Notes under the pieces: generated by a model | Told to the model about the DNA's origin: nothing | Databases searched by the model: none | The model's input: only the letters and a program-made list of their open reading frames with translations | Assembly: GCA_026770705.1 (NCBI GenBank) | Contig: JANJGN010000189.1 | Location: 496,001-560,000, forward strand | Source of the DNA: Isurus oxyrinchus | Taxonomy: Eukaryota | Direction: 5' to 3' | Length of the DNA: 64,000 nucleotides | Translations under genes and position numbers: made by a program | In this document: positions 1 to 64,000 of the stretch, in pieces | Numbering within the stretch: the first letter of the stretch is position 1 | How the letters are laid out: each line of letters begins with the position of its first letter

Positions 1-48
1 AAGCATAAATCATACCAAGAGAAATAATTGAGACATTCTGTGGAGCAT
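1..48 (-). CDS. Siglec A: 5' part of a C2-set Ig exon (DAPQNVSIISLGMIYA...), continues beyond the window
   Basis: AG acceptor at 49-50 (minus). The translation matches the DAPQNLS...MINASS start of the 282-nt C2 exons at 53657-56070, and the flanking intron is homologous too. Confidence 0.8.
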
Positions 49-724
49 CTAAAAACATATAAAGATTTTAATGTGAGCAAATATAGTGCACAGCAAGACT
101 CCATGCATCATGTCTCTGTATCTGATGTCTGAATGCATTTCCAGATACCTTCTCTCAGGATAAGAACTTATTTCACATTTACAATGGGCACTGCCTATGT
201 AAACTGTCACACTGCAGTTACATTCTCCCACCAGTGGAGGTGTCCATCTAGAATGCAGGAAACTCCCTTTCAGATCCTCAGGATGTCCCCAAGGGCTTCA
301 AAGGCAATGAATTGTATTTGACCAATGGCGCACTGAGGGGTAAATCTACAATTCACTGTTCAGGAGGTTGCTCCAGCCAGTTCAGTGTCTTGATGATCGG
401 GAGTTTACCTTTCATCAACAAAGATTCGGAGCTGATACTGAGACTCCAGTGCAGCACTGGGAGAGGAGAGGGAACCCACATGTTTTTGTGTGTGTATGTG
501 TGTGTTGGCTTGTGTGTGTATGTTTCTGTAAAATAAGGATCTGTGTGTGTGCACGCACTCATGTGTGTTTGTTTGTGTGNNNNNNNNNNNNNNNNNNNNN
601 NNNNNNNNNNNNNNNNNNNNNNNNNNNNNNNNNNNNNNNNNNNNNNNNNNNNNNNNNNNNNNNNNNNNNNNNNNNNNNNNNNNNNNNNNNNNNNNNNNNN
701 NNNNNNNNNNNNNNNNNNNNNNAC

Positions 725-817
725 ATTCCACAGTGATGGTTATGAACCCCTCAATTATATTGATCGATGAAGCATTAATCATATCAAGCGAAGTAAATGA
801 GAGATTCTGTGGTGCAT
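725..817 (-). CDS. Siglec A: internally deleted C2 exon, 93 nt, in frame (DAPQNLSFTSLDMINASSINIIEG/FITITVE)
   Basis: Acceptor at 818-819 and donor GT at 723-724 are intact. It lacks 189 nt (63 codons, both Ig cysteines) relative to the 282-nt paralogous exons. Confidence 0.75.
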
Positions 818-1069
818 CTAAGAACAATTAAAGATTTCATTGTGAACAAGACTCAGTACTGAGGGAGTGCTGCACTGTCAGAGGATCAGTACTGAGGGAG
901 TGCTGCAGTGTTGGAGAGTCAGTGTTCAGGGACTGCTGCAGTGTCAGAGGTGAATTTGTATCAGTTAAAGACTATTGATTTGTTGCTAAACACAATGCAG
1001 TTGTGGGATCTTGCAATATACTATGTAGAGCTTTCTAGCTAATGTAGATGGAAGGGTGTCCGTTCTTAC

Positions 1070-1366
1070 CTTGCACAGTTAGTACGAGGGTCCGCTCCGA
1101 TGAAACAGATGCATATCTCACTCTGCAGCTGAGAGTGTGTCCGTGGTGTTTGAGTGATGGGATCAGGGTCAGAACAGAAGTATAGGTCAGAGTGACACCA
1201 TGCTGAGTTACAGTGTTTGAGACTGATCCACGTACGTCAGTGGGAGTGTCCCAGGTTAAGACAGGTGCTGCTGTTCCATTGCACGTTGTGTTGAAGGTGC
1301 AGCTTACATCCACACGCTTTCCTGCAATAATTTCAGCAGGGAATATCGTGGGTTTATCTGTGAAAT
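1070..1366 (-). CDS. Siglec A: first C2-set Ig exon (DFTDKPTIFPAEIIAGKRVDVSCTFNTTCNGTAAPVLTW...LSCRVRY...LTVQ)
   Basis: 297-nt phase 1-1 exon with TTAG acceptor and GTAAG donor. It has the Ig C-W-C pattern plus the extra Cys that forms the Siglec V-C2 interdomain disulfide. Confidence 0.9.
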
Positions 1367-1609
1367 CTAACAGACAGAGAATGGATCCTTTTAGAGAAAT
1401 ATAACGTGAAGCATCAGTTCAAATAGAAATCACAGTCCCACAAGAGAAAGCACTTTTACAAGGATGATATCAGAACTGAGAGGTTACAATGATCAGGAAA
1501 GATTTTCTTGCTCTTTGGCAGTAGTGTTTCTGTCTCTCAGCTAAATACACGTTCACTCCGAGACATGTGAATTGAGAACACTGGATGAGAGAAGAGGCTC
1601 AGACCAGAG

Positions 1610-1750
1610 ATTGGAGTTAAAAGCAGAATACTGTGGATGCTGGAAATCTGAAACAAAAACAAAAATTGCTGGAAAGACTCAGCAGGTCTGACAGTATCAG
1701 TGGAGAGGAAGACAGGGTTAACGTTTCGAGTCCGTATGACTCTTCATCAG
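1610..1750. mobile_element. Short Penelope-like-element-derived repeat with a minimal hammerhead-like motif, inserted in the Siglec A V-C2 intron
   Basis: Flanked by a duplicated cagaccagag..ttgagtt target that is single-copy in the paralogous B intron (~22740). The minus strand reads CTGATGAA-GAGTC-ATACG-GACTC-GAAACGTTA. Related copies are at ~26460, 33490 and 63215. Confidence 0.55.
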
Positions 1751-2224
1751 ACCAGAGGTTTGAGTTCACTGGCTTCTCATTTCCTCAGTGATCTGGGTGA
1801 TTTATTACATTGTGGTTTGTTGAATCTTGCTGTGCACAAACTGCCTGCTGTGTTTAACATCTGTGACTACAATTCAGGAATAATTTCGTTGGCTGTGAAG
1901 GGATTTGGATCCTCCTGAGGTGGTAAATTGCGCTGCAGAAATGCACATCTTTCTTTTATCGATACGTCAGACTTTTAAACAGGACAGGAGAGATTGATGG
2001 GAGTGGTAACCTGATAATACAGTTAATGCTTTTCATCATTGATATTAAAGTGAGTATTAGAGGTTGCTTTAGGACTGAACTGGAATCTATCACCAGGTTA
2101 TTGAGAATCAGACAGTGTGTTATAATAAGCTGTGTTTTGTGTTAAAATGTAAACGTCACAGTTTGTGTTATTTCCCATTGAGTGTTGAATGTGAATTGTT
2201 GAGTAATTATAACACAGCACTTAC

Positions 2225-2590
2225 CAGACACGTGAAGCTGGGTTACAGGGTAATAGTTATGGCTCGGACCATTGTCAAATTCTATTCTGAAAAAATAAGG
2301 TCCTGCATCTTCCCGTCTGATGTTGTTTATAATCAGGGAACAGTCGCCATCTTTCAGGTCTCCAGACAGCCGGGTCCGATGGTGGAACCGTGGTAACTCG
2401 TGACTGTGATCCTTGGAGTGAAAGGCTATAGACGATGTTCTCCATTCCTCATTATTAAACCAGATTCCAACTCGTGGTTGGTTTTCCAAATGTGATGGAT
2501 AACTGTAATGACATGGAATCTGTACACACGAACTTTCCTGCGCTGTCACCTCTCGTGGAGTGTCACCTTTCCACTCTTGTGACATTCCAA
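2225..2590 (-). CDS. Siglec A: V-set sialic-acid-binding exon
   Basis: 366-nt phase 1-1 exon with Siglec hallmarks: CVQIPC, G.W, DCSL (B-E disulfide) and EDAGPYFFR carrying the essential F-strand Arg. Confidence 0.92.
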
Positions 2591-3954
2591 CTGGGGAGAG
2601 AAATATCAATATTTAACTCTGGATGGTTTGTAGATCCAATAGACTCGATATCCACCCCCTCCATCACTGGGGCACAGTGGCTGCAGTGCGGACCATCTAC
2701 AGGACACACAAGGAAATCCCCAAGGTTTCACAATGGATGGAAGAGAATCCTGGACACAGGAGTGGACAAGTTCATTCTATATTGGCTCATGGTCCTCAGG
2801 ACCCTGTTTAGCTTTTTTTCAAATTATTCATTCATGGGATTTATTACCCATCCCATCTCCATCAGAGGCATTTAAGAGTCAACCACATTGCTGAGGGTTT
2901 GGAGTGACATGTAGGCCAGACTGGGTAAGAGTGTCAGACCTCCTTCCCTATAGGTGATCAGTGAACCAGGCTTTTTAATCCCATTCATCTGCTGTGATGG
3001 GATTTACACCCAGGGCCCCAGTGCATCACCCTGGGCCTCTGGAATACTAGCCCAGTGACAATACCTCTCTGCTACCGCTTCCCCTTAGTGAAACCAGTCT
3101 TCCACCCAACACAGTGTCTACAAGACACACCAACTGAGATCCATTCAGTGCTGATTTACAAGACAGGACAATGGATTAGGAGCCCTCAGAACTCCCCCCA
3201 TTATCACCGTCATGAATCACTAATTAGCCTAACATTCCTGTCTGCTCTTCAACACAGCTGATTGGCTAATCTGATTCAATCTGATTGGTGTTCATTCCCT
3301 CTTCAATGTTTAAGGAATCACCAATCACTCGGCCTCTAGTTATTCTCCTGCCTACAAGAGGGAACATTCTCTGTCTACCCAGTCAATCAAAACCTTTCAT
3401 CTAATCCTAGTGGTGCTTGAGTATATAGTCAAGAATCCAGGGCCATGGAGCCTCAGGAGAAGAGATGGAAACCCTGTGAGGTGGAACGTCACTGAGGCCA
3501 TCCGAGTTGAAGCGACTTTTGGAGAGAATTCCAAGGCAAGATCTTCGAAGTTGAAGACTGGAATCCCTCATGAGAGAAACAGAGTTTCAGTGAGATTGGT
3601 TGACTGACAGTGTTCACTGATGTCCGGGTGGGTTGTTGTGAAATCCATGGGATCTGTCTTGGTCGCGTTTACAATTTAATGAGTAATGTGGCTGTGAGAC
3701 CACAGTTTGCCTGTTAATTCACATGAGCTCATATTAATCCAGAATGTTAGGGTATAAGGTGGATATTGTGAATTATTTTATCTTTCTGAGCTGGTGCAGT
3801 AAAGTTTATTTTTTTTTTTGTTTAAAAGCCATGGAATCTTGTAGCTTTATTCACTTTGCAGGCGTCTTAAATCTCAAACCTCGTCTACTTGAAACAAAAT
3901 ATTATTGGTTCCTAACTGTAAATTATCAAAAAAAATTGGGTGCCTGTTCCTCCA

Positions 3955-5207
3955 TCAGCAACTCTTCAGAATCCTGCTGAAGTCACGGATATTTCAGAAG
4001 GACAGGGAACAAGAGGTTTCTGGTATCAGCGTTTTGTGTGGGGCCCAGTTCAGTTTGAACAAATAAACAACACCATCTTTGAAAGTCATGAACCCACCAC
4101 AGCGGCACCTCCGACACATGCAGAGCTCAGGCGAGAGGCGCTTTGTTAGTGTGTTTCACAGTGTCTGCTGGAGTAGGGTCAGTGCTGAGAGGGTCTGCTC
4201 AAGGATCATAACAACCTGCACTTGCACCTTCCAAGTAATAAGATTTTGTAAATGTATTCATTCATGGGATGTGGGCGTCGCTGCCAAGGCCAGCATTTGC
4301 TGCCCATCTCTAATGTCCCGTGACATAATCTCTGTAGCAGAGTAGAGACAATCATGATCACTCAGGATATTTGACATCTATCCACATGAACAGCTTAGGC
4401 TTCCTTCTCTCTTTCAGTTATCTTACTCCCTTATTGAAGTTTCTAGCATGGTGAGAACTGGATGGTTTGCTCGGACATTTCAGAGGAACCACGTTGCTAT
4501 GAGTCTGGAGTCACATGTAGGCCAGACCAGATATAGACGGCAGATTTCCTTCCCTAAAGGCCATTAGTGAACCAGATGGGTGTGTATGACAATCGATGAT
4601 AGTTTCATGGTCTCCATTACTGAGACTAACTCCCATTAGTGTAAACAGAGTGAACAGTTTTCCATTGATCCCACCTTTCCCGTTCTCTCCGGTATTTTAC
4701 ACACTATTGCTCGATAATTTGATTCTGCCAAGGACCCCTTGGAAAATCATGGACCCCAGTTAGACAACCAATGGAATAAGGAATCTCTTTGGATTCTCAT
4801 TGTCTAAGGAATCTCTTTGGATCCTCATTGTCTAAGGAATCTCTTTGGATCCTCATTGTCTAAGGAATCTCTTTGGATCCTCATTGTCTAATGGATTATT
4901 TCTGATCCAAACCCCATATTGTTGTATTGTTGATTCCGATGCAGCATTGTAGACTGACTTGTCCCCAAGCTCAGCACTGACCCTACTCCAGCAGACACTG
5001 TGAAACACACTAACAAAGCGCCTCTAGCCTGAGCTCTGCATGTGTCGGAGGTGCCGCTGTGGTGGTTTCATGACTTTCAAAGATGCTGTTGTCATTTTTT
5101 TTGTTCAAACTGAACTGGGCCCCACATGAAATGCTGATACCAGAAACCTCTTCTTCCCTGTCCTTCTGAAACATCTGTGATTCAGCAGGATTCTGAAGAT
5201 TTGCTGA
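3955..5207. repeat. Inverted repeat, ~235-bp arms (3955-4189 / 4970-5207), in the Siglec A leader-V intron
   Basis: The arms are reverse complements; ORFs 3940+ and 5010- both end ESHE.TTAAPPTHAELR.EALC. Confidence 0.85.
4777..4889. repeat. 28-bp tandem repeat x4 (aaggaatctctttggatcctcattgtct)
   Basis: Read directly from the sequence. Confidence 0.9.
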
Positions 5208-6080
5208 CAAGGTTCTTAAATTGTCTGATTGTTGAATGATATAACACAGGAGGAGCTTGTTTGATCCATTGTGCATGTGCTGACTCTTTCCCAATTCCTC
5301 TCCAGCACCTTTCACACATCCCTGCAAATTTCCCTTCAAGTATTTATCCAGTTCCCCTTCTGAAAGTTCCTGTTGAATCTGCTTCCACCGCCCTTTCAGG
5401 CAGTGAGTCAATGGTCTCTCTCTGAGCTGCAAAGTGCTCAGATTCTGTGAAATTTAAACTCTGCAGCAGATCAGAAACAATTATGATAACTCAGAATATT
5501 TGACAGTTTTACACCCAGACAGCTTTGCCTTCCTTCTCTCTTTCAGTTATCTTGCTCCCTTATTGAAGTATCTAGCAAGGTGAGAATGGACAGGAAGTGT
5601 GACACTGAACAGCCTGTCTATTCTAGGAGCTGCTGTGTTGTCTTCATGGGAAATTCTGTCTAAAATCTGCAAAAGGCACACATTTCAGGTTATTGCTTTC
5701 AGAGTCCAAGCATCGGGATAGACTTCATCTCCCAGTGTTTATTCCTAATTTACTGCTCAACTCATCACTCCCCATGACTCACTGACCAGCATCCGACATC
5801 ACCTGAAGATTAAGATTCTGATCTAGCTGCTACAATCCTGCCTAACCCTCTAACCTCCTCCAGCCCCTACAACCATCCAGGACTTCTTCTATCCTCCAAT
5901 TCTGCTGTCAGACAGGGAGTCAGTGTATATCAGTGAGCACAGGGGTGATGGGTGAATGGGACTTGGTGTGAGTTTGTACACTGTCTCACTGCAGAATCAC
6001 TGCCCAATCAGAGCGCAATAAAAATGATCTTTTACAAAGACAATTAACCATAAATCTGTCCGAGCTGACGATGATATTAC

Positions 6081-6120
6081 CTTGGAGAAATGACAGGAGA
6101 AAGTAAGATTTCCCGATCAT
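6081..6120 (-). CDS. Siglec A: signal-peptide exon coding part (MIGKSYFLLSFLQ-G); full exon 6081-6160
   Basis: Polypyrimidine TTTCACAG acceptor at 6161-6162, ATG at 6120, phase-1 GTAATA donor that joins the V exon in frame. Confidence 0.85.
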
Positions 6121-6570
6121 TGTCCACTCGCAGATGTTCCATTAGCTTCTCACTCTCAAGCTGTGAAAGAGAAAGGAGTTAATAAGACCTCACCTCTTGT
6201 CTGACAGCTGTCGAGAGATCTGAACTTCTTTTAGACAATGTCATCACAGACTAATTTGATACTCTGCGGGATGATAGGTGCTCTGCAGAGAGTTACTAGG
6301 CTTTAAGAAAGAAAAACAATGAAGGACTTGCATTTCTATAGCACCTTTCACCTGCTCAGGACATCCCAAATCTCATGTCTCTGCACTTGTCTCATCCCTT
6401 GAGCTAGAAAGATGTTCTGTACAACAGACTTGAGCCCCACACCCAGATCTCAATAATCAGTAGAAATCTTTCAAAGGCATCAATCATTGGAATCTGTCTT
6501 TATAAAGTCACAACATCAACAAAGGACGGTGTTGATTGTGGAAGTGAATTCTAATCGTTCCGTTACTTAC

Positions 6571-6712
6571 CCAGGACCTGTCCGACTGCTCGCCTGGGGA
6601 GGAACTGCCCACACGTTCTGTTTGGGCTGAATGACCTCTTCCTGTGCTGATCTATCTGTGTATTTAATTAGAAAGAGCTGATGTGTCACTGTGAGTCAAA
6701 ATGAGGAAGTTG
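6571..6712 (-). promoter_or_regulatory. Siglec A: putative non-coding exon 1 and TATA-less promoter with PU.1/ETS and AP-1 motifs
   Basis: GG/GTAAGT donor at 6569-6570; AAAATGAGGAAGT at 6698-6710; TGAGTCA at 6692-6698; CAGGAAG at ~6640. The block is conserved in B. Confidence 0.55.
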
Positions 6713-6959
6713 GAGCAAACTGAGAGAAGAGCACTTTGCTGTGCACTGTCAGTAAACCCTGTGTCTGTATAAGAATATAAGAACAGAACAAGTAGGATCA
6801 GCTGGACACCCTGGCATTTTCATTCCTTATATTCCATCCACTCTTTTTTTTATCCACTCACTGAAACTATTTATCTCGCTCTACAGCCTCTTTGTGTCCT
6901 CCTCACAACTTGCTTTCCTGCTCAGTTTATATATTTCCTACCTATCTTAACCACACAGT

Positions 6960-9690
6960 CAGAAAATCTGCCTACAGTACAGTCAGTCCCTTCATCCAAG
7001 TCACTAATGTAGATTGTGAATAGTTGAGGCCTCAGCACTGATCCCTGTGGCTATCCACAAGTTACAGTTTACCAAGCTGAAAATCACCCATTTATCCTGG
7101 CTCTCTGTTTCCTGTCAGTTAGCCAGTCCTCTATCCATATTAATATATCACCCCCAACACCATCCAATTTCACCCTGTGCAGTATCCTTTGATGTGGCAC
7201 CTTATCGAATGCCTTTCGGAAATGCAATGTCATGAAGAGATATTTGTGTGTAAAATGTGCTTGGAAATTATATTTTAAAATAGAATTCTAGTGGTGGTCC
7301 ATGTATAGGTGTGTGTCTGTGTGTGTCTTAATTGGATTAAAGCCAGCTGGTCTGTGTGTTTTGATGTTTAGTAGTTTTGAGATGTTAATTGGGTGAATTG
7401 TGAGGAGAACAGTAAAGTGTTCATTTGCAATTGTTGAATAAACCATTCCAGACAGGGGGTAAAATCTTGCACCTAGTTAGAAGGATCCAAAAGATGTGTT
7501 TTTTCTTGAACTTACTAATGAAATTGGTGCTATGAAAGGGGGTTTTATTGTTAGAAGAGGTGGAGTTCAGAAGACCGAGTGATACAATGGAAAATTTACA
7601 TTCAAAGGGAAAGCTAGCTATATAAAGGAAGGAGTTTGTGTGTGTGAGGCAGGAGTATTTCAGACCGAACCAGCCTGTAGCCTCCAACCAACTTGCAAAG
7701 GAACCTCATTCAGAATTCCTATGTCAAATGTGCTTTGCCTGGTGTCTCCATAATGCCTATGGGTGACTATTGCCATAGTAGAGATTTATCTGAGAGTTTT
7801 TCATTTGGGGATTTGTTAAAAAGTTATTGTAGTCATAATTTATAGCTGTGCATATGTGTTAAATTTGTTTTAATAATTATTTTTTTTTATTTTGAAAAAC
7901 CCCCACAAGACTCCGTGGTCTTATTCCTACTGAATTCAGAGTCTTCATCTCGAAATTACAAATTGCAAAATTGGGTTATGACAGTTGTTTCAATTTTCCC
8001 TCTGGGATTTGAACAACTCAGCCTTTACCCTTGGCTGTGTCCTAGTCCCTAATACACCACATCTACAGGTTCCCCTTTATCCAATCCACTTGTTACATCC
8101 TCGAGGAAATCTAATTATTTTTTCAAACATGATATCCCTTTCACAAACCCATGTTGACTCTGTCTGATTGAATTATGGTTTTCTAAATGTCCTGCTGCTC
8201 CCTCCTTCATAATGAATTCTGGTATTTTCCCAATGACCAATATTAGACTAACTGACCTGTAGTTTCTTGCTTTCTGCCTCCTCCCTTTATTGAACAGAGA
8301 TATTTTATTTATGTTTTTCCAATCCACTGGGACCTTCCCATAATCTAAGGAATTCTGGAAGATTACAACCAATGCATCCACCGTCTCTGCAGCCATTTCC
8401 TTTCAGACCCTCACATTCAGGCCGTCTGCTCCATGGGACTTGTCAGCATCTGTCTCATTAGTTTTCTTAATACTTTTTCTCTGGTGATAGTGATTGTTTT
8501 ATGTTCCTCCCTCCTTGTTGCACCGTGACTTTCTCCTGCTATTGGGATGGTTTTAGAGATTTTTACTGTGAAGACAGACACAAAATTCTTGTTGAAAGTC
8601 TCTGTCATTTCCTTGTTTCCCATTATTAATTCCCCAGTCTGATTTTCTCTGTGTCCCATTATTACTGTAGCTTCTCTCTTATTTTAATGTACAACATCTC
8701 ACTGTCATTGTTTATGGTTCTTGCTAGTTTACTCTCATATCATCATTTCTGCCTCCTTATATTTCTCCCCTCACTTTTCTGGTTTCTCAAATATTCCCAA
8801 TCTCCAGCCTATCACTAAGCATCCCAACATTGCCGGCTTTATCTCACAATTGGATACCGTCCTTAGCTTCCTGAGTTAGCCACCGATGCTCCATCCTTCT
8901 TATAGATTCTTTCTTTCTAACTGGAATATATCTTCATTGGCATTTATGAAAGATTTCTTTAGATGCCTGTTACTCCTCATCTACCACCCCCCCGCCCCCT
9001 TTAACCTGCTGTCCCACTCTACTTGGGCTGACTCTGCTTTTAACCCTTGTATTTGCCTTTAGTTAAGTTTATGACACTAGTTTCAGACCCAAGTTTCTAA
9101 ACTGAATTTTAAATTTCAACACCGTATGATTACTCTTCCCTTGAGGGTCCTTTACAATGAGATGTTAATTAGTCTTGTCTCATTAAACATTGCCAGGACT
9201 AAAACAGCCTCTTCCCTGGTTGGTTCCATGTTGGATTGTTCTAAAATACTGTCCTGAATACAATCTGTATAACCTCGCTGAAAGCTACATTTGCTAATCT
9301 GATTTGGCTAATCCATATGACGATTGAAAACTCCCATGATTAATGTGGTGCCTTTCTCATAAACTTCCTCATGTATTGATTTATAATCTACCCCTGCAGT
9401 GTAACTACATTCAGGGGGGAGTATAAACCAACCCACCAGTGATTTCTTTCCCTTGCAATTCCTTATGTTCACCCAAACTGACTGTGCATCTTGACATCTG
9501 AGCCAAAATCATTTCTCACTACTTTACAGGTCTCATCTTTTATTAAGAGAGCTACCCCACCTCCTTTTCATTTTTCCTATCCTTTCAAAGATTCCAAATA
9601 TCCTTCAATTTTCAATTTCCAACCTTGGTCACTTTGCAACCAACTCTCTGCAGTGTCCATCTTATCGTACCCATTAATCTCTATTTGTGC
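6960..9690 (-). mobile_element. Degenerate CR1-clade LINE (ORF2 fragments), interrupted by a solo-LTR-like element
   Basis: ORF 8115-8396 reads VIFQNSLDYGKVPVDWK...NYRSVSL, a typical CR1 pre-RT motif, with many stops and frameshifts. Confidence 0.85.
7228..8050 (+). mobile_element. Solo-LTR-like element; second copy at 11667-12425
   Basis: Starts TGTCATG and splits the CR1. It is homologous along its length to 11667-12425, which ends ...CATAACA. Confidence 0.6.
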
Positions 9691-10862
9691 TATAACTTCA
9701 TTCATTTGTTCCAACTTTATATTTTATATATTCATTCTTCCATGGGAAGTGGGCATCACTGGCTAGGCCAGCATTTATGGCCCATCCCTAATTACCTTGA
9801 GAAGGTGGTGGTGAGCTGCCTCCTGAACCTCTGCACTCCATGTGGTGTAGGTACACCCACAATGCAGTTAGAGAAGGAAGTCCAAGATTTTGACCCTAGT
9901 GGCAGTGAAGGGACGGCGATATATTTCAAAATCAGGATGATGTGTGGCTTGGAGGCGAACTTCCAGGTGGTGGTGTCTGGGCATTTCAATCCCTTGTGAC
10001 AATAAATGTAATATTATAGAAAATGCAAAGGCTTCTTGTAATCTATCACAGAATAAACAAGTTGCAGAATTCAGAAAGCACTTTCTGAAATGTCAACAAA
10101 GTTCAGTGACATCACATTTCTGCTAATTACTATTCGGCCATGTTGGCTGCACGCAGTCAGGCAGTCCCTCGGTTGTGATGTGTCCACACAGCAGTACTGG
10201 GATGCATCAGCATCAAAGGACATGCTTAGTTGTTGCCGTGCAATGCATTTATTGCGAGGCTGTTGCACACACGCCCTGTCGATGGACCCTCCGAATTACC
10301 ATTCTGAATCGAGGCAAATCAACTTTCCTGCAACAACTTGCATTTATATGGCACACTTAATGTAACAAACTGTCCCAAATCTCTTCAGGGGATTGTTACC
10401 TACATATAAATCCATCTCTGAGACACATAATGAGGTATTAGGGACAGGTGACAAAAAGCTGATTTCACAAAGCCAGTTAATNNNNNNNNNNNNNNNNNNN
10501 NNNNNNNNNNNNNNNNNNNNNNNNNNNNNNNNNNNNNNNNNNNNNNNNNNNNNNNNNNNNNNNNNNNNNNNNNNNNNNNNNNNNNNNNNNNNNNNNNNNN
10601 NNNNNNNNNNNNNNNNNNNNNNNNNNNNNNNNNNNNNNNNNNNNNNNNNNNNNNNNNNNNNNNACTGAATCTCTGTCCCCAATGACTCAGCATCAAGTCG
10701 TCACTGGGGAAACATTTCATTCCAAACCACACCAACCACAGACCCATTCAGTCCCTTCCTCCCTCTCTCCCCCTCTCCCCCAGTGGGTTGTCTCATGTTC
10801 CCAAGAATCTTCATCCCTGCCACCATCCACAAACCTCCTGACCCCCTCTGCCTTTTTCACAC

Positions 10863-11111
10863 TCAGTTTCTCTTGAATCTGATCTGTGCGTATTCCGTCT
10901 GCTCTTCCCTGTGGACAGACCCATCACCACTGGGCACCCTGAAGACTTGGGGATTGGCGTAGAGAAGCTCGTCGGGATTGTCAGGGTTCCCATGTCCAGC
11001 ATCGCCTCCCACTGCACATTCAGAGACACCCCGGGGAGCTGGGGTCTCCCCCTCGCTAGTTGTGTCTCTGGTTGTGTTCCGGGGCTCAGTAATCAGCACG
11101 TTCTGTTTACC
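10863..11111 (-). pseudogene. Orphan Siglec terminal cytoplasmic exon O1 (LLYANP; ITSM TEYAQI)
   Basis: 249-nt open exon with intact TGTAG acceptor, homologous to 50505-50741. No TM exon lies upstream in its unit. Confidence 0.7.
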
Positions 11112-11256
11112 CTACAGAGAAATGGAAACAGAAGGCATCCTCACATCATTTACTGGCACTGATAGGGTTAAAATATTCTGCAGCCTCGTTAGTGTCAGTC
11201 GTGGGTCAGTGGGTTTAACCCTCTCTCACATGTCTTATGAAAGAAAACACCTATGG

Positions 11257-11540
11257 CAGTGCAGTGCTCCCTCAGTACTGACCCTTCGATAGTGCAGCAC
11301 TTCCTCAATGCTGACCATCCAACAGTGCAGCACTCCCTCAGTACTGACCCTCCGACAGTGCAGCGCTCCCTCAGTACTGACCCTCCAGCAGTGCAGCGCT
11401 CCCTCAGTACTGACCCTCCGACAGTACAGGTCTTCCTCAGTACTGACCCTCTGACAGTGCAGCACTCCCTCAGTACTGACCCTCTGACAGTGCAGCACTC
11501 CCTCAGTACTGACCCTCTGTCAGTCTCGCACTCCCTCGGT
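11257..11540. repeat. 33-bp minisatellite (cagtgcagcactccctcagtactgaccctc[c/t]ga)
   Basis: Direct tandem units; they generate the 11-aa TVQHSLSTDPL pseudo-ORFs. Confidence 0.9.
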
Positions 11541-11666
11541 AATGGCTCTGGCAAGTGTCGGCTTGGATTCTGCACTCAGGTGCCTGGTGTGAGGCTCAAT
11601 AAAATGAATCTTGTAATCAGAGAGAGGATGAGAGAGAGAGAGAGAGATGAAGGGTCAGAGACTGAG

Positions 11667-12425
11667 CGTTATGAATCTATTAATGTATGTATTGTAATTG
11701 GAAATTGTCTTTTTAAACAGAGGTTTAGTCTGTGGGTGTGTGTGTGTGTGTTTTAATTGGATTAAAGCCAGCCGGTCTGGGTACTTTGATGTACAGTAGT
11801 TTTGAGATGTAAACAAAGAGGTAAAGAGGCATATTGCATTTTTAAAAGGAGGATTCAAAGCCTGGGAGTGAATTCTTAAACCAATCAATGTTTATATTAC
11901 TAATAAAATTGATACTATGAAACGGGAATTATAGTTAGAAGAGATGGAGATCAAAGGTCCTGATGATACAATGAGAATTTACATTCAAAGAGAAGAGCTG
12001 GGTATAACTTGAGCAGTTTTGTGTGTGCAGAGCAGAGGCTTGTAACATCAAAGCAGCTGTAAGCCTGCACCTGTCTGCAAAGGAACCAAAGTGAAAGGAA
12101 CCTCATTTGGAATTTGTGAGGTGAAAATGCTTCGCTTGGAATCTGCTTAAAGTCTATGGGTTGTCTTAGAGGACTTTAGTTTGGGAATTTGTTAAAAAGT
12201 TATGATAGTACTAGCTTGTAGCCATGTGCATATGATTAACTTGTGAAAATTAATAAATGTCTCATGTAGTTTGATATAACACCCATCTCAAGAACTGATG
12301 GTCTTATTCCTGAATTTAAAGCTGCATCTCAAACATTCCACTGGGAAATATAGGTTATGACAGTTGTTTAAAGTTTCCCTCTGGGATTTTAAACAACAGC
12401 CTTTACCAGTTGCTGTGTCATAACA
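11667..12425 (+). mobile_element. Solo-LTR-like element
   Basis: Ends (C/T)GTTATG ... CATAACA, homologous to 7228-8050, and absent from the homologous Siglec C intron (~51650). Confidence 0.6.
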
Positions 12426-12560
12426 GAGAGACAGCATGATACTGAACCATTGCTGACTCCACAGGTACAAATCAGTGGGTAACTGGGCTGGGAATCTGGG
12501 ACATGTGTTGTCTACACACTGAGATTGAAGCTTTGGAGTGAGTGTAAACAGCTCCTGTAC

Positions 12561-12642
12561 CTGGTGCTTCACAGAGAGTGGACTGGGGGTCAATGCAATG
12601 TCACTGGTCCCTGAAACTCTCTCCTCCATCGCTGTCTTTCTC
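12561..12642 (-). pseudogene. Orphan Siglec juxtamembrane cytoplasmic exon (RKTAMEERVSGTSDIALTPSPLSVKHQ)
   Basis: 82 nt with intact splice sites, near-identical to 51790-51871. Upstream homology is cut at ~12750 by a CR1 fragment. Confidence 0.7.
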
Positions 12643-12774
12643 CTGCAATAACACAATATCACACTGTGGTTATCATATAGCAGAGAGTCAGTGTAGCACA
12701 GACACAGAGCCCACTGTAATCTTAGACCAACGACTGGGACTGTCTCTTTAAATCAGTTCTATACAAAGCACAGA

Positions 12775-13230
12775 ATCAAGAAGCTTGACACCATCCAGGA
12801 CAAAGCAGCCCGATTGATCTACACCCCATCCCCCACATTAAACATTCACTCCCTCCACAACGAACACACAGTGGAAGCAGTGTGTGTACCATCTACAAGA
12901 TGCACTGCAGCAACTCAGCAAGGCACCTTCCAAACCCACGACCTCTACCATCTAGAAGGACAAGGGCAGCAGACACATGGGAACACCACCACCTGGAAGT
13001 TCCCCTCCAAGCCACTCACCATCCTGACTTGGAAATATATCATCGTTCCTTCACTGTCACTGGGTCAAAATCCTGGAGCTCCCTCCCTAACAGCACTGTG
13101 GGTGTACCTACACCACATGGACTGCAGCGGGTCAAGAAGGCTGATCACCACCACCTTCTCAAGGGCAATTAGGGATGGGCATTAATGCTGGCATCACCAG
13201 TGACAGCCACATTCGATGTAAGAATTAAAA
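12775..13230 (+). mobile_element. CR1-type LINE 3' fragment
   Basis: KKLDTIQDKAARLI-encoding sequence followed by the shared 3' tail; similar to 27960-28280 and 48260-48870. Confidence 0.8.
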
Positions 13231-13785
13231 ATCTCACAGCACAATGTATTTATTGGGATCCTCCTGCACACACGCCCTGTCGAAGGAGCCTTTGTGGTTC
13301 CATTGTTAATCGAAGCAGATCAGACTTACTGCAACTACTTGCATTTATATAGCACCTTTAATGTAGCAAAATGTCCCAAGGCTCATCCGGGAATTGTTAG
13401 TCACATCTTCACCTGACTCTGAGGCACATGAGGAGATATAAGGGACAGGAGACCAACAGCTGAGTCAACAAAGTCAGTTATTAACGGGCATCTTAAAGGA
13501 GGAGCTGGAGATAGAGAATGAGAGACAGACACAGAAAGAAAGACAGAGAGAGGGAGAGAGAGAACAAGAGAGCGAGAGAGAGAGACAGTGAATCTCGGTC
13601 CCCAGTGGCTCCGCATCCAGTCCTCTCTGGAGAAGCATTTCATTCCAAACCACACCAACCGCAGCCCAATCCCATCCCTTCCTCCCTCTCTCCCCCTCTC
13701 CCCCAGTGGGTTGTTTCCTGTTCCCAGGAATCTCAATCACTACCCCCACCCCCACACCTCCTCACTCCCACTCCCCATTTCTCAT

Positions 13786-14034
13786 TCAGTTATGCTCGAA
13801 CCTGATCTGTGCGTATTCCGTCTCCTCTTCCCTGTGGACAGACCCATCATCACTGGACATCCTCAATACTTGGGGATTGGCGTAGAGAAGGCCGTCGGGA
13901 TTGTCGATGTGCCAATGTCCAGCATCGCCTCCCAATGCACCTTCAGAGAGACCCCGGGGAGCTGGGGTCTCCCCCTCGCTAGTTGTGTCTCTGGTTGTGT
14001 TCCGGGGCTCAGAAATCAGCACGTTCTGTTTACC
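13786..14034 (-). pseudogene. Orphan Siglec terminal cytoplasmic exon O2 (LLYANP; ITSM TEYAQI)
   Basis: 249-nt open exon with intact acceptor. Its upstream intron runs into a minisatellite and then the oppositely oriented Siglec B promoter. Confidence 0.7.
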
Positions 14035-14179
14035 CTACAGAGAAATGGAAACAGAAGACATCCTCACATCATTTACTGGCACTGATAGGGTTAAATTATT
14101 GAGCAGCCTCGTTAGTGTCAGTCTTGTCTCAGTGGGTTTAACCCTCTCTCTCATGTCATCTGAAAGAAACCACCTATGG

Positions 14180-15048
14180 CAGTGCAGTGCTCCCTCAGTA
14201 CTGACCCCCCCGACTGTGCAGCACATTCTCAATAGTGACCCTCTGTCAGTCTCACACTCCCTCATTACTGACCCTCTGTCAGTCTTGCACTCCCTCTGTA
14301 CAGTGCAGCACTTCCTTAGCACTGACCCTCTGACAGTGCAGCACTTCCTTAGCACTGACCCTCTGACAGTGCAGCACTCCCTCGGAACTGACCCTCCATC
14401 AGTGCAGCACTCCCTCAGTACTGACCCTCCAACAGTGCAGCACTTCCTTAGCACTGACCCTCTGACAGTGCAGCACTCACTCAGTACTGACCCTCCATCA
14501 GTGCAGCACTCCCTTAGCCCTGACCCTCTGACAGTGCAGCACTCCCTCACTACTGACCCTCCAACAGTGCAGCACTGCTTTAGCACTGACCCTCTGACAG
14601 TGCAGCACTCACTCAGTACTGACCCTCCAACAGAGCAGCACTCCCTTAGCCCTGACCCTCTGACAGTGCAGCACTCCCTCACTACTGACCCTCCAACAAT
14701 GCAGCACTGCCTTAGCACTGACCCTCTGACAGTGCAGCACTCCCTCAGTACTGACCCTCCAACAGTGCAGCACTCCCTTAGCCCTGACCCTCTGACAGTG
14801 CAGCACTCCCTCAGTACTGACCCTCCAGCAGTGCAGCACTCCCTTTTCACTGACCCTCTGACAGTGCAGCACTCCCTCAATACTGACCCTGCAACAGTGC
14901 AGCACTTCCTTAGCACTGACCCTCTGATGGTGCAGCACTCCCACATTACTGACCCTCTGACAGTGCAGCACTCACTCAGTACTGACCCCTCCAACATTGC
15001 AGCATACCCTCTGCACTGACCCTCTGACAGTGCAGCACTCCCTCAGTA
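14180..15048. repeat. 33-bp minisatellite array
   Basis: About 26 direct tandem units. Confidence 0.92.
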
Positions 15049-15269
15049 ATGATACCACAGATTGTTGACATGGACCATATGGCCAGAGACCTGTATTGGG
15101 AACTCTTATCGCTTGAGTTTCAGCCTCCGAGGTGAGGGGAAGGGGTCTAACCCCACAGAGCCAATGGAGAAGCTTCATGACTACAGCTGCCCAAATATGA
15201 GCTGACAGATCATCACATGGTAAACGTTTTGCTGAGAGCACAAAACATCCTCAATCTTCTCACTGGTTA

Positions 15270-15412
15270 CCCACTTCCTCATTTTGTCTCACAGTGACAC
15301 ATCCACCCTTTCTAATTAAACACACAGAGGGGGCAGCACAGGAAGAGGTCATTCAGCCCAAGCAGAGCGTGTGGGCAGTTCCTCCCCAGGCAAGCAGTCG
15401 GACAGGTCCTGG
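15270..15412 (+). promoter_or_regulatory. Siglec B: putative promoter (PU.1/ETS) and non-coding exon 1
   Basis: CACTTCCTCATTTT at 15272-15285, CAGGAAG at ~15339, GG/GTAAGT donor at 15413; inverted copy of 6571-6712. Confidence 0.55.
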
Positions 15413-15862
15413 GTAAGTAACGGAACGATTGGAATTCACTTCCACCACCAACACCGTCCTTTGTTGATGTTGTGACTTTATAAAGACAGATTCCAATGAT
15501 TGATGCCTTTGAAAGATTTCTACTGATTATTGAGATCTGGGTGTGAGGCTCAAGTCTGTTGTACAGAACATCTTTCTAGCTCAAGGGATGAGGGAAGAGC
15601 AGGGACATGAGCTTTGGGATATCCTGAGGTGGTGAAAGGTGCTATAGAAATGCAAACCCTTCATTGTTTTTCTTTGTTAAAGTCTTGTGACTCTCTGCAG
15701 AGCACCTATCATCCCACAGAGAATCAAATTAGTCAGTGAAGACATTGTCTAAAAGCCGTTCTGATCTCTCGAGAGCTGTCGGACAAGAGGTGAGGTCTCA
15801 TTGTCTCCTTTCTCTTTCAGAGTTTGAGAGTCAGAAGTGGATGGAATATCTGGGAGTGGACA

Positions 15863-15902
15863 ATGATCGGGAAATCTTACTTCCTCCTGTCACTTCTCCA
15901 AG
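15863..15902 (+). CDS. Siglec B: signal-peptide exon coding part (MIGKSYFLLSLLQ-G)
   Basis: TTTCAG acceptor at 15819-15820, ATG at 15863, phase-1 GTAATA donor at 15903. Confidence 0.85.
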
Positions 15903-17149
15903 GTAATACCATCGTCAGCTCAGACAGATTTATGGCTAACAGTCTTTGTAAAAGATCATTTTTATTGAGCTGTGATTGGGAACCGATTCAGCAGTGAGCC
16001 AGTGTACAAACTCACACCAAGTCCCATTCATCCATCACCCCTGTGCTCACTGATATACACTGACTCCCTGTCTGACAGCAGAATTGGAGGAGAGTAGAGA
16101 TCTCAGAGGGTTGTAAGAACTGGAGGAGGTTACAGAGATAGGGAGGGGAGAGGGTGGATTGCGGGTAAGAAATCAATGATGAGAATTTGAAATTTGAGTC
16201 ATTGCTGGACTGGGAGTCAGTGTAGTTCAGCCAGTGACAGGGGAGCGATCGGCTGAATAGAGAATCAGGGATAAAAACTGAGGAATGAGGTCTATCCTGA
16301 TGTTAGGACTCGGATAACAATGCCCTGAAATTTTGTGTCATTTGCTGATTTTAGTCAGAATTTCCTATAAAGACAACACAGCAGCTCCTAGAATAGACAG
16401 GCTGTTCAGTGTCACACTTCCTGTCCATTCTCACCTTGCTAGATACTTCAATAAGGGAGCAAGATAACTGAAAGAGAGAAGGGAGGCAAAGCTGTCTGTG
16501 TGCAAAACTGTCAAATATTCTGAGTTATCATAATTGTCTCTGACCTGCTGCAGAGTTTAAATTTCACAGAATCTGAGCACTTTGCAGCTCAGAGAGAGAC
16601 CATTGACTCACTGCCTGAAAGGGCGGTGGAAGCAGATTCAACAGGAACTTTCAGAAGGGGAACTGGATAAATACTTGAAGGGGACATTTTGCAGGGCTGT
16701 GGAGGAGAGAGCAGAGGTTAGAGTGGGACTTATTGGACAGAACTTTCAAAGGTCCAGCACAGGCTCGATGGGCCAAATGACTTCCTTCTCTTCCAGATCA
16801 TTCTGCAATCTGATAAATTAAGCCCCACATCAATAACTCTTAAGGCTCCTGCTGCAGGGATGGATCTTTGACAAGGACAGAGAATAAGAGGTTTCTGGTA
16901 TCATTTTCATATTGTACTGAATCTTGCTGCCAGAATGTTTGGTCACCGCTGATCACCATGTTGTGTTTTTATAATGATATAAAGGCACCAGCCACTGATA
17001 CGGAATTGGGTAAATACATTGTGGGTTCAGTTATTTCAAATAGGGACATGAGAACAGATGTACAAGGATAGAAAGCTGGGAGACACCTGCAGCCAAACTG
17101 TGTGAGCTGTGTTCTGCTCACAGACCAAAGTGAAACTTGGACTGGATGG

Positions 17150-18420
17150 TGTTATCATCCCAGCTGATGTTACTACTGGGCAAGTCAGATCCCAGGGTGG
17201 AACTCAGCTTGATAGGTCCTAAATTATATTTTTTATTTAGGAATGTGGAGTGCGGCTACTGAACAGAGTCACAGGAGTCATCTGATGAACTTCTAACAAA
17301 AGAATAAAACATTTATTAAACTAGGAAAGACAAACGATATGACATTACTCCTTCACCCAGACCTATACATTTACAGTTTCATAAGGATAACACAATTACA
17401 ATAACTAACTTATACTCTCATGTTCACACTAAGTACACAGTCGATGTAAAACAGTAGACGACCTGGGGTCAGGGACACCACATTCTGAAACCAAGTGACA
17501 GAACCCACTTGAAACAAATGCTCCGGGTCCCTCCTCAACTGACTCTAGACGCTTGTTACACCGTGAGGCAACTGGTCTAACGAAACTGCTTCTTTCACAT
17601 GAGGGTTTCCAATCTCTACTCACCAAGTGCTCTCTTTGGAATCTTCTCCAACATGACACTTTCACTCAGACACCTTCCACACGGGTCCACTTTCACTATT
17701 TCAAACTCTCCTTCCCATGTTCCTGCCCCCTGGATCGCCATGTGCATTCAGCCTTCCTTCCACGCCCTGTCTCTCCAATGCTCAGCCGTGTCAATGGAAC
17801 ACCATGGCTTCACATGGCCGTAGTAATGAGTCACCAACCTGTGGTGTCTCCTAGGATCTTCTGGCTTCTCACAAGCCTATTTTGCTTTGGGTCTGTGTCC
17901 TTTTGCCCATTCTCTTTTAGCTTGGATCCCTCCTCTGAACCTCAACCTTAACTTGACTTAACAGGACCTTGTCCAGATTCCTGATCTTCCTTGGACTAGA
18001 AGGTCTTCTTGGCCCTTTCTCCTGTTCCACTTGATGGTTTTTGCTTCTTCTATAATTTGGGACTGACTATCTGTCCCGCTCCTTTGCTGCGTCTCCTGGC
18101 AACTCCTTTCAACAGAACTGAAAGTACTTTTCTGTTTTTCTCGGTCTCTGTGGGTCCTTCCCTCTGGATCACTGTTGCCAGGCAACAGCACAGTTTCTTA
18201 CACCTTGTATTTGTTTTGACTTCCCTTCAACAGTCACCAAACCTCATTAGATTGCTGGCTTCTATAAAAATGAAACTAAAAGTCAAGTTTCCCCCTTTCT
18301 TAACACACAAATACAGAAATCAAACTAAACTTGAACTTAAAGATAGACCTTATGCCTAACACACACAAATACACATAGAACTTACTTAATCTATCCCCAG
18401 TTCCTAAAAATCACATGACA
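17150..18420. mobile_element. LTR-like element (TGTTAT...ATGACA)
   Basis: Short terminal inverted ends and non-coding interior; no clear target-site duplication found. Confidence 0.4.
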
Positions 18421-18474
18421 CACTTCCCCTCGAGTGATGTCATGCTGCTATCCCTGAAAGGCATATTACAACAG

Positions 18475-19403
18475 TGTTATCACTTGACAGGTGATGTGTG
18501 CCAGGCAGACCAAGTCCATGAGAGAAAGGTGGTCACACGATCATAATGATTTTGCAATTTGTATTTATTATGAGATGTGTGCACTGAATTCAGAAGCAAT
18601 AATTACTCTAGGAACTTTAGAGATTTGAAAATTAAATTAAAATACTTGCTCTCAGAAGAAATGATATCATGCATGTACGTGACACTACAATTACCATTTT
18701 AATAATAATTCTTAAAATTCCGAAATAACCTGACTCCCAGTTACACTCCCTTTAAGGCAACGGTCCAAAAATAGAGTTTATATTTAAAACAAACTCAGCA
18801 AGTTAACACAATATAAAAGCAATACCCTGCACAGAGGAATTCCAAGTGGCTTTTCCCCAACTTCAGTTCTGTTGGATAGCGGGCTTGTGCACAAATGCTA
18901 GTGGTTTCATTAAGACTATATCACACACTCGTGTTAGATCTTACATGGCATTCTGACACATAGCCTTTCATTCTCCCTGATAGATATATATTTCTCTCTT
19001 TGTAAAATGAAAATTCTATTGTTCCAAATGTTTTTGAAACTGTATCTTCCTCATAACAAATTCTTTTGTGGTGCCCATATTGCCAGGAGCCTTTGAGAAA
19101 AATAAGCACATTCCTTAGTCTTGCTTATCTGCCTAGTTGTAAACAAACTAAGATTCCTTTGAAATCCAACAACCCCTTCATTGAAATAAAAATGCAAATT
19201 CTCTTCATACCTTCCATGCTAAGCAGCATCCATGTTTACTCAATAGCATGTCAAGCACCTAGCACCTTTTGATCATTTTAAACTTCCAATCTAATTAACT
19301 CCAAATGTACTTAAATCACATGCAGACCCATCATGCGTACCACCATAAACCTACTTCACAATATACCATAAAATATTATGAAAATTATTATACTTTCATC
19401 ACA
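18475..19403. mobile_element. Solo LTR (same family as 49319-50213)
   Basis: TGT...ACA ends, near-TSD acag/atag, end-to-end homology with 49319-50213. Confidence 0.7.
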
Positions 19404-19795
19404 ATAGGAACCACTGCCTTAGACACTGAGGATCTAGGACAGCTAGGCCAATTCATGATTCATGATGGTGATAATGGGGGAATTCTGAAGGCTCCTAATC
19501 CATTGTCCTAGTTTGTAAATACAGCAGTGAACTCACTTCAATTAGTGTGTCTTGTAGACACTGTGTTGGGTGGAAGACTGGCTTCACTAAACAGGTTCCT
19601 GAGGGCCACGAGCCAATGTAGAATGAACTTGTCCACTCCTGTATCCAGGATTCTCTTCAATGTGTTGTGAAACATTGGGGCATTCATTGTGAGTCCAGAC
19701 TGCAGCCACTGTGCCCCAGTGATGGAGGGGGTGGATTTTGAGTCTAGTGGATTGACAAAACATTCAGAGTTAAATATTGATATTTCTCCCCCTAG

Positions 19796-20161
19796 CTGGA
19801 CTACCACAAGTGTGGAAAGGTGACACTCCACAAGAGGTGACAGCGCAGGAAGGTTCGTGTGTACAGATTCCGTGTCATTACAGCTACCCATCATATTTAG
19901 TACCGAGATCACCTGTTGGAATCTGGTATATGAGAAGGAATTGGGAAACATGGTCTATAGCCTTTCACTCCAAGGATCACAGTCGCGAGTTACCACGGTT
20001 CCACCATCGGACCCGGCTTTCTGGAGACCTGAAAGATGGTGACTGTTCCCTGATTATAAACAACATCAGACGGGAAGATGCAGGATATTATTTATTCAGA
20101 ACAGATTTTGACAGCAGGAATAGATACAACGACCGTCCTGAAACCCAGCTTCATGTTTCTG
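19796..20161 (+). CDS. Siglec B: V-set exon V1 (loop-divergent)
   Basis: 366-nt phase 1-1 open exon, CCTAG acceptor and GTAAGT donor; CVQIPC, DCSL and YYLFR with the essential Arg retained. Confidence 0.88.
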
Positions 20162-21039
20162 GTAAGTGCTATGTTATAATTACTCAACAATTCACATCCA
20201 ACACTCAATGGGAAATAATAGTGTTTGATTTGCTTGTTTTTTGGCCGTGTTAACCAGCGTCACTATTTTTAATGATTTGTCTATTTCTGCTCCCAGATCC
20301 ATGAGCTTATTGTGTGTGATTGAATCCACATCATAGCTGTAACGTAAACCGAGCTGAGGGGTGATGACACCTCCCCCCTGAGTGAAGTGTCTCCTCCCCA
20401 CTACACCTTCCACCCCTCACACTGTCTGTGTAATCTCCCGTCCCATCCCCAGCCTCTCTTTCCCCTCCAAAGTCCTGCAACGTGTTTCCATCTCCCGAAT
20501 CCGTTCCCATCTTTCCCGGAACTCCATGTTTGAATCCCTCCAATCAGGTTCCCACCCCAGCCACTGTGCTGAAACAGCTCTTATTTTTATTGAGCCAATG
20601 CCAAGCCCCGATACCGAGCGAGAGCCTCCTCATTTGCTGAGTTTAAGGTGATGAGTCAGCCCCTTAGTCCGTAGAGGGGATTCTCCTCGGTAATGTGCAG
20701 CCTTGTTTGTGTCTCTCCACAAGCGCATGAGGGGTTTGTACAGAGGCTGCAGCGCTGGAGGGGGTCTGCACAGGGGTCCTGGCCTGTCCTGAGCCGGTTT
20801 TAGCAAGGACCACTCTGGCCTTGGCAGCTGAAAGCCAGCCATTGGACAGACGGGGCCTGTCACAAGGAGCCTGTTAGTCACTCCCCCCCCGTGTCTCCTG
20901 TGCTCAGATCCAGACCATGTTGGCTGGTGGATCTGGCTCAGGAAGGGTCCTCCCCATGGGACCCCCAGATGGAAGGTGGGTCGAGCGGGTCAGTCACTTG
21001 CATGTTTATTCTGCAGCTTTAATATTTTAAGAAAGTAAG

Positions 21040-21775
21040 AATGTAGGAACATAAGAAATAGGGACAGGAGCAGGCCATTCGGCCCCTCGAGCCTGCTCTC
21101 ACTGATCTGGTTGCGGCCTTAACTCCATTTTCCTGCTTGTCCCCCAATCCCTTGACTCCCTTGTCGATCAAAAACCTGCCTCACTCAGCCTTGAGTCTAT
21201 TCAATGGCCCAGCCTCCACTGCTCTCTGGGGAAGAGAATTCCACAGGCTAGCGCCCCTCTGAGAGAGGAAATTCCTCCTCATCTCAGTCTTAAATGGGAG
21301 AGCACTCATTCCGAAACTGTGCTCCCTGGTTCTAGATTCCCCCACGAGGGGGAAACATCCTCCCAGCATCCACCCTGTCAAGCCCCCTCGGAATTGGATA
21401 TGTTTCAATAAGGTCACCCCTCATTCTTCTAAACTCCAATGGATACAGGCCCAACCTGCTCAACATTTCCTCACAGGACAAACCCTTTAATCCCAGGAAT
21501 CAGCCCAGTGAAGCTTCTCTGAACTGCCTGTACACAATGATCCTGTTACAATCTCACTAACGCCCTGTGCAGCTGTTGCAAGACTTCCCTCCTTTTATAC
21601 TCCATCCCTTTGCAATAAAGGCCAACGTTCCACTTGCCTTCCTCATTCTGTGGTGTTCCTGAATGCTGACTTTCTGTGATTCATGTACCAGGACACCCAG
21701 ATCCCTCTGTACTGCATTCTGCAGCCTGTCTCCATTTAAATTATATCCTGTTTTTCTATTCTTCCTGACAATATA
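21040..21775 (-). mobile_element. CR1 LINE 3' fragment
   Basis: QRDLGVLVHESQKV and KTEMRRNFLSQR CR1 ORF2 C-terminal motifs, plus the CR1 3' tail. Confidence 0.85.
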
Positions 21776-21892
21776 ATTTGTTGCCATTCTCCTCAGTATT
21801 GACCATCCCCCCAATTCAGCCTCATCTGTAAATATCGGGTTCAGTGGATCCACAAACCATTCAGAGTTAAATATTGAGATTTCTCTCCCCAG

Positions 21893-22258
21893 CTGAACCC
21901 TCGCAAGAGTGGAAAGGTGACAATCCACGAGAGGTGACAGTGCAGGAATGTTCCTGTGTACAGATTCCATGTCATTACAGTTATCCATCGTGTCTGGAAA
22001 ACCAACCGCGAGGTGGAGTCTGGTTTAATAATGAGGAATGGAGAACATCGTCTATAGCCTTTCACTCCAAGGATCACAGTCACGAGTTACCACGGTTCCA
22101 CCATCGGACCCGGCTGTCTGGAGACCTGAAAGATGGCGACTGTTCCCTGATTATAAACAACATCAGACGGGAAGATGCGGGACCTTATTTTTTCAGAATA
22201 GAATTTGACAATGGTCTGAGCCATAACTATTACCCTGTAACCCAGGTTCACGTTTCTG
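21893..22258 (+). CDS. Siglec B: V-set exon V2 (near-identical to the Siglec A V exon)
   Basis: 366-nt phase 1-1 open exon, CCCAG acceptor and GTAAGT donor; YFFR Arg retained; two extra Cys. Confidence 0.88.
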
Positions 22259-22986
22259 GTAAGTGCTGTGTTATAATTACTCAACAATTCACATTCAACA
22301 CTCAATGGGAAATAACACAAACTGTGACGTTTACGTATTAACACAAAACACAGCTTATTATAACACACTGTCTGATTCTCAATAACCTGGTGATCGCTTC
22401 CAATTCACTCCTAAAGCAACCTCTAATACTCACTTTAATATCAATGATTAAATGTATTGACTGTGTCCATCAATGTTATCAGGTTATCCACTCCTATCGA
22501 TCTCTCTAATCCTGTCTCAAAGTCTGACTTAGCGACAGAAGAAAGATTCACATTTCTGTAGCACCTTTCACCACCTCAGCATGGACCAAATCACTTCACA
22601 GCCAATGAGCTGATTCCTGAATTGTAGTTACTATTGTAATGTGGGAAACACAGCAACCAATTTGCACACAGCAAGCTCCCACAAATTGCAAAGTAAAAAA
22701 TGGCCCAGATCGCTGAGTGACTGATGGGTTAGTGCACTCCAAACTCTGGTCTGCTCCACCACCCTCACCCACTATTATCAGTTCAAGTGTCTCGGAGTGA
22801 ACGTGTATTAAGCTGAGAGACAGAAACACCAAAGTCTCAAAGCAGGAAATTCTCTCCTAATCATTGTAACCTCTCAGATCTGATATCATCCTTGTAAAAG
22901 TGCTTTTTCTTGTGGGATTGTGATTTCTATTTGAACTGATGCTTCACGTTATATTTCTCTAAAAGGATCCATTCTCTGTCAGTTAG

Positions 22987-23283
22987 ATTTCACAGATAAA
23001 CCCACGATATTCCCTGCTGAAATTATCGCAGGAAAGCCTGTGGATGTAAGCTGCACCTTCAACACAACGTGCAATGGAACAGCAGCACCTGTCTTAACCT
23101 GGGATACTCCCACTGACGTACCTGGATCAGTCTCAAACACTGTAACTCAGCATGGTGTCACTCTGACCTATACTTCTGTTCTGACCCTGATCCCATCACT
23201 CAAACACCACAGACACACTCTCAGCTGCAGAGTGAGATATCCATCTGTTGCATCGGAGCGGACCCTCGTACTAACTGTGCAAG
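22987..23283 (+). CDS. Siglec B: first C2-set exon
   Basis: 297-nt phase 1-1 exon, near-identical to 1070-1366. Confidence 0.9.
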
Positions 23284-23604
23284 GTAAGTACAGACACCCT
23301 TCATTCTACATCAGCACTCCCTCAGCGCTGACCCTCTGACAGTGCAGCCCGTTCTCAGTGTCCACATTCTCATGCCTCTCAAAGTGCTTCACAGTCGATA
23401 GAAGTTAACTGATCTTTATTTGATTGTTGCTGAATGAAGAGACAAGCTGTCTAAACTTTACATCTCACACACATTATTTTCCATGGCAACACCTCCTCCA
23501 ATCAGAGACCACTTGCTGATTAACCAGCACTCTCTTCCCTTTAAATATAAATTGTTGTTCACTTTCTGTTGGTAAACCTGCAATCTGTCTTGTTGAGTCC
23601 GGTC

Positions 23605-23758
23605 CTGACATCTGAATATCACAATGAACAGAACAAGTTCCAACAATGAGCTGTGGTTGGTGATTCCTCACGTTACATCCAGGGACACTGGAGACTATCA
23701 GTGTGCTCAGAGAATGAACATGGAGCAGTGGAGGGGTTCATAACCATCACTGTGGAAC
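23605..23758 (+). pseudogene. Siglec B: dead C2 exon (3' half only)
   Basis: Matches MNRTSSNNELWLVIPHVTSRDTGDYQC. The acceptor and 5' half are replaced by unrelated sequence, and there is a 1-nt frameshift after the Cys (TGTGCTCAGAG vs TGTGTGGCAGAG). Confidence 0.8.
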
Positions 23759-24872
23759 GTTAGTTAAGATAAACTTCAACATCTCTCTCAGATTGAAACA
23801 CTACAAAAACACACATAAATATCCAGCCTTAAATAGACACCTGCAGACACACAATCCCACATCTATGAGCACACACAAAGACACACTCACAAACAAACAC
23901 ACTATCACATACTGCCCTGTGGATTACCTGACCTCCCTCAGTGCTGCACCGGAGAGTTGACCTGGATTCTGGGATTTGTGTTCCCTTTCATATTTATGGA
24001 AGAATATGGAAATTGCAAAGTCTATTACAGACACTCAGATGCACAGAGATACTCACAGATACTCTCTGCCTCTCCAACTCTCTATCCTACTTTAAGAACC
24101 TTCCTGAAATCTAACTCTTTGACCAGTCACCAGTCCCAATTCCTCCTTACGTGATTTTGTGTGAAATTTTGTTTGAGTATCTGAGAGTAAGAGGGAAGTG
24201 GAGAGGTTTAGGAAGGGAATTCCTGTTGCTGAAAAGCTTACATCAAGTTCTCAGCTTTCCAGTGCCCATTTTTCACATGATGTCCATGTTCATAATGGGG
24301 ATTGCCTATGTAAACGTCACGCTGTAGTTACACTCTCCCACCAGTGGTAGCACGGTAACACTTAACCCTTGCATCTCCAAGCTTTTCAAGCAATTTCACT
24401 TCCTAATTTCCTACTATTCACCTCAACCATTCCCTGTGGGAGCGAGTTCCATATTCTCCCCTCTCTCTGGGTAAAGATTGGAACTGTTTATTAAGCGGGG
24501 GGTGTAAGTCCGTGGGGGAGTCCATCCCGATCCTGCCCGATTTGCACACACGTCCGAGATGGATTTTCACCCGGCACTAAACGTTTCCAGAATTTTCTAC
24601 AGCACAATCCTGTACACAGCAATAGAGAGAAACATTGGACAGGGAGTCCAACAGCACAATGATCCATTCTCACCAATGTTCCACGCTAAGGGGAAAGTTC
24701 CGATTGTCCACTCTTAGAGTGTTTACAATGAAAACATTCATTCCACATTGAATCCCAGTGGATGGGTCAATATTACAGCAAATGTTGCAGTGATATGAAG
24801 CTTGATTGTTCAGCCAGAGTGAGAGATTGAAAGCGGAGAGTCAGTGATGATTTCTTTCTGTGTGTTCTCTAG

Positions 24873-25012
24873 ACAGTGGAGGAGAGATTCTGCACGTGAT
24901 CCTGATCCTGGGAATACGAGCTGTGATATTCCTTGTGGCTGTGGTTATCACTATCGCTGGAGTCTGTGTCTGGGAGAGACAAACAGTGAAAGGAAGTCGA
25001 CAGACTGTTTGA
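24873..25012 (+). CDS. Siglec B: terminal TM exon, activating type (DSGGEILHVILILGIRAVIFLVAVVITIAGVCVWERQTVKGSRQTV*)
   Basis: TTCTCTAG acceptor at 24871-24872, phase 1 in frame with the C2 exon. Hydrophobic helix with an internal Arg, short Tyr-free tail, TGA at 25010-25012, AATAAA at 25396. Confidence 0.8.
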
Positions 25013-25744
25013 AGCTTTGTACAGCAACAATCTGGTCAGTCAGTGCGGACAAATAACGTGTGATGTTGTGTTAAGTTGTAATGAAACTGGTCAGTGTCCT
25101 GGTTATAATCGTCTCCGTATCATCGAGTCATTCCAGCAATGGAGGAGGACATTTGGCCCATTGAGTCTATGCTGTCTCTCTGTAAAGCAATCCACTCAGT
25201 CCCATCCCCTGCTCTATCCCCGTATCCCTGCAAATTTATTTCCAATTTCCGTCCAATTTCCTTTTGAAATTGTTCATCGAATAGGAATGAACAGAAATGT
25301 GACGTTGCTAAACTCTGTTCTCTGATTGGAATGTGCTTTCTGAATGCTGCACCTTTTTCATGCTGCGATAGATTGTAAGAAGCATTTGGCTTATGAATAA
25401 AATTACATTGATTAACTCAAGTGATTAAAATGCTCAGCCTGTTCTGTAGATATTTAAAGATTAAAATTCTTGTTTTGCTGCAAAATACTTGGCTCAAAGA
25501 CATAGCTTCCTGTTGTCACGTTTTCCAATCAGATGAATTCCTCTGTCCATCTTTATAATAGAAATTTCCAATGTAAACATGTCACATTGTAACTGCACAC
25601 TCTTGCCAGTGGGTGGTGTGATACCAAAGCTGTCTTGCTGCAGAGAAACAGCGAGAAATATTCCTGTTGTGTGCATGAACTTCATGTTAGCATGAGACAC
25701 AGGCATCAGATGAAATTTTGTGCAATTTGTACAATGTTCTTTAG

Positions 25745-26460
25745 ACAGTGCAGCACTCCCTCAGATCAGACCCTCCGACAATGCAGAACTCCCTCAGTTC
25801 AAACCCTCCGACAGTGCAGCACTCCCTCAGTTCAGACCCTCCGACTGTGCAGCACTCCCTCAGTTCAAACCCTCCGACAGTGCAGCACTCCCTCAGTTCA
25901 GAACCTCCGACAGTGCAGCACTCTCTCAGTTCAAACCATCCGACAGTGCAGCACTCCCTCAGTTCAAACCCTCCAACAATGCAGCACTCCCTCAGTTCAA
26001 ACCCTCCGACAGTGCAGCACTCCCTCAGTTCAGACCCTCTGACAGTGCAGCACTCTCTCAGTTCAGACCCTCTGACAGTGCAGCACTTTCTCAGTTCAGA
26101 CCCTCTGACAGTGCAGCACTCCCTCATTTCAGACCCTCCGACAGTGCAGCACTCCCTCAGTTCAGACCCTCCGACAGTGCAGCACTCCTTCAGTTCAGAC
26201 CCTGCGACAGTGCAGCACTCCCTCAGTTCAAGCCCTCCGACAGTGCAGCTCTCCCTCAGTTCATACCCTCCGACAGTGCAGCACTCCCTCAGTTCATACC
26301 CTCCGACAGTGCAGCTCTCCCTCAGTTCAGACCCTGCGACAGTGCAGCACTCCCTCAGTTCAAACCATCCGACAGTGCAGCACTTCCTCAGTTCAAGCCC
26401 TCCGACAGTGCAGCACTCCCTCAGTACTGAACCTCCGACAGTGCCGCACTACCTCAGTAC
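25745..26460. repeat. 33-bp minisatellite, locally homogenised variant (cagttca[g/a]accc)
   Basis: About 21 tandem units sharing a variant core not seen in the other arrays. Confidence 0.92.
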
Positions 26461-27959
26461 TTCTCCGCCGATGCTGCCAGACCTGCTGAGTTTTTCCAGG
26501 TATTTCTGTTTCTGTTTCTGTTTTGGATTTCCAGCATCTGCAGTTGTTTTGATTTTAGTGCTGGGCAGTTCCTCAGCAAGGATTCAGGCCACAAAACATT
26601 GCGAGTGCTGTGGGTCTGCGCCACGATTTAGAGAGCTGTGCTTGGCACGCCTATTCTAGTCCCAGTCCAGTGTGGTGGGGACAGCCTGGCAGTCCTGGGT
26701 TGGTGGTGCCCAGCATGGTATGAGTGACGTGGTCAGTCCCTCACACACGTCCATCCTGGGGGTGGGTGGCTTGATACTAGGCCGCAGGTGGCACAATCCC
26801 AGTCAGGGGAGGCATCTGCAGCCTGTCAGTGGGGAGCAGGTAATATAGAGGGTAGGGGTGGGGGTGGGAATCGAGGGGGGCCAGTGGTCTCTGTAAGTCA
26901 CAGTACAATGGGCCTCTAGTTGGAGAGAGGTCAGGTCTACATGGGGCATTGGGATGTCAACATCAGACAGTCTAGGGAGGAGGACTGGGATGTCAACCCC
27001 GAACACAATAAGATCAAGGATTAGAGAGGAAGGGAGGAGACTGATTGGAAGGAGGGGAATGTGCACATTATGCTCCTCCAGCACGATGGGAGGGACTGTG
27101 ACGGTTACGGGGGTCGGGGGGTGACGTGTGAGGGGATAGACGCTTACCTGGTGGTATTGCCTCAGCCTCACCCTTTTTCAAGCTGATCCAATGTCGCAGT
27201 TGAAGAATAAGCTACAAAACAAATTGGCAGGGGAGGTCTCCCAGGGCCTGTGGGAGACATCACCCACTGCATCTTCGGCCTGTTTGAAGGGGCACCCGAA
27301 CAATTCCGGCTTTTCCAAATGATGAGGAAGACACAGCTGCACCCCGAGTCCCCTACTGGGGATCCAGAAGGTTGCAATAGCGCTGCGAGGGACTCATGGG
27401 CTCCACAGTGACTCCCTAATTAGCAACTGGAAGGTTTATGTTCATTTATCTTTATTATCCGTTCATATTGAGCAATGGAGCTCCTGATTTGTCACCTTAC
27501 TGTACCTCGTCCAATGCTTCTGTTATCAAGACTTCCACATCGATGTGAAAGAGCCATGATGATAGCAGACAGTCGCACAATGGGAATGGCACTAGGCCAG
27601 TGATCCAGAGGCCCAGGTGAATGCTTTGAAGGCACGGGTTCAAATCCCACCACGGCAGCTGGAGGAATTTCAGTTCGATTAATCAATAAATTTAATTGAT
27701 TGATACATTTTTTTCTTATTCATTTCAGGGATGTTGGTGTCGCTGGCTAGGCCAGTATTTGTTGCCCATCCCCAATTGCCTTTGAGAACATCTGGATATC
27801 TGAGTTAGGATCAGGAGTAGGTCACTCAGTCCCTCGAACCTGCTCTGCCATTCAGTAAGATCATGGCTGATCTGATTGTCACCTCAACCTCACATTCCTG
27901 CCTACCCCCAATGACCTTTCACCCCCTTGTTAATCAAGAATCTATCTAGCTCTGTGGAA

Positions 27960-29900
27960 GGGGAGCCAATCAATCGGGCTGCTTTGTCCTGGATGGTGTC
28001 GAGCTTCTTGAGTGTTGTTGGAGCTGTGCTCATCCAGGCATGTGGAGAGTATTCCATCACACTCCTGACTTGTGCGTTGTAGATGGTGGACAGGCTTTGG
28101 GGAGTCAGGAGGTGAGATACTGTCTGCAGGGTTCCCAGCCTCTGACCTGCTCTTGCAGCCACAGTGTTTATATGGCTGGTCCAGTTCAGTTTCTGCTCAA
28201 TGGTAACTCCCAGGATGTTGATATTGGGGGATTCATTGATGGTAATGCCATTGAATGTCAAGGGGCGATGGTTATGAATGGTCTGTGGGATATTCTGGTA
28301 CAAAATTTCAACACTCGGACTCCAGATGCAATATTCAAGTGGTTCCTTTATTACGCATGTGGGGAGCAAACGCTGGGCAGTCCAGGCGCTTCTCCACCGA
28401 GGTTCAAATGAGCACAGTTTATATATTTTTACTCTCAGTTACAAGGTAATGGTATTAGTTAGACAAAGGCCACAGCACAATGATCCTCCGGTGGGCTGAT
28501 AATTGTGTTCTTGTACAGTAATTACAGGGCAGAGACTGGCTATTGTCCTTTTGAGACAGCAAAGAATCTATGTTTGTTCAATACAAAAGGTTTCCGGGGG
28601 CTGACTGGATGTGGTTCAAGGCCATCGGACGGTGTGAAATAACCTTCCCCATTTCTTGATTGAGTCACCCAGTGTCCTTGTGTGTGTGTCTCCCATTTCC
28701 TCATTGCAAATTTCCAACTGAGCCCTTAGTACAGGTTTTTAAGTTTTCACGTAAGGATGTGTACGCTTTGGCGCCCTAGCTGCTGGTCCTGGCTGGCTCT
28801 TGAACATAAATCCAAATTTTCTGCACCTTCAATTAGATTCTTTCTTGTTGGAGCTGGTCATTGCCTGGTACTTGTGTGGCATGAATGTTACTTGTCACCT
28901 GTCAGCCCAAGCCTGGATGTTGTCCAGGTCTTGCTGCAAATGGACATAACTTGCTTCAGTATCTGAGAAGCTGTGAATGGTGCTGAACATTGTGCAAACA
29001 TCAGCAAACATCCCCACTTCTGACCTTATGATGGAAGGAAGGTCATTGATGAAGCAGTTGAAGATGTTTGAGCCTAGGACACTACCCTGAGTAACTCCTG
29101 CAGTGATGTCCTGGAACTGAGATGATTGACCCCCAATAATCACAACCATCGTCCTTTGTGCTGGGTATGACTCCAAGCAGCGGAGAGTTTTCCCCCGATT
29201 CCCATTGACTCCAGTTTTGCTCGGGCTCCTTGATTTGCCACACTCAGTCAAATGCTGCCTTGATGTCAAGGACAGTCACTCTCACCTCTGGAGTTCAGCT
29301 CATTTATGCATGTTTGAACCAAGGCTGTAATGAGGCCAGGAGCTGAATGATCCTGGTGGAACACAAACTGAGCGTCAGTGAGCAGATTCTTGCTAAGCAG
29401 GTGCTGCTTGCAAGCGCTGTTGATGACCCCTTCAATCACTTTAGTAATGATCAAGAATAGACTGCTGGGTAATTGGCTGGGTTGGATTTGTCCTGCTTTT
29501 TGTGTACAGGACGAACCCCATAGCCGGGTAGTTGCCAGTGTTGCAGCTGTACTAGAAAATTCCAGAAAAGCTTGGCTAGGGGCGCAGCAAGTTCTGGAGC
29601 ACAAGTCTTCAGTACTATTGCCAGAATATTTTCAGGGCCTGGAGCATTTACAATATCCAGTGCCTTCAGCCCTTTCTTGATATCACGTGGAATTAATCGA
29701 ATTGGCTAAAGATTGGCATCTCTGATGCTGGGGACCTCCGGAGGAGGCCGAGATGGATCAGCCACTCAGCACTTCTGGCTGAAGATTGTTGCGCATGCTT
29801 CAGTCTTGTCTTTTGCACCGATGTGCTGGGCTCCTCCATCATTGAGGATGGGGATATTTGTGGAGACTCCTCCTCCAGTGAGTTGTTTAATTGTCCACGA
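27960..29900 (-). mobile_element. Fragmented CR1-type LINE RT region
   Basis: GVTQGSVLG...FINDLPS...MFAD RT motifs and TTLKKLDTIQDKAARLI, with frameshifts. Confidence 0.85.
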
Positions 29901-31901
29901 CTGGATGTGACATCTGGAATGCGAAGCTAGTCTCAGTAATGGTGACCATGAAACTAAGGCCAATTGTTGCAAAAACCCATCTGGGTCACTAATGCCCTTT
30001 GGGGAAGGAAACCTGCCGTCCTTACCCATTCTGGCCTACGTGTGACTCCTGACCCACAGCAATGTGGTTGACTCTTAACTGGCCCCTGAAATGGCCGAGC
30101 AAGCTACTGAGTTATATCAAAACCCGCCACAGACCAGTCAAACCAGGTGAACTGCAGCACTTCGAAAAGGCAGCTCAGCACCCCCTTCTCAAGGGGTCAG
30201 TCAGGAACAGGTAACAAACGCTGTCCACATCCCGTGAAAGAATTTTGGTAAAAAGGTAGCCGTGTATCACCACCCACGGCCAGCGCCAACCCCCCCACCC
30301 CTACCTGATTGCACCAGTTTCAGATTACACCAGGTCAATGAACGGATAGAAACTCAAACCAATGAGATGAGCACAGAGAAGGATCAAGCCAGAGAGAGTT
30401 GGTGGGAAGAATTGGGAAAGCAACAAAAAAGGCAGAGCGGACACTAACACTATAACAAAGTAAAGACCAGAGGAGGAAGGAAGCAAGTGCGAAGAGGAAT
30501 TGAGAGTAGAGCTGGTAGGCTGCTTGTTGAAGCCAAGGAACCTCCATAGGGCACATCCACAGTGCTGTTGGGGAGGGTGATACATGATTTTGACCCAGGA
30601 TCATCAAGTGTTGCACTGGCAGAGCCTTTAAAGTAAAGGGACCTTTACTACCCGTGCACCCCCCCGCCCTACAAAGCTGTTGACCTGCTGAGTCCACCTG
30701 TACAGGCAACCTCCAGACAGTTGGCTACAGAGGCCATTGCAGCTGCTGAATATGACTTCCAGTTTCAAACCCTTCATGAATGCAAGGATGGAGAATTCAG
30801 CAGGAATATTCCTGCACATCCTGTGGCAGATCCTGTAAATAAAAGGGACCTTCAATCACTCCCCAAAGCTGCTGACCTGCTGATTCACATCTACAGGCAA
30901 CCTCCAAATAGTCAACTAGAGAAGACAACGCAGCTGCTGAATGTGACTCCTAGTTTTAAACCCTTCACTCTGGAAAGAAGGAATCCAGTGCAATGGCCTC
31001 AGTATGATTCTTCACAGAAACTGATTTTAAATCTCATGTCTAAGTATTATTTTTCCTTTGCTTACATTTTAATCCCTGCACCTGATGGCTTTATCGCTTC
31101 AACTTAAATAACTTTCAGCAGGAGCCAGGTTCAAATTGAATGGACAAGCTGGCTTGGGGGGCCAAAAGGCCTACTCCTGCTTCTGTTTATTTATGTTGGT
31201 GTTGTTATGTAGTGGAACTAGAGAGGTTATAGCAGTTATGAGAACATTAAGCAAACAGCAGCAAGAATTGAACACCTACGTTGTGGTTTATGAAAAGGTT
31301 TTCAACCTGGTCAACTGGTAAAATCTGTTGAAAGTGGGCTATCATGGCGTGTGCCCTTTGTGAGATATTTGTAACAACGTTCTCGATGTCGGAACAGCTT
31401 GCATTGAACAAAGCTGATCTTTACCCAGAACTTCAGAGGAAGGGGGGACAATTGTTCCCTGGTGTGGGGGGCATGGTGGGGGGGAGGGTGAGGGAGAGAC
31501 AAGTAGCCTGAAATACCAAGCCAGACACTTTGTGAAGACACAAGTTGTTTATTCATTTTTTTTCACAAATCATAATCTTTACAATTAAAGTCCCGACAAG
31601 ATGATGGTGAATCATGAACACATTGTCGGGGTCAATCTGTGCCCGGGAGCATAAAGCAGCAAAATCAGGAGCCCGCTTTACATCACTCTGAATTTTAACT
31701 ATCATTAACCCCAGTAACATCCATTCAAATGACTTAGTCATAAGATTCCTCACACATTCACTTGCACACTCACACACCCACACCCACACAGACACACTGA
31801 CACACTCACTCATTCACATTGACACACACTGACACAGTCACACACACCCACACAGACACACTGACACACTCACTCATTCACATTGACACACACTGACACA
31901 G

Positions 31902-31939
<38 letters not shown>

Positions 31940-32398
31940 ACACAATCACACACATTCACATTGACACGCACTAACAGTCACACATACACACACACACGCT
32001 GACACAATCACACACATTCACATTGACACACACATATTGACAGTCACACACACACACACACACACACGCTCATAAAGACAGACACAAACACAGTCACGTG
32101 AGGTGAATAGTGTCGATGTATTTAAGGGGAAGCTGGATAAACACATGAGGGAGAAATGAATAGAAGGATATGGTGATGGGGTGAGATGGAGAAGGGGTGG
32201 GCGGAGACTCGTGTGGAGCAGAAACTCCAGCATGGAACAGATGGGCCGAATGGCTCCTTTCCCTGCTGTAAAACGCAGGTAAAGTTTCAGTTGGAATTAA
32301 TGAACAGGGCCTGTGTGAAATAGATTGCTAAGCAGTAGATAAGGAGGGGAGAGGCTGTGGCATGGTGCAGGATGACCTTGCGTGAATGAGGCCAGGGT

Positions 32399-32515
32399 CT
32401 AATATCTACAGCAGAGACCACAAGTCTCATTTGGTCCTCTCCAATTACAGCAGTTACAGCAGAATATGCAGAGCTGCTGTCTGTCCATTCTCTTCTGGCG
32501 CTGCAGCAAGGAGCC
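32399..32515 (-). CDS. HAMP: HAMP exon 3 (furin site and mature peptide)
   Basis: TTTTCCAG acceptor at 32516-32517; TAG at 32399-32401; CIFCCNCC...CGLCC. Confidence 0.95.
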   Translation of the reverse strand, partial: GSLLQRQKRMDRQQLCIFCCNCCNWRGPNETCGLCCRY

Positions 32516-35500
32516 CTGGAAAAGCAGGAGGACAATAGGTGAGAACATTCCGGAAAGAAAGAAGGCATCATTTCAATCAGGCGCGTCATTGGAAGGAGGA
32601 TGGCGCATTTCTATAGCGCCTTTCCCCTCCTCGGGATGGCCCAAAGTGTTCCACAGCTGAAGGAAGGACTTTTTCTGAAGTGAGCTCACCGCTGTAATGT
32701 AGGAAACGCAGCAGGCAATTCACGCACAGCAAGATCCCACAAACAGAAATGTGATAATGGCCCCGATTTTCAGTTTTTTACCAATGTCAGTTGAGGGATA
32801 AATGTTTGCCCCAGGAAAGCAGACATAACTGCATCCCATCCACCCCCCACCACCCCCTCCACACATACCCCCAACTCCTGACGCACTTCATTTAAATTGT
32901 GGCCATGGAATCCTCTACATCCATCTGAGAGGGCAGATGTTGTCTCAGTTTAACATCTCATCTGAAAGACAGCGCCTTCAACAGTGCAGCACCCCCTCAG
33001 TACTGACCCTCCGACTGTGCAGCACCCCCTCAGTACTGACCCTCCGACTGTGCAGCACCCCCTCAGTACTGACCCTCCGACTGTGCAGTCCCCCGCCGGT
33101 ACTGACCTTCTGACAATGCAGCACTCCAAGACTGACTGTCTGACAATGCAGCGCCCCCTCAGTACTGACCCTCCGACTCTCCTGCCCCCCCGCTGGTACT
33201 GACCCTCCGACAAATCGGTAATTTCTCAATTATGCCTGGTGGTCCTTTTAACTCAGAGCTGAGAGTTGCAGAGAATCGAGCAGACACCCTGAACTGACAC
33301 TTGCAGTGCAAGTACTGGGAGCGCGCTGGTCATTATCATGCTGCTGTCTGTGGGATCTTACTGTGCGCCAATGGCTGATTCTTTTCCCACAGTACATCAG
33401 TGACCTCACATGAAAGAAAAAAAGCACTTGATTGTCTGCGAAACAGTTTGGGACGTCCTGATGTGTTGGAAGGCGCTAGAGAAATGCAAGAGTTGACGTT
33501 TCGAGTCCTCATGACCCTTCTGAGGACTCGAAACGTCAACTCTTTTCTTCTCCGCCGATGCTGCCAGACCTGCTGAGTTTTTTCAGGTAATTCTGTTTTT
33601 GTTTTGGCTTTCCAGCATCTGCAGTTTTCTTTGTTTTTATAGAGAAATGCAAGTCCTCTTTGTCTTTCACTCGATCCTCTAAGGTGTCTGTTGATTAACC
33701 AGCCTCTCGGTGTTTGATGTAGGCCTGGTTATAAACAGGTAGAAGGATCAAATATCAAAAATGCTTTGGCTGACAGTCAAACCGATTGTGCATTCGGAGA
33801 GATTAGATACGGTCTGCACACAATGACTCCAGTCTCTGGCACTGACTGCCGCCTGGGGTCTCCCTTCCACATAACACTCACAACTTGCATTTACACAGCG
33901 CCTCTGACATTGCAAAATGTCCCAGCCCACATTACCGGAGCGTAAATCAGAGAGAAGTCTAACACTGAGTCACATATGGAGATATTAGGGATAGGTGACC
34001 AAAAGCTTGGTCAAAGATGTCAGTTTTTAAGGAGCGTCTTAAAGGAGAGAGAGAGAGAGAGGCAGAGAGGTTAAGGGAGGGTATTCCGGAGCTCAGGGCC
34101 CCAGGCAGCTGAAGGCACGGCCACCAATGGTAGAGCGATGGGAATCAGGGGGACCCGGGAGATGCAGTAATGTCAGAGATTTTGGAGGAACATCGGGACC
34201 GGAGGAGGTGTTCTCCTGCTCCATATCTCTCTCTCTCTTCCTCTCTTCCACTCCTCCTCTCCCTGTCTCTCTCTCTCCTACTCTTCCGCTCAATTGCCCT
34301 CTCTCCCAATCTTTCTCTCCTCTCTCCCTTTTCCTGTCTCTCTCCCTCTCTCTCCCCTGTCTCATTCTCCCACTCTGTATCTCTCCCTCTCTCTCACACT
34401 ATTTTTGTAACTTTCGCTCACTCTGTAACTCTCCCTTTCCTGTTAATTTCTCTCTCTTGGACAATCTCTCTTCCCTTTTCACTTTCCCTCACTCTGCATC
34501 TCTTTAATTTCTCCCTCTGTCACTCTCTCCCACCTATGTTCTTTCCCTTTCACCCCTCCCCGTCCCACTCTCTGTCTCTCTCTTCCAATCCCTCCCTCCC
34601 CCATTCCATCCCTCTCTCCGACTCTCGACTCCCAGCCTCTCTTTAACCCACTCCCAGGCTGGATCAGTCTCCCTCTCACTATTCCCGGCGTGGGTTACAT
34701 TTAAAATTCCTGTGGGGATATGTTCACTTCCTTGGAATTGCCTCTTCCCAGCTTTGCAAAAAAAGTGGGGTGGGGGGGCTCGATTTCAAACATGCCTCCT
34801 GAGTATAACCGAGACAGACTGCCACTGAAATCAGCTTGAAATCAGAAAACTTTCTGTGGAAGAAACGAGCAGGGAGAAACCTTAAAATAAGGAATGAATT
34901 TCCACCTACCGTGTCCGGGGAATCCACAGATTTCTCAATCGTCGAAGAACCTAAAGCAGTGTCAACCTGCAAAAAGAAAGAATTTATCAGGGAGAAAGTG
35001 AGAGGAGGATTGAGGGAGAGGGAGAGAGAGAGAGAGAGGTACAGGAGAGAGAGAGGGAGGAAGACAGACTTGCATTTCTCTAACGCCTTTCACCACATCC
35101 CAAAGCATTTCACAGCCACTGAAGGATGTTTTTGAAGTGCACTCACACTGTAGGAAATGTGGCAGCTGATTTGTGCACAGCAAGATCCCACAAATAGCAA
35201 TGTGATCATGGCCTAGATCATCTGTTTTTGGTGATGTTGGGTGAGGGATAAATATTGGTCCCAGGACACCGGGCAGAACACCCCCTGCTCTTCCTCCAAA
35301 TAGTGGCTGTGGGATCTTTCACACCCGCCCGAGAGGGCAGACGGGGGACTCGGTTTAATGTCTCATTCAACATTGTTGTGCTCCCTCAGTACTAACCCTT
35401 TGACACTGCAGCACTCCCTCAGTACTAACCCTTCGATAGTGCTGCGCTCCCTCAGTACTGTCCCTCCGTCAGTGCAGCTCTATTTCAGTACTAACCCTTC

Positions 35501-37369
35501 GACACAGCAGCACTCCCTCAGTACTGACCTCCGACAGTATAGCACTCCCTCAGTACTGTCCCTCCAATAGTGCAACACTTCCACACTACTGACCCTCTGA
35601 GAGTGCAGCACTCCCTCAGCACGGAGCGTTGATCTACATTATGGGACTGAATTCCCTGGAGTGAGACTCAGACCAGTGATTTAGGTAGGGTTGTGGGGGC
35701 TGGAGGAGGTTACAGAGATAGGGAGGGCTGTAGAGGCTGTAGGAGGTTACAGAGAAAGGGAGGGTTGTAAGGGCTGTAGGAAGTTACAGAGATAGGGAGG
35801 GTTGTAGAGGCTGTAGGAGGTTACAGAGATAGGGAGGGTTGCAGGGGCTGGAGGAGGTTACAGAAATAGGGAGGGCTGTAGAGGCTGTAGGAGGTTACAG
35901 AGATAGGGAGGGTTGTAAGGGCTGTAGGAAGTTACAGAGATAGGGAGGGTTGTAGAGGCTGTAGGAGGTTACAGAGATGGGGGAGTTGTGGGGGCTGGAG
36001 GAGGTTACAGAGGTAGGGAGGTGTGTAGGGGCTGTGGGAGGTTAAAGAGATGGGGGGGTTGTGGGGGCTGGAGGAGGTTACAGAGATAGGGAGGTGAGTA
36101 GGGGCTGTAGGAGATTAAAGAGATGGGGGGGTTGTGGGGGCTGGAGGAGGTTACAGATGTAGGGAGGGTTGTAGAGGCTGGAGGAGGTTACCAAAATAGA
36201 CACTGCTGTAGGGGCCACAGTAGGTTACAGAGATAGGGAGAGTTATAGTGTGGAGAGGAGGTTATAGAGTTCAGGAGGATTGTAGGGGCTGGAGGAGGTT
36301 ACAGTGATTGTGAGGGTTGTGGGGCCTGGAGGATTTTACAGAGATAGGGAGGGTTGTAGGGTCTGGAGCAGGTTACAGAGATAGGGAGGGTTGTAGGGTC
36401 TGGAGCAGGTTACAGAGATAGGGAGGGTTGTAGGGTCTGGAGCAGGTTACAGAGATAGGGAGGGTTGTAGGGTCTGGAGGAGGTTACAGTGATCGTGAGG
36501 GTTGTGGGGCCTGGGGGAGGTTACAGAGATAGGGAGTGTTGTGGGGACTGTAGGAGGTTACATAGATAGGGAGGGTTGTCGGGTCTGGAGGAGGTTACAG
36601 AGATAGGGAGGGTTATAGGGACGGGAGGAGGTTACAGAGATAGGGTGGGTTGTAGAGACTGTAGGATGTTACAGAGATAGGGAGGGTTGTAGGGGTTGGA
36701 GGAGGTTACAGAGATAGGGAGGGTTGTAGGGGCTGGAGGAGGTTACAGAGATAAGGAGGGTTGTAGGGGCTGGAGGAGGTTATAGAGATAGGGAGGTTGT
36801 ACGGGCTGGAGGAGGTTACAGAGATAGGGAGGGTTGTAGGGGCTGGAGGAAGTTACAGAGATAGGGAGGGTTGTAGGGGCTGGAGGAAGTTACAGAGATA
36901 GGGAGGGTTGTAGGGGCTGGAGGAGGTTACAGAGATAGGGAGGGGTGTAGGGGCTAGAGGAGGTTACAGAGATAGGGAGGGTTGTAAGGCCTGGTGGAGG
37001 TTACAGAGATAGGGAGGGTTGTAGGGGCTGGAGGAGTTTACAGAGATAGGGAGGGTTGTACGGGCTGGAGGAGGTTACAGAGATAGGGAGTCGCTGAGGA
37101 GGGATTGAAAACAAGAATGAGAATTTCAGGGGAAATGACAGAAGGAAATGATGTTAAATTCATAGAGGGCGACAATATTAAAGGCACGAACATAATTTTA
37201 TCAAACTGCGGAAGAGACCAGTCTATCTGGGTGGTAGACGTAGAGTCATGTGCAAGAAACACCTCACCCAGAGGGACATCTCTTAGCTTACCCTCGACAA
37301 GGAGAAGAAGTGACTCAGCTGCAGGGAGAGCAGCAAAGTCAGAGTGAACAAGACAAGTCGCCATTTCAT
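32399..37369 (-). CDS. HAMP: Hepcidin prepropeptide, 83 aa; join(37369-37292, 34966-34910, 32515-32399): MKWRLVLFTLTLLLSLQLSHFFSLSR VDTALGSSTIEKSVDSPDT GSLLQRQKR/MDRQQLCIFCCNCCNWRGPNETCGLCCRY
   Basis: Three exons (78+57+117 nt) with GT-AG phase-0 introns. Signal peptide, prodomain, furin site RQKR and the C-CC-CC-C-CC 8-Cys hepcidin motif. It lies among Siglec genes, as human HAMP lies beside MAG/CD22. Confidence 0.93.
32600..33210 (-). mobile_element. SINE (DeuSINE/SacSINE1-like) ending in a 33-bp minisatellite expansion (32980-33210)
   Basis: The minus strand has GCTGTCTTTCAGATGAGATGTTAAAC, resembling the Deu core as I recall it, and runs directly into the minisatellite. A similar copy is at 35065-35625. 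Confidence 0.55.
33488..33640. mobile_element. Young Penelope-like-derived insertion with a perfect 24-bp hairpin and a 14-bp TSD
   Basis: Arms 33488-33511 and 33521-33544 with a 9-nt loop; TAGAGAAATGCAAG duplicated at 33477 and 33640. Confidence 0.7.
34910..34966 (-). CDS. HAMP: HAMP exon 2 (prodomain)
   Basis: CTTTCTTTTTGCAG acceptor, GTAGGT donor, 57 nt open in phase 0. Confidence 0.8.
35685..37090 (+). repeat. 37-bp G-rich minisatellite (ggggctggaggaggttacagagatagggagggttgta) in HAMP intron 1
   Basis: About 38 tandem units. Confidence 0.92.
37292..37369 (-). CDS. HAMP: HAMP exon 1 coding part (signal peptide)
   Basis: ATG at 37369, hydrophobic leader, GTAAGC donor, TATA box ~90 nt upstream. 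Confidence 0.88.
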
Positions 37370-37456
37370 CTGGGAGCTTCCCATCTCTGCCTGTCTCTTC
37401 TGATCTTCTGGCTCTGCTTTGATGCTTTGGTTTGTAACTAGAGGAGCTTCCTGCTC

Positions 37457-37667
37457 TTATACCTGAAACACTTGAAGGGGACAGCCGGGGGCGGGTTGCT
37501 GTGTGGTATCACACCCATTTCTGGATATTGCAGTGTCGATGTTCCCTGTCCCACTGGCCTGGGACCAGCAGTAAGGTCACTGGGACATTGACTGTCTGGC
37601 GCCGAGAACTATCAGTCCCTCCACAACGCCCTTCACCTTGTGCAAATATGTGTTCATATTGATGCAA
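37457..37667 (-). promoter_or_regulatory. HAMP proximal promoter: TATAA (37457-37461), GC box (~37487), BMP-RE GGCGCC (37598-37603) with adjacent Smad CAGAC, C/EBP TTGCACAA (37638-37645), C/EBP-ATF TGATGCAA (37660-37667)
   Basis: Motifs read directly. GGCGCC and C/EBP sites are established regulators of mammalian HAMP. Confidence 0.7.
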
Positions 37668-39739
37668 CACAACATAGCAAAAACATAGGGGCTGGTTCTT
37701 ATGTCGGCAAATCAGGTGAAGCGCATGCCCCCTAACCCCTTACTCCTCTCATTGCTCCTCCTTCCTGCCAGACACTTACTATTTTACAAATTGTGTGCGT
37801 TGCTTTTATTTCGGACAAGGGGCCTCGAGGGGGAACTGATTTACGCTGAGGTTTAGGGGTTAACAGCCATGTCATGTGTTGATCGGTCAGTGTTTACCAT
37901 GTGGAGACTGTCTGTCACCAGCTTTGTTAATGGTTTATCCAGGAACATTGAAGGGCATGAACGTTCTTGCTTTGTATGGAACAAGTCACCAACTGGGTTC
38001 AGTCATCGACTCAGACTCACATCAACATAAACTGGCTTCTGACAGGTAAGTTTCTATTACATGAGGGTAGGAGGAGGCCATTTGGCCCCTCAAGCCTGCT
38101 CCACCATTCAAAGAGTTCATGGCTGATCTGCAAACTAGCCCCATATTCCTTTGTCCCATCTCCTTTAATACCTTTGGATAACAAAAATCTATCAGTCTCA
38201 CAGGTTTAAAATGAACAACTTGATCGTGCATCAGTTCCTGTTTGGGGAAGAGAGTTCCAAATTTCTCCCACCCTTTGTACTTCCTAATTTAATTCCTTTT
38301 TAGGCTCTGACCCCGAGTCCCAGACTCCCCCCAACCAGGGGAAATGGTTTCTCTTTATCGCCCCCGATCTGTTCCCCTTATTATCATGCGAACTTTCATC
38401 AAATCTCCTGCTTAACATTCTAACTTCCAGGGAATACAAGCCGAGTTTGTGTTTAATCTCTCCTTGTGATTTAACCCTTGGAGTCCCGGTCTCATTCTGG
38501 TAAACTGACACTGCTCTCCCTCCGAGGTCAATATATCCTTCCTAAGGTGTGGGGCCCAGAATGTCTCACAGTGACTCCAGGTGTGGTCTAGCCAGGGCTT
38601 TATGTAGACTGAAGCATGACCTCTGCCCCCTTATATTCTAATCCGTGAGATAGAAAGGGCAGAGTTCCAGAATTGTTGTGTTTATTCGACAACAGAATAA
38701 CAGAGGAAGGTTTCCTCTCTGCCCTCTTCAGCCCCACTGGGAAGGTCAGGATGAGAAGGTTGGGCTGGGTCCCCTGTACTGGACACTCGCTGAATCTTCC
38801 AATGATAGTTCTGGGCTGGATTTCAAAACGCATAGACAAGGATTCAGTGTTCCATCACATTCTGCCTTTGTCTCTTTTCCTCTCGTTCTCTTTCTCTACC
38901 ATCCTCTCTCTCTATCTATCTATCTTTCTCCTCATTCTCTCCTGCTTCATCTCTATCACTTTCTTTCTACTTCTTTGTGTGTCTCTGTCTGTCTCTCTCT
39001 CTCACTCTTTCTTTCCTTGTCCTTATCTCTTTCAGTGTCTCCCTCTTTCTCTCTCTCTCTCTCTCTCTAAATGTGCCCCTCTCTAACAGTTTGGCCCAGT
39101 ACTCTTATTTCCCTGTTTTACTGGTGTTCCATTTGAAGGTATACAAGACCAGATCAGACCAGAATGTTTATTTTCCAGTGTTTACTGTGTTTTTTTCATT
39201 CTGGGTGTCTCTCGACTCTGTCTGTCCCTCTCTGTCCTTTTATTTCATTCTTTCATGTGATGTGGACATCACTGCCTAGGCCAGCATTTATTGCCCAACC
39301 CTAATTGCCCTTGTTCAGAGGCCACTTTTTAAAAGTGAACCACATTGCTGTGGGTCTGGAGTCACATGTTGGCCAGACCAGGTAAGGACAGCAGATTTCC
39401 CTCCCTAAAGGGCATTTGTGACCCAAATACAAGAATCAGCAATGGTTTCCTGGTCATCATCGGACTTTTAATTCCAGGATTTTATTGAGTTCAAATTCCA
39501 CCAACTACTGTGGTGAGATTCTAACCAGGGTCCCAGGACCATTACACTGGGTCTCTGGATTACTGGTCCAGTGAAAATACCATCAGGCCAACACCTCCCC
39601 ACTCTTCCCTTCCTCCATCTTTCACACTTGTTCTGTCTCTCTCTCACTCTCCTTCTCTCTTCTCCCTCTCTCAGTCTCTGTCTGTCTCTCAATCTCTCTA
39701 TCACTCTCTATCTCCTGGAGGCTCTCTCTCTCTGACTGT

Positions 39740-41025
39740 CTCCCTCCCTATATCTGTAACCTCCTCTCTCTCTCCCTTTCCTCCAGCCCCTACAACCCTC
39801 CCTTAGGTAGCCTCCACCTGCCTCTACAATCCTCCCCATCTCTGTAACCACCTTCAACCCCTACACCCCTCCCTATATCTGTAACCACCTCCAACCCCCA
39901 CAACCCTCCCCATCTCTGTAACCACCTTCAACCCCTACACCCCTCCCTATACCTGTAACCTCCTCCAGCCCCTGTAACCCTCCCTATCTCTGTAAACTCC
40001 TCCAGCCCCTACACCCCTCCCTATCTCTGTAACCTCCTCCAACCCCTACAACCCTCCCTATCTCTGTAACCTCCTCCAACCCCTACAACCCTCACTATCT
40101 CTGTAACCTCCTCCAGCCCCTACAACCCTCACTATCTCTGTAACCTCCTCCAACCCCTACAACCCTCACTATCTCTGTAACCTCCTCCAACCCCTACAAC
40201 CATCCCTATCTCATTAACCTCCTCCAACCCCTACAACCCTCACTATCTCTGTAACCTCCTCCAACCCCTACAACCCTCACTATCTCTGTAACCTCCTCCA
40301 ACCCCTACAACCATCCCTATCTCATTAACCTCCTCCAACCCCTACAACCATCCCGATCTCATTAACCTCCTCCAACCCCTACAACCCTCCCTATCTCTGT
40401 AACCTCCTCCAACCCCTACAACCCTCCCTATCTCTGTAACCTCCTCCAGCCCCTACAACAATCCCTATCTCTGTAACCTCCTCCAGCCCCTACAACCCTC
40501 CCTATCTCTGTAACCTCCTCCAGCCCCTACAACAATCCCTATCTCTGTAACATCCTACAGTCTCTACAACCCTCCCTATCTCTGTAACCTCCTCCAGTCC
40601 CTACAACCCTCCCTATCTCTACAACCTGCTCCACCCCCTGCAACTCGCCCTATCTGTGTCATCCTCCAGCCCCTACAACCCTACCTATTTCTGTAACCAC
40701 CTTCAACCCCTACACCCCTCCCTATCTCTGTAACCTCCTCCAACCCCTACAACCCTCCCTATCTCTGTAACCTCCTCCAACCCCTACAACCCTCACTATC
40801 TCTGTAACCTCCTCCAACCCCTACAACCCTCACTATCTCTGTAACCTCCTCCAACCCCTACAACCCTCACTATCTCTGTAACCTCCTCCAACCCCTACAA
40901 CAATCCCTATCTCTGTAACCTCCTCCAGCCCCTACAACAATCCCTATCTCTGTAACCTCCACCAGCCCCTACAACCCTCCCTATCTCTGTAACCTCCTCC
41001 AGCCCGTACAACCCTCCCTATCTCT
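39740..41025 (-). repeat. 37-bp minisatellite, inverted relative to 35685-37090
   Basis: Unit ccctacaaccctccctatctctgtaacctcctcca[a/g]c in tandem. Confidence 0.92.
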
Positions 41026-41279
41026 TGAAGGGTTCTCAAAATTCCCACATTTTCCATATCATCAACAAGGATATCACTTTTGCACCTTTAAACTGCTGAG
41101 TTAAGTGGAAAACCCTGCAGACAGGAGGCTGGGCCCATGAAGGCCCAAAACCAGTTGTCTGCTGCACTTTGTGACAAGCCCCGAATAAGTCCAAGGTCTA
41201 GAACCCAGGGAGTGGGAGTGATTCAGACGGCTCAGAAGTCGCAGGTGAAGCTGACACACACCACCACACCCTACAAGGG

Positions 41280-41770
41280 GCAGAATGGCCTCCTCCTGTT
41301 CCTGTGTAACGGGCATCAGTGGCTGAATGGGCCTCGTCCTTTTTCTGTGTAACAGGCTCAATAGGGCTGAATGGGCCTCCTCCTGTTCTTGTGTAACAGG
41401 CTCGAGGGGGCTGAATGGGCCTCCTCCTGTTCCTGTGTAACAGGCTTGAGGAGCTAAATGGGCCTCCTTCCGTTCCTGTGTAACAGACATCAGTGGCTGA
41501 ATGGGCTTGCTCCTGTTCCTGTGTAACAGTCTTGAGGAGGCTGAATGGCCTCTTCCTGTATCTGTGTAACAGGCTCAATGGGCTGAATGGGCCTCTTCCT
41601 GTTCCTGTGTAACAGTCTCGAGGGGGCTGAATGGGCCTCTTCCTGTTCCTGTGTAACAGGCTCGACGGGCTGAATGGCCTCCTCCTGTTCCTGTGTAACA
41701 GGCTTGAGGGGGCTGAATGGCCTCCTCCTGTTCCTGTGTAACAGGCTCAAGGGGCTGAATGGCCTCCTTC
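41280..41770 (+). repeat. ~43-bp minisatellite (ggggctgaatgg(g)cctcctcctgttcctgtgtaacaggctcga) resembling a tandemly amplified CR1 3' tail
   Basis: About 11 units; similar to the reverse complement of the CR1 end at 21060-21095. Confidence 0.85.
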
Positions 41771-42059
41771 TGCTCTGTAAACTTGTTGTGATACTGTAAC
41801 TGCCTCTTTGGTTTCATTCAGCTGAATCTTCAGCTCTTCAGTCTCTTCCTTGTATCTCTTGCCTTCCTCCTGGAACATTGGACATGGTTGGGTCTTCCCT
41901 GCCAACTGTTTCTTCAGTTTGCTCAGAGCGGCACAGAATTCGCTTTCTTTCTCTTCAGGATTTTCCAGTGGAACCAACTCTGACCTGAGGGACACTTGCA
42001 GCCTGTGAGGATGCTTCAATTCTTCAAACTCATTCCGAGATACACTCTCATATTCCCCC

Positions 42060-43157
42060 AGCAACTCAGCAACTCCTCCAGTGAAACATTTCAGAGCAGC
42101 TGAGCTTGGTTTTCTGGAACCAGTCTCGGCCCAGAAGACTAGGGCCCTCACCTGTCGCTATGATCACTGGAAGCTGGGCTGTCTGCTGCCTGTAGGACAC
42201 AGGTACTGGGATGAGGTCCTTTCCCTGTATGGATTCTCCAGTGTGTGTCTTCAGCTGATCCATTGTTGGCTCTAAATTCAGCGTCTGGGTTCCTTCATTT
42301 AGCTGTTTAAATGTGGGCTCTTCCACCACTGTGTCTGAGGCTCCCGTATCTGCCCCATTACTAGTGGCTGCCCATTCACTTGGGTTGTGATGGTTATAGG
42401 TTCAGTTTTTACCACTGTGACATTGGACAGGGAATAGACATCGGTATCAGCAGCTTCAGGCTCTGTGATATTATTCACTTCCATCATGTTGGTGCACTGC
42501 CTGATGGGCTGTCTCGATTTCACCCTGCATTGCTTTATTACCCGCCCCTTTCTTGTGGCAGTGATGGAATTCTGCCCCCTTGAACCTGCAGGTGTCCGCT
42601 ACGAGCTCAATGCCCCCCACATCGAGAAAAGACCAACTTCGGAGTTGCTGCTGAAATACTCCCACGAAGCCTTTTAGTTTCTGGAGCGGCAGAGACTATC
42701 TCTCGCTTGGCGGCTGTCTCTCTCTCTCTCTCTCTCTCTCTCCAGTTTGAGCCTCACGCCCGGTGGTTGGTTCCTGTCCCAGCTGAGGACTGGCGCCATG
42801 TTGTACATCCTGTAAATCCCGCCAGTCTCTCCCAGCACTTTCCATGCCTGGCGCTATTTCCATGGTGCGCTTCAAATCGATGTCGGCTTCTGCGAGTAAA
42901 CGGCTCTGAATGGCGTTGGGGTGAACGACACCAACCAATCGGCCCCGCAACATGTCATTGAGTGTGTCTCCGAGGTCCCAGTGCTCAGTCACCTGCTTCC
43001 ACTTCACTGTATAGGTTGCGATGGACTCTCCCGGGGCCCTTACTCTGGAGTTAAACTTAAACCTCTGCATTATTACCCACGGCTTCAGCTGAAAACACAT
43101 CTTCATGAGGTCGACTAATTGGTGAAAAGATTTAGAATTGGGTGTAATACACGTCAC
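42060..43157 (-). mobile_element. Gypsy/Ty3 LTR-retrotransposon gag-protease relic
   Basis: Gag-like QRFKFNSRVRAPGESIATY...LNDMLRGRLV; protease-like VNGQPLVM and GPSLLGRDW; frameshifted. Confidence 0.85.
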
Positions 43158-43169
43158 TGTCTTCAGCTC

Positions 43170-43900
43170 TTTCTCTCACACACACTCTCTCTCACACACA
43201 CACAAGCTACCTCCCTCTCTCATGCACACACACTCTACCTCTCTTTTGCTCTCTCACACATACACACTCTCAGTCTCTCACACATACATTGTCTCTCTCT
43301 CTCACACAAACGCACTCTCTCTCTCCGAGATGGAAGGTTGGGATTTTGAGACCGTCTCAAGGTTTCAGCTTAAAATGCGGACGGACTCTTCCCAGTGAGA
43401 GAGTGCTGCACTGTTGGAGGGTCAGTACTGAGGGAGTGCTGCACGGTCAGAGGGTCAGTACTGAGAGAGTGCTGCACTGTTGGAGGGTTAGCACTGAGGG
43501 AGTGCTGCACTTCCAGAGGGTCAGTACTGAGGGAGAGCTGCACTCCCAGAGGGTCAGTGCTGAGGGAGTGCTGCACTCCCAGAGGGTCAATACTGAAGGA
43601 GTGCTGCACTCTCAAAGGGTCAATGCTGAGGGAGTGCTGCACTGTCAGAGGGTCAGTACTGAGGGAGCGCTGCTCTGTCAGATCTGCCATATTTCAGATG
43701 ATGTTTGAAATTAGCAACATGCCTCATGTATAATTATATATCATCAACTCAAAATAAATAGATTATTCCTGTACGTTTCACTTTACTGTAAATTGTTGGC
43801 AGTTTCATTTCCTTAGAAACCAGGCTTGTGTGATCACTATTTTTAAATAACGTTAATAATAAAGATGCAACAATCCACACGCACACATGTACACACACAC
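43170..43900. repeat. Left arm of an inverted segmental repeat (partner 56790-57645; more diverged third copy ~58590-59290)
   Basis: Unique and minisatellite portions are reverse complements; ORFs 43749- and 56700+ share WIVASLLLTLFKNSDHT. Confidence 0.88.
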
Positions 43901-44029
43901 ACACACACTCACTCACAAGGGTACATAGACAGACACACACTCACTCACACATGTTCACCCAGACACACACACACAGACACACACTGACTCACACAAGCAG
44001 ACAGACACACACACACACAGACACACAAG

Positions 44030-46240
44030 TCATAATTAAAAAGTTAGAGTCCAATAAAAATTTAAAAGAATATATGATTAATACAATTGCTTGTCTTTGA
44101 GGTGTAGATTGTTGACGTTTGCAGCTGTTCAAGGTTAATTGGTTTCCTGTGGCATCCTGGTGGTGATTTGATTCAGATTTGCACTTTGTTGAAGATGCTC
44201 TGTTAGCTTCAGAAAGAGAGAGAGAGAGAGAGAGAATTTCTGCTTTTTTCCAGCAGTGTTTTTGGGTGACTTCCATCTTTCTTTTTCCTCCTACTTTCTC
44301 TTATATCTGCTTGACAGAACCTGTTGTTAAACTCCTGTCTGTATATTCCCAAAGGGAATTCGATCAGCATGTCTTGCATTCATTGTCGCAGACCAAGTAA
44401 TCCCTTTTTTGATCTTTGCATCTCTGAAACATTTGATGCATTTCAAGATATAAATCAACAGGAGATGGAGGCATTTCATCCTCCACAAGGGGTTTTGAAT
44501 GACTGATGAATATCTGCATGGTGAGCAGTTCCCATTAGCTTGATAGACCTACAGTGATCAGAGTTCAGCGCTTTGCATTTTTAAGGGAGCCCCTGTTTCA
44601 GGTGGACCCTGACACACCTCAGTGAGAACTTTCATGCAACATGTCTGTAGTGCAATTCATTTGAAGCTTTCCAGAGAAGTGATCAAGTTTGCAGTATCAG
44701 CAATCAGGTGACTCGTGACAGCCATTTTTGATCAGTGCCTAATTTAGTACTTTTGAAAAACAGGTCTCCTTTAAACAGTTCAATACATTTTTGGCTCGTT
44801 GGTTAAGTTGAAGGAAGCTCTGTTATGACATAACAGATGGTAAATGCTGAGCTGTTCAAATCCTGGAGGGAAACTTGAAACAACTGTCACAACTAATTTC
44901 CAACTTGTATGTTTTGAGGTGTGGGCTTTGAATTCAGTAGTAATGAGATTAAGATGTTTAACAGGTAATTATGGTTGGTTGAAAAAAAGGGTTTAAAATA
45001 TATTTTCCCCCAAATGCAATTTCCAAAACAAGTCTCTTTGATTGTTAAGAATGAACCAATTAAACCACGTTTGGTGGAGTCAAAGAAAGAGTAAGTTTAT
45101 TAGTTATCTAACTGGAGGAAAAATAATNNNNNNNNNNNNNNNNNNNNNNNNNNNNNNNNNNNNNNNNNNNNNNNNNNNNNNNNNNNNNNNNNNNNNNNNN
45201 NNNNNNNNNNNNNNNNNNNNNNNNNNNNNNNNNNNNNNNNNNNNNNNNNNNNNNNNNNNNNNNNNNNNNNGACAGACTAATGCACACACACAGACACATG
45301 CNNNNNNNNNNNNNNNNNNNNNNNNNNNNNNNNNNNNNNNNNNNNNNNNNNNNNNNNNNNNNNNNNNNNNNNNNNNNNNNNNNNNNNNNNNNNNNNNNNN
45401 NNNNNNNNNNNNNNNNNNNNNNNNNNNNNNNNNNNNNNNNNNNNNNNNATAATTATAGAGTCCAATAAAAAATTAAAAGAGTCGTTTGCTTGTACTGCAG
45501 CGTAGGCTGTGAAGTTTGAAGCTGTTTTAAATAAGTTGGTTTTCTGTAGATTCCTGTATTTTATCTGGTTCAGACTTGCACATTGTTGAAGACACTCTGT
45601 TAGATTCAGACAGAGAGAGAGAGAGGGAGAAATCATTTCTGCTCTTTTCCAGCAGTGTTTGTGGAAGACTGCCATATTTCTTTTTCCCCTCCTTTCTCTT
45701 ATATCTGCTTGGCAGAACCATTTGTTAAACTCCTGTCTGTATATCCCTGAAGTCAATTCGATCAGCATGTTTTACATTCATTGTTATAGACCAAATATTC
45801 CCATTTTTTTATCTTTGCATCTCTGAAACCTTTGATGCATTTCAAGATATAAATCAACAGGAGATGGGGGTATTGCATCCTCCACAGGGGGTTTTGAATG
45901 GCTGATGATTATCCGCTTGGTGAGCAGTTCCCAATGTTTTGATTGAACTACAGCTGATCAAAGTCCAGCACTTCGCATTTTAATGCCTTCCTTTTAAGAG
46001 TGTCTCTATTTGAAGTGGACCCTGACACACCCCAGGCATGAACTTCCATGCAACAGGTCTGCAGTGCAATTCATTTGAACCTTTCCAGAGAAGTGATCAA
46101 CTTCACAGTATCAGCAATCAGATGACTTGTGTCAGCCATTTTTGATCTGTGTACAATCTTGTAGTTCTTTGAAAAACAGGTCACTTTCAGACAGTTCAAT
46201 ACGTCTTTGGTCTCTTAGTTAAGTTGTAGGAAGCTCTTAA
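44030..46240. mobile_element. Two tandem diverged copies (~44030-44820, ~45450-46240) of an LTR-like non-coding element
   Basis: Colinear homology over ~790 bp; TGTTATG start at 44821. Confidence 0.55.
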
Positions 46241-46537
46241 TCGCAGTTTGTTGTCGTTGGGATATTGTCTTTGTGTGTGTGTGTTTGTGTATGTGAGTGA
46301 GTGTGTGAGTGAATGTGTGTGTGTGTGTGAATGTGACTGTGTTTGTGTCTGTCTGTAAGTGTGTGATCGTGTGTATGTGTGTTTGTGTATGTGTGTGTGC
46401 TTGTCTGTGTGTGTGTAAGTGACAGTGTGTGTGTGTGTCTGTGTGTGTCTCTGTGTGTTTGTGAGTGTGTGTGTCTGTGTATGTGAGTATGTGTATATGT
46501 GTGTGTCTGTGTGTGTCTGTGTGTGCCTGCATATGTC

Positions 46538-46572
<35 letters not shown>

Positions 46573-48259
46573 CTGAGAGAGAGAGCAAGTGCTTCACAGA
46601 GTGAAACCTCCTTGAGTCTGGCCACTGTGTTTAACATTTAAGCCACACAGACAGGATGTGGTTAAAAGGTGAAACCACAAGGAGTGAGTGTCTTTCCCAG
46701 TGACTGTCTCTCTGTGGGTTTCCTGTGGGTTTCTGTGAACTGCCTGTGGTTTTAAAAAAAATCTTCCAACCCCACATGCACGGCATCAAATAAGGATTTG
46801 GAAGCTGCAGCTCAGAGAGTAACTAGTCCCCCGAGAATTCACAGCCCCTCAAACACAGATTAACAGCATTAATCCTGACCGTCAGCCCACTCACTCATTG
46901 CCTCTTGTCTCAGACACTAGAAAGTGGAAGTTAAGGCCGGATTTTCACTCCCGGGTCGGGGGACACAGAGACGGCAGGAAAAAATAACAAAATATGTCTC
47001 GAGCACACAGAGCTCCAAGGGAAGGGTCGTGCTGCAGCTAAGGTGTGAGACATGGTACACTCCCCGGATGCAGCATTGAGGCTTGTATGTCTACACAGCT
47101 GATGTAGGTGCACATGGAACACATGTGAATGAGCACTGTGATGCACACACACCCTGGAGAGTAATATCCCTCCATGCACTACATATCAGGCTAACATCAA
47201 CTCATGTTGTCATTGCTGACTCACAGGGTTGAAGAAGGTCACAGAGACGGCTGCGTCTGGGGTTGGGCCAGCCTCCCTGAGACTCACCGTCCTAACATTT
47301 GATTGGATCACGTCCGATCTGTATCTTAACCCAATCCACCCGCCTCGGTTCCGTGACCCTTAACCCCCCGACCCAACAAAAATCTCCCAATCTCAGTTTT
47401 GAAATTTACAATTGACCCCTCCCAGTCTCGACAGCTTTTTCTGGGGGAGAGAGTTCCAGATTTCCACCCCCGCTTTGTGTGAAGAAGTGCTTCCTGACAT
47501 CACCCCCTGAACGGCCTGGCTCCAATGTTAATGTTCTGCTCCCTTGTTCTGAACCCTCCTCACCTCAACCCCATCAGAGGAAATAGTTTCTCTCTATTGC
47601 CCGTAACAAAGCCTTTAATCAACTTAAACCCCTCGATTAGATCACCCCTTAATCTTCAAGACTCGAGGGACCACAAGCCTGGTCTGTGCAACCTGTCCTC
47701 GGGATTTAACCCTTTCAGACCCGGGATCATCCTGGTGACTCTGCACAGTACCCCCTCCAAGGACAATATATCCTTCCTAAGCTGCTGGACCCAGAACTGA
47801 ACTCAGTGACACCAGATTGGATGTGTGGGGGACCTTAATAAAACTGTGCCAGACACTTCAAAAATCTCTTCAATTCAACCTTGTAAACGCAGTAGGAAAA
47901 ATCCCACGGGGCCATTGTATCTTAGCAACATCGTAAACTTGGCCAAAAGAATCCCCCTGGTCACCCCTGAGTGTTACTAATATTGTAAACACAATGTATA
48001 CAGCTCCTCCAGTCTCTGAGAAGCAAAACTAGGACACTAAAGCACCACCACTGGTAGGAGGCTGTAATTACAGTGTGACATGTTTACATGGGAATGTTCC
48101 ATTACCAATGACACAGGAATTTAAATAATCAGAAGGGCATGTGACAACAGGAAGTGGTGCCTTGGAGAATGGAATTGTTCACTAGAGTACGTACTTAATT
48201 TGATAAAAATGTACAGAAATATCAGGGCATTTTAATTGCTTCTTTTTTGTATTCATTCA

Positions 48260-50312
48260 CTGACACTGGCTAGGCCAGAATTTATTGCCCATCCCTAATT
48301 GTCCTTGAGAATATGGGGGTGAGCTGCCTTCTTGAGCTGCTGCAGTCCCTGTGGTGTATGTACACCCACAGAACTGTTTGGGAGGGTGTTGCAGGATTCT
48401 GACCCAGCGACAGTGAAGGAACGGTGATATATTTCCAAGTCAGGATGGTGAGTGACTTGGAGGGGAACTTCCAGGTGGTGGTGTTCCCATGTGTCTGCTG
48501 CCCTTGTCCTTCGAGATGGTAGTGGTCATGTGTTTGGAAGGTGCTGTCTAAGGAGGCTTGGTGACTCCCTGCGTTGCATCTTGTAGATGGTACACACACT
48601 GCTGCCACTGTGCGTCAGTTGTAGAGGGAGAGAATGTTTGTGGACGGGGCGCAAATCAAGCGGGGCTGCTTTGTCCTGGACGGTGTCGAGCTTCTTGAGT
48701 GTTGTTGGAGCTGGACACATCTAGGAAAGTGGAGAGTATTCCATCACTTGTGACCTGTGCCTTGAGGTTGGTGGACAGGCTTTGGGGAGTCAGGAGGTGA
48801 GTTACTCACCACAGGATTCCCAGGCTCTGGCCTGCTCTTATAGTCACAGTGTTTATATGGCTAGTACAGTTCAGTTTCTAGTCATTGGTAACCCCCAGAG
48901 TGTTGATAGTGTGGGATTCAGCAATGGTGATGCTATTGGACATTAAGGGGAGATGGATATATTCTCTCTGGTTGGAAATGGTCATTGCCTGGCACTTGTG
49001 TGGCATGAATGTTACTTGCCACTTGTCAGGCCAAGCCTGGATATTGTCCAGGTCTTGCTGCATTTGGACATGGACTGCTTCAGCATCTGATGAGTCATGA
49101 ATGATGTTGAATGTTGTGCAATCATCAGCGACCTTCCATAATTCTGACCATCTGATAGAATGAATGTCATTGATGAAGCAGCTGAAGATGGTTGGGCCTA
49201 GGACACTACGCTGAGCAACTCCTGCAGTGATGTCCTGGAACTGAGATGACTGACCTCCAACAACCACAACCACCTTCCTTTGTACTTGGTATGAATCCAA
49301 CGAGTGGAGAGTTTTCCCTGTGACATGACATGGCAGATGATGTGTGCTTGGTGCTCCAAATCCACAAGGGAAAATTGGTCACGCTATCACAATAGTTTTG
49401 CAATTTGTATTTATTACAAGAAGCGTGCACTGAATTCAGGAGTAATGAGTTGACCACAACCTTTAGAGATTTTAAAAATTCAATTAAGATATTTATTAAC
49501 AAAATAAAAGATTTCAAGTACAGACATAATACCACGGTTAGTTACAGCTAAAATATATTCTCAAATTCCTAATTAACCTGACTCCCAGTTACAGAGCCTG
49601 TTTAAGGCAACAGTCCAAAATAAGATTTTAGATTAAAAACAAACCCAGCGAGTTAACACAGCACACACTTGACACTGGAATTCTAAATGGGTTTCTCCAA
49701 CTTTATTTACTGAACATAACAGACTTATGCACAAATGCTTGGAGGCTTCTTCAAGCCTGTTTCACACACTCCTGTTAGATCTTACATGGCCCCCAACATA
49801 GCCTTTCATTCTCCTTTATACATGTTTCTCTCTCTTTGATGTGTAAATTCTTTGGAGCTGTACCTTTCCCATAATATAAACTTTCATGTTGCCAATATTG
49901 TCAATGAAGTTTGGGTAAAATTAAAAAAAAACTCCTTAGCTTTGCTTATTGGGCTTGTCCTAAACAGACCAACATCCCTTTGAAATCTAAACAGCCCCTT
50001 CACACCTTACATGCTAACACAGCCTCCATGTGTTCTCATTAGCATTTCAAGTACATTTCTACATCTAGCTTCTTTTGATAATCTCAAACTTGCAGTGTAC
50101 CTGTCTCCAGATGTAATTAAACCACACAGACAGACCCATCTACACTCACACCCAGAAACCTAGTTTACAACAAACCAGGAAAATATTAAGCAAATTATTA
50201 TACTTTCGTACCACCCCTGATTCCCATTGACTCCAGTTTTACTCGGGATCCTAGATGCCACACTCGGTCAAATGCAGACTTGATGTCAAAGGCAGTCACT
50301 CTCACCTCACCT
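48260..50312 (-). mobile_element. CR1-type LINE fragment carrying a nested solo LTR at 49319-50213
   Basis: RT motif GVAQRSVLGPTIFSCFIND...ADD. The LINE text gttttccc|cccctgattcccattgactcc is split by the TGT...CCA element. Confidence 0.85.
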
Positions 50313-50504
50313 TGTATTAACAAATGTTAAATTATACATAATTCATAAGCTTCTCACAATCTTTTACAGCATGGAAAAAGGTGCAGCATTCAGAAAGCTC
50401 AGTTAAAACCAATAAAAAAAAGTTGAGCAACATCATATTTGTGTTCATTACTATTTGGCCATGTTGGCTGCACACACCCCACAGCCCCGCTCCCTGTTTC
50501 ACAC

Positions 50505-50741
50505 TCAGTTTTTCTGGAACCTGATCTGTGCGTATTCCGTGTCCTCGCTCCTGTGCACAGTCCTGTCACCGCCGGGCAGCTTTGAAAAGTTGATGTTGGC
50601 ATAGAAAAGCTCGTCGGGTTTGTCGGGGTTCCCATGTCCAACATCGCCTCCCACTGGACCTTCAGAGAGACCCCGGGGAGCTGGGGTCTCCCCCTCACTA
50701 GTTGTGTTCCGGGGCTCAGTAATCAGCACGTTCTGTTTACC
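50505..50741 (-). CDS. Siglec C: terminal cytoplasmic exon with ITIM-like LFYANI and ITSM TEYAQI
   Basis: 237-nt phase-0 exon with TGTAG acceptor; the two-tyrosine layout is as in CD33-related Siglecs. Confidence 0.88.
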   Translation of the reverse strand, partial: GKQNVLITEPRNTTSEGETPAPRGLSEGPVGGDVGHGNPDKPDELFYANINFSKLPGGDRTVHRSEDTEYAQIRFQKN

Positions 50742-51189
50742 CTACAGAGAAATAGAAACAGAAGACATCCTCACATCATTTACTGGCACTGATAGGGTTA
50801 AGTTATTCTGCAGCCTCGTTACTGTCACTCATGTCTCAATGGGTTTAACCCTCTTTTTCACTCTCTTTCTCTGTCTCCTTTTTTTCAATCTCTTTCTCTG
50901 TCTCTCTTTCTCTCTCTCTCTCTTGCTTTCTCTCTCTATTTATCATGTAATCTCTCCCGCTATCGCAGACCTGAGTCTTGAAGTCCTATGTTACCATCCC
51001 AATCATGAGATTTGTGCCCCATTATTCACAAACACAGACACACAAAGAACCTCACGCCAATGAAGGAATTTTATTGAAGGGCGACACTGCTACAGTGTTG
51101 GAAATGTGGCCATGGGACCAGATAAGATGGTAAACATGGTCAGCATTATACAACTATTCTGAAAGAGGCACCTCGAACACTGCAATGTT

Positions 51190-51578
51190 CTCTCAGTGCT
51201 CTCTGCTGACAGTGCAGCACTCCCTCGGAACTGCCCCTTCAAGAGGGCAGCACCCCTTGAAAATGGACTCTTTGACAGTGCAGCACTCACTCAGTACTGT
51301 CCTCAGTACTGACCATCCGACAGTGCAGCACTCCCTCAGTACTGACCCTCCGACAGTGCAGCACTCCCTCAGTACTGACCGTCCGACAGTCCAGCACTCC
51401 CTCAGTACTGACCCTATGACAGCGCAGCACTCCCTCAGTACTGACCCTCTGACAGTCTAGCTCTCCCTCAGTACAGACCCTCTGACAGTGCAACACTCCC
51501 TCAGTACTGACCTTCTGACACTCCAGCACTCCCTCAGCACAGACCCTAGGACAGTGCAGCACTCCCTCACTACTGACA
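51190..51578. repeat. 33-bp minisatellite
   Basis: Tandem units. Confidence 0.88.
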
Positions 51579-51789
51579 TCAGGTGCCTTGTCATTATTGC
51601 GTTCAGGTTTCTGGTCAAAGAGCGAGTGATGGAGGGAAGAGGGGGAGGGAGCGAGAGACAATGCTACCTACTGAGCCATATCTGACTCCACAGGTAGATA
51701 TCTGTGGGTAACCTGGCTGGGAATCTGGGACATGTGTTGTCTACAAACTGAGATAGAAGCTTTGGAGTGAGTGTAAACAGCTCCTGTAC

Positions 51790-51871
51790 CTGGTGCTTCA
51801 CAGAGAGTGGACTGGGGGTCAATACAATGTCACTGGTCCCTGAACCTCTCTCCTCCATCGCTGTCTTTCTC
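51790..51871 (-). CDS. Siglec C: juxtamembrane cytoplasmic exon (RKTAMEERGSGTSDIVLTPSPLSVKHQ)
   Basis: 82 nt, phase 2-0; joins the TM and terminal exons in frame. Confidence 0.85.
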
Positions 51872-52749
51872 CTGCAATAACACAATATCACACTGTGGTT
51901 ATCATATAGCAGAGAGTCAGTGCAGCACAGACACAGAGCCCAGTGTAACCTTACACCAACGACTGGACTGTCTCTAGTTCCAATAAGGGGTATCAGCGTG
52001 ACATCACTATAATGGAAGTGTGTCATGTGATCCAATCTCAGTTTGACTTTTGCTTTGAGCAGAACACACACTCACAGCTCTGATGCCTTCAATCTTTCTC
52101 CATATGTATAACTGTTCTCGTGCCGAGTCTTGATAAACAAATCATTAAAATTCTCACCCAATCCCTGTGAGCGATTGGTGCTTTGTTTCTTGTACAATAA
52201 ATAAGCCTAAGGTATAATATCATTATAATGACACGCCATATCTTTGACCCACCCTCCACCCCTGCTCTTCCCCCCATAGCCCTTCAAATGTTCCCCCTTC
52301 AAGTATTTATCCAATTCCCCTTTTGAAAGATCCTATTAAATCTGCTTCGAGCGCCCTTTCAGGCAGCACCTTCCAGATCACAGCAACTGATTATTATTCA
52401 TCTGGATAACGGGCAATGAAAAACACTGTCTGGATCGTAAGGGACAAAAGAGACCAGTTACGGAGAGGCATCTGGCGCTTAACACAAGGGAAACAATCAC
52501 CGACTTCAGGAAAGAACATTGAAGCAAATATTTATCCAGGAGTAATCGTGCAGAGTGAGGAATCTCTGGGTCTCGTGATTGTTTACCTGGATACAGGACA
52601 ATGAAAGGTTCTCTCCGGATCAGAGTGGACACAAGGATCACTTACAGAGAGGGACCTGGTGCTGATCCCAAGGGAAACAATCACCGACTTAAGGAAAGAA
52701 CATTGAAGCAAATGTTTATATTAAAATCAAGTTAAATCTTCAGACTTAC

Positions 52750-52846
52750 TTTCTCACACAGATGAAGATGAAGATTCCAGCCAGGAAAACACTCAACATG
52801 ATCCCAGCCGTGAACAATCCTACTGTCCATTTACTGGAGTCTCTAC
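52750..52846 (-). CDS. Siglec C: uncharged TM exon (RRDSSKWTVGLFTAGIMLSVFLAGIFIFICVRK)
   Basis: TTTTTACAG acceptor, GTAAGT donor, 97 nt phase 1-2, hydrophobic helix. Confidence 0.88.
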
Positions 52847-53656
52847 CTGTAAAAACAGCCATTAATTACTGCACTACAGGTTTACAATGATGCTCCGATG
52901 TATCTCGAGAAGCGATACACTCACTCAGTGTTTAAATACTCATTCTCGGGCAATGCTGACATTTATTGTCCATCCCTAGTTTCCCCTTGAGAAGGTGGTG
53001 GGCGGTCTTCCTCCTGAACCACTGGTTTGTCCCAAACTGGGAGACCAGTTCAGAGGGCAGGTGTGAGTTAACCATGTTGGTGTCTGAGACTGGAGTCACA
53101 TCCACATCGAGACATGCTTCCCTCCCTAAAGGGTATGTAGTCTCTACACATGTAACAACCAACCTCACTGAAATAATCGACTATCAGGTCATTATCACAC
53201 GGTGGTTTGCGGGATCTTGCTGTGCACAAATCAGTACCTGTGTTTCCTACATTACAACAGTGAGCTCACTTCGATAATGCTGCATTGGCTGTTGAATGTT
53301 TAGTAATTTCTAAGCAATTTATGAATACAATAGTTGCATTTCAACATGTAACATTTATATATAATATTTATCAATTAAAGAATGAGATGTTCAGCAATTA
53401 AAAGGGTTGTTCAGGACAGTTAGAGAGAGAAAGGTCATCAAGTACGGAGATTGGAAACGAAGACGTGACAGCCTTGTCCTCACAACCATTGAAGGAGAAA
53501 CTGAGAGCAAAAACAGAAAGGGAGAGGAAAAATTGGGTGTGTGGATAACGTGGACTGAGCGAGGATTGAAGAAAACTGGATTAAAAACAACACGATCCCA
53601 ATGGCTCCACGGAGACCACGGAGACAACAAACAAACAAATGTATCTCCACACTCAC

Positions 53657-53938
53657 GTTCCACAGTGATGGTTATGAACGCCTCCACTGCTCCATGTTCA
53701 TTCTCTGCCACACACTGATAGTCTCCAGTGTCCCTGGATGTAACGTGAGGAATCACCAACCACAGCTCATTGTTGGAACTTGTTCTGTTCATTGGGACAT
53801 TAAGATGTCGCCACATCAGGTTAGAAGCTGGGAAGCTCTCGACAGAGCAGATTATCACTGCAGAATTCCCCTCAATTATATTGATTGATGAAGCGTAAAT
53901 CATATTAAGCGAAGTAAATGAGAGATCCTGTGGTGCAT
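53657..53938 (-). CDS. Siglec C: membrane-proximal C2-set exon
   Basis: 282 nt, open, C...W...DTGDYQC. Confidence 0.88.
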
Positions 53939-54678
53939 CTAAAAACAAATCAAGTGTTTAATGTGAGCAAACCTATTGCACAGCAAGACTCCATGCATCA
54001 TCTCTCTGTATCTGATGTCTGAATGCATTTCCAGGTAACTTCCCTCAGGATAACGTCTTATGCCACATTTTTAATGAACACTGCCTATGTAAACTGTCAC
54101 ACTGCAGTTGCATTCTCCCACCAGTAGAGGTGTTGTCCATCTAGAATGAAAGAAGCTTGCTTTCACATCCTCAGGATTTCGCAAAGGGCTGGACAGGCAA
54201 TGAATTGTATTTGATTGATGGAGCACTGAGGGGTAAATCTACAATTCTCTGTTCAGGAGGTTGCTCATCCAATTCAGGGTCTTGTTGATCTGGAGTTTAC
54301 CTTCCTTCAACACAGAATCGGAGCTGATACCAAGACTCCAGTGCGGCACTGAGAGAGGAGAGGGAACTCACGTGTGTGTATCTGTGTGTTTGTGTTTCTG
54401 CACATGTGAGTGTGTTTGTGTGTGTATGCACACATGTGTCTGTGTGTGCGCATGCGCATGTGTCTGTGTGTCTAGGTCTGTCCATGAGTGAGAGTATGTG
54501 TATGTGTGTGTCTATGTGTGGGCATGAATGTGTGTGTGTGTTTGAGATGGGTGTGTATTTTCCTGTGTATGTGCTTGTATGTGTATGACTGTGTGTGGAT
54601 AATTATGCATGTGTGTGCCTACAGGTTTCTGTCTGTGTGTGTGTGTGTCTGTGTGTGTGTGCGTGTGTGTGTGTGTGT

Positions 54679-54719
<41 letters not shown>

Positions 54720-54745
54720 TGATGTTGGAGTTTGCAGTAACTCAC

Positions 54746-55026
54746 GTTCCACAGTGATGGTTATGAACCCCTCCACTGCTCCATGTTCATTCTCTGCCAC
54801 ACACTGATAGTCTCCAGTGTCCCTGGATGTAACGTGAGGAATCACCAACCACAGCTCATTGTTGGAACTTGTTCTGTTCATTGGGACATTAAGATGTCGC
54901 CACGTCAGGTTAGAAGCTGGGAAGCTCTCGACAGAGCAGATTATCACTGCAGAATTCCCCTCAATTATATTGATCGATGAAGCGTTAATCATATCAAGAG
55001 AATTAATTGAGAGATTCTGGGTGCGT
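54746..55026 (-). pseudogene. Siglec C: C2 exon with a 1-nt deletion just after the acceptor (281 nt)
   Basis: AG/ACGCACC-CAGAAT versus AG/ATGCACCACAG in a sister exon; the remainder is intact. Confidence 0.7.
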
Positions 55027-55788
55027 CTAAAAGAAATAAAGATTTTAATGTGAGCAAGCATAGTGCACAGCAAGACTCCATGCATCATCTCTCTGTATCT
55101 GATGTTGGAATGCTTTTCCAGGTACCTTCCCTCATGAAAAATTACTGTCATATTTATAATGGACACTTCCTATGTAAACTGTCACACTGCAGTTGCTTCC
55201 TCCCACCAGTAGAGTTGCTAACCCTCTAGAATGAAAGAAACATCCTTTAACACTCTCAAGATGTCCCCAAGGGCTTGATAGGCAATGAATTGTATTTGAT
55301 CGATGGAGCACTGAGGGCTAAATCTACATTTCTCTGTTCAGGAGGTTGCTCATCCAATTCAGGGTCTTGCTGATCTGGAGTTTACCTTCCTTCAGCACAG
55401 AATGGGAGCTGACACCAAGACTCCAGTGCAGAACTGAGAGAGGAGAGGGAGCTCACACTTGTGTGTGTACTTCTGCACGTGAGTTTGTATTTGTGTGTAT
55501 GCGCGTGTCTGTNNNNNNNNNNNNNNNNNNNNNNNNNNNNNNNNNNNNNNNNNNNNNNNNNNNNNNNNNNNNNNNNNNNNNNNNNNNNNNNNNNNNNNNN
55601 NNNNNNNNNNNNNNNNNNNNNNNNNNNNNNNNNNNNNNNNNNNTATGTGTGAGTTGAGTTTGTGTGTGTTTCTGTGTATGTGTTTGAACGTATGTTTGTG
55701 TGTAAGCGTGCATGTTTGTGTCTACACATGAGTGTTTTTGCATGTGTGAGTGTGTGTGTGAGAGATGTTGAAGTCTGTGTACACTCAC

Positions 55789-56070
55789 ATTCCACAGTGA
55801 TGGTTATGAATCCCTCCACTGCTCCATGTTCATTCTCTGCCACACACTGATAGTCTCCAGTGTCCCTGGATGTAACGTGAGGAATCACCAACCACAGCTC
55901 ATTGTTGCAACTTGTTCTGTTCATTGGGACATTAAGATGTTGCCACGTCAGGTTAGAAGCTGGGAAGCTCTCGACAGAGCAGATTATCACTGCAGAATTC
56001 CCCTCAATTATATTGATCGATGAAGCATTAATCATTTCAAGAGAAGTAAATGTGAGATTCTGTGGAGCAT
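55789..56070 (-). CDS. Siglec C: most 5' visible C2-set exon
   Basis: 282 nt, open, with an extra Cys in RTSCNN. Confidence 0.85.
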
Positions 56071-56789
56071 CTAAAAACAAATCAAGTGTTTAATGTGAGC
56101 AAGCAGCGTGCACAGCAAGACTCCATGCATCATCTCTCTGTATCTGATGTCTGTATACATTTCCAGATACCTTCCCTCCATATAACTTCCACTGTCAAAT
56201 TTATAATGGGCACTGCCTATGTAAACAGTCAAACTGGAGTTACATTCTCCCACCAGTAGAGGTGCTGTTCACCTAGAATGAAAGAAACTTTCACATCCTC
56301 AGGATTTTGCCAAGGGATTTACGGGAATGAATTGTATTTGATTGATGGAGCACTGAGGGGTAAATCTACAATTCTCTGTTCAGGAGGTTGCTCATCCAAT
56401 TCAGGGTCTTGCTGATCTGGAGTTTACCTTCCTTCAACACAGAATGGGAGCTGACACCGAGACTCCAGTGCAGCCCTGAGAGAGAAGAGGGACCTCACGC
56501 GTGTTTATGTGTATGTGTTTGTGTTTCTACATATGTGAGTATGTTTGTGTGAGTATGCATGCATGTGTCTGTGTGTGCATGTGTGTATGTGTTTGCGCAA
56601 ATGTGCGTGTGTCTTTGTGTATATTTCTGTGCATAAGTGAATGTGTGTACATGTGTATGTGTATGTGTGTGCACGTGTGAGTGTGTGTGTGTGAGTTGAG
56701 TGTGTGTATGTTTCTGTGTAGGTTTTTGCATGTGTATGACTGTGTGTAAATGTGCATGTATGTGCCTACACATGAGTGTGTGTGTGTGT

Positions 56790-57645
56790 GTGTGTGTGTG
56801 TGTACATGTGTGCATGTGGATTGTCGCATCTTTATTATTAACGTTATTTAAAAATAGTGATCACACAAACCTGGCTTCTAAGGAGATGAAACTGCAAACA
56901 ATTTACAGTAAAGTGAAATGTACAGGAATAATCTATTTAATTTGAGTTGATGATATATAATTATACATGAGGCATGTTGCTAATTTCAAACATCATCTGA
57001 AATATGGCAGGTCTGACAGAGCAGCATTCCCTCAGTGTCCACCCTCTGACAGTGCAGCACTCCCTCAGCATTGACGCTTTGAGAGTGCAGCACTCCTTCA
57101 GTATTGACCCTCTGGAAGTGCAGCACTCCCTCAGTGCTAACCCTCCAACAGTGCAGCACTCCCTCAGTACTGACCCTCTGACAGTGCAGCACTCCCTAAG
57201 TACTGACCCTCTGACAGTTCAGCACTGCCTCAGTACTGACCCTTTGATAGAGCAGGGTTTCCCTCAGTACTGACCTCCTGACAGTGCAGCACTCCCTCAG
57301 TACTGACCCTCTGACAGTGCAGCACTCCCTCAATATTGACCCTCCAACAGTGCAGCACTCCCTCAGCACTCCCTCACTGGGGAGAGTCCATCTGGGTTTT
57401 GAGCTGAAACCTTGAGACGGTTTGAAAACCCCAACCTGCTGTCTTGGAGAGAGAGAGAGAGTGAGTGCGTGTGTGAGAAAGAGAGACAATGTGTGTGTGA
57501 GAGAGTGATAGTGCGTATGTGTGCGAGAGAGAAGGATAGAGAGAAAGAGAAAATGTGTGAGAGAGCAAAAGAGAGGTAGAGTGTGTACGCATGAGAGAGA
57601 GAGGTAGCTGAATTGTGTGAGAGAGAGAGTGTGTGTGAGAGAAAG
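56790..57645. repeat. Right arm of the inverted segmental repeat (includes 33-bp minisatellite 57012-57378)
   Basis: Reverse complement of 43170-43900. Confidence 0.88.
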
Positions 57646-58773
57646 GGAATGTCTGTGTTAGGGAGAGAGCTTATGTGTGAGAGAGAAAGAAAGAGAGAGA
57701 ATCTGTGGGTGTTAGATAGTGTGTGTGTGAAAGAGAGAGTGTGTATGTGAGAGAGCGTGTGCGTGAGAGCGTGTGTGTGTGTGTTTCAGAGAGAGGGTGT
57801 ATGTGTTTGAGAGAAGGAGTGTGCGAGAGAGGGTGTGCGTGTTTGAGAGGGAGTGTGTGTGTTTAAAAGAATGAACAAGAGAAAATGTGTGTATGTGTGT
57901 GTGTGTCTGCGTGTGAGATCTCCCCCCTGCTCTTCCTCCAAATAGTGGCTGTGGGATCTTTCACACCCGCCCGAGAGGGCAGACGGGGGACTCGGTTTAA
58001 TGTCTAATATTGGACTAATCTCTAGGCGAGGTTGGCTAGATGGATTATTGACAAGGTCCATTCACCCTGTAAAGAGTTTCTCTGGTTTGAAATACCTGAT
58101 CAAACATCGAGTTCTGTGTCTAAACCTTGTGTTGAAAAGACACCTTTCCAGCTCTTCACCTGCCATTAGCTTGTTGAGTCTTCACACGCTCCGTCTGTCC
58201 GTGACCAACCCCTCTTAGCTCATCCTTTCCTTGTCGTACATCGAGCTGTTCATCCTGACGGGTTCCATCCTTCCCAGTAACACTCCATCTCCGACATCAA
58301 ACTAACTCCCAACACGTTGATGAATTGTATGGATTCCAGCGTCAGTTGGTTCTGTCTGAGGCTGTTTCTCTGATCGGGGACCGAGCTGTTCTGAACGGAC
58401 ATTGTGTTCAGCAGTTCTTATTGCAGATCAGGCTGTTCAACCAATGCTGCTGTTCACTGAGGTGACTCCGATTCTACATTCACACATTAATGATCTCATG
58501 TCCAGCAGCAAACATCTGTATGAAGCCAGGTTCAAGAAAAAACCCAGCTGCTTGATCCGACAGTTATCTGTTCAGGCATGGCCCCTTGTTCCAAATAACA
58601 AACATTATTTAAAAATAGTCATCACATGAGCCTGGTTAACAAGGAAATGAAACCATGAACAATTTGCAGTGAAGTGAAACGTACAGGACTAATCTATTTA
58701 TATTGAGCTGATGATATAGAATTTTACACGAGGCATGTTGCTAATTTCAAACATCATCTGAATTACGACAGTT

Positions 58774-59138
58774 CTGACAGTGCAGCACTCCCTCAGTACT
58801 CACCCCCTGACAGTGCAGCACTCCCTCAGTACTGACCCTCTGATAGTGCAGCACTCCCTCAGTACTGACCCTCTGACAGTGCAGCACTCCCTCACTACTG
58901 ACCCTCTGACAGTGCAGCACTCCCTCAGTACTGACCCTCTGACAGTGCAGCACTACCTCAGTACTGACCCTCTGACAGTGCAGCACTCCCTCAGTACTGA
59001 CCCTCTGACAGTGCAGCACTCCCTCAGTACTGACCCTCTGACAGCGCAGCACTACCTCAGTACTGACCCTCTGACAGTGCAGCACTCCCTCAGTACTGAC
59101 CCTCTGACAGTGCAGCACACCCTCAGTACTCCCTCACT
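58774..59138. repeat. 33-bp minisatellite within the third copy of the segmental repeat
   Basis: About 11 tandem units. Confidence 0.9.
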
Positions 59139-60059
59139 GGGGAGAATCTGCCTGGGTTTTGAGCAGAAATCATGAGCACGTCTTAAAACCACAACCTTCC
59201 GTATTAGAGAGAGTGTGTCTGAGAGAGAGAGAGAGCGAGAGAGACAGAGAGAGTCTGTGAGAGAGAAAAAGAATTAGAAAGAGTGTGTACATNNNNNNNN
59301 NNNNNNNNNNNNNNNNNNNNNNNNNNNNNNNNNNNNNNNNNNNNNNNNNNNNNNNNNNNNNNNNNNNNNNNNNNNNNNNNNNNNNNNNNNNNNNNNNNNN
59401 NNNNNNNNNNNNNNNNNNNNNNNNNNNNNNNNNNNNNNNNNNNNNNNNNNNNNNNNNNNNNNNNNNNNNNNNNNNNNNNNNNNNNNNNNNNNNNNNNNNN
59501 NNNNNNNNNNNNNNNNNNNNNNNNNNNNNNNNNNNNNNNNNNNNNNNNNNNNNNNNNNNNNNNNNNNNNNNNNNNNNNNNNNNNNNNNNNNNNNNNNNNN
59601 NNNNNNNNNNNNNNNNNNNNNTGAGGGAGAGTGTGCGTGTGTGAGAGAGATTCTGTGTGTGTGAGGGAGAGATTGTGCGTATCAGAGAGAGTGTGTGTGT
59701 GTGTGTGAGGGAGGATGTGTGTGTGAGGGAGAGTGTGTGTGTGTGAGAGAGATTCTGTGTGTGAGGGAGAGAGTGTGTGTGTGTGAGGGAGAGTATGTGT
59801 GTGTGAGGGAGNNNNNNNNNNNNNNNNNNNNNNNNNNNNNNNNNNNNNNNNNNNNNNNNNNNNNNNNNNNNNNNNNNNNNNNNNNNNNNNNNNNNNNNNN
59901 NNNNNNNNNNNNNNNNNNNNNNNNNNNNNNNNNNNNNNNNNTCAGAGAGAGTGCGTGTGTGTGTGAGGGAGGGTGTGTGTGTGAGGGAGATTCTGTGTGT
60001 GTGAGGGAGAGAGTGCATGAGAGTGAGAAAGAGGGAGACAGCAGAAGAGAAAGATAGAG

Positions 60060-62765
60060 AGAGATGGTAAATGTTTGAGAGAGAGAGAATGTGTGTGTGT
60101 GTGAGAGAGAGAGATAGAGCAGAAGAGTGTGATAGAGAGAGATTGTGAGTGTTAGAGAGAGAATGTGTGTGTGTGAGAGAGAGAGATAGAGCAGAAGAGT
60201 GTGATAGAGAGAGATTGTGAGTGTTAGAGAGAGAATGTGTGTGTGTGAGAGAGAGATAGAGCAGAAGAGTGTGATAGAGAGAGATTGTGAGTGTTAGAGA
60301 GAGAATGTGTGTGAGAGAGAGAGAGATAGAGCAGAAGAGTGCGATAGAGAGAGATTGTGAGTGTTAGAGAGAGAATGTGTGTGTGTGAGAGAGAGAGATA
60401 GAGCAGAAGAGTGTGATAGAGAGAGATTGTGAGTGTTAGAGAGAGAATGTCTGTGTGTGAGAGAGAGAGAGAGAGAGCAGAAGAGTGCGATAGAGAGAGA
60501 TTGTGAGTGTGTGAGAGAGAATGTGTGTGTGAGAGAGAGAAATAGAGCAGAAGAGTGCGATAGAGATTGTGAGTGTTAGAGAGAGAATGTGTGTGTGAGA
60601 GAGAGAGAGAGAGCAGAAGAGTGTGATAGAGAGAGATTGTGAGTGTTAGAGAGAGAATGTGTGTGTGTGAGAGAGAGATAGAGCAGAAGAGTGTGATAGA
60701 GAGAGATTGTGAGTGTTAGAGAGAGAATGTGTGTGTGTGAGAGAGAGAGAGATAGAGCAGAAGAGTGAGATAGAGATTGTGAGTGTTAGAGAGAGAATGT
60801 GTGTGTGTGAGAGAGAGAGATAGAGCAGAAGAGTGTGATAGAGAGAGATTGTGAGTGTTAGAGAGAGAATGTGTGTGTGTGTGAGAGAGAGAGATAGAGC
60901 AGAAGAGTGTGATAGAGAGAGATTGTGAGTGTTAGAGAGAGAATGTGTGTGTGTGAGAGAGAGAGAGATAGAGCAGAAGAGTGTGATAGAGAGAGATTGT
61001 GAGTGTTAGAGAGAGAAGGTGTGTGTGTGATAGAGAGAGAGATAGAACAGAAGAGTGTGATAGAGAGAGATTGTGAGTGTTAGAGAGAGAAGGTGTGTGT
61101 GTGATAGAGAGAGAGATAGAGCAGAAGAGTGTGATAGAGAGAGATTGTGAGTGTTAGAGAGAGAATGTGTGTGTGAGAGAGAGAGAGAGATAGAGCAGAA
61201 GAGTGTGATAGAGAGAGATTGTGAGTGTTAGAGAGAGAATGTGTGTGTGTGTGAGAGAGAGAGATAGAGCAGAAGAGTGTGATAGAGAGAGATTGTGAGT
61301 GTTAGAGAGAGAAGGTGTGTGTGTGATAGAGAGAGAGATAGAGCAGAAGAGTGCGATAGAGAGAGATTGTGAGTGTTAGAGAGAGAATGTGTGTGTGTGT
61401 GAGAGAGAGATAGAGCAGAAGAGTGTGATAGAGAGAGAGATTGTGAGTGTGAGAGAGAGAATGTGTGTGTGTTTGAGAGAGATAGAGCAGAAGAGTGCGA
61501 TAGAGAGAGATTGTGAGTGTTAGAGAGAGAATGTGTGTGTGTGAGAGAGAGATAGAGCAGAAGAGTGTGATAGAGAGAGAGATTGTGAGTGTTAGAGAGA
61601 GAATGTGTGTGTGTGTGAGAGAGATAGAGCAGAAGAGTGTGATAGAGAGAGAGATTGTGAGTGTTAGAGAGAGAATGTGTGTGTGTGTGAGAGAGATAGA
61701 GCAGAAGAGTGTGATAGAGAGAGATTGTGATTGTTAGAGAGAGAATGTGTGTGTGAGAGAGAGAGAGAGAGAGATAGAGCAGAAGAGTGCGATAGAGAGA
61801 GATTGTGAGTGTTAGAGAGAGAATGTGTGTGTGAGAGAGAGAGAGAGATAGAGCAGAAGAGTGTGATAGAGAAAAATTTTGTGAGTATAAGAGCGAGAAT
61901 GTGTGTGTGAGAGAGAGAGAGAGATAGAGCAGAAGAGTGTGATAGAGAGAGATTGTGAGTGTTAGAGAGAGAACGTGTCTGTGTGTGAGAGAGAGAGATA
62001 GAGCAGAAGAGTGTGATAGAGAGAGATTGTGAGTGTTAGAGAGAGAATGTGTGTGTGTGTGAGAGAGAGAGATAGAGCAGAAGAGTGTGATAGAGAGAGA
62101 TTGTGAGTGTTAGAGAGAGAAGGTGTGTGTGTGATAGAGAGAGAGATAGAGCAGAAGAGTGCGATAGAGAGAGATTGTGAGTGTTAGAGAGAGAATGTGT
62201 GTGTGTGAGAGAGAGATAGAGCAGAAGAGTGTGATAGAGAGAGAGATTGTGAGTGTTAGAGAGAGAATGTGTGTGTGTGTGAGAGAGATAGAGCAGAAGA
62301 GTGTGATAGAGAGAGAGATTGTGAGTGTTAGAGAGAGATTGTGTGTGTGTGTGAGAGAGATAGAGCAGAAGAGTGTGATAGAGAGAGATTGTGATTGTTA
62401 GAGAGAGAATGTGTGTGTGAGAGAGAGAGAGAGAGATAGAGCAGAAGAGTGCGATAGAGAGAGATTGTGAGTGTTAGAGAGAGAATGTGTGTGTGAGAGA
62501 GAGAGAGAGATAGAGCAGAAGAGTGTGATAGAGAAAAATTTCGTGAGTATAAGAGCGAGAATGTGTGTGTGAGAGAGAGAGAGAGAGATAGAGCAGAAGA
62601 GTGTGATAGAGAGAGATTGTGAGTGTTAGAGAGAGAACGTGTCTGTGTGTGAGAGAGAGAGATAGAGCAGAAGAGTGTGATAGAGAGAGATTGTGAGTGT
62701 TAGAGAGAGAATGTGTGTGTGTGAGAGAGAGAGATAGAGCAGAAAAGTGTGATAGAGATTGTGAG
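60060..62765. repeat. ~70-bp satellite built from (GA)n/(GT)n tracts, with a ~660-bp higher-order duplication
   Basis: Unit gatagagcagaagagtgtgatagagagagattgtgagtgttagagagagaatgtgtgtgtgtgagagaga; the rare variant gaaaaattt..gtgagtataagagcg recurs at ~61871 and ~62533. Confidence 0.92.
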
Positions 62766-63029
62766 GGCTTAACTCACTAAGAGAAAAAGCTGGACACCGA
62801 GCAGAGGGAGTGAGGGAACAATGAATTTTTGCTGTGTTTGGTGAATCGGTTTGCGATGTCCCTTCTCAATCTCTCCTTCCTTGTCTTGACATTAGATAAT
62901 TCCCTGGGGCTGTTTAATTCCCTGAAAGGTGCCATTTAAACACAAGTTGTTGTTTGAGGAAGAAACACTGGGGACAATTTCTGAAAAAGTCTCTGTCTTT
63001 ATCATTTCCATTTAGATGAGGAACTGAAG

Positions 63030-63075
63030 ATGGGAGAGGTCGGTCTGATATTGATCTTCATCAGCTTGCTGCAAG
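63030..63075 (+). CDS. Siglec D: signal-peptide exon (MGEVGLILIFISLLQ-G)
   Basis: ATG at 63030, hydrophobic leader ending LLQ-G like B, phase-1 donor GTAC at 63076. Confidence 0.8.
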
Positions 63076-63404
63076 GTACAAATTCATTACTGATCGGAAC
63101 TCAGGGAATTGGATTCTTTCCTGGAGTGAGGAAGTGAACATTTAATTTTAGAGAACAGGGTTAGTGATCACACAGAGATTGAGTGAATAGCGAGTCAGAG
63201 AATATAGCAAAAGAAAAAGCCTCATACGGACTCGAAACACCAACTCTGTTTCTCTCTCCACAGATGCTGTCAGACCTGCTGAGTTTTTCCAGCATTTTCT
63301 GTTTGTGCATCAGAGAGCTTGTTTCAATAGGAATGACAGTGCATTTATATAGCACCTTTAATGCAGTAAAACATCCTTATTGCTTCACAGGATTCCCCCA
63401 CAAG

Positions 63405-63870
63405 GGGTAACATCCCCTCAGCATCCACCCTGTCAAACCCCCCACCACCTCAGAATCTTATATGTTTCAATAAGATCACCTCTCATTCTTCTAAACTCCA
63501 ATGGATACAGGGCCCAACCTGCTCAACATTTCCTCATAAGACAAACCCCCTTCATCCCAGGAATCAGCCCAGTGATCCTCCTCTGAGCTGCCTCCAATGC
63601 AGAGTCTATCCCTCCCTAAGTAAGGAGACCAGAACTGTACACACTGCTCCTGATACAATCTCACCAACGCCCTGTACAGTTGTAGCAAGACTTCCCTCCT
63701 TTTATACTCCACCCCTTTGCAATAAAGGCCAACATTCCACTTGCCTTCCTCATTCCGTGGTGTTCCTGAATGCTGACTTTCTGTGATTCATGTACAAGGA
63801 CACCCAGATCCCTCTGTACCGCATTCTGTAGACTCTCTCCATTGAAGTAATATTCTGCTTTTTGATGTTC
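63405..63870 (-). mobile_element. CR1 LINE fragment
   Basis: ORF 63491- reads EYKRREVLLQLYRALVR...CVQFWSPYL. Confidence 0.85.
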
Positions 63871-63895
63871 AGTCCCCTCCCTTGTTGCCTTTCAG

Positions 63896-64000
63896 GAGTG
63901 ACGTCAGAGGGATGGTCTATGAAGGCGCTGCCTCGGAGGGCCATCAGCAGCTCTTGTGTGGTTATTCCGTGTAGCTTTGACTTGCCTTCCCACTCTTACA
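63896..64000 (+). CDS. Siglec D: start of a V-set exon (GVTSEGWSMKALPRRAISSSCVVIPCSFDLPSHSY...), MAG/CD22/sialoadhesin-like; continues beyond the window
   Basis: TTTCAG acceptor at 63894-63895, in frame with the leader; W...SCVVIPCSF..P Siglec motif. Confidence 0.8.

What the first reader, a model, noticed from the sequence alone, without database searches (positions are those of the whole stretch)
1..56070. Candidate paired activating/inhibitory Siglec receptor system in a shark-like genome
Seen: Siglec B ends in a TM helix with an internal Arg (ILILGIRAVIFLV) and a short Tyr-free tail. Siglec C, built from the same C2 family, has an uncharged TM and an LFYANI + TEYAQI tail. B's V2 and C2 exons are almost identical to those of the head-to-head gene A, whose downstream C2 repeats and introns match inhibitory C. 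Known: charged-TM Siglecs (Siglec-14 Arg, Siglec-15/16 Lys) signal through DAP12 and pair with ITIM Siglecs (5/14, 11/16), kept alike by gene conversion; SIGLEC11/16 are also head-to-head. Inference: an independently evolved paired-Siglec system, possibly countering sialic-acid mimicry by pathogens. A's tail lies outside the window, so A being inhibitory is inferred.
Basis: partly seen in the sequence, partly recalled or inferred. Interest (0 to 1): 0.9.

Follow-up and report, generated by a model that had tools for sequence, protein, structure and literature searches.

The report
Shark Siglec pair: activating-type and inhibitory

Summary
Gene B (+ strand) has a leader, two V-set exons, one C2 exon and a terminal exon, 24873-25012. 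That exon encodes a membrane helix with an internal Arg and a 13-residue tail without Tyr. Contigs of three public runs carry the predicted joint 23283>24873. The same Arg helix (invariant VILILGIRA) ends annotated Siglec-like proteins of Scyliorhinus torazame and Chiloscyllium punctatum. Gene C (- strand) has an uncharged membrane helix and an LFYANI (ITIM) plus TEYAQI (ITSM) tail. The V exons hit Siglec-5, Siglec-8 and CD33 best, and the sialic-acid Arg is aligned.

A and B lie head to head, with leaders about 9.7 kb apart, inside an inverted duplication. Two tracts of about 420 nt at 97% identity cover the exons and 100-170 nt of adjoining intron. The rest of the intron is 78-82% identical, which looks like gene conversion.

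Not shown: A's tail lies outside the window, and A's only C2-repeat exon here is internally deleted beside a gap. Adaptor binding and sialic-acid binding were not tested. No assembly gap cuts an exon that the claims rest on.

NCBI already names such shark proteins Siglecs; I found no paper on them. Unchecked scan notes report the same layout at other loci of this genome. I rate it a new variant of a known kind, of moderate to high interest.

The parts
15863..15902 (+). Gene B leader exon (MIGKSYFLLSLLQ, donor GTAAT)
   Evidence: It matches the loose end that a run X1 contig carries in front of the V1 exon, with 3 mismatches in 30.
19796..20161 (+). Gene B V-set exon V1 (366 nt, phase 1-1; canonical Arg in YYLFRTD)
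   Evidence: Pfam V-set 1.7e-13 and Ig_CD22 4.8e-9. Splice sites. It groups with the first V domain of the Cetorhinus ITIM protein P0004, support 100/96.
21893..22258 (+). Gene B V-set exon V2 (366 nt; canonical Arg in YFFRIE)
   Evidence: Best solved-structure hit is Siglec-5, E 5.5e-14, with the Arg aligned. The joint 22258>22987 is seen in runs X1, X6 and X8. It is 94.3% identical in nt to A's V exon.
22987..23283 (+). Gene B C2-set exon (297 nt)
   Evidence: Pfam C2-set_2 6e-8. Hits to MAG, Siglec-10 and CD33 domain 2. It differs from A's C2 exon at 7 of 297 nt.
23496..23758 (+). Decayed C2-repeat pseudo-exon of B. Its 3' half is like C's repeats, its 5' half cannot be aligned, and it has in-frame stops. 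The window also lacks 1 nt after 23705.
   Evidence: Alignment. One X4 contig joins 23758 to 24873, and all four runs carry an extra T after 23705. The start coordinate is only where that contig begins; the acceptor was not found.
24873..25012 (+). Gene B terminal coding exon: Arg-containing membrane helix plus a 13-residue tail without Tyr, stop at 25010-25012. The 3' UTR runs on to the AATAAA at 25396.
   Evidence: The joint 23283>24873 (GT..AG) is in X1, X6 and X8. Homologous C-termini in P0006, P0020, P0074 and P0154. 25280-25424 matches C's 3' UTR. polyA signal.
6081..6120 (-). Gene A leader exon (MIGKSYFLLSFLQ)
   Evidence: It lies in the inverted duplication 5837-6730 vs 16146-15255, 90% identical.
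2225..2590 (-). Gene A V-set exon (single V; its 5' end is of the first-V type, and from about nt 90 on it is V2-like)
   Evidence: Pfam V-set 2.1e-12. Coordinates. Pattern of informative sites.
1070..1366 (-). Gene A C2-set exon
725..817 (-). Gene A C2-repeat exon remnant (93 nt, in frame, 189 nt lost internally). Its donor abuts gap 580-722.
1..506 (-). Gene A intron, homologous to the introns that precede C's C2 repeats. A runs off the window here.
   Evidence: 84-86% identity to 53891-54395, 54980-55457 and 56023-56525.
53657..56070 (-). Gene C: three tandem C2-repeat exons at 56070-55789, 55026-54746 (281 nt, one nt short, so out of frame as assembled) and 53938-53657.
   Evidence: Pfam Ig_3 and I-set. 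Alignment, coordinates.
52750..52846 (-). Gene C membrane exon, uncharged helix
   Evidence: An X1 contig's loose end matches 52817-52844 exactly, following a C2-repeat exon end.
51790..51871 (-). Gene C cytoplasmic exon ((K)RKTAMEERGSGTSDIVLTPSPLSVKHQ)
   Evidence: Collinear with Cetorhinus P0004.
50508..50741 (-). Gene C tail exon with ITIM LFYANI and ITSM TEYAQI
   Evidence: Both motifs align collinearly with the C-terminus of a turtle CD33-related-like protein, E 0.002.
10866..14034 (-). 3' end remnant between A and B: tail exon 14034-13789, cytoplasmic exon 12642-12561 and tail exon 11111-10866. All have open frames and good acceptors. The tails read LLYANP...TEYAQI. No membrane exon was found.
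   Evidence: Carcharodon XP_041037179 (P0016) has the same tail type.

Best explanation
The window holds part of a multigene cluster of CD33-related-type Siglec receptors in a shark.

Genes A and B arose by an inverted duplication and face each other head to head. B encodes a type I membrane protein: leader, two V-set lectin domains (each with the canonical sialic-acid Arg), one C2 domain, and a membrane helix with a buried Arg followed by a 13-residue tail without Tyr. Relatives such as C carry an uncharged helix and an ITIM plus ITSM tail.

The likely mechanism is that of paired receptors. The ITIM/ITSM forms would recruit SHP-type phosphatases and dampen the cell. B would pair through its Arg with an Asp-bearing signalling adaptor dimer of the DAP12, DAP10 or FcR-gamma type and activate the cell on binding the same ligands. 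Gene conversion would keep the ligand-binding exons of A and B alike.

Shown here: the exon structure, the splicing, conservation of the Arg helix across shark orders, Siglec-type sequence features, and the conversion-like tracts. Inferred: adaptor coupling, sialic-acid binding, A's inhibitory tail, and the biological role.
For: - Siglec features. The V exons match Pfam V-set and Ig_CD22. The best solved-structure hits for V2 are all Siglecs: Siglec-5 at 5.5e-14, then Siglec-8, CD33, Siglec-10, Siglec-7, sialoadhesin, MAG and Siglec-15. YFFRIE aligns to the YFFRVE of Siglec-5, and the Cys pattern is kept.
- The exon. Phase-compatible acceptor, membrane helix with Arg, then a stop. A polyA signal follows at 25396.
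- Splicing. The joints 22258>22987 and 23283>24873, both GT..AG, appear in contigs of three runs from three studies and two organism labels.
- Conservation. Homologous Arg helices end XP_072326180, XP_072325011 and a pIgR-like protein of S. torazame, and XP_072409577 of C. punctatum, with VILILGIRA invariant.
- Inhibitory relatives. ITIM/ITSM tails occur in C and in Cetorhinus, Stegostoma, Hemiscyllium and S. canicula proteins; the closest Carcharodon proteins keep only the ITSM.
- Tail architecture. C's tail aligns collinearly with a turtle CD33-related-like tail.
- Conversion-like tracts. The A-B identity profile shows two tracts of about 420 nt at 97% that reach into introns; the rest of the intron is 78-82% identical (p = 1.9e-8 and 3.5e-4).
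- Family pattern. In the V-domain tree, catshark Arg-helix proteins group with an S. canicula ITIM protein, and B's V1 groups with a Cetorhinus ITIM protein.
Against: - A's membrane and tail exons are not in the window. Its only C2-repeat exon here is internally deleted next to a gap, so A may be defective or misassembled.
- C has no V exon in the window, and its second repeat is 1 nt short.
- The C2 contigs laid on B carry A-like letters at 5 of the 7 sites that tell A from B. The expressed copy in those runs is therefore not letter for letter the window's B.
- The C2 side of the key joint is only 22-30 nt long and is identical in A and B.
- The runs' RNA status is a guess by the tool. It is supported only by the GT..AG joints themselves.
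- No adaptor, ligand or cell type was tested.
- One run (X4) shows only a form that includes the decayed exon and has a 1-nt loss in the membrane exon. It probably comes from a paralogue.
Confidence: 0.65

Rival explanations
1. B is a by-product of the inversion that split an ancestral ITIM gene: a truncated, decaying copy. On this reading, the transcripts laid on it come from intact paralogues elsewhere in the genome.
For: - A 3' end of ITIM type but without a membrane exon lies stranded between A and B.
- B holds a decayed C2-repeat pseudo-exon with stops and a 1-nt loss.
- The laid C2 contigs differ from B at 5 sites.
- Unchecked scan notes report other Arg-helix exons in this genome.
Against: - All five coding exons of B are open, with consensus splice sites.
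- An X1 contig matches the Arg exon and its 3' UTR without a single difference over 205 nt.
- An 11-nt loose end in front of the C2 exon in an X1 contig matches the end of V2 exactly; A's V exon and B's V1 each differ by 1 nt there.
- The architecture V(n)-C2-Arg helix recurs in S. torazame.
Confidence: 0.12
2. B is a real receptor, but its Arg helix does not couple to an ITAM adaptor. It could act as a ligand sink or decoy. Alternatively, the Arg could serve assembly or retention with another partner, or the conserved C-terminal QTV could engage a PDZ scaffold.
For: - The tail ...SRQTV-COOH is conserved in B, P0006 and P0074 and fits a class I PDZ-ligand pattern (the pattern is from general knowledge).
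- No adaptor evidence was obtained here.
Against: - The Arg and the residues around it are invariant across three shark orders, while the rest of the helix varies.
- In known immune receptor families, a buried basic residue combined with a short tail lacking Tyr marks adaptor pairing (PMC7226832; PMC5701461 for Siglec-14, -15 and -16).
Confidence: 0.15
3. The family is Siglec-like in fold only and recognises something other than sialic acid. The pairing would then serve another ligand system.
For: - No binding test was possible.
- Tandem V-set domains, two to six per protein, occur in several annotated shark and ray proteins of this family but, as far as I recall, in no mammalian Siglec.
- Some human Siglecs bind ligands without using the canonical Arg (abstract of PMC12953582, seen).
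Against: The canonical Arg, the flanking aromatic residues and the Siglec Cys pattern are kept in V1, V2 and A's V.
Confidence: 0.15

Closest known systems
Human SIGLEC11 / SIGLEC16 pair
   Same: Both are head-to-head genes about 9 kb apart; here the leaders are 9.7 kb apart. In both, the 5' exons (V-set and C2) are kept nearly identical by gene conversion. One partner carries ITIMs; the other has a charged membrane residue and a short tail (PMC5701461).
   Different: The charged residue here is Arg, not Lys. The Arg exon is shared by three shark orders, so it is far older than the primate pair. B has two V-set domains. A's inhibitory tail has not been seen. The coding part of the Arg exon has no detectable DNA similarity to the ITIM genes' membrane or tail exons; only the 3' UTR matches.
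Human Siglec-5 / Siglec-14 pair
   Same: Siglec-5 is the best solved-structure match of B's V2.
   Different: The human genes lie in tandem rather than inverted, and the pair is confined to primates. Binding of Siglec-14 to DAP12 has been shown; nothing comparable has been shown here.
Tetrapod CD33-related Siglecs
   Same: The V-set plus C2 ectodomain, and a tail with a membrane-proximal ITIM (L-x-Y-A-x-[IV]-x-F) and a C-terminal TEY-x-x-I motif in the same order and spacing. The nearest hits outside cartilaginous fishes are Xenopus, turtle and mammalian CD33-related-like proteins.
   Different: Teleost genomes are reported to lack this subgroup (PMC7226832). The shark family also has tandem V-sets and long arrays of one repeated C2 exon. 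Orthology and synteny were not tested.
Annotated shark proteins with the same Arg helix (XP_072326180, XP_072325011, XP_072409577)
   Same: They carry the same terminal exon, S-x-G-E-x-L-x-VILILGIRA...TVKGS(RQTV), and the same V and C2 families.
   Different: The numbers of V and C2 domains differ. They are automatic gene models named Siglec-12, Siglec-13 or CD33-like, and I found no published analysis of them.

Membership tests
Siglec (I-type lectin) family | N-terminal V-set Ig domain most similar to Siglec V-sets | tested here: met
   Pfam V-set and Ig_CD22 pass their cut-offs for all three V exons. The top 18 solved-structure hits for V2 are all Siglecs, with E from 5.5e-14 to 4.7e-7.
Siglec (I-type lectin) family | Canonical sialic-acid-binding Arg on strand F | tested here: met
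   YFFRIE of V2 aligns to YFFRVE of Siglec-5 and YFFRLE of Siglec-8. V1 has YLFRTD and A's V has YFFRIE.
Siglec (I-type lectin) family | Siglec Cys pattern: an intrasheet disulfide (CxxxPC ... DCSL) plus an extra Cys for the bond to the first C2 domain, and the C-x5-C motif in that C2 domain | tested here: met
   By sequence only. CVQIPC and DCSL align with the Siglec-5 Cys residues. The C2 exon has SCTFNTTC. No structure was predicted.
Siglec (I-type lectin) family | Binding of sialylated glycans | not testable with these tools
   Needs glycan arrays with Fc fusions and mutants of the canonical Arg.
CD33-related Siglec subgroup | Cytoplasmic tail with a membrane-proximal ITIM and a distal ITIM-like or ITSM motif | tested here: met
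   C has LFYANI and TEYAQI. Both align collinearly with a turtle CD33-related-like C-terminus. The alignment to a mammalian protein is weaker.
CD33-related Siglec subgroup | Orthology or synteny with the tetrapod CD33-related cluster | not tested
   No flanking genes were available. The V-domain tree is unresolved at depth.
Paired activating/inhibitory receptors (Siglec-5/14, Siglec-11/16 type) | Activating member: basic residue inside the membrane helix and a short tail without signalling Tyr | tested here: met
   Conserved in four proteins from other sharks.
Paired activating/inhibitory receptors (Siglec-5/14, Siglec-11/16 type) | The charged-helix exon is used in mature transcripts | tested here: met
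   The joint 23283>24873 appears in runs X1, X6 and X8. Caveats: these are contigs, the shorter side of the joint is 22-30 nt, and the RNA status of the runs is a guess by the tool.
Paired activating/inhibitory receptors (Siglec-5/14, Siglec-11/16 type) | An inhibitory partner with a near-identical ectodomain | tested here: inconclusive
   A shares 94-98% of its V and C2 exons with B, but its tail is off the window. C has the tail but no V exon here. At family level, the V domains of Arg-helix and ITIM proteins group together within a lineage.
Paired activating/inhibitory receptors (Siglec-5/14, Siglec-11/16 type) | Ectodomain exons homogenised by gene conversion | tested here: met
   Two tracts at 97% identity with sharp edges reach 100-170 nt into introns, against 78-82% in the rest of the intron. 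This is a pattern only; no population or outgroup data were used.
Paired activating/inhibitory receptors (Siglec-5/14, Siglec-11/16 type) | Association with an ITAM or YxxM adaptor through the charged residue | not testable with these tools
   No shark adaptor sequence was in hand, and complex prediction was not run.

The most novel reading that the evidence does not exclude
Cartilaginous fishes have a true CD33-related-type Siglec family, with tails built like those of tetrapods, so this subgroup would date back to early jawed vertebrates. It would also come with an activating-type Arg-helix partner that has persisted since before three shark orders split (on the order of 200 million years, from general knowledge). 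Recurrent gene conversion would keep that partner matched to the inhibitory members. This would be a long-lived paired-receptor system with tandem lectin domains, unlike the short-lived mammalian pairs.
Probability: 0.4. Interest if true: 0.75.

Novelty: new variant of a known kind. Interest (0 to 1): 0.6.

Why it matters
Paired activating and inhibitory Siglecs are read as traces of an arms race with pathogens that mimic host sialic acids, and so far they are described in mammals. CD33-related inhibitory Siglecs are reported to be missing from (teleost) fish genomes (PMC7226832). A shark family would change that picture if it holds up: it has the same tail architecture, an Arg-helix partner conserved across shark orders, a head-to-head layout, and conversion-like tracts. 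It would show either very deep ancestry or striking convergence of this receptor logic. It would also give comparative immunologists a concrete pair (A and B) to test for ligand sharing and adaptor use.

Tried and rejected
- **The look-up of encoding contigs.** A's tail stays unknown.
- **The search for homologous proteins on the C-terminal 50 residues of P0006.** It returned only two S. torazame proteins out of 12 candidates. Because of the length and word filters, this says little about how widespread the exon is.
- **The C2-repeat-like exon ending at 23758 as a productive exon of B.** Rejected. Its 5' half cannot be aligned to C's repeats and it has in-frame stops in every usable frame.
- **A C-type membrane exon near the stranded tail exons at 10.8-14 kb.** None was found at word size 9.
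- **DNA similarity between B's Arg exon and C's membrane or tail exons.** None was found; only the 3' UTR matches.
- **Literature.** Searches for shark or chondrichthyan Siglecs and for DAP12 or FcR-gamma in sharks gave nothing specific.
- **Left out on purpose.** No N run was filled in.

Full report
**Layout**

The window is repeat-rich vertebrate DNA with seven N runs. Stop-to-stop reading frames, Pfam and a self-comparison show three Ig-receptor genes.

- **Gene A (- strand):** leader 6120-6081, V-set exon 2590-2225, C2 exon 1366-1070, and a 93-nt remnant of a C2-repeat exon at 817-725. The remnant abuts gap 580-722. A then runs off the left edge.
- **Gene B (+ strand):** leader 15863-15902, V1 19796-20161, V2 21893-22258, C2 22987-23283, a decayed C2-repeat pseudo-exon ending at 23758, and the terminal exon 24873-25012 with AATAAA at 25396.
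- **Gene C (- strand):** three C2-repeat exons (56070-55789, 55026-54746, 53938-53657), membrane exon 52846-52750, cytoplasmic exon 51871-51790 and tail exon 50741-50508. C has no V exon in the window.

A and B sit in an inverted duplication, 1038-6730 against 23315-15255. Their leaders face each other 9.7 kb apart.

**Gaps**

None of the N runs interrupts an exon used here.

- 580-722 begins 2 nt after the donor of A's remnant exon. Its left flank matches the intron that precedes C's repeats, so the order is plausible. The 189-nt internal loss in that exon may still be an assembly fault.
- 55513-55643 lies in the intron between C's repeats 1 and 2. That unit is 1043 nt against 1089 nt for the next one. 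This fits continuity but does not fix the number of repeat copies.
- The other gaps lie outside genes.

**The observation**

- Exon 24873-25012 follows a pyrimidine tract and an AG. It is in phase with the C2 donor at 23283 and reads (D)SGGEILHVILILGIRAVIFLVAVVITIAGVCVWERQTVKGSRQTV-stop. That is a helix with one buried Arg and a tail without Tyr.
- C's helix, WTVGLFTAGIMLSVFLAGIFIFICV, is uncharged. Its tail carries LFYANI (ITIM pattern) and TEYAQI (ITSM pattern).
- A's and B's C2 exons differ at 7 of 297 nt. A's V exon and B's V2 exon differ at 21 of 366 nt.

**Is the Arg exon used?**

I laid the contigs of four public runs on 19500-25100. Three runs (X1, X6, X8), from three studies and two organism labels, carry GT..AG joints at 22258>22987 (V2 to C2) and at 23283>24873.

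The C2 side of that joint is only 22-30 nt long. This is expected: the nearest site that tells A from B (23250) lies 33 nt from the exon end, and a k-mer graph branches there.

An X1 contig matches the Arg exon and its 3' UTR without any difference over 205 nt.

The laid C2 contigs carry A-like letters at 5 of the 7 sites that tell A from B. Yet an 11-nt loose end in front of the C2 exon in an X1 contig matches the end of V2 exactly, while A's V exon and B's V1 each differ by 1 nt there. The expressed copy in those animals is therefore a B-type gene with a different conversion pattern, not letter for letter the window's B.

Run X4 shows only a form that joins 23758 to 24873 and has a 1-nt loss inside the membrane exon. 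It is most likely a paralogue.

The tool only guesses that these runs are RNA. The intron-sized GT..AG skips are the evidence that spliced RNA is present.

**Family**

The best solved-structure matches of V2 are all Siglecs: Siglec-5 at 5.5e-14, then Siglec-8, CD33, Siglec-10, Siglec-7, sialoadhesin, MAG, Siglec-15 and CD22. The sialic-acid Arg is aligned (YFFRIE against YFFRVE) and the Siglec Cys pattern is kept. The C2 exon hits domain 2 of MAG, Siglec-10 and CD33.

A search of 1.84 billion representative proteins gave annotated shark and ray proteins as the closest relatives. They are named Siglec-5, -8, -10, -11, -12, -13, -14 or -15, CD33-like or MAG-like, and come from Carcharodon, Cetorhinus, Mustelus, Scyliorhinus, Chiloscyllium, Stegostoma, Hemiscyllium, Rhincodon, Pristiophorus, Pristis, Hypanus, Hemitrygon, Mobula, Leucoraja and Rhinoraja. 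The best hits outside cartilaginous fishes are CD33-related-like proteins of Xenopus, a turtle and mammals.

**Conservation of the Arg helix**

Four representative proteins end in the same exon:

| Protein | Species | C-terminal sequence |
|---|---|---|
| XP_072326180 | S. torazame | ...SGGENLDVILILGIRAVIFIVVVIITVAGICVCERRTVKGSRQTV |
| XP_072325011 | S. torazame | ...SGGENLDVILILGIRAVIFTVIVVITVAGICVWERQRVKGSRQTV |
| 'pIgR-like', five or six V domains plus C2 | S. torazame | ...SGGENLDVILILGIRAVIFTVVVVITVAGICVWETNS |
| XP_072409577 | C. punctatum | ...SRGEILHVILILGIRAGIFIVAVVLTVAGVCVSEGQTVKGS |

VILILGIRA is invariant while later helix positions vary. The exon therefore predates the split of the lamniform-like, carcharhiniform and orectolobiform lineages and is under constraint.

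ITIM/ITSM tails like C's occur in Cetorhinus, Stegostoma, Hemiscyllium and S. canicula proteins; the closest Carcharodon proteins (P0016, P0151) keep only the ITSM. C's tail aligns collinearly, both motifs included, with the C-terminus of a turtle CD33-related-like protein (E 0.002 pairwise). The alignment to a mammalian protein is weaker.

**Two V domains**

The V1-to-V2 junction would read ...HVS-A-EPSQEW, which is the linker found in annotated twin-V shark proteins. X1 contigs contain joints from the end of one V exon to the start of another. In the V-domain tree, B's V1 groups with the first V of the Cetorhinus ITIM protein (100/96). B's V2 and A's V sit next to the second Cetorhinus V and the Carcharodon V.

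The V domains of catshark Arg-helix proteins group with those of an S. canicula ITIM protein (100/99). V domains thus cluster by lineage rather than by tail type, as expected of paired families under concerted evolution.

**Gene conversion**

Along the A-B alignment, identity behaves as follows:

| B coordinates | What it covers | Identity in 60-column windows |
|---|---|---|
| up to 22009 | upstream flank and first third of V2 | 85-90% |
| 22010-22429 | last two thirds of V2 plus 171 nt of intron | 93-100% |
| 22430-22729 | intron | 68-78% |
| 22762-22881 | intron | 80-85% |
| 22882-23301 | 105 nt of intron plus C2 | 95-98% |
| beyond 23301 | | alignment ends |

Counting intron positions only, there are 6 mismatches in 171 inside the first tract against 61 in 282 outside it (p = 1.9e-8). 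For the second tract the figures are 3 in 105 against 21 in 120 (p = 3.5e-4). This mosaic is what conversion tracts look like. It parallels SIGLEC11/16, which are also head to head about 9 kb apart (PMC5701461).

**Origin of B's last exon**

25280-25424, which includes the polyA signal, is homologous to the 3' UTR of C's tail exon and of the stranded tail at 10 kb. The coding part has no detectable DNA match in the window. Between A and B lies an ITIM-type 3' end without a membrane exon. This fits an inversion that separated the 5' half of an ancestral inhibitory gene from its 3' half.

**Verdict**

The paired-receptor reading is well supported at the level of the family and of B. It is not proven for the specific A-B pair, because A's tail is unseen. 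Adaptor coupling and ligand binding remain inferences.

Automatic annotation already lists such proteins. I found no paper on them, and a teleost study states that fish genomes lack CD33-related Siglecs (PMC7226832). Unchecked scan notes report the same layout at other loci of this genome.

Noticed in passing
window 10866-14034 (-): An ITIM-type 3' end is stranded between the two head-to-head genes: tail exons at 14034-13789 and 11111-10866 and a cytoplasmic exon at 12642-12561. All have open frames and good acceptors, but there is no membrane exon. The tails read LLYANP (Pro at +3, so no longer an ITIM) plus TEYAQI, the same tail type as Carcharodon XP_041037179.
   Followed up: partly
window 23705; 55026-54746; 817-725: Three small coding defects in the assembly. 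The window lacks one T after 23705 relative to contigs of all four runs. C's second C2 repeat is 281 nt instead of 282, so it is out of frame. A's C2-repeat exon has lost 189 nt next to a gap. Whether these are assembly errors or real lesions could not be told.
   Followed up: partly
window 23496-23758 (+): A decayed C2-repeat pseudo-exon in B. Its 3' half is about 97% like C's repeats and its 5' half cannot be aligned. A contig of run X4 joins it to the Arg exon; that form has in-frame stops.
   Followed up: yes
window 24998-25009 (+); P0006, P0074: The Arg-helix proteins end in ...SRQTV-COOH, conserved between the window and S. torazame. This fits a class I PDZ-ligand pattern (S/T-x-V at the C-terminus).
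   Followed up: no
window 11257-11541, 14292-15046, 25744-26458, 43396-43682, 51301-57370 (two arrays), 58773-59130: A 33-bp satellite (consensus ...GACAGTGCAGCACTCCCTCAGTACTGACCCTC...) sits in the intron before each tail exon. It also occurs just downstream of B and at other places, so it may mark a mobile or recombination-prone unit that carries tail exons around. An earlier scan note reports a tail exon spliced to hepcidin exons 4.8 kb beyond the window.
   Followed up: partly
P0012 (XP_051901316, Pristis pectinata, 'MAG-like'): A sawfish member of the family has an uncharged helix and a tail with YQEL-x7-YSEL. This fits the ITAM pattern, so rays may have a second, built-in activating form.
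   Followed up: no
P0154 (S. torazame, 987 aa); P0002 (Hypanus sabinus): Family members with four to six tandem V-set domains, each keeping the canonical Arg motif. As far as I recall, this architecture is unknown among mammalian Siglecs.
   Followed up: partly
window 35682-37090 and 39779-41025; 59994-62758: Two arrays of a 37-bp satellite in opposite orientation flank a 2.7-kb segment. A 74-bp satellite fills 2.8 kb near the right end.
   Followed up: no
window 8118-8683 (-), 27905-29705 (-), 48881-49378 (-): Fragments of reverse-transcriptase-like reading frames (LINE-type remnants) lie between the receptor genes.
   Followed up: no

Follow-up and report, generated by a model that had tools for sequence, protein, structure and literature searches.

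CD33-related Siglecs are described, in the available text of one source, as clustered genes with a fast-evolving N-terminal V-set domain and with losses of the essential arginine, Siglec-12 having two V domains (PMC6288428); the available text of another puts humans at about 15 Siglecs, counts only four regular Siglecs in bony fish, and gives the charged transmembrane residue of fish Siglec-15 as lysine (PMC7226832). In human Siglec-8, -9, and -3, the sequence and charge of the C-C' loop are reported to set glycan preference, charge setting the preference for sulfated glycans in models (PMC10477811, as available), and Siglec-11/16 (and 5/14) are reported to have undergone V-exon conversion between activating and inhibitory partners, the converted exons being under relaxed constraint (PMC5701461, as available).

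The shark gene family examined here, from a 64,000-nucleotide stretch of the Isurus oxyrinchus genome (the window), resembles the CD33-related Siglecs, as those texts present them, in clustering, fast V-domain change, arginine loss, and the presence of two-V genes, but differs in that i) it comprises hundreds of genes, against about 15 in humans; ii) annotated shark proteins have up to 7 V domains, and the C-C' loop falls into length classes; and iii) the nearest solved structures are sialoadhesin and MAG rather than CD33, in a ranking by sequence and fold and not by orthology. The family is like the paired Siglec-11/16 and 5/14, so far as these are described, in apparent conversion under relaxed constraint, but whole V exons are said to be made alike within a mammalian pair, whereas within-exon breakpoints reassort loop classes among many shark genes; the charged transmembrane residue of the shark family is arginine, not the lysine given for fish Siglec-15. 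The kind of evolution (fast V change, conversion) is known from mammalian Siglecs; the scale is unusual, and the loops are modular. Antibody and T-cell receptor CDRs also combine variable surface patches with a constant V framework, the B-C and F-G loops being the CDR1 and CDR3 positions; each shark V domain, in contrast, is germline-encoded by a single exon, belongs to one of a few classes, and varies in C-C' rather than C'-C'', the check for somatic rearrangement consisting of a reading of the flanks by eye. Our search of the main texts of openly accessible papers found no paper dedicated to a shark Siglec expansion; there is one passing mention in the available text of PMC8455134, and the available text of PMC13358205 does not mention sharks.

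We consider it fairly probable that this is a very large shark Siglec-type family in which the C-C' and F-G loops, carried on a conserved framework, exist in a few old and discrete versions that have recombined among the genes, probably through crossover or gene conversion, and that would give receptors with different ligand preferences. If so, the family, with at least 256 leader exons and reshuffled binding faces, would represent an independent and much larger way for the oldest jawed lineage to sense self and non-self glycans; its discrete loop classes would permit a small, direct glycan-array test.

Gene structure and Siglec identity

Three V exons lie in the window: V1 (19796..20161, + strand), a first (distal) Siglec-type V-set domain of the basic/aromatic "MRR" loop class, with an open frame and intact AG/GT ends; V2 (21893..22258, +), an inner V domain of V1's gene, of the EEWRTS/NG-SHN class, with Cys33 (21991-21993) and, in addition, Cys19; and A (2225..2590, - strand), the first V domain of a neighboring single-V gene, of the EEWRTS/NGPSHN class. 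Exon mapping gives V1's gene the Siglec-like layout leader-V-V-C2-TM(Arg), which makes V1 the distal and V2 the inner domain of a single receptor. The coding part of the leader exon (15863..15902, +; MIGKSYFLLSLLQ) has a phase-1 GT donor; an intact C2-set exon (22987..23283, +) is followed by a broken second C2-type exon (23609..23757, +), unmatched in its 5' part, frameshifted near 23706, and likely skipped; and the transmembrane exon (24873..25012, +) encodes an arginine within the helix and a short tail, so that V1's gene would signal through an adaptor by way of this arginine and would play an activating role. Contigs from four runs of one sample, presumed to be RNA, contain the V2-to-C2 and C2-to-TM joints at GT-AG ends, and the leader-V and V-V joints with the letters of paralogs; these joints support the architecture at the level of the family rather than transcription of the V1 copy itself. 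Ranking V1 against V2 RNA by contig depth was rejected, depth being unsuited to such ranking.

A neighboring family gene has exons for an uncharged transmembrane segment and a tail (50508..52865, -) with ITIM/ITSM-like tyrosine motifs by the usual definitions of ITIM and ITSM, a hint that activating and inhibitory receptors are paired. Further tyrosine-motif tail exons occur at 10866-14058 (-), with no same-strand transmembrane exon upstream before the + strand gene is reached, and were possibly stranded by an inversion. Positions 5135-6730 and 15255-16903 form an inverted duplicate, 85% identical, covering the 5' end of each of two family genes that point apart. Minisatellite arrays are common to the introns (11250-11550, 14150-15050, 25740-26460, 35680-37090, 39740-41025, and 58770-59135).

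The V1 domain scores above cut-off for both Pfam V-set and Ig_CD22; its best PDB sequence matches are sialoadhesin, MAG, and Siglec-5; and its predicted model (pLDDT 88.9) matches the fold of sialoadhesin and MAG with TM 0.85-0.88 (0.87 to 2bve), sialoadhesin and MAG ranking above CD33 and being followed, by fold and sequence together, by Siglec-5, -7, and -10 and CD33. Pfam, sequence matches, and fold comparison agree in bearing out the initial annotation of a Siglec-type V domain. Siglec V domains are characterized by a B-E cysteine pair, an F strand without cysteine, an extra cysteine for the V-C2 link, and an A-strand tryptophan; Trp6, Cys21, Cys26, and Cys83 of the shark domain align with the sialoadhesin pattern, and are conserved in 145-147 of 148 exons; the cysteines would form the corresponding, predicted, disulfide bonds. 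The strand-F arginine (Arg101) is present in V1, V2, and A and is kept in 164/193 intact exons, and the family has the C2-set domain, the transmembrane segment, and either a tyrosine-motif tail or a charged transmembrane residue, joined by splicing at family level. Judged by sequence, the shark family has the features of Siglecs, and sialic-acid binding is putative. All 91 homologues found (91/91), whose database names are automatic, come from sharks and rays, with lamniform sharks nearest.

Variable patches and discrete loop classes

Every string quoted in the initial annotation is located in the window, although HLENQPRVG and NGPSHN, which it gave to V2 and A alike, belong to A; V2 reads CLENQPRGG and NGLSHN. 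The contrast that it drew between variable patches and a near-invariant framework is borne out, the 31 differences among the 121 residues of V1 and A being distributed as follows: i) 6/7 residues in the B-C patch (19894..19914, +; residues 33-39), residue 33 being cysteine in inner V domains; ii) 7/9 in the C-C' patch (19927..19953, +; residues 44-52); iii) 12/19 in the third patch (20086..20142, +; residues 97-115), which consists of the F strand around Arg101 (20098-20100) plus the F-G loop; iv) 3/5 in a fourth patch at the N-terminal residues; v) 2/27 in FR1; and vi) only 1/44 in the central framework (19954..20085, +; residues 53-96). None of 20000 shuffles equals a 44-residue stretch with a single difference; the densest 9-residue window (7 differences, p=0.06) is unexceptional by itself. 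In the predicted structure the patches appear to adjoin the conserved arginine on the putative sugar-binding face, as had been expected.

The proposed charge reversal in C-C' holds in sign but amounts only to +1 in V1 and -1 in A, and the equal length of the patches holds for V1, V2, and A but not for the family, in which C-C' ranges from 9 to 20 residues; because this range is filled by discrete classes, the equal C-C' length of V1 and A is accidental, and in V1's nearest relatives the loop is 3 residues longer. A compensated frameshift behind the C-C' patch was considered, since an alignment of V1 and A with a one-base shift, which requires two gaps, has about 7 mismatches in place of 12, but was set aside because the longer relatives leave the C-C' alignment ambiguous.

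The family is very large. In genome G000 a 27-nt word of the framework is matched exactly at 657 places, which gives at least 657 V exons; leader exons number at least 256 by a 25-nt leader word, and a word for the loop class of V1 has 113 copies. These totals run across contigs and may be inflated by haplotype duplicates; haplotype duplication was rejected as the full cause of copy number, contig C52 by itself carrying 69 of the leader matches and 184 of the V exons sampled. Our V exon sample comprises 222 full exons from 160 loci and is non-random because the loci were picked either for resemblance to V1 and A or through the framework word; we discarded two partial matches, a single truncated exon, and copies cut at edges. 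Intact exons number 193/222, and 148 of these are unique. A few family exons also lie on large contigs off the main cluster (C34:15.13-15.19 Mb and C25:36.07 Mb of G000).

Across the sampled exons, sequence entropy peaks at the same three patches, and the loop diversity resolves into few discrete classes with many identical loop strings. The C-C' loops of the 148 unique exons are EEWRTS (42), IPWAP (61), MRR (37), YVKW (5), and other (3), with net charges from -2 to +6. In the YVKW class on C52 (e.g. L080, L093, and L143), a tandem three-residue WNT unit lengthens C-C' to 14, 17, and 20 residues. Proteins of catsharks, sevengill shark, sawshark, and sawfish also contain IPWAP-like and EEW-TSS-like loops, one white shark protein has exactly V1's F-G string, and among 119 domains MRR loops are confined to lamniform proteins. 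"CDR-like hypervariability", as the initial annotation had it, is therefore overstated: continuous per-copy diversity at CDR-equivalent loops was not found, the classes are few, many copies are near-identical, and the main length variation is in C-C', which in the Ig fold is no CDR-equivalent loop.

Loop classes are bound to domain position. The long basic/aromatic MRR and YVKW loops occur in first domains only (63/63 exons); Cys33 marks 87/95 inner but 1/113 first V domains, and likely pairs with Cys21 of the preceding V domain; and replacement of Arg101 by Ser, Thr, or Gly, found in 26 intact exons, is again restricted to first domains (26/26), affecting 24/54 exons of the MRR class. Cys33 is also an inner-domain marker in other sharks and one ray.

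Reassortment of loop modules and the conserved framework

With C-C' and F-G classes assigned by crude patterns, all four pairings of EEWRTS or IPWAP with NGPSHN or SRN are present (35, 27, 69, and 9 exons), while MRR pairs with NGPSHN (18) or YNDRPE (39). The PHI test detects recombination (p=2e-4), and a two-parent scan finds a gain of at least 6 mismatches in 6/148 exons (null mean 0.6, maximum 3) and of at least 10 mismatches in 3/148, a level reached by none in 100 column shuffles. Three of the six mapped breakpoints fall inside the central framework; the clearest mosaic (21 vs 3 mismatches) breaks in the framework. Only these six exons are clear recent mosaics, and V1, V2, and A are not among them.

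The initial annotation also held that gene conversion had homogenized the framework. In a set of 50 domains, all from proteins in which first and inner positions are both represented, an inner-domain clade is rejected by the framework tree (AU p=0.009) but a lamniform clade is not (p=0.28), and the loop tree of the same domains does not reject an inner-domain clade (p=0.18), these 33- and 75-column trees being poorly resolved. Since C-C' and F-G classes mix and lineage, rather than domain position, orders the framework tree, shuffling and framework homogenization are both supported, the latter between first and inner V domains; much of the framework invariance, on the other hand, is old conservation between sharks and rays together with purifying selection, the framework string being conserved from rays to sharks in all species sampled. 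Lineage grouping and internal breakpoints point to concerted evolution of the framework, with partial exceptions by framework distance: the inner domain is nearer to a first domain of its own lineage in 16/28 cases, as seen in lamniforms and sawshark but not in catsharks and carpet sharks. Synonymous divergence between V1 and A is not clearly lower in the framework (2/31.5) than in the upstream intron (24/209), and framework third-position divergence is similar between classes (0.059) and within them (0.047), which fits conversion on the evidence of about 40 sites. The intron after each V exon (20162-20218 in the window, and in paralogs) begins with about 56 near-invariant nucleotides (1.5-3.5% divergence), even in cases where its remainder is unalignable; this stretch may be the end of a conversion tract or a splice element.

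These observations are in keeping with a mechanism in which the long near-identical framework would serve as substrate for crossover and gene conversion behind the observed reassortment of 5' and 3' loop modules, and conversion would act as the homogenizing force on the framework. The loop classes would then differ in ligand preference, as we suppose because C-C' charge is reported to set sulfated-glycan preference in the Siglec-8/9/3 models (PMC10477811, available text). A bolder form of the same idea, which we hold to be doubtful, is a germline combinatorial repertoire of several hundred activating and inhibitory receptors, in which C-C' class, F-G class, and one to several tandem V domains would be reassorted by way of the constant framework, and in which the lamniform basic, Trp-rich distal class, often lacking the sialic-acid arginine (24/54), would recognize ligands other than sialic acids, for example sulfated or microbial polymers.

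Tests of selection on the loops and partial decay of the family

We regard it as doubtful that, as the initial annotation proposed, ongoing diversifying selection focuses amino-acid change on the binding face. Between V1 and A, pN/pS is about 1 (0.52/0.55 in B-C, 0.36/0.41 in F-G), and in codon models run with our own MG94-type code on FastTree trees, rather than with PAML or HyPhy, regional dN/dS is 1.1-1.4 in the loops, never significantly above 1, 0.6 in FR1, and 0.6-0.9 in the central framework. On internal branches the framework is under purifying selection (dN/dS 0.55, p=0.001) and the loops stand at 1.36 (p=0.10); on terminal branches dN/dS is about 1 in loops and framework alike.

In favor of diversifying selection, the site-wise comparison of M8 with M8a gives 2dL=36 (50 without CpG codons), a statistic reached by 0/8 neutral simulations with even rates, with 11 of 15 flagged sites in the patches (Fisher p=5e-4); among the flagged residues, 107-110 match in alignment positions 103-106 of sialoadhesin, which we take to be ligand contacts, and the C2 control is not significant once CpG codons are removed. 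With those codons kept, however, both the V framework and the C2 control are significant too, and 7/15 neutral simulations with gamma-distributed codon rates match the real statistic (region-specific trees; gamma shape 2 chosen by us, the fitted synonymous rates in the data being about 0.2-6). M7/M8, the test proposed in the initial annotation, is rejected as proof of selection, and we caution that this standard test yields false positives as large as the observed value on data of this kind. A test with free synonymous rates fares better in the patches (14.0, reached by 0/20 neutral simulations, maximum 4.9), but removal of residue 33, where cysteine marks domain position, lowers the value to 8.2, and removal of C-C' as well lowers it to 3.1, so that the surviving signal leans on a position marker and on poorly alignable columns; F-G alone gives 6.7, a value with no matched null. 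When each loop class is taken by itself, dN/dS in the loops (0.86, 0.99, and 1.39) is in no case significant, and first and inner domains run separately give similarly weak results. The loops are freed from purifying selection, with positive selection possible at a few sites. Under the reassortment of old loop classes that we favor, positive selection probably acted episodically as the classes arose, the loops otherwise tolerating change (dN/dS about 1).

We think it unlikely that relaxed constraint and birth-and-death suffice, the patches drifting neutrally and folding holding the framework in an array that was amplified recently, is partly decaying, and has no functional loop classes: dN/dS near 1 in loops and terminal branches, the 29/222 broken exons, the 14 further exons that differ from V1 by at most 5 nt, and the framework string shared from rays to sharks agree with such a scenario, but it leaves unexplained the loop classes kept across distant sharks, the tie of MRR/YVKW to first domains, and the loss of arginine to Ser, Thr, or Gly in first domains only, and recombination is detected by both the PHI test and the two-parent scan.

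Gene turnover is heavy, and because terminal-branch dN/dS is near 1 even in the framework and 29/222 exons are broken, part of the family is in decay, and some of the variety among loops may have no function. On contig C52, 10/17 Arg-bearing transmembrane exons are preceded by a first V exon that belongs to one loop class and is frameshifted, and another is preceded by a V exon that contains a stop and has lost its acceptor; the transmembrane exons behind these broken V exons are copies of an amplified broken activating gene.

Follow-up and report, generated by a model that had tools for sequence, protein, structure and literature searches.

The 64-kb stretch of Isurus oxyrinchus DNA that we analysed (the window) holds an intact three-exon hepcidin-family gene on the minus strand, and its spliced form is very strongly transcribed. 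We propose, with a probability of about 0.6, that the gene is a functional analogue of teleost Hamp2, namely an intact, diverged side copy in a multi-copy shark hepcidin family that has been freed from the iron-hormone role, because residues 1-6 of the mature peptide, which form ferroportin contacts in human hepcidin, have been replaced.

The initial annotation had placed a three-exon hepcidin at this locus, and its exons were borne out by the splice sites, the translation, the Pfam match and the joints of transcript contigs (Table 1). Exon 1 ends at 37292 and is followed by GTAAG, exon 3 is immediately preceded by AG and closes with a TAG stop, and both introns are in phase 0. While the splicing is as clean as had been described, the proposed length of 83 aa was not retained. 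The ATG at 37369 has an in-frame alternative 15 nt upstream at 37384, which adds MGSSQ and has the better context, with G at both -3 and +4. Since exon 1 read from 37384 can be aligned over its full length with residues 1-31 of Heptranchias perlo hepcidin-1 (48% identity over 31/31 residues), whose start is MRSSQMK, translation likely begins at 37384 and gives a product of 88 aa rather than 83 aa. Heptranchias was the sole comparison species, represented by the automatic NCBI annotations XP_067831448.1 (hepcidin-1) and XP_067831447.1 (hepcidin-like). Intron 1 contains SINE-like 33-bp repeats (35381-35619) and a tandem array of 38 units of 37 bp (35682-37090). The sequence read downstream of exon 3 showed no AATAAA. 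A motif scan, blastn and tblastn found no second hepcidin in the window, where the CC.CC motif occurs only once across the six frames. For annotation, the gene points to a very highly expressed family that escapes ORF-based tracks.

Table 1. Features of the hepcidin-family gene, in window coordinates
Feature	Position	Strand	Basis or remark
GGCGCC, core of the BMP-responsive element as in mammalian HAMP promoters	37598..37603	strand-neutral	about 215 nt upstream of the ATG
TATA-like box TATAAGA, putative	37455..37461	-	77 nt upstream of the first ATG; read from sequence
Exon 1, coding part (31 codons, signal peptide)	37292..37384	-	translation; contig joint 34966/37292
Intron 1, GT..AG	34967..37291	-	sequence; contig joints
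Exon 2 (19 codons, pro-region)	34910..34966	-	AG before, GTAGG after; both junctions in X1 contigs
Intron 2, GT..AG, SINE-like repeats	32516..34909	-	sequence; contig joints
Minor repeat-derived cassette exon in intron 2, early stop	33570-33724	-	joints 32514>33569 and 33723>34909, depth 510-844
Exon 3, coding part (38 codons and TAG stop; pro tail, convertase site, mature peptide)	32399..32515	-	translation, Pfam, joints
RQKR, furin-type convertase site (REKR in Heptranchias)	32489..32500	-	cleavage predicted from the family
Predicted mature peptide (29 aa, 8 Cys), starting MDRQQLC and not with x-[TS]-H-x-x-[IL]-C	32402..32488	-
Cys5-Cys6 loop NWRGPNET (8 residues)	32423..32446	-	N-E-T sequon at 32423-32431
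Variant site, Gly in the window (mature residue 18) vs Glu	32436	-	C>T on the + strand; codon derived from translation
Proximal 3' UTR, common to transcripts	32281..32398	-	X1 depth 605,810 in bin 32250-32424

To assign the family, we compared the exon 3 peptide with the Pfam Hepcidin profile PF06446, where it scored 31.7 bits (E 1.9e-7) against a gathering threshold of 27 bits. Near its C-terminus the peptide has the cysteine pattern C-x2-CC-x-CC-x(n)-C-x2-CC, with n = 8, and the gene has the hepcidin layout of three exons, of which exon 1 encodes the signal peptide and exon 3 the R-x-K/R-R site together with the mature peptide. Both the RQKR site and the 29-aa peptide with 8 Cys given by the initial annotation were read, at 32500-32489 and 32488-32402. 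Searches, alignments and folding were all run on single exons. An exhaustive search of representative proteins with the 38-aa query found, at E<1e-3, the two Heptranchias isoforms and no others, the query being too short for more, and word-indexed protein searches with the exon 3 ORF, Heptranchias hepcidin-1 and the profile found no further relatives. While a PDB search with the single peptide gave no match, a search with the shark profile matched human hepcidin 1m4f at E 0.022. An AlphaFold2 model of the exon 3 peptide from a three-row alignment was all helical with a pLDDT of 56.7 and was discarded, and an ESM Atlas match of 0.76 to a plant hypothetical protein was meaningless.

Expression was read from contigs of run X1, an RNA-like run in which exon bins reach a depth of 154,000-606,000 compared with about 800-1,300 where intron bins are free of repeats. 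Considering that exon depth exceeds intron depth more than 100-fold, the pattern of X1 is that of RNA. The joint 32515/34910 appears in nine contigs and in one more of depth ~13,900, and the joint 34966/37292 in 10 contigs. Both joints lie exactly where they had been predicted, with CT..AC ends on the + strand that correspond to GT..AG for the gene. The minor cassette exon matches repeats found at other places in the window and carries stop codons. In runs X7 and X8, only the repeats of the introns and no exon were found, and run X5 gave a single junction contig of depth 24. The word shares of 0.07-0.10 in these runs are therefore mostly repeat matches.

The transcripts belong to this coding sequence, and the window copy is inseparable in X1 from near-identical twins. 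The Glu variant at 32436 accounts for 306,161 of 456,463 X1 depth in 18 contigs. Because about two thirds of the depth reads Glu there, further near-identical copies or alleles exist. It is therefore conceivable that the window copy is a duplicate that is silent or in decay and that the transcripts come from its twins. Wherever X1 intron contigs differ from the window (32633, 33739, 34364, 34765-34779, 35274, 36260-36278 and 37136), all depth shows the other letter, and a transcript contig departs from the window sequence at 32280, running on as a loose end into sequence unlike it; the predominance of Glu over Gly points the same way. However, about one third of the exon 3 depth (~150,000) carries the exact Gly codon of the window copy, whose reading frame, two splice-site pairs, TATA box and convertase site are intact. 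In addition, missing intron alleles prove nothing, since rare variants are lost from contigs and X1 may derive from another individual. We thus consider a silent window copy improbable. A canonical-type copy is indicated by another X1 loose end at 32486, which on the gene strand reads S-H-L-S-I-C-M-Y-C-C with the cysteines in the same register. This reading, from a single 38-nt contig overhang, has a canonical, Hamp1-like start that matches QSHLSLC of sea bass Hamp1 (PMC5665920). We place the window gene in a multi-copy family of diverged hepcidins.

When we compared the window gene with both Heptranchias hepcidins, the layout of 31, 19 and 38 codons, the MxSSQMK start, the GSLL..R.KR pro tail, the 29-aa mature peptide and all eight Cys columns were shared. 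Exon 3 aligned with residues 51-87 of Heptranchias hepcidin-1 at 51% identity and without gaps. Exon 2 gave no BLASTP alignment with Heptranchias hepcidin-1, although the corresponding part of that protein is equally long and, when the two are placed side by side without gaps, 8 of 19 residues agree by eye. Against hepcidin-1, the prepro identity is 42-48% and the pro tail agrees in 7/9 residues, whereas only 4/21 non-Cys residues of the mature peptide agree. Conservation is thus inverted relative to an ordinary hormone orthologue, with the mature peptide least conserved. The two Heptranchias copies have near-identical prepro regions and differ in that hepcidin-1 is canonical (WTHVPIC) and hepcidin-like is diverged (WTDEPHC), the latter lacking the canonical start as the window copy does. 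The hamp2-like alternative raised in the initial annotation is accordingly favoured, both by this canonical and diverged pair and by the SHLSIC-type contig in X1.

Human hepcidin-25 (PDB 1m4f, 2kef, 3h0t and 6wbv) shares the C-x2-CC-x-CC...C-x2-CC pattern and an identical C-I-F-C-C with the window peptide, and its gene likewise has three exons, a furin site and Siglec (MAG/CD22) neighbours. In contrast, D-T-H-F-P-I of the human peptide is replaced by M-D-R-Q-Q-L, so that the type 1 iron-regulatory motif x-[TS]-H-[FL]-[PS]-[IL]-C and the ATCUN His3 are absent. The replacement of a His-containing N-terminus by MDRQQL, as had been claimed, holds against human hepcidin, Heptranchias hepcidin-1 and sea bass. 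Most of the ferroportin-binding start therefore appears to be lost in the window copy. The loop has 8 residues compared with 4 in human hepcidin, seen as a four-residue gap in the profile alignment with 1m4f. This length had been described as atypical, but it is not peculiar to the window peptide, since the Heptranchias loops NKKGARIT and NKKDARIT are equally long and end likewise in T-C-G. The Gly/Glu position of the Isurus loop is Gly/Asp in Heptranchias. The 8-residue loop is common to the two shark species and unrelated to the lost N-terminus, because Heptranchias hepcidin-1 has the loop yet keeps WTHVPIC. Thus, the caveat that these features could already be the norm in cartilaginous fishes applies to the loop only, by way of Heptranchias.

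In the proposed role, the signal peptide of exon 1 would direct the 88-aa prepropeptide into the secretory pathway, and a furin-type convertase would cut after RQKR, as in other members of the family, releasing a 29-residue hairpin with four disulfides. The replacement of His3, Phe4 and Pro5, which contact ferroportin in human hepcidin, by Arg, Gln and Gln would abolish ferroportin activity, while the canonical SHLSIC-type copy expressed in X1 would retain the iron-hormone role. Some ferroportin binding by the window peptide is nevertheless possible, because neither Cys7-Ile8-Phe9 nor the N-terminal length nor the C-terminal spacing has changed. On this basis, the peptide might still be an iron-regulatory ligand that acts through Cys7-Ile8-Phe9 and the C-terminal carboxylate on a target that has co-evolved or on a second ferroportin without Cys326. 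Such a ligand would be consistent with the six residues before Cys1, the C-I-F identical to human, the same two-residue tail, the very high transcript level in X1, the GGCGCC upstream of the ATG, and the second ferroportin lacking C326 in some cartilaginous fishes (PMC8235187). However, the first six hepcidin residues form the ferroportin contacts in solved complexes (PMC9882908), and the substituted His3, Phe4 and Pro5 are among them. Moreover, a canonical transcript is present in the same run, and agreement in 4/21 non-Cys residues with Heptranchias hepcidin-1 is unexpected for a hormone. A retained iron-regulatory role therefore seems unlikely to us. The GGCGCC, as in iron-regulated HAMP, counts against the assignment as a side copy; it occurs 3 times in the window against 1.29 expected, which is not significant, and its position alone is suggestive.

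Teleost Hamp2, for example in sea bass, is likewise a hepcidin side copy without a QSHLS-type start that exists in several copies beside a canonical Hamp1; in sea bass, ferroportin is regulated by Hamp1 and not by Hamp2, and antimicrobial activity has been demonstrated for teleost Hamp2 (PMC5665920). The shark family likewise has several copies beside a canonical one and a mature peptide that has diversified while the prepro region stayed conserved, and it is Hamp2-like in a functional sense only. Teleost Hamp2 arose independently by a teleost duplication, so the likeness is one of analogy and not of orthology, and the teleost loop (PNMSG) has 5 residues compared with 8 (PMC5665920). The job of the window copy, as a side copy, is most likely host defence or inflammation, and probably not simple cationic membrane attack. 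The mature peptide is near neutral (charge ~+0.4, pI 7.5, no His), in contrast to the cationic Heptranchias hepcidin-1 (+3.8), which keeps T-H-x-P-I. A charge this close to neutral speaks against a classical cationic antimicrobial and lends no support to a cationic mechanism. Because of this charge, and with one more acidic residue in the dominant expressed variant, the earlier reading as an antimicrobial specialist is weakened.

The N-E-T sequon noted earlier in the loop is present, in a secreted precursor and in a loop long enough for exposure, and N-glycosylation of its Asn, with altered clearance or receptor use, would be compatible with the other readings. However, the sequon is missing from both Heptranchias peptides, which have R-I-T, and its place, 10 residues before the C-terminus, adjoins a disulfide cysteine. 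Oligosaccharyltransferase glycosylates such C-terminal, cysteine-adjacent positions inefficiently. We therefore regard glycosylation of the peptide as doubtful.

Among open papers, we found none in which a shark hepcidin sequence is printed or analysed, and the supplement of a nurse shark plasma proteome had no hepcidin entry. The hepcidin-ferroportin pair is thought to have arisen at the base of jawed vertebrates, with ferroportin Cys326 first seen in cartilaginous fishes (PMC8235187). At least two shark lineages carry the 8-residue-loop scaffold, and in both of them a canonical and a diverged hepcidin exist side by side, a split that parallels teleost Hamp1 and Hamp2; therefore, the origin of the division between hormone and defence can be tested outside bony fishes.

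The gene sits among CD22/Siglec-like genes in a conserved neighbourhood, like mammalian HAMP. The human gene order is USF2-HAMP-MAG-CD22. A broader and more speculative idea, to which we give the least weight, is that sharks evolved, independently of teleosts, amplified and extremely highly expressed near-neutral long-loop hepcidins in a Siglec cluster, which would not be simple antimicrobials but could be ligands of a new target (such as the second, Cys326-less ferroportin, found in cartilaginous fishes alone) or N-glycosylated circulating forms. In the window, the neighbouring V-set and Ig_CD22 exons occupy 19777-20250 and 21874-22338, and an I-set Ig exon lies at 53394-53948.

The exon sequences read as a compact three-exon gene on the minus strand within 37500-32300, with both introns in phase 0. 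The translation of exon 3 runs through GSLLQ and RQKR into a 29-residue peptide with eight cysteines, which matched the Pfam Hepcidin family at 31.7 bits (E 1.9e-7) against a cut-off of 27 bits. Searches and alignments were made exon by exon; no second copy of any exon was found in the window, and in a six-frame scan of the whole window the CC.CC motif was unique to the exon 3 peptide. The gene is a genuine member of the known hepcidin family, and the hidden three-exon hepcidin reported in the initial annotation is confirmed by the Pfam match, the gene model and the splice junctions described below. Its coordinates, junctions, peptide, loop length and N-E-T sequon were all correct when compared with the sequence and the exon translations, whereas its start codon, which gave a precursor of 83 aa, is better replaced. 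Another ATG in the same frame lies 15 nt upstream, at 37384, and has G at both -3 and +4, while the ATG chosen initially has C at -3. Because exon 1 read from the upstream ATG aligns over 31 of 31 residues with residues 1-31 of a shark hepcidin (MGSSQMK vs MRSSQMK), a precursor of 88 aa is more likely.

Features of the hepcidin gene and its surroundings in the window
Feature	Position	Strand	Remarks
Exon 1, coding	ATG (likely 37384) to 37292	-	followed by GTAAG; translates to a hydrophobic signal-type segment
Exon 2	34966-34910	-	pyrimidine tract and AG before, GTAGG after; translates to a 19-residue pro segment
Exon 3	32515-32399	-	AG before; TAG stop at 32401-32399; 38 residues
Cassette exon, minor isoform	33570-33724	-	155 nt; dispersed hairpin-type repeat origin
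TATAAGA	37461-37455	-	sequence
GGCGCC	37598-37603		~215 nt upstream of the ATG; 3 in the window vs 1.29 expected, count not significant
Tandem repeat, intron 1	35682-37090		37-bp unit x ~38, 85% matches
SINE-like blocks, both introns	32984-33211, 35381-35619		33-bp unit (GTACTGACCCTCCGAC-type); each with ~100 blastn matches in the window
V-set and Ig_CD22 exons, tandem	19777-20250, 21874-22338	+	2.1 kb apart; domain matches
I-set Ig exon	53394-53948	-	domain match
Reverse-transcriptase fragment (RVT_1)	48881-49300	-	below the Pfam cut-off

Spliced reads were looked for at 37292/34966 and 34910/32515, and both junctions were present in contigs of sequencing run X1 from organism A. The joint 32515/34910 was made by nine contigs and one further contig of depth ~13,900, and 34966/37292 by 10 contigs with a summed depth of ~10,800. 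On the plus strand both joints are bounded by CT..AC, corresponding to GT..AG in the orientation of the gene, and the end of exon 2 can be read in short contig overhangs at 32516. Word depth in X1 was 154,000-606,000 in exon bins vs ~800-1,300 in non-repeat intron bins. Since the exon bins are so much deeper, the pattern in this run, which was classed as RNA by guess and carries no tissue label, is an RNA pattern rather than a DNA one, as produced by a very strongly expressed gene together with some pre-mRNA. The spliced coding sequence is very highly transcribed. Run X5 yielded one junction contig at depth 24, and runs X7 and X8 from organism B contained intron repeats only and no exons. The cassette exon accounts for a few percent of junction depth and is a poison exon, as it carries in-frame stops; its dispersed-repeat relatives lie near 1625-1733, 26460-26557 and 63228-63307 in the window.

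The X1 transcripts do not come simply from the window copy, as three results say. At 32436, T replaced C in 306,161 of 456,463 depth (two thirds) across 18 contigs, so that mature residue 18, in the loop, becomes Glu instead of Gly, while one third of the depth keeps the Gly of the window. At every intron site where X1 contigs differ from the window, the other letter was found in all of the depth. Lastly, one X1 transcript contig departs from the window at 32280 (120 nt beyond the stop), a divergence that could be an insertion or duplication boundary in the 3' UTR of the window copy. Contigs lose rare variants and X1 is possibly from another individual; therefore, these mismatches do not demonstrate that the window copy is silent, nor do the X1 transcripts demonstrate its expression. 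No AATAAA was found in the 3' flank within the window. Past the divergence point, the segment 32100-32280 occurs once in the window, and beyond it lies a long block of CA-rich microsatellite (31750-32092).

To place the peptide among its relatives, we searched exon 3 exhaustively; two proteins passed E<1e-3, and both are isoforms of hepcidin-1 from Heptranchias perlo, a sevengill shark. The shark comparison covers this one other species. Another Heptranchias protein, named 'hepcidin-like', shares their 90% cluster, and word-indexed protein searches with the ORF containing exon 3, with Heptranchias hepcidin-1 (P0002) and with a profile returned no further relatives. The Heptranchias hepcidins have the same 31+19+38 layout as the window gene, and exon 3 aligns with hepcidin-1 at 51% identity without gaps. 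None of the eight Cys varies, nor do the GSLL..R.KR tail and the T-C-G behind the loop; the loop itself, between Cys5 and Cys6, is eight residues long in each of the three sequences (NWRGPNET in the window; NKKGARIT and NKKDARIT in Heptranchias). A profile of the three aligned with human hepcidin (1m4f and others) at E 0.022, and the alignment opens a gap of four residues precisely at this loop. The loop of sea bass Hamp1 and Hamp2 has five residues (PMC5665920). As the eight-residue loop is also present in a Heptranchias peptide with the canonical start WTHVPIC, the long loop, judged by sequence, is common to the two shark species and unconnected with the loss of the N-terminus, and it can no longer be regarded as a peculiarity of the window peptide. 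In contrast, the N-E-T sequon has no counterpart in Heptranchias, where the residues are R-I-T. The Gly/Glu position of the window family corresponds to Gly/Asp in the two Heptranchias proteins, so that the site alternates in parallel between Gly and an acidic residue in both species.

Heptranchias carries both a canonical start, WTHVPIC, and a diverged one, WTDEPHC, behind near-identical prepro regions. A comparable pair seems to exist here. One X1 contig follows the window sequence as far as 32486, where the Met codon behind RQKR ends, and then continues with 38 letters unlike the window. The 30-letter consensus of this single short overhang, read by hand in frame on the gene strand, gives S-H-L-S-I-C-M-Y-C-C, which is of the QSHLSLC type of teleost Hamp1. 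Chance is unlikely because its cysteines stand in the exact register of those of the window peptide, and the same animal very probably expresses a canonical-type hepcidin too, whose gene lies outside the window. The window gene belongs to a multi-copy array of shark hepcidins, in which it is a diverged copy with a long loop.

By family analogy, the signal peptide would be removed, a furin-type convertase would cleave after RQKR, and a 29-residue hairpin with four disulfides would be secreted. In solved complexes, hepcidin residues 1-6 touch ferroportin, the metal at the Cys326/His507 site is bound by the C-terminal carboxylate, and a mimic of residues 1-9 suffices (PMC9882908). The window peptide retains six residues before Cys1, Cys7-Ile8-Phe9 and a two-residue tail, with His3, Phe4 and Pro5 changed to Arg, Gln and Gln. 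Identity to Heptranchias hepcidin-1 is 48% in exon 1, 8/19 in exon 2, 7/9 in the pro tail and 4/21 at non-Cys mature residues, a conservation inverted relative to the expectation for a hormone orthologue. This inversion and the canonical sister transcript point to a side copy released from acting as the hormone; it would resemble teleost Hamp2, which in sea bass does not regulate ferroportin (PMC5665920). The interpretation in the initial annotation is partly supported: its hamp2-like reading fits, and the loop is not special to this peptide. Glycosylation at N-E-T and antimicrobial action are candidate properties. A classical cationic membrane-active mechanism is not favoured, because the peptide is near neutral (net charge ~+0.4, pI 7.5, no His; Heptranchias hepcidin-1, +3.8) and the commoner Glu form is still more acidic. 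A new target is speculative; the idea is kept alive by the second ferroportin without a Cys326 equivalent that Nemeth and Ganz noted in some cartilaginous fishes (PMC8235187). Hepcidin was among the proteins detected in a nurse shark plasma proteome (PMC9207270). In the open literature, we found no description of a shark hepcidin sequence, and none of five peptide motifs in print.

Siglec-like genes flank the hepcidin gene on both sides in the window. In mammals, hepcidin adjoins Siglec genes of the MAG/CD22 type, and this matching arrangement supports orthology of the two loci. The RVT_1 fragment is probably a decayed LINE. Upstream of the gene, the GGCGCC is similar to the core through which mammalian HAMP promoters respond to BMP; TTGCATCAAT- and TTGCACAAG-like C/EBP half-matches occur nearby at ~37650-37670. 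All four runs compared, even the organism B runs that lack the exons, contained pieces of the 37-bp repeat at high depth, so the repeat is widespread and satellite-like. Most of the depth in the organism B runs is explained by the SINE-like 33-bp blocks.
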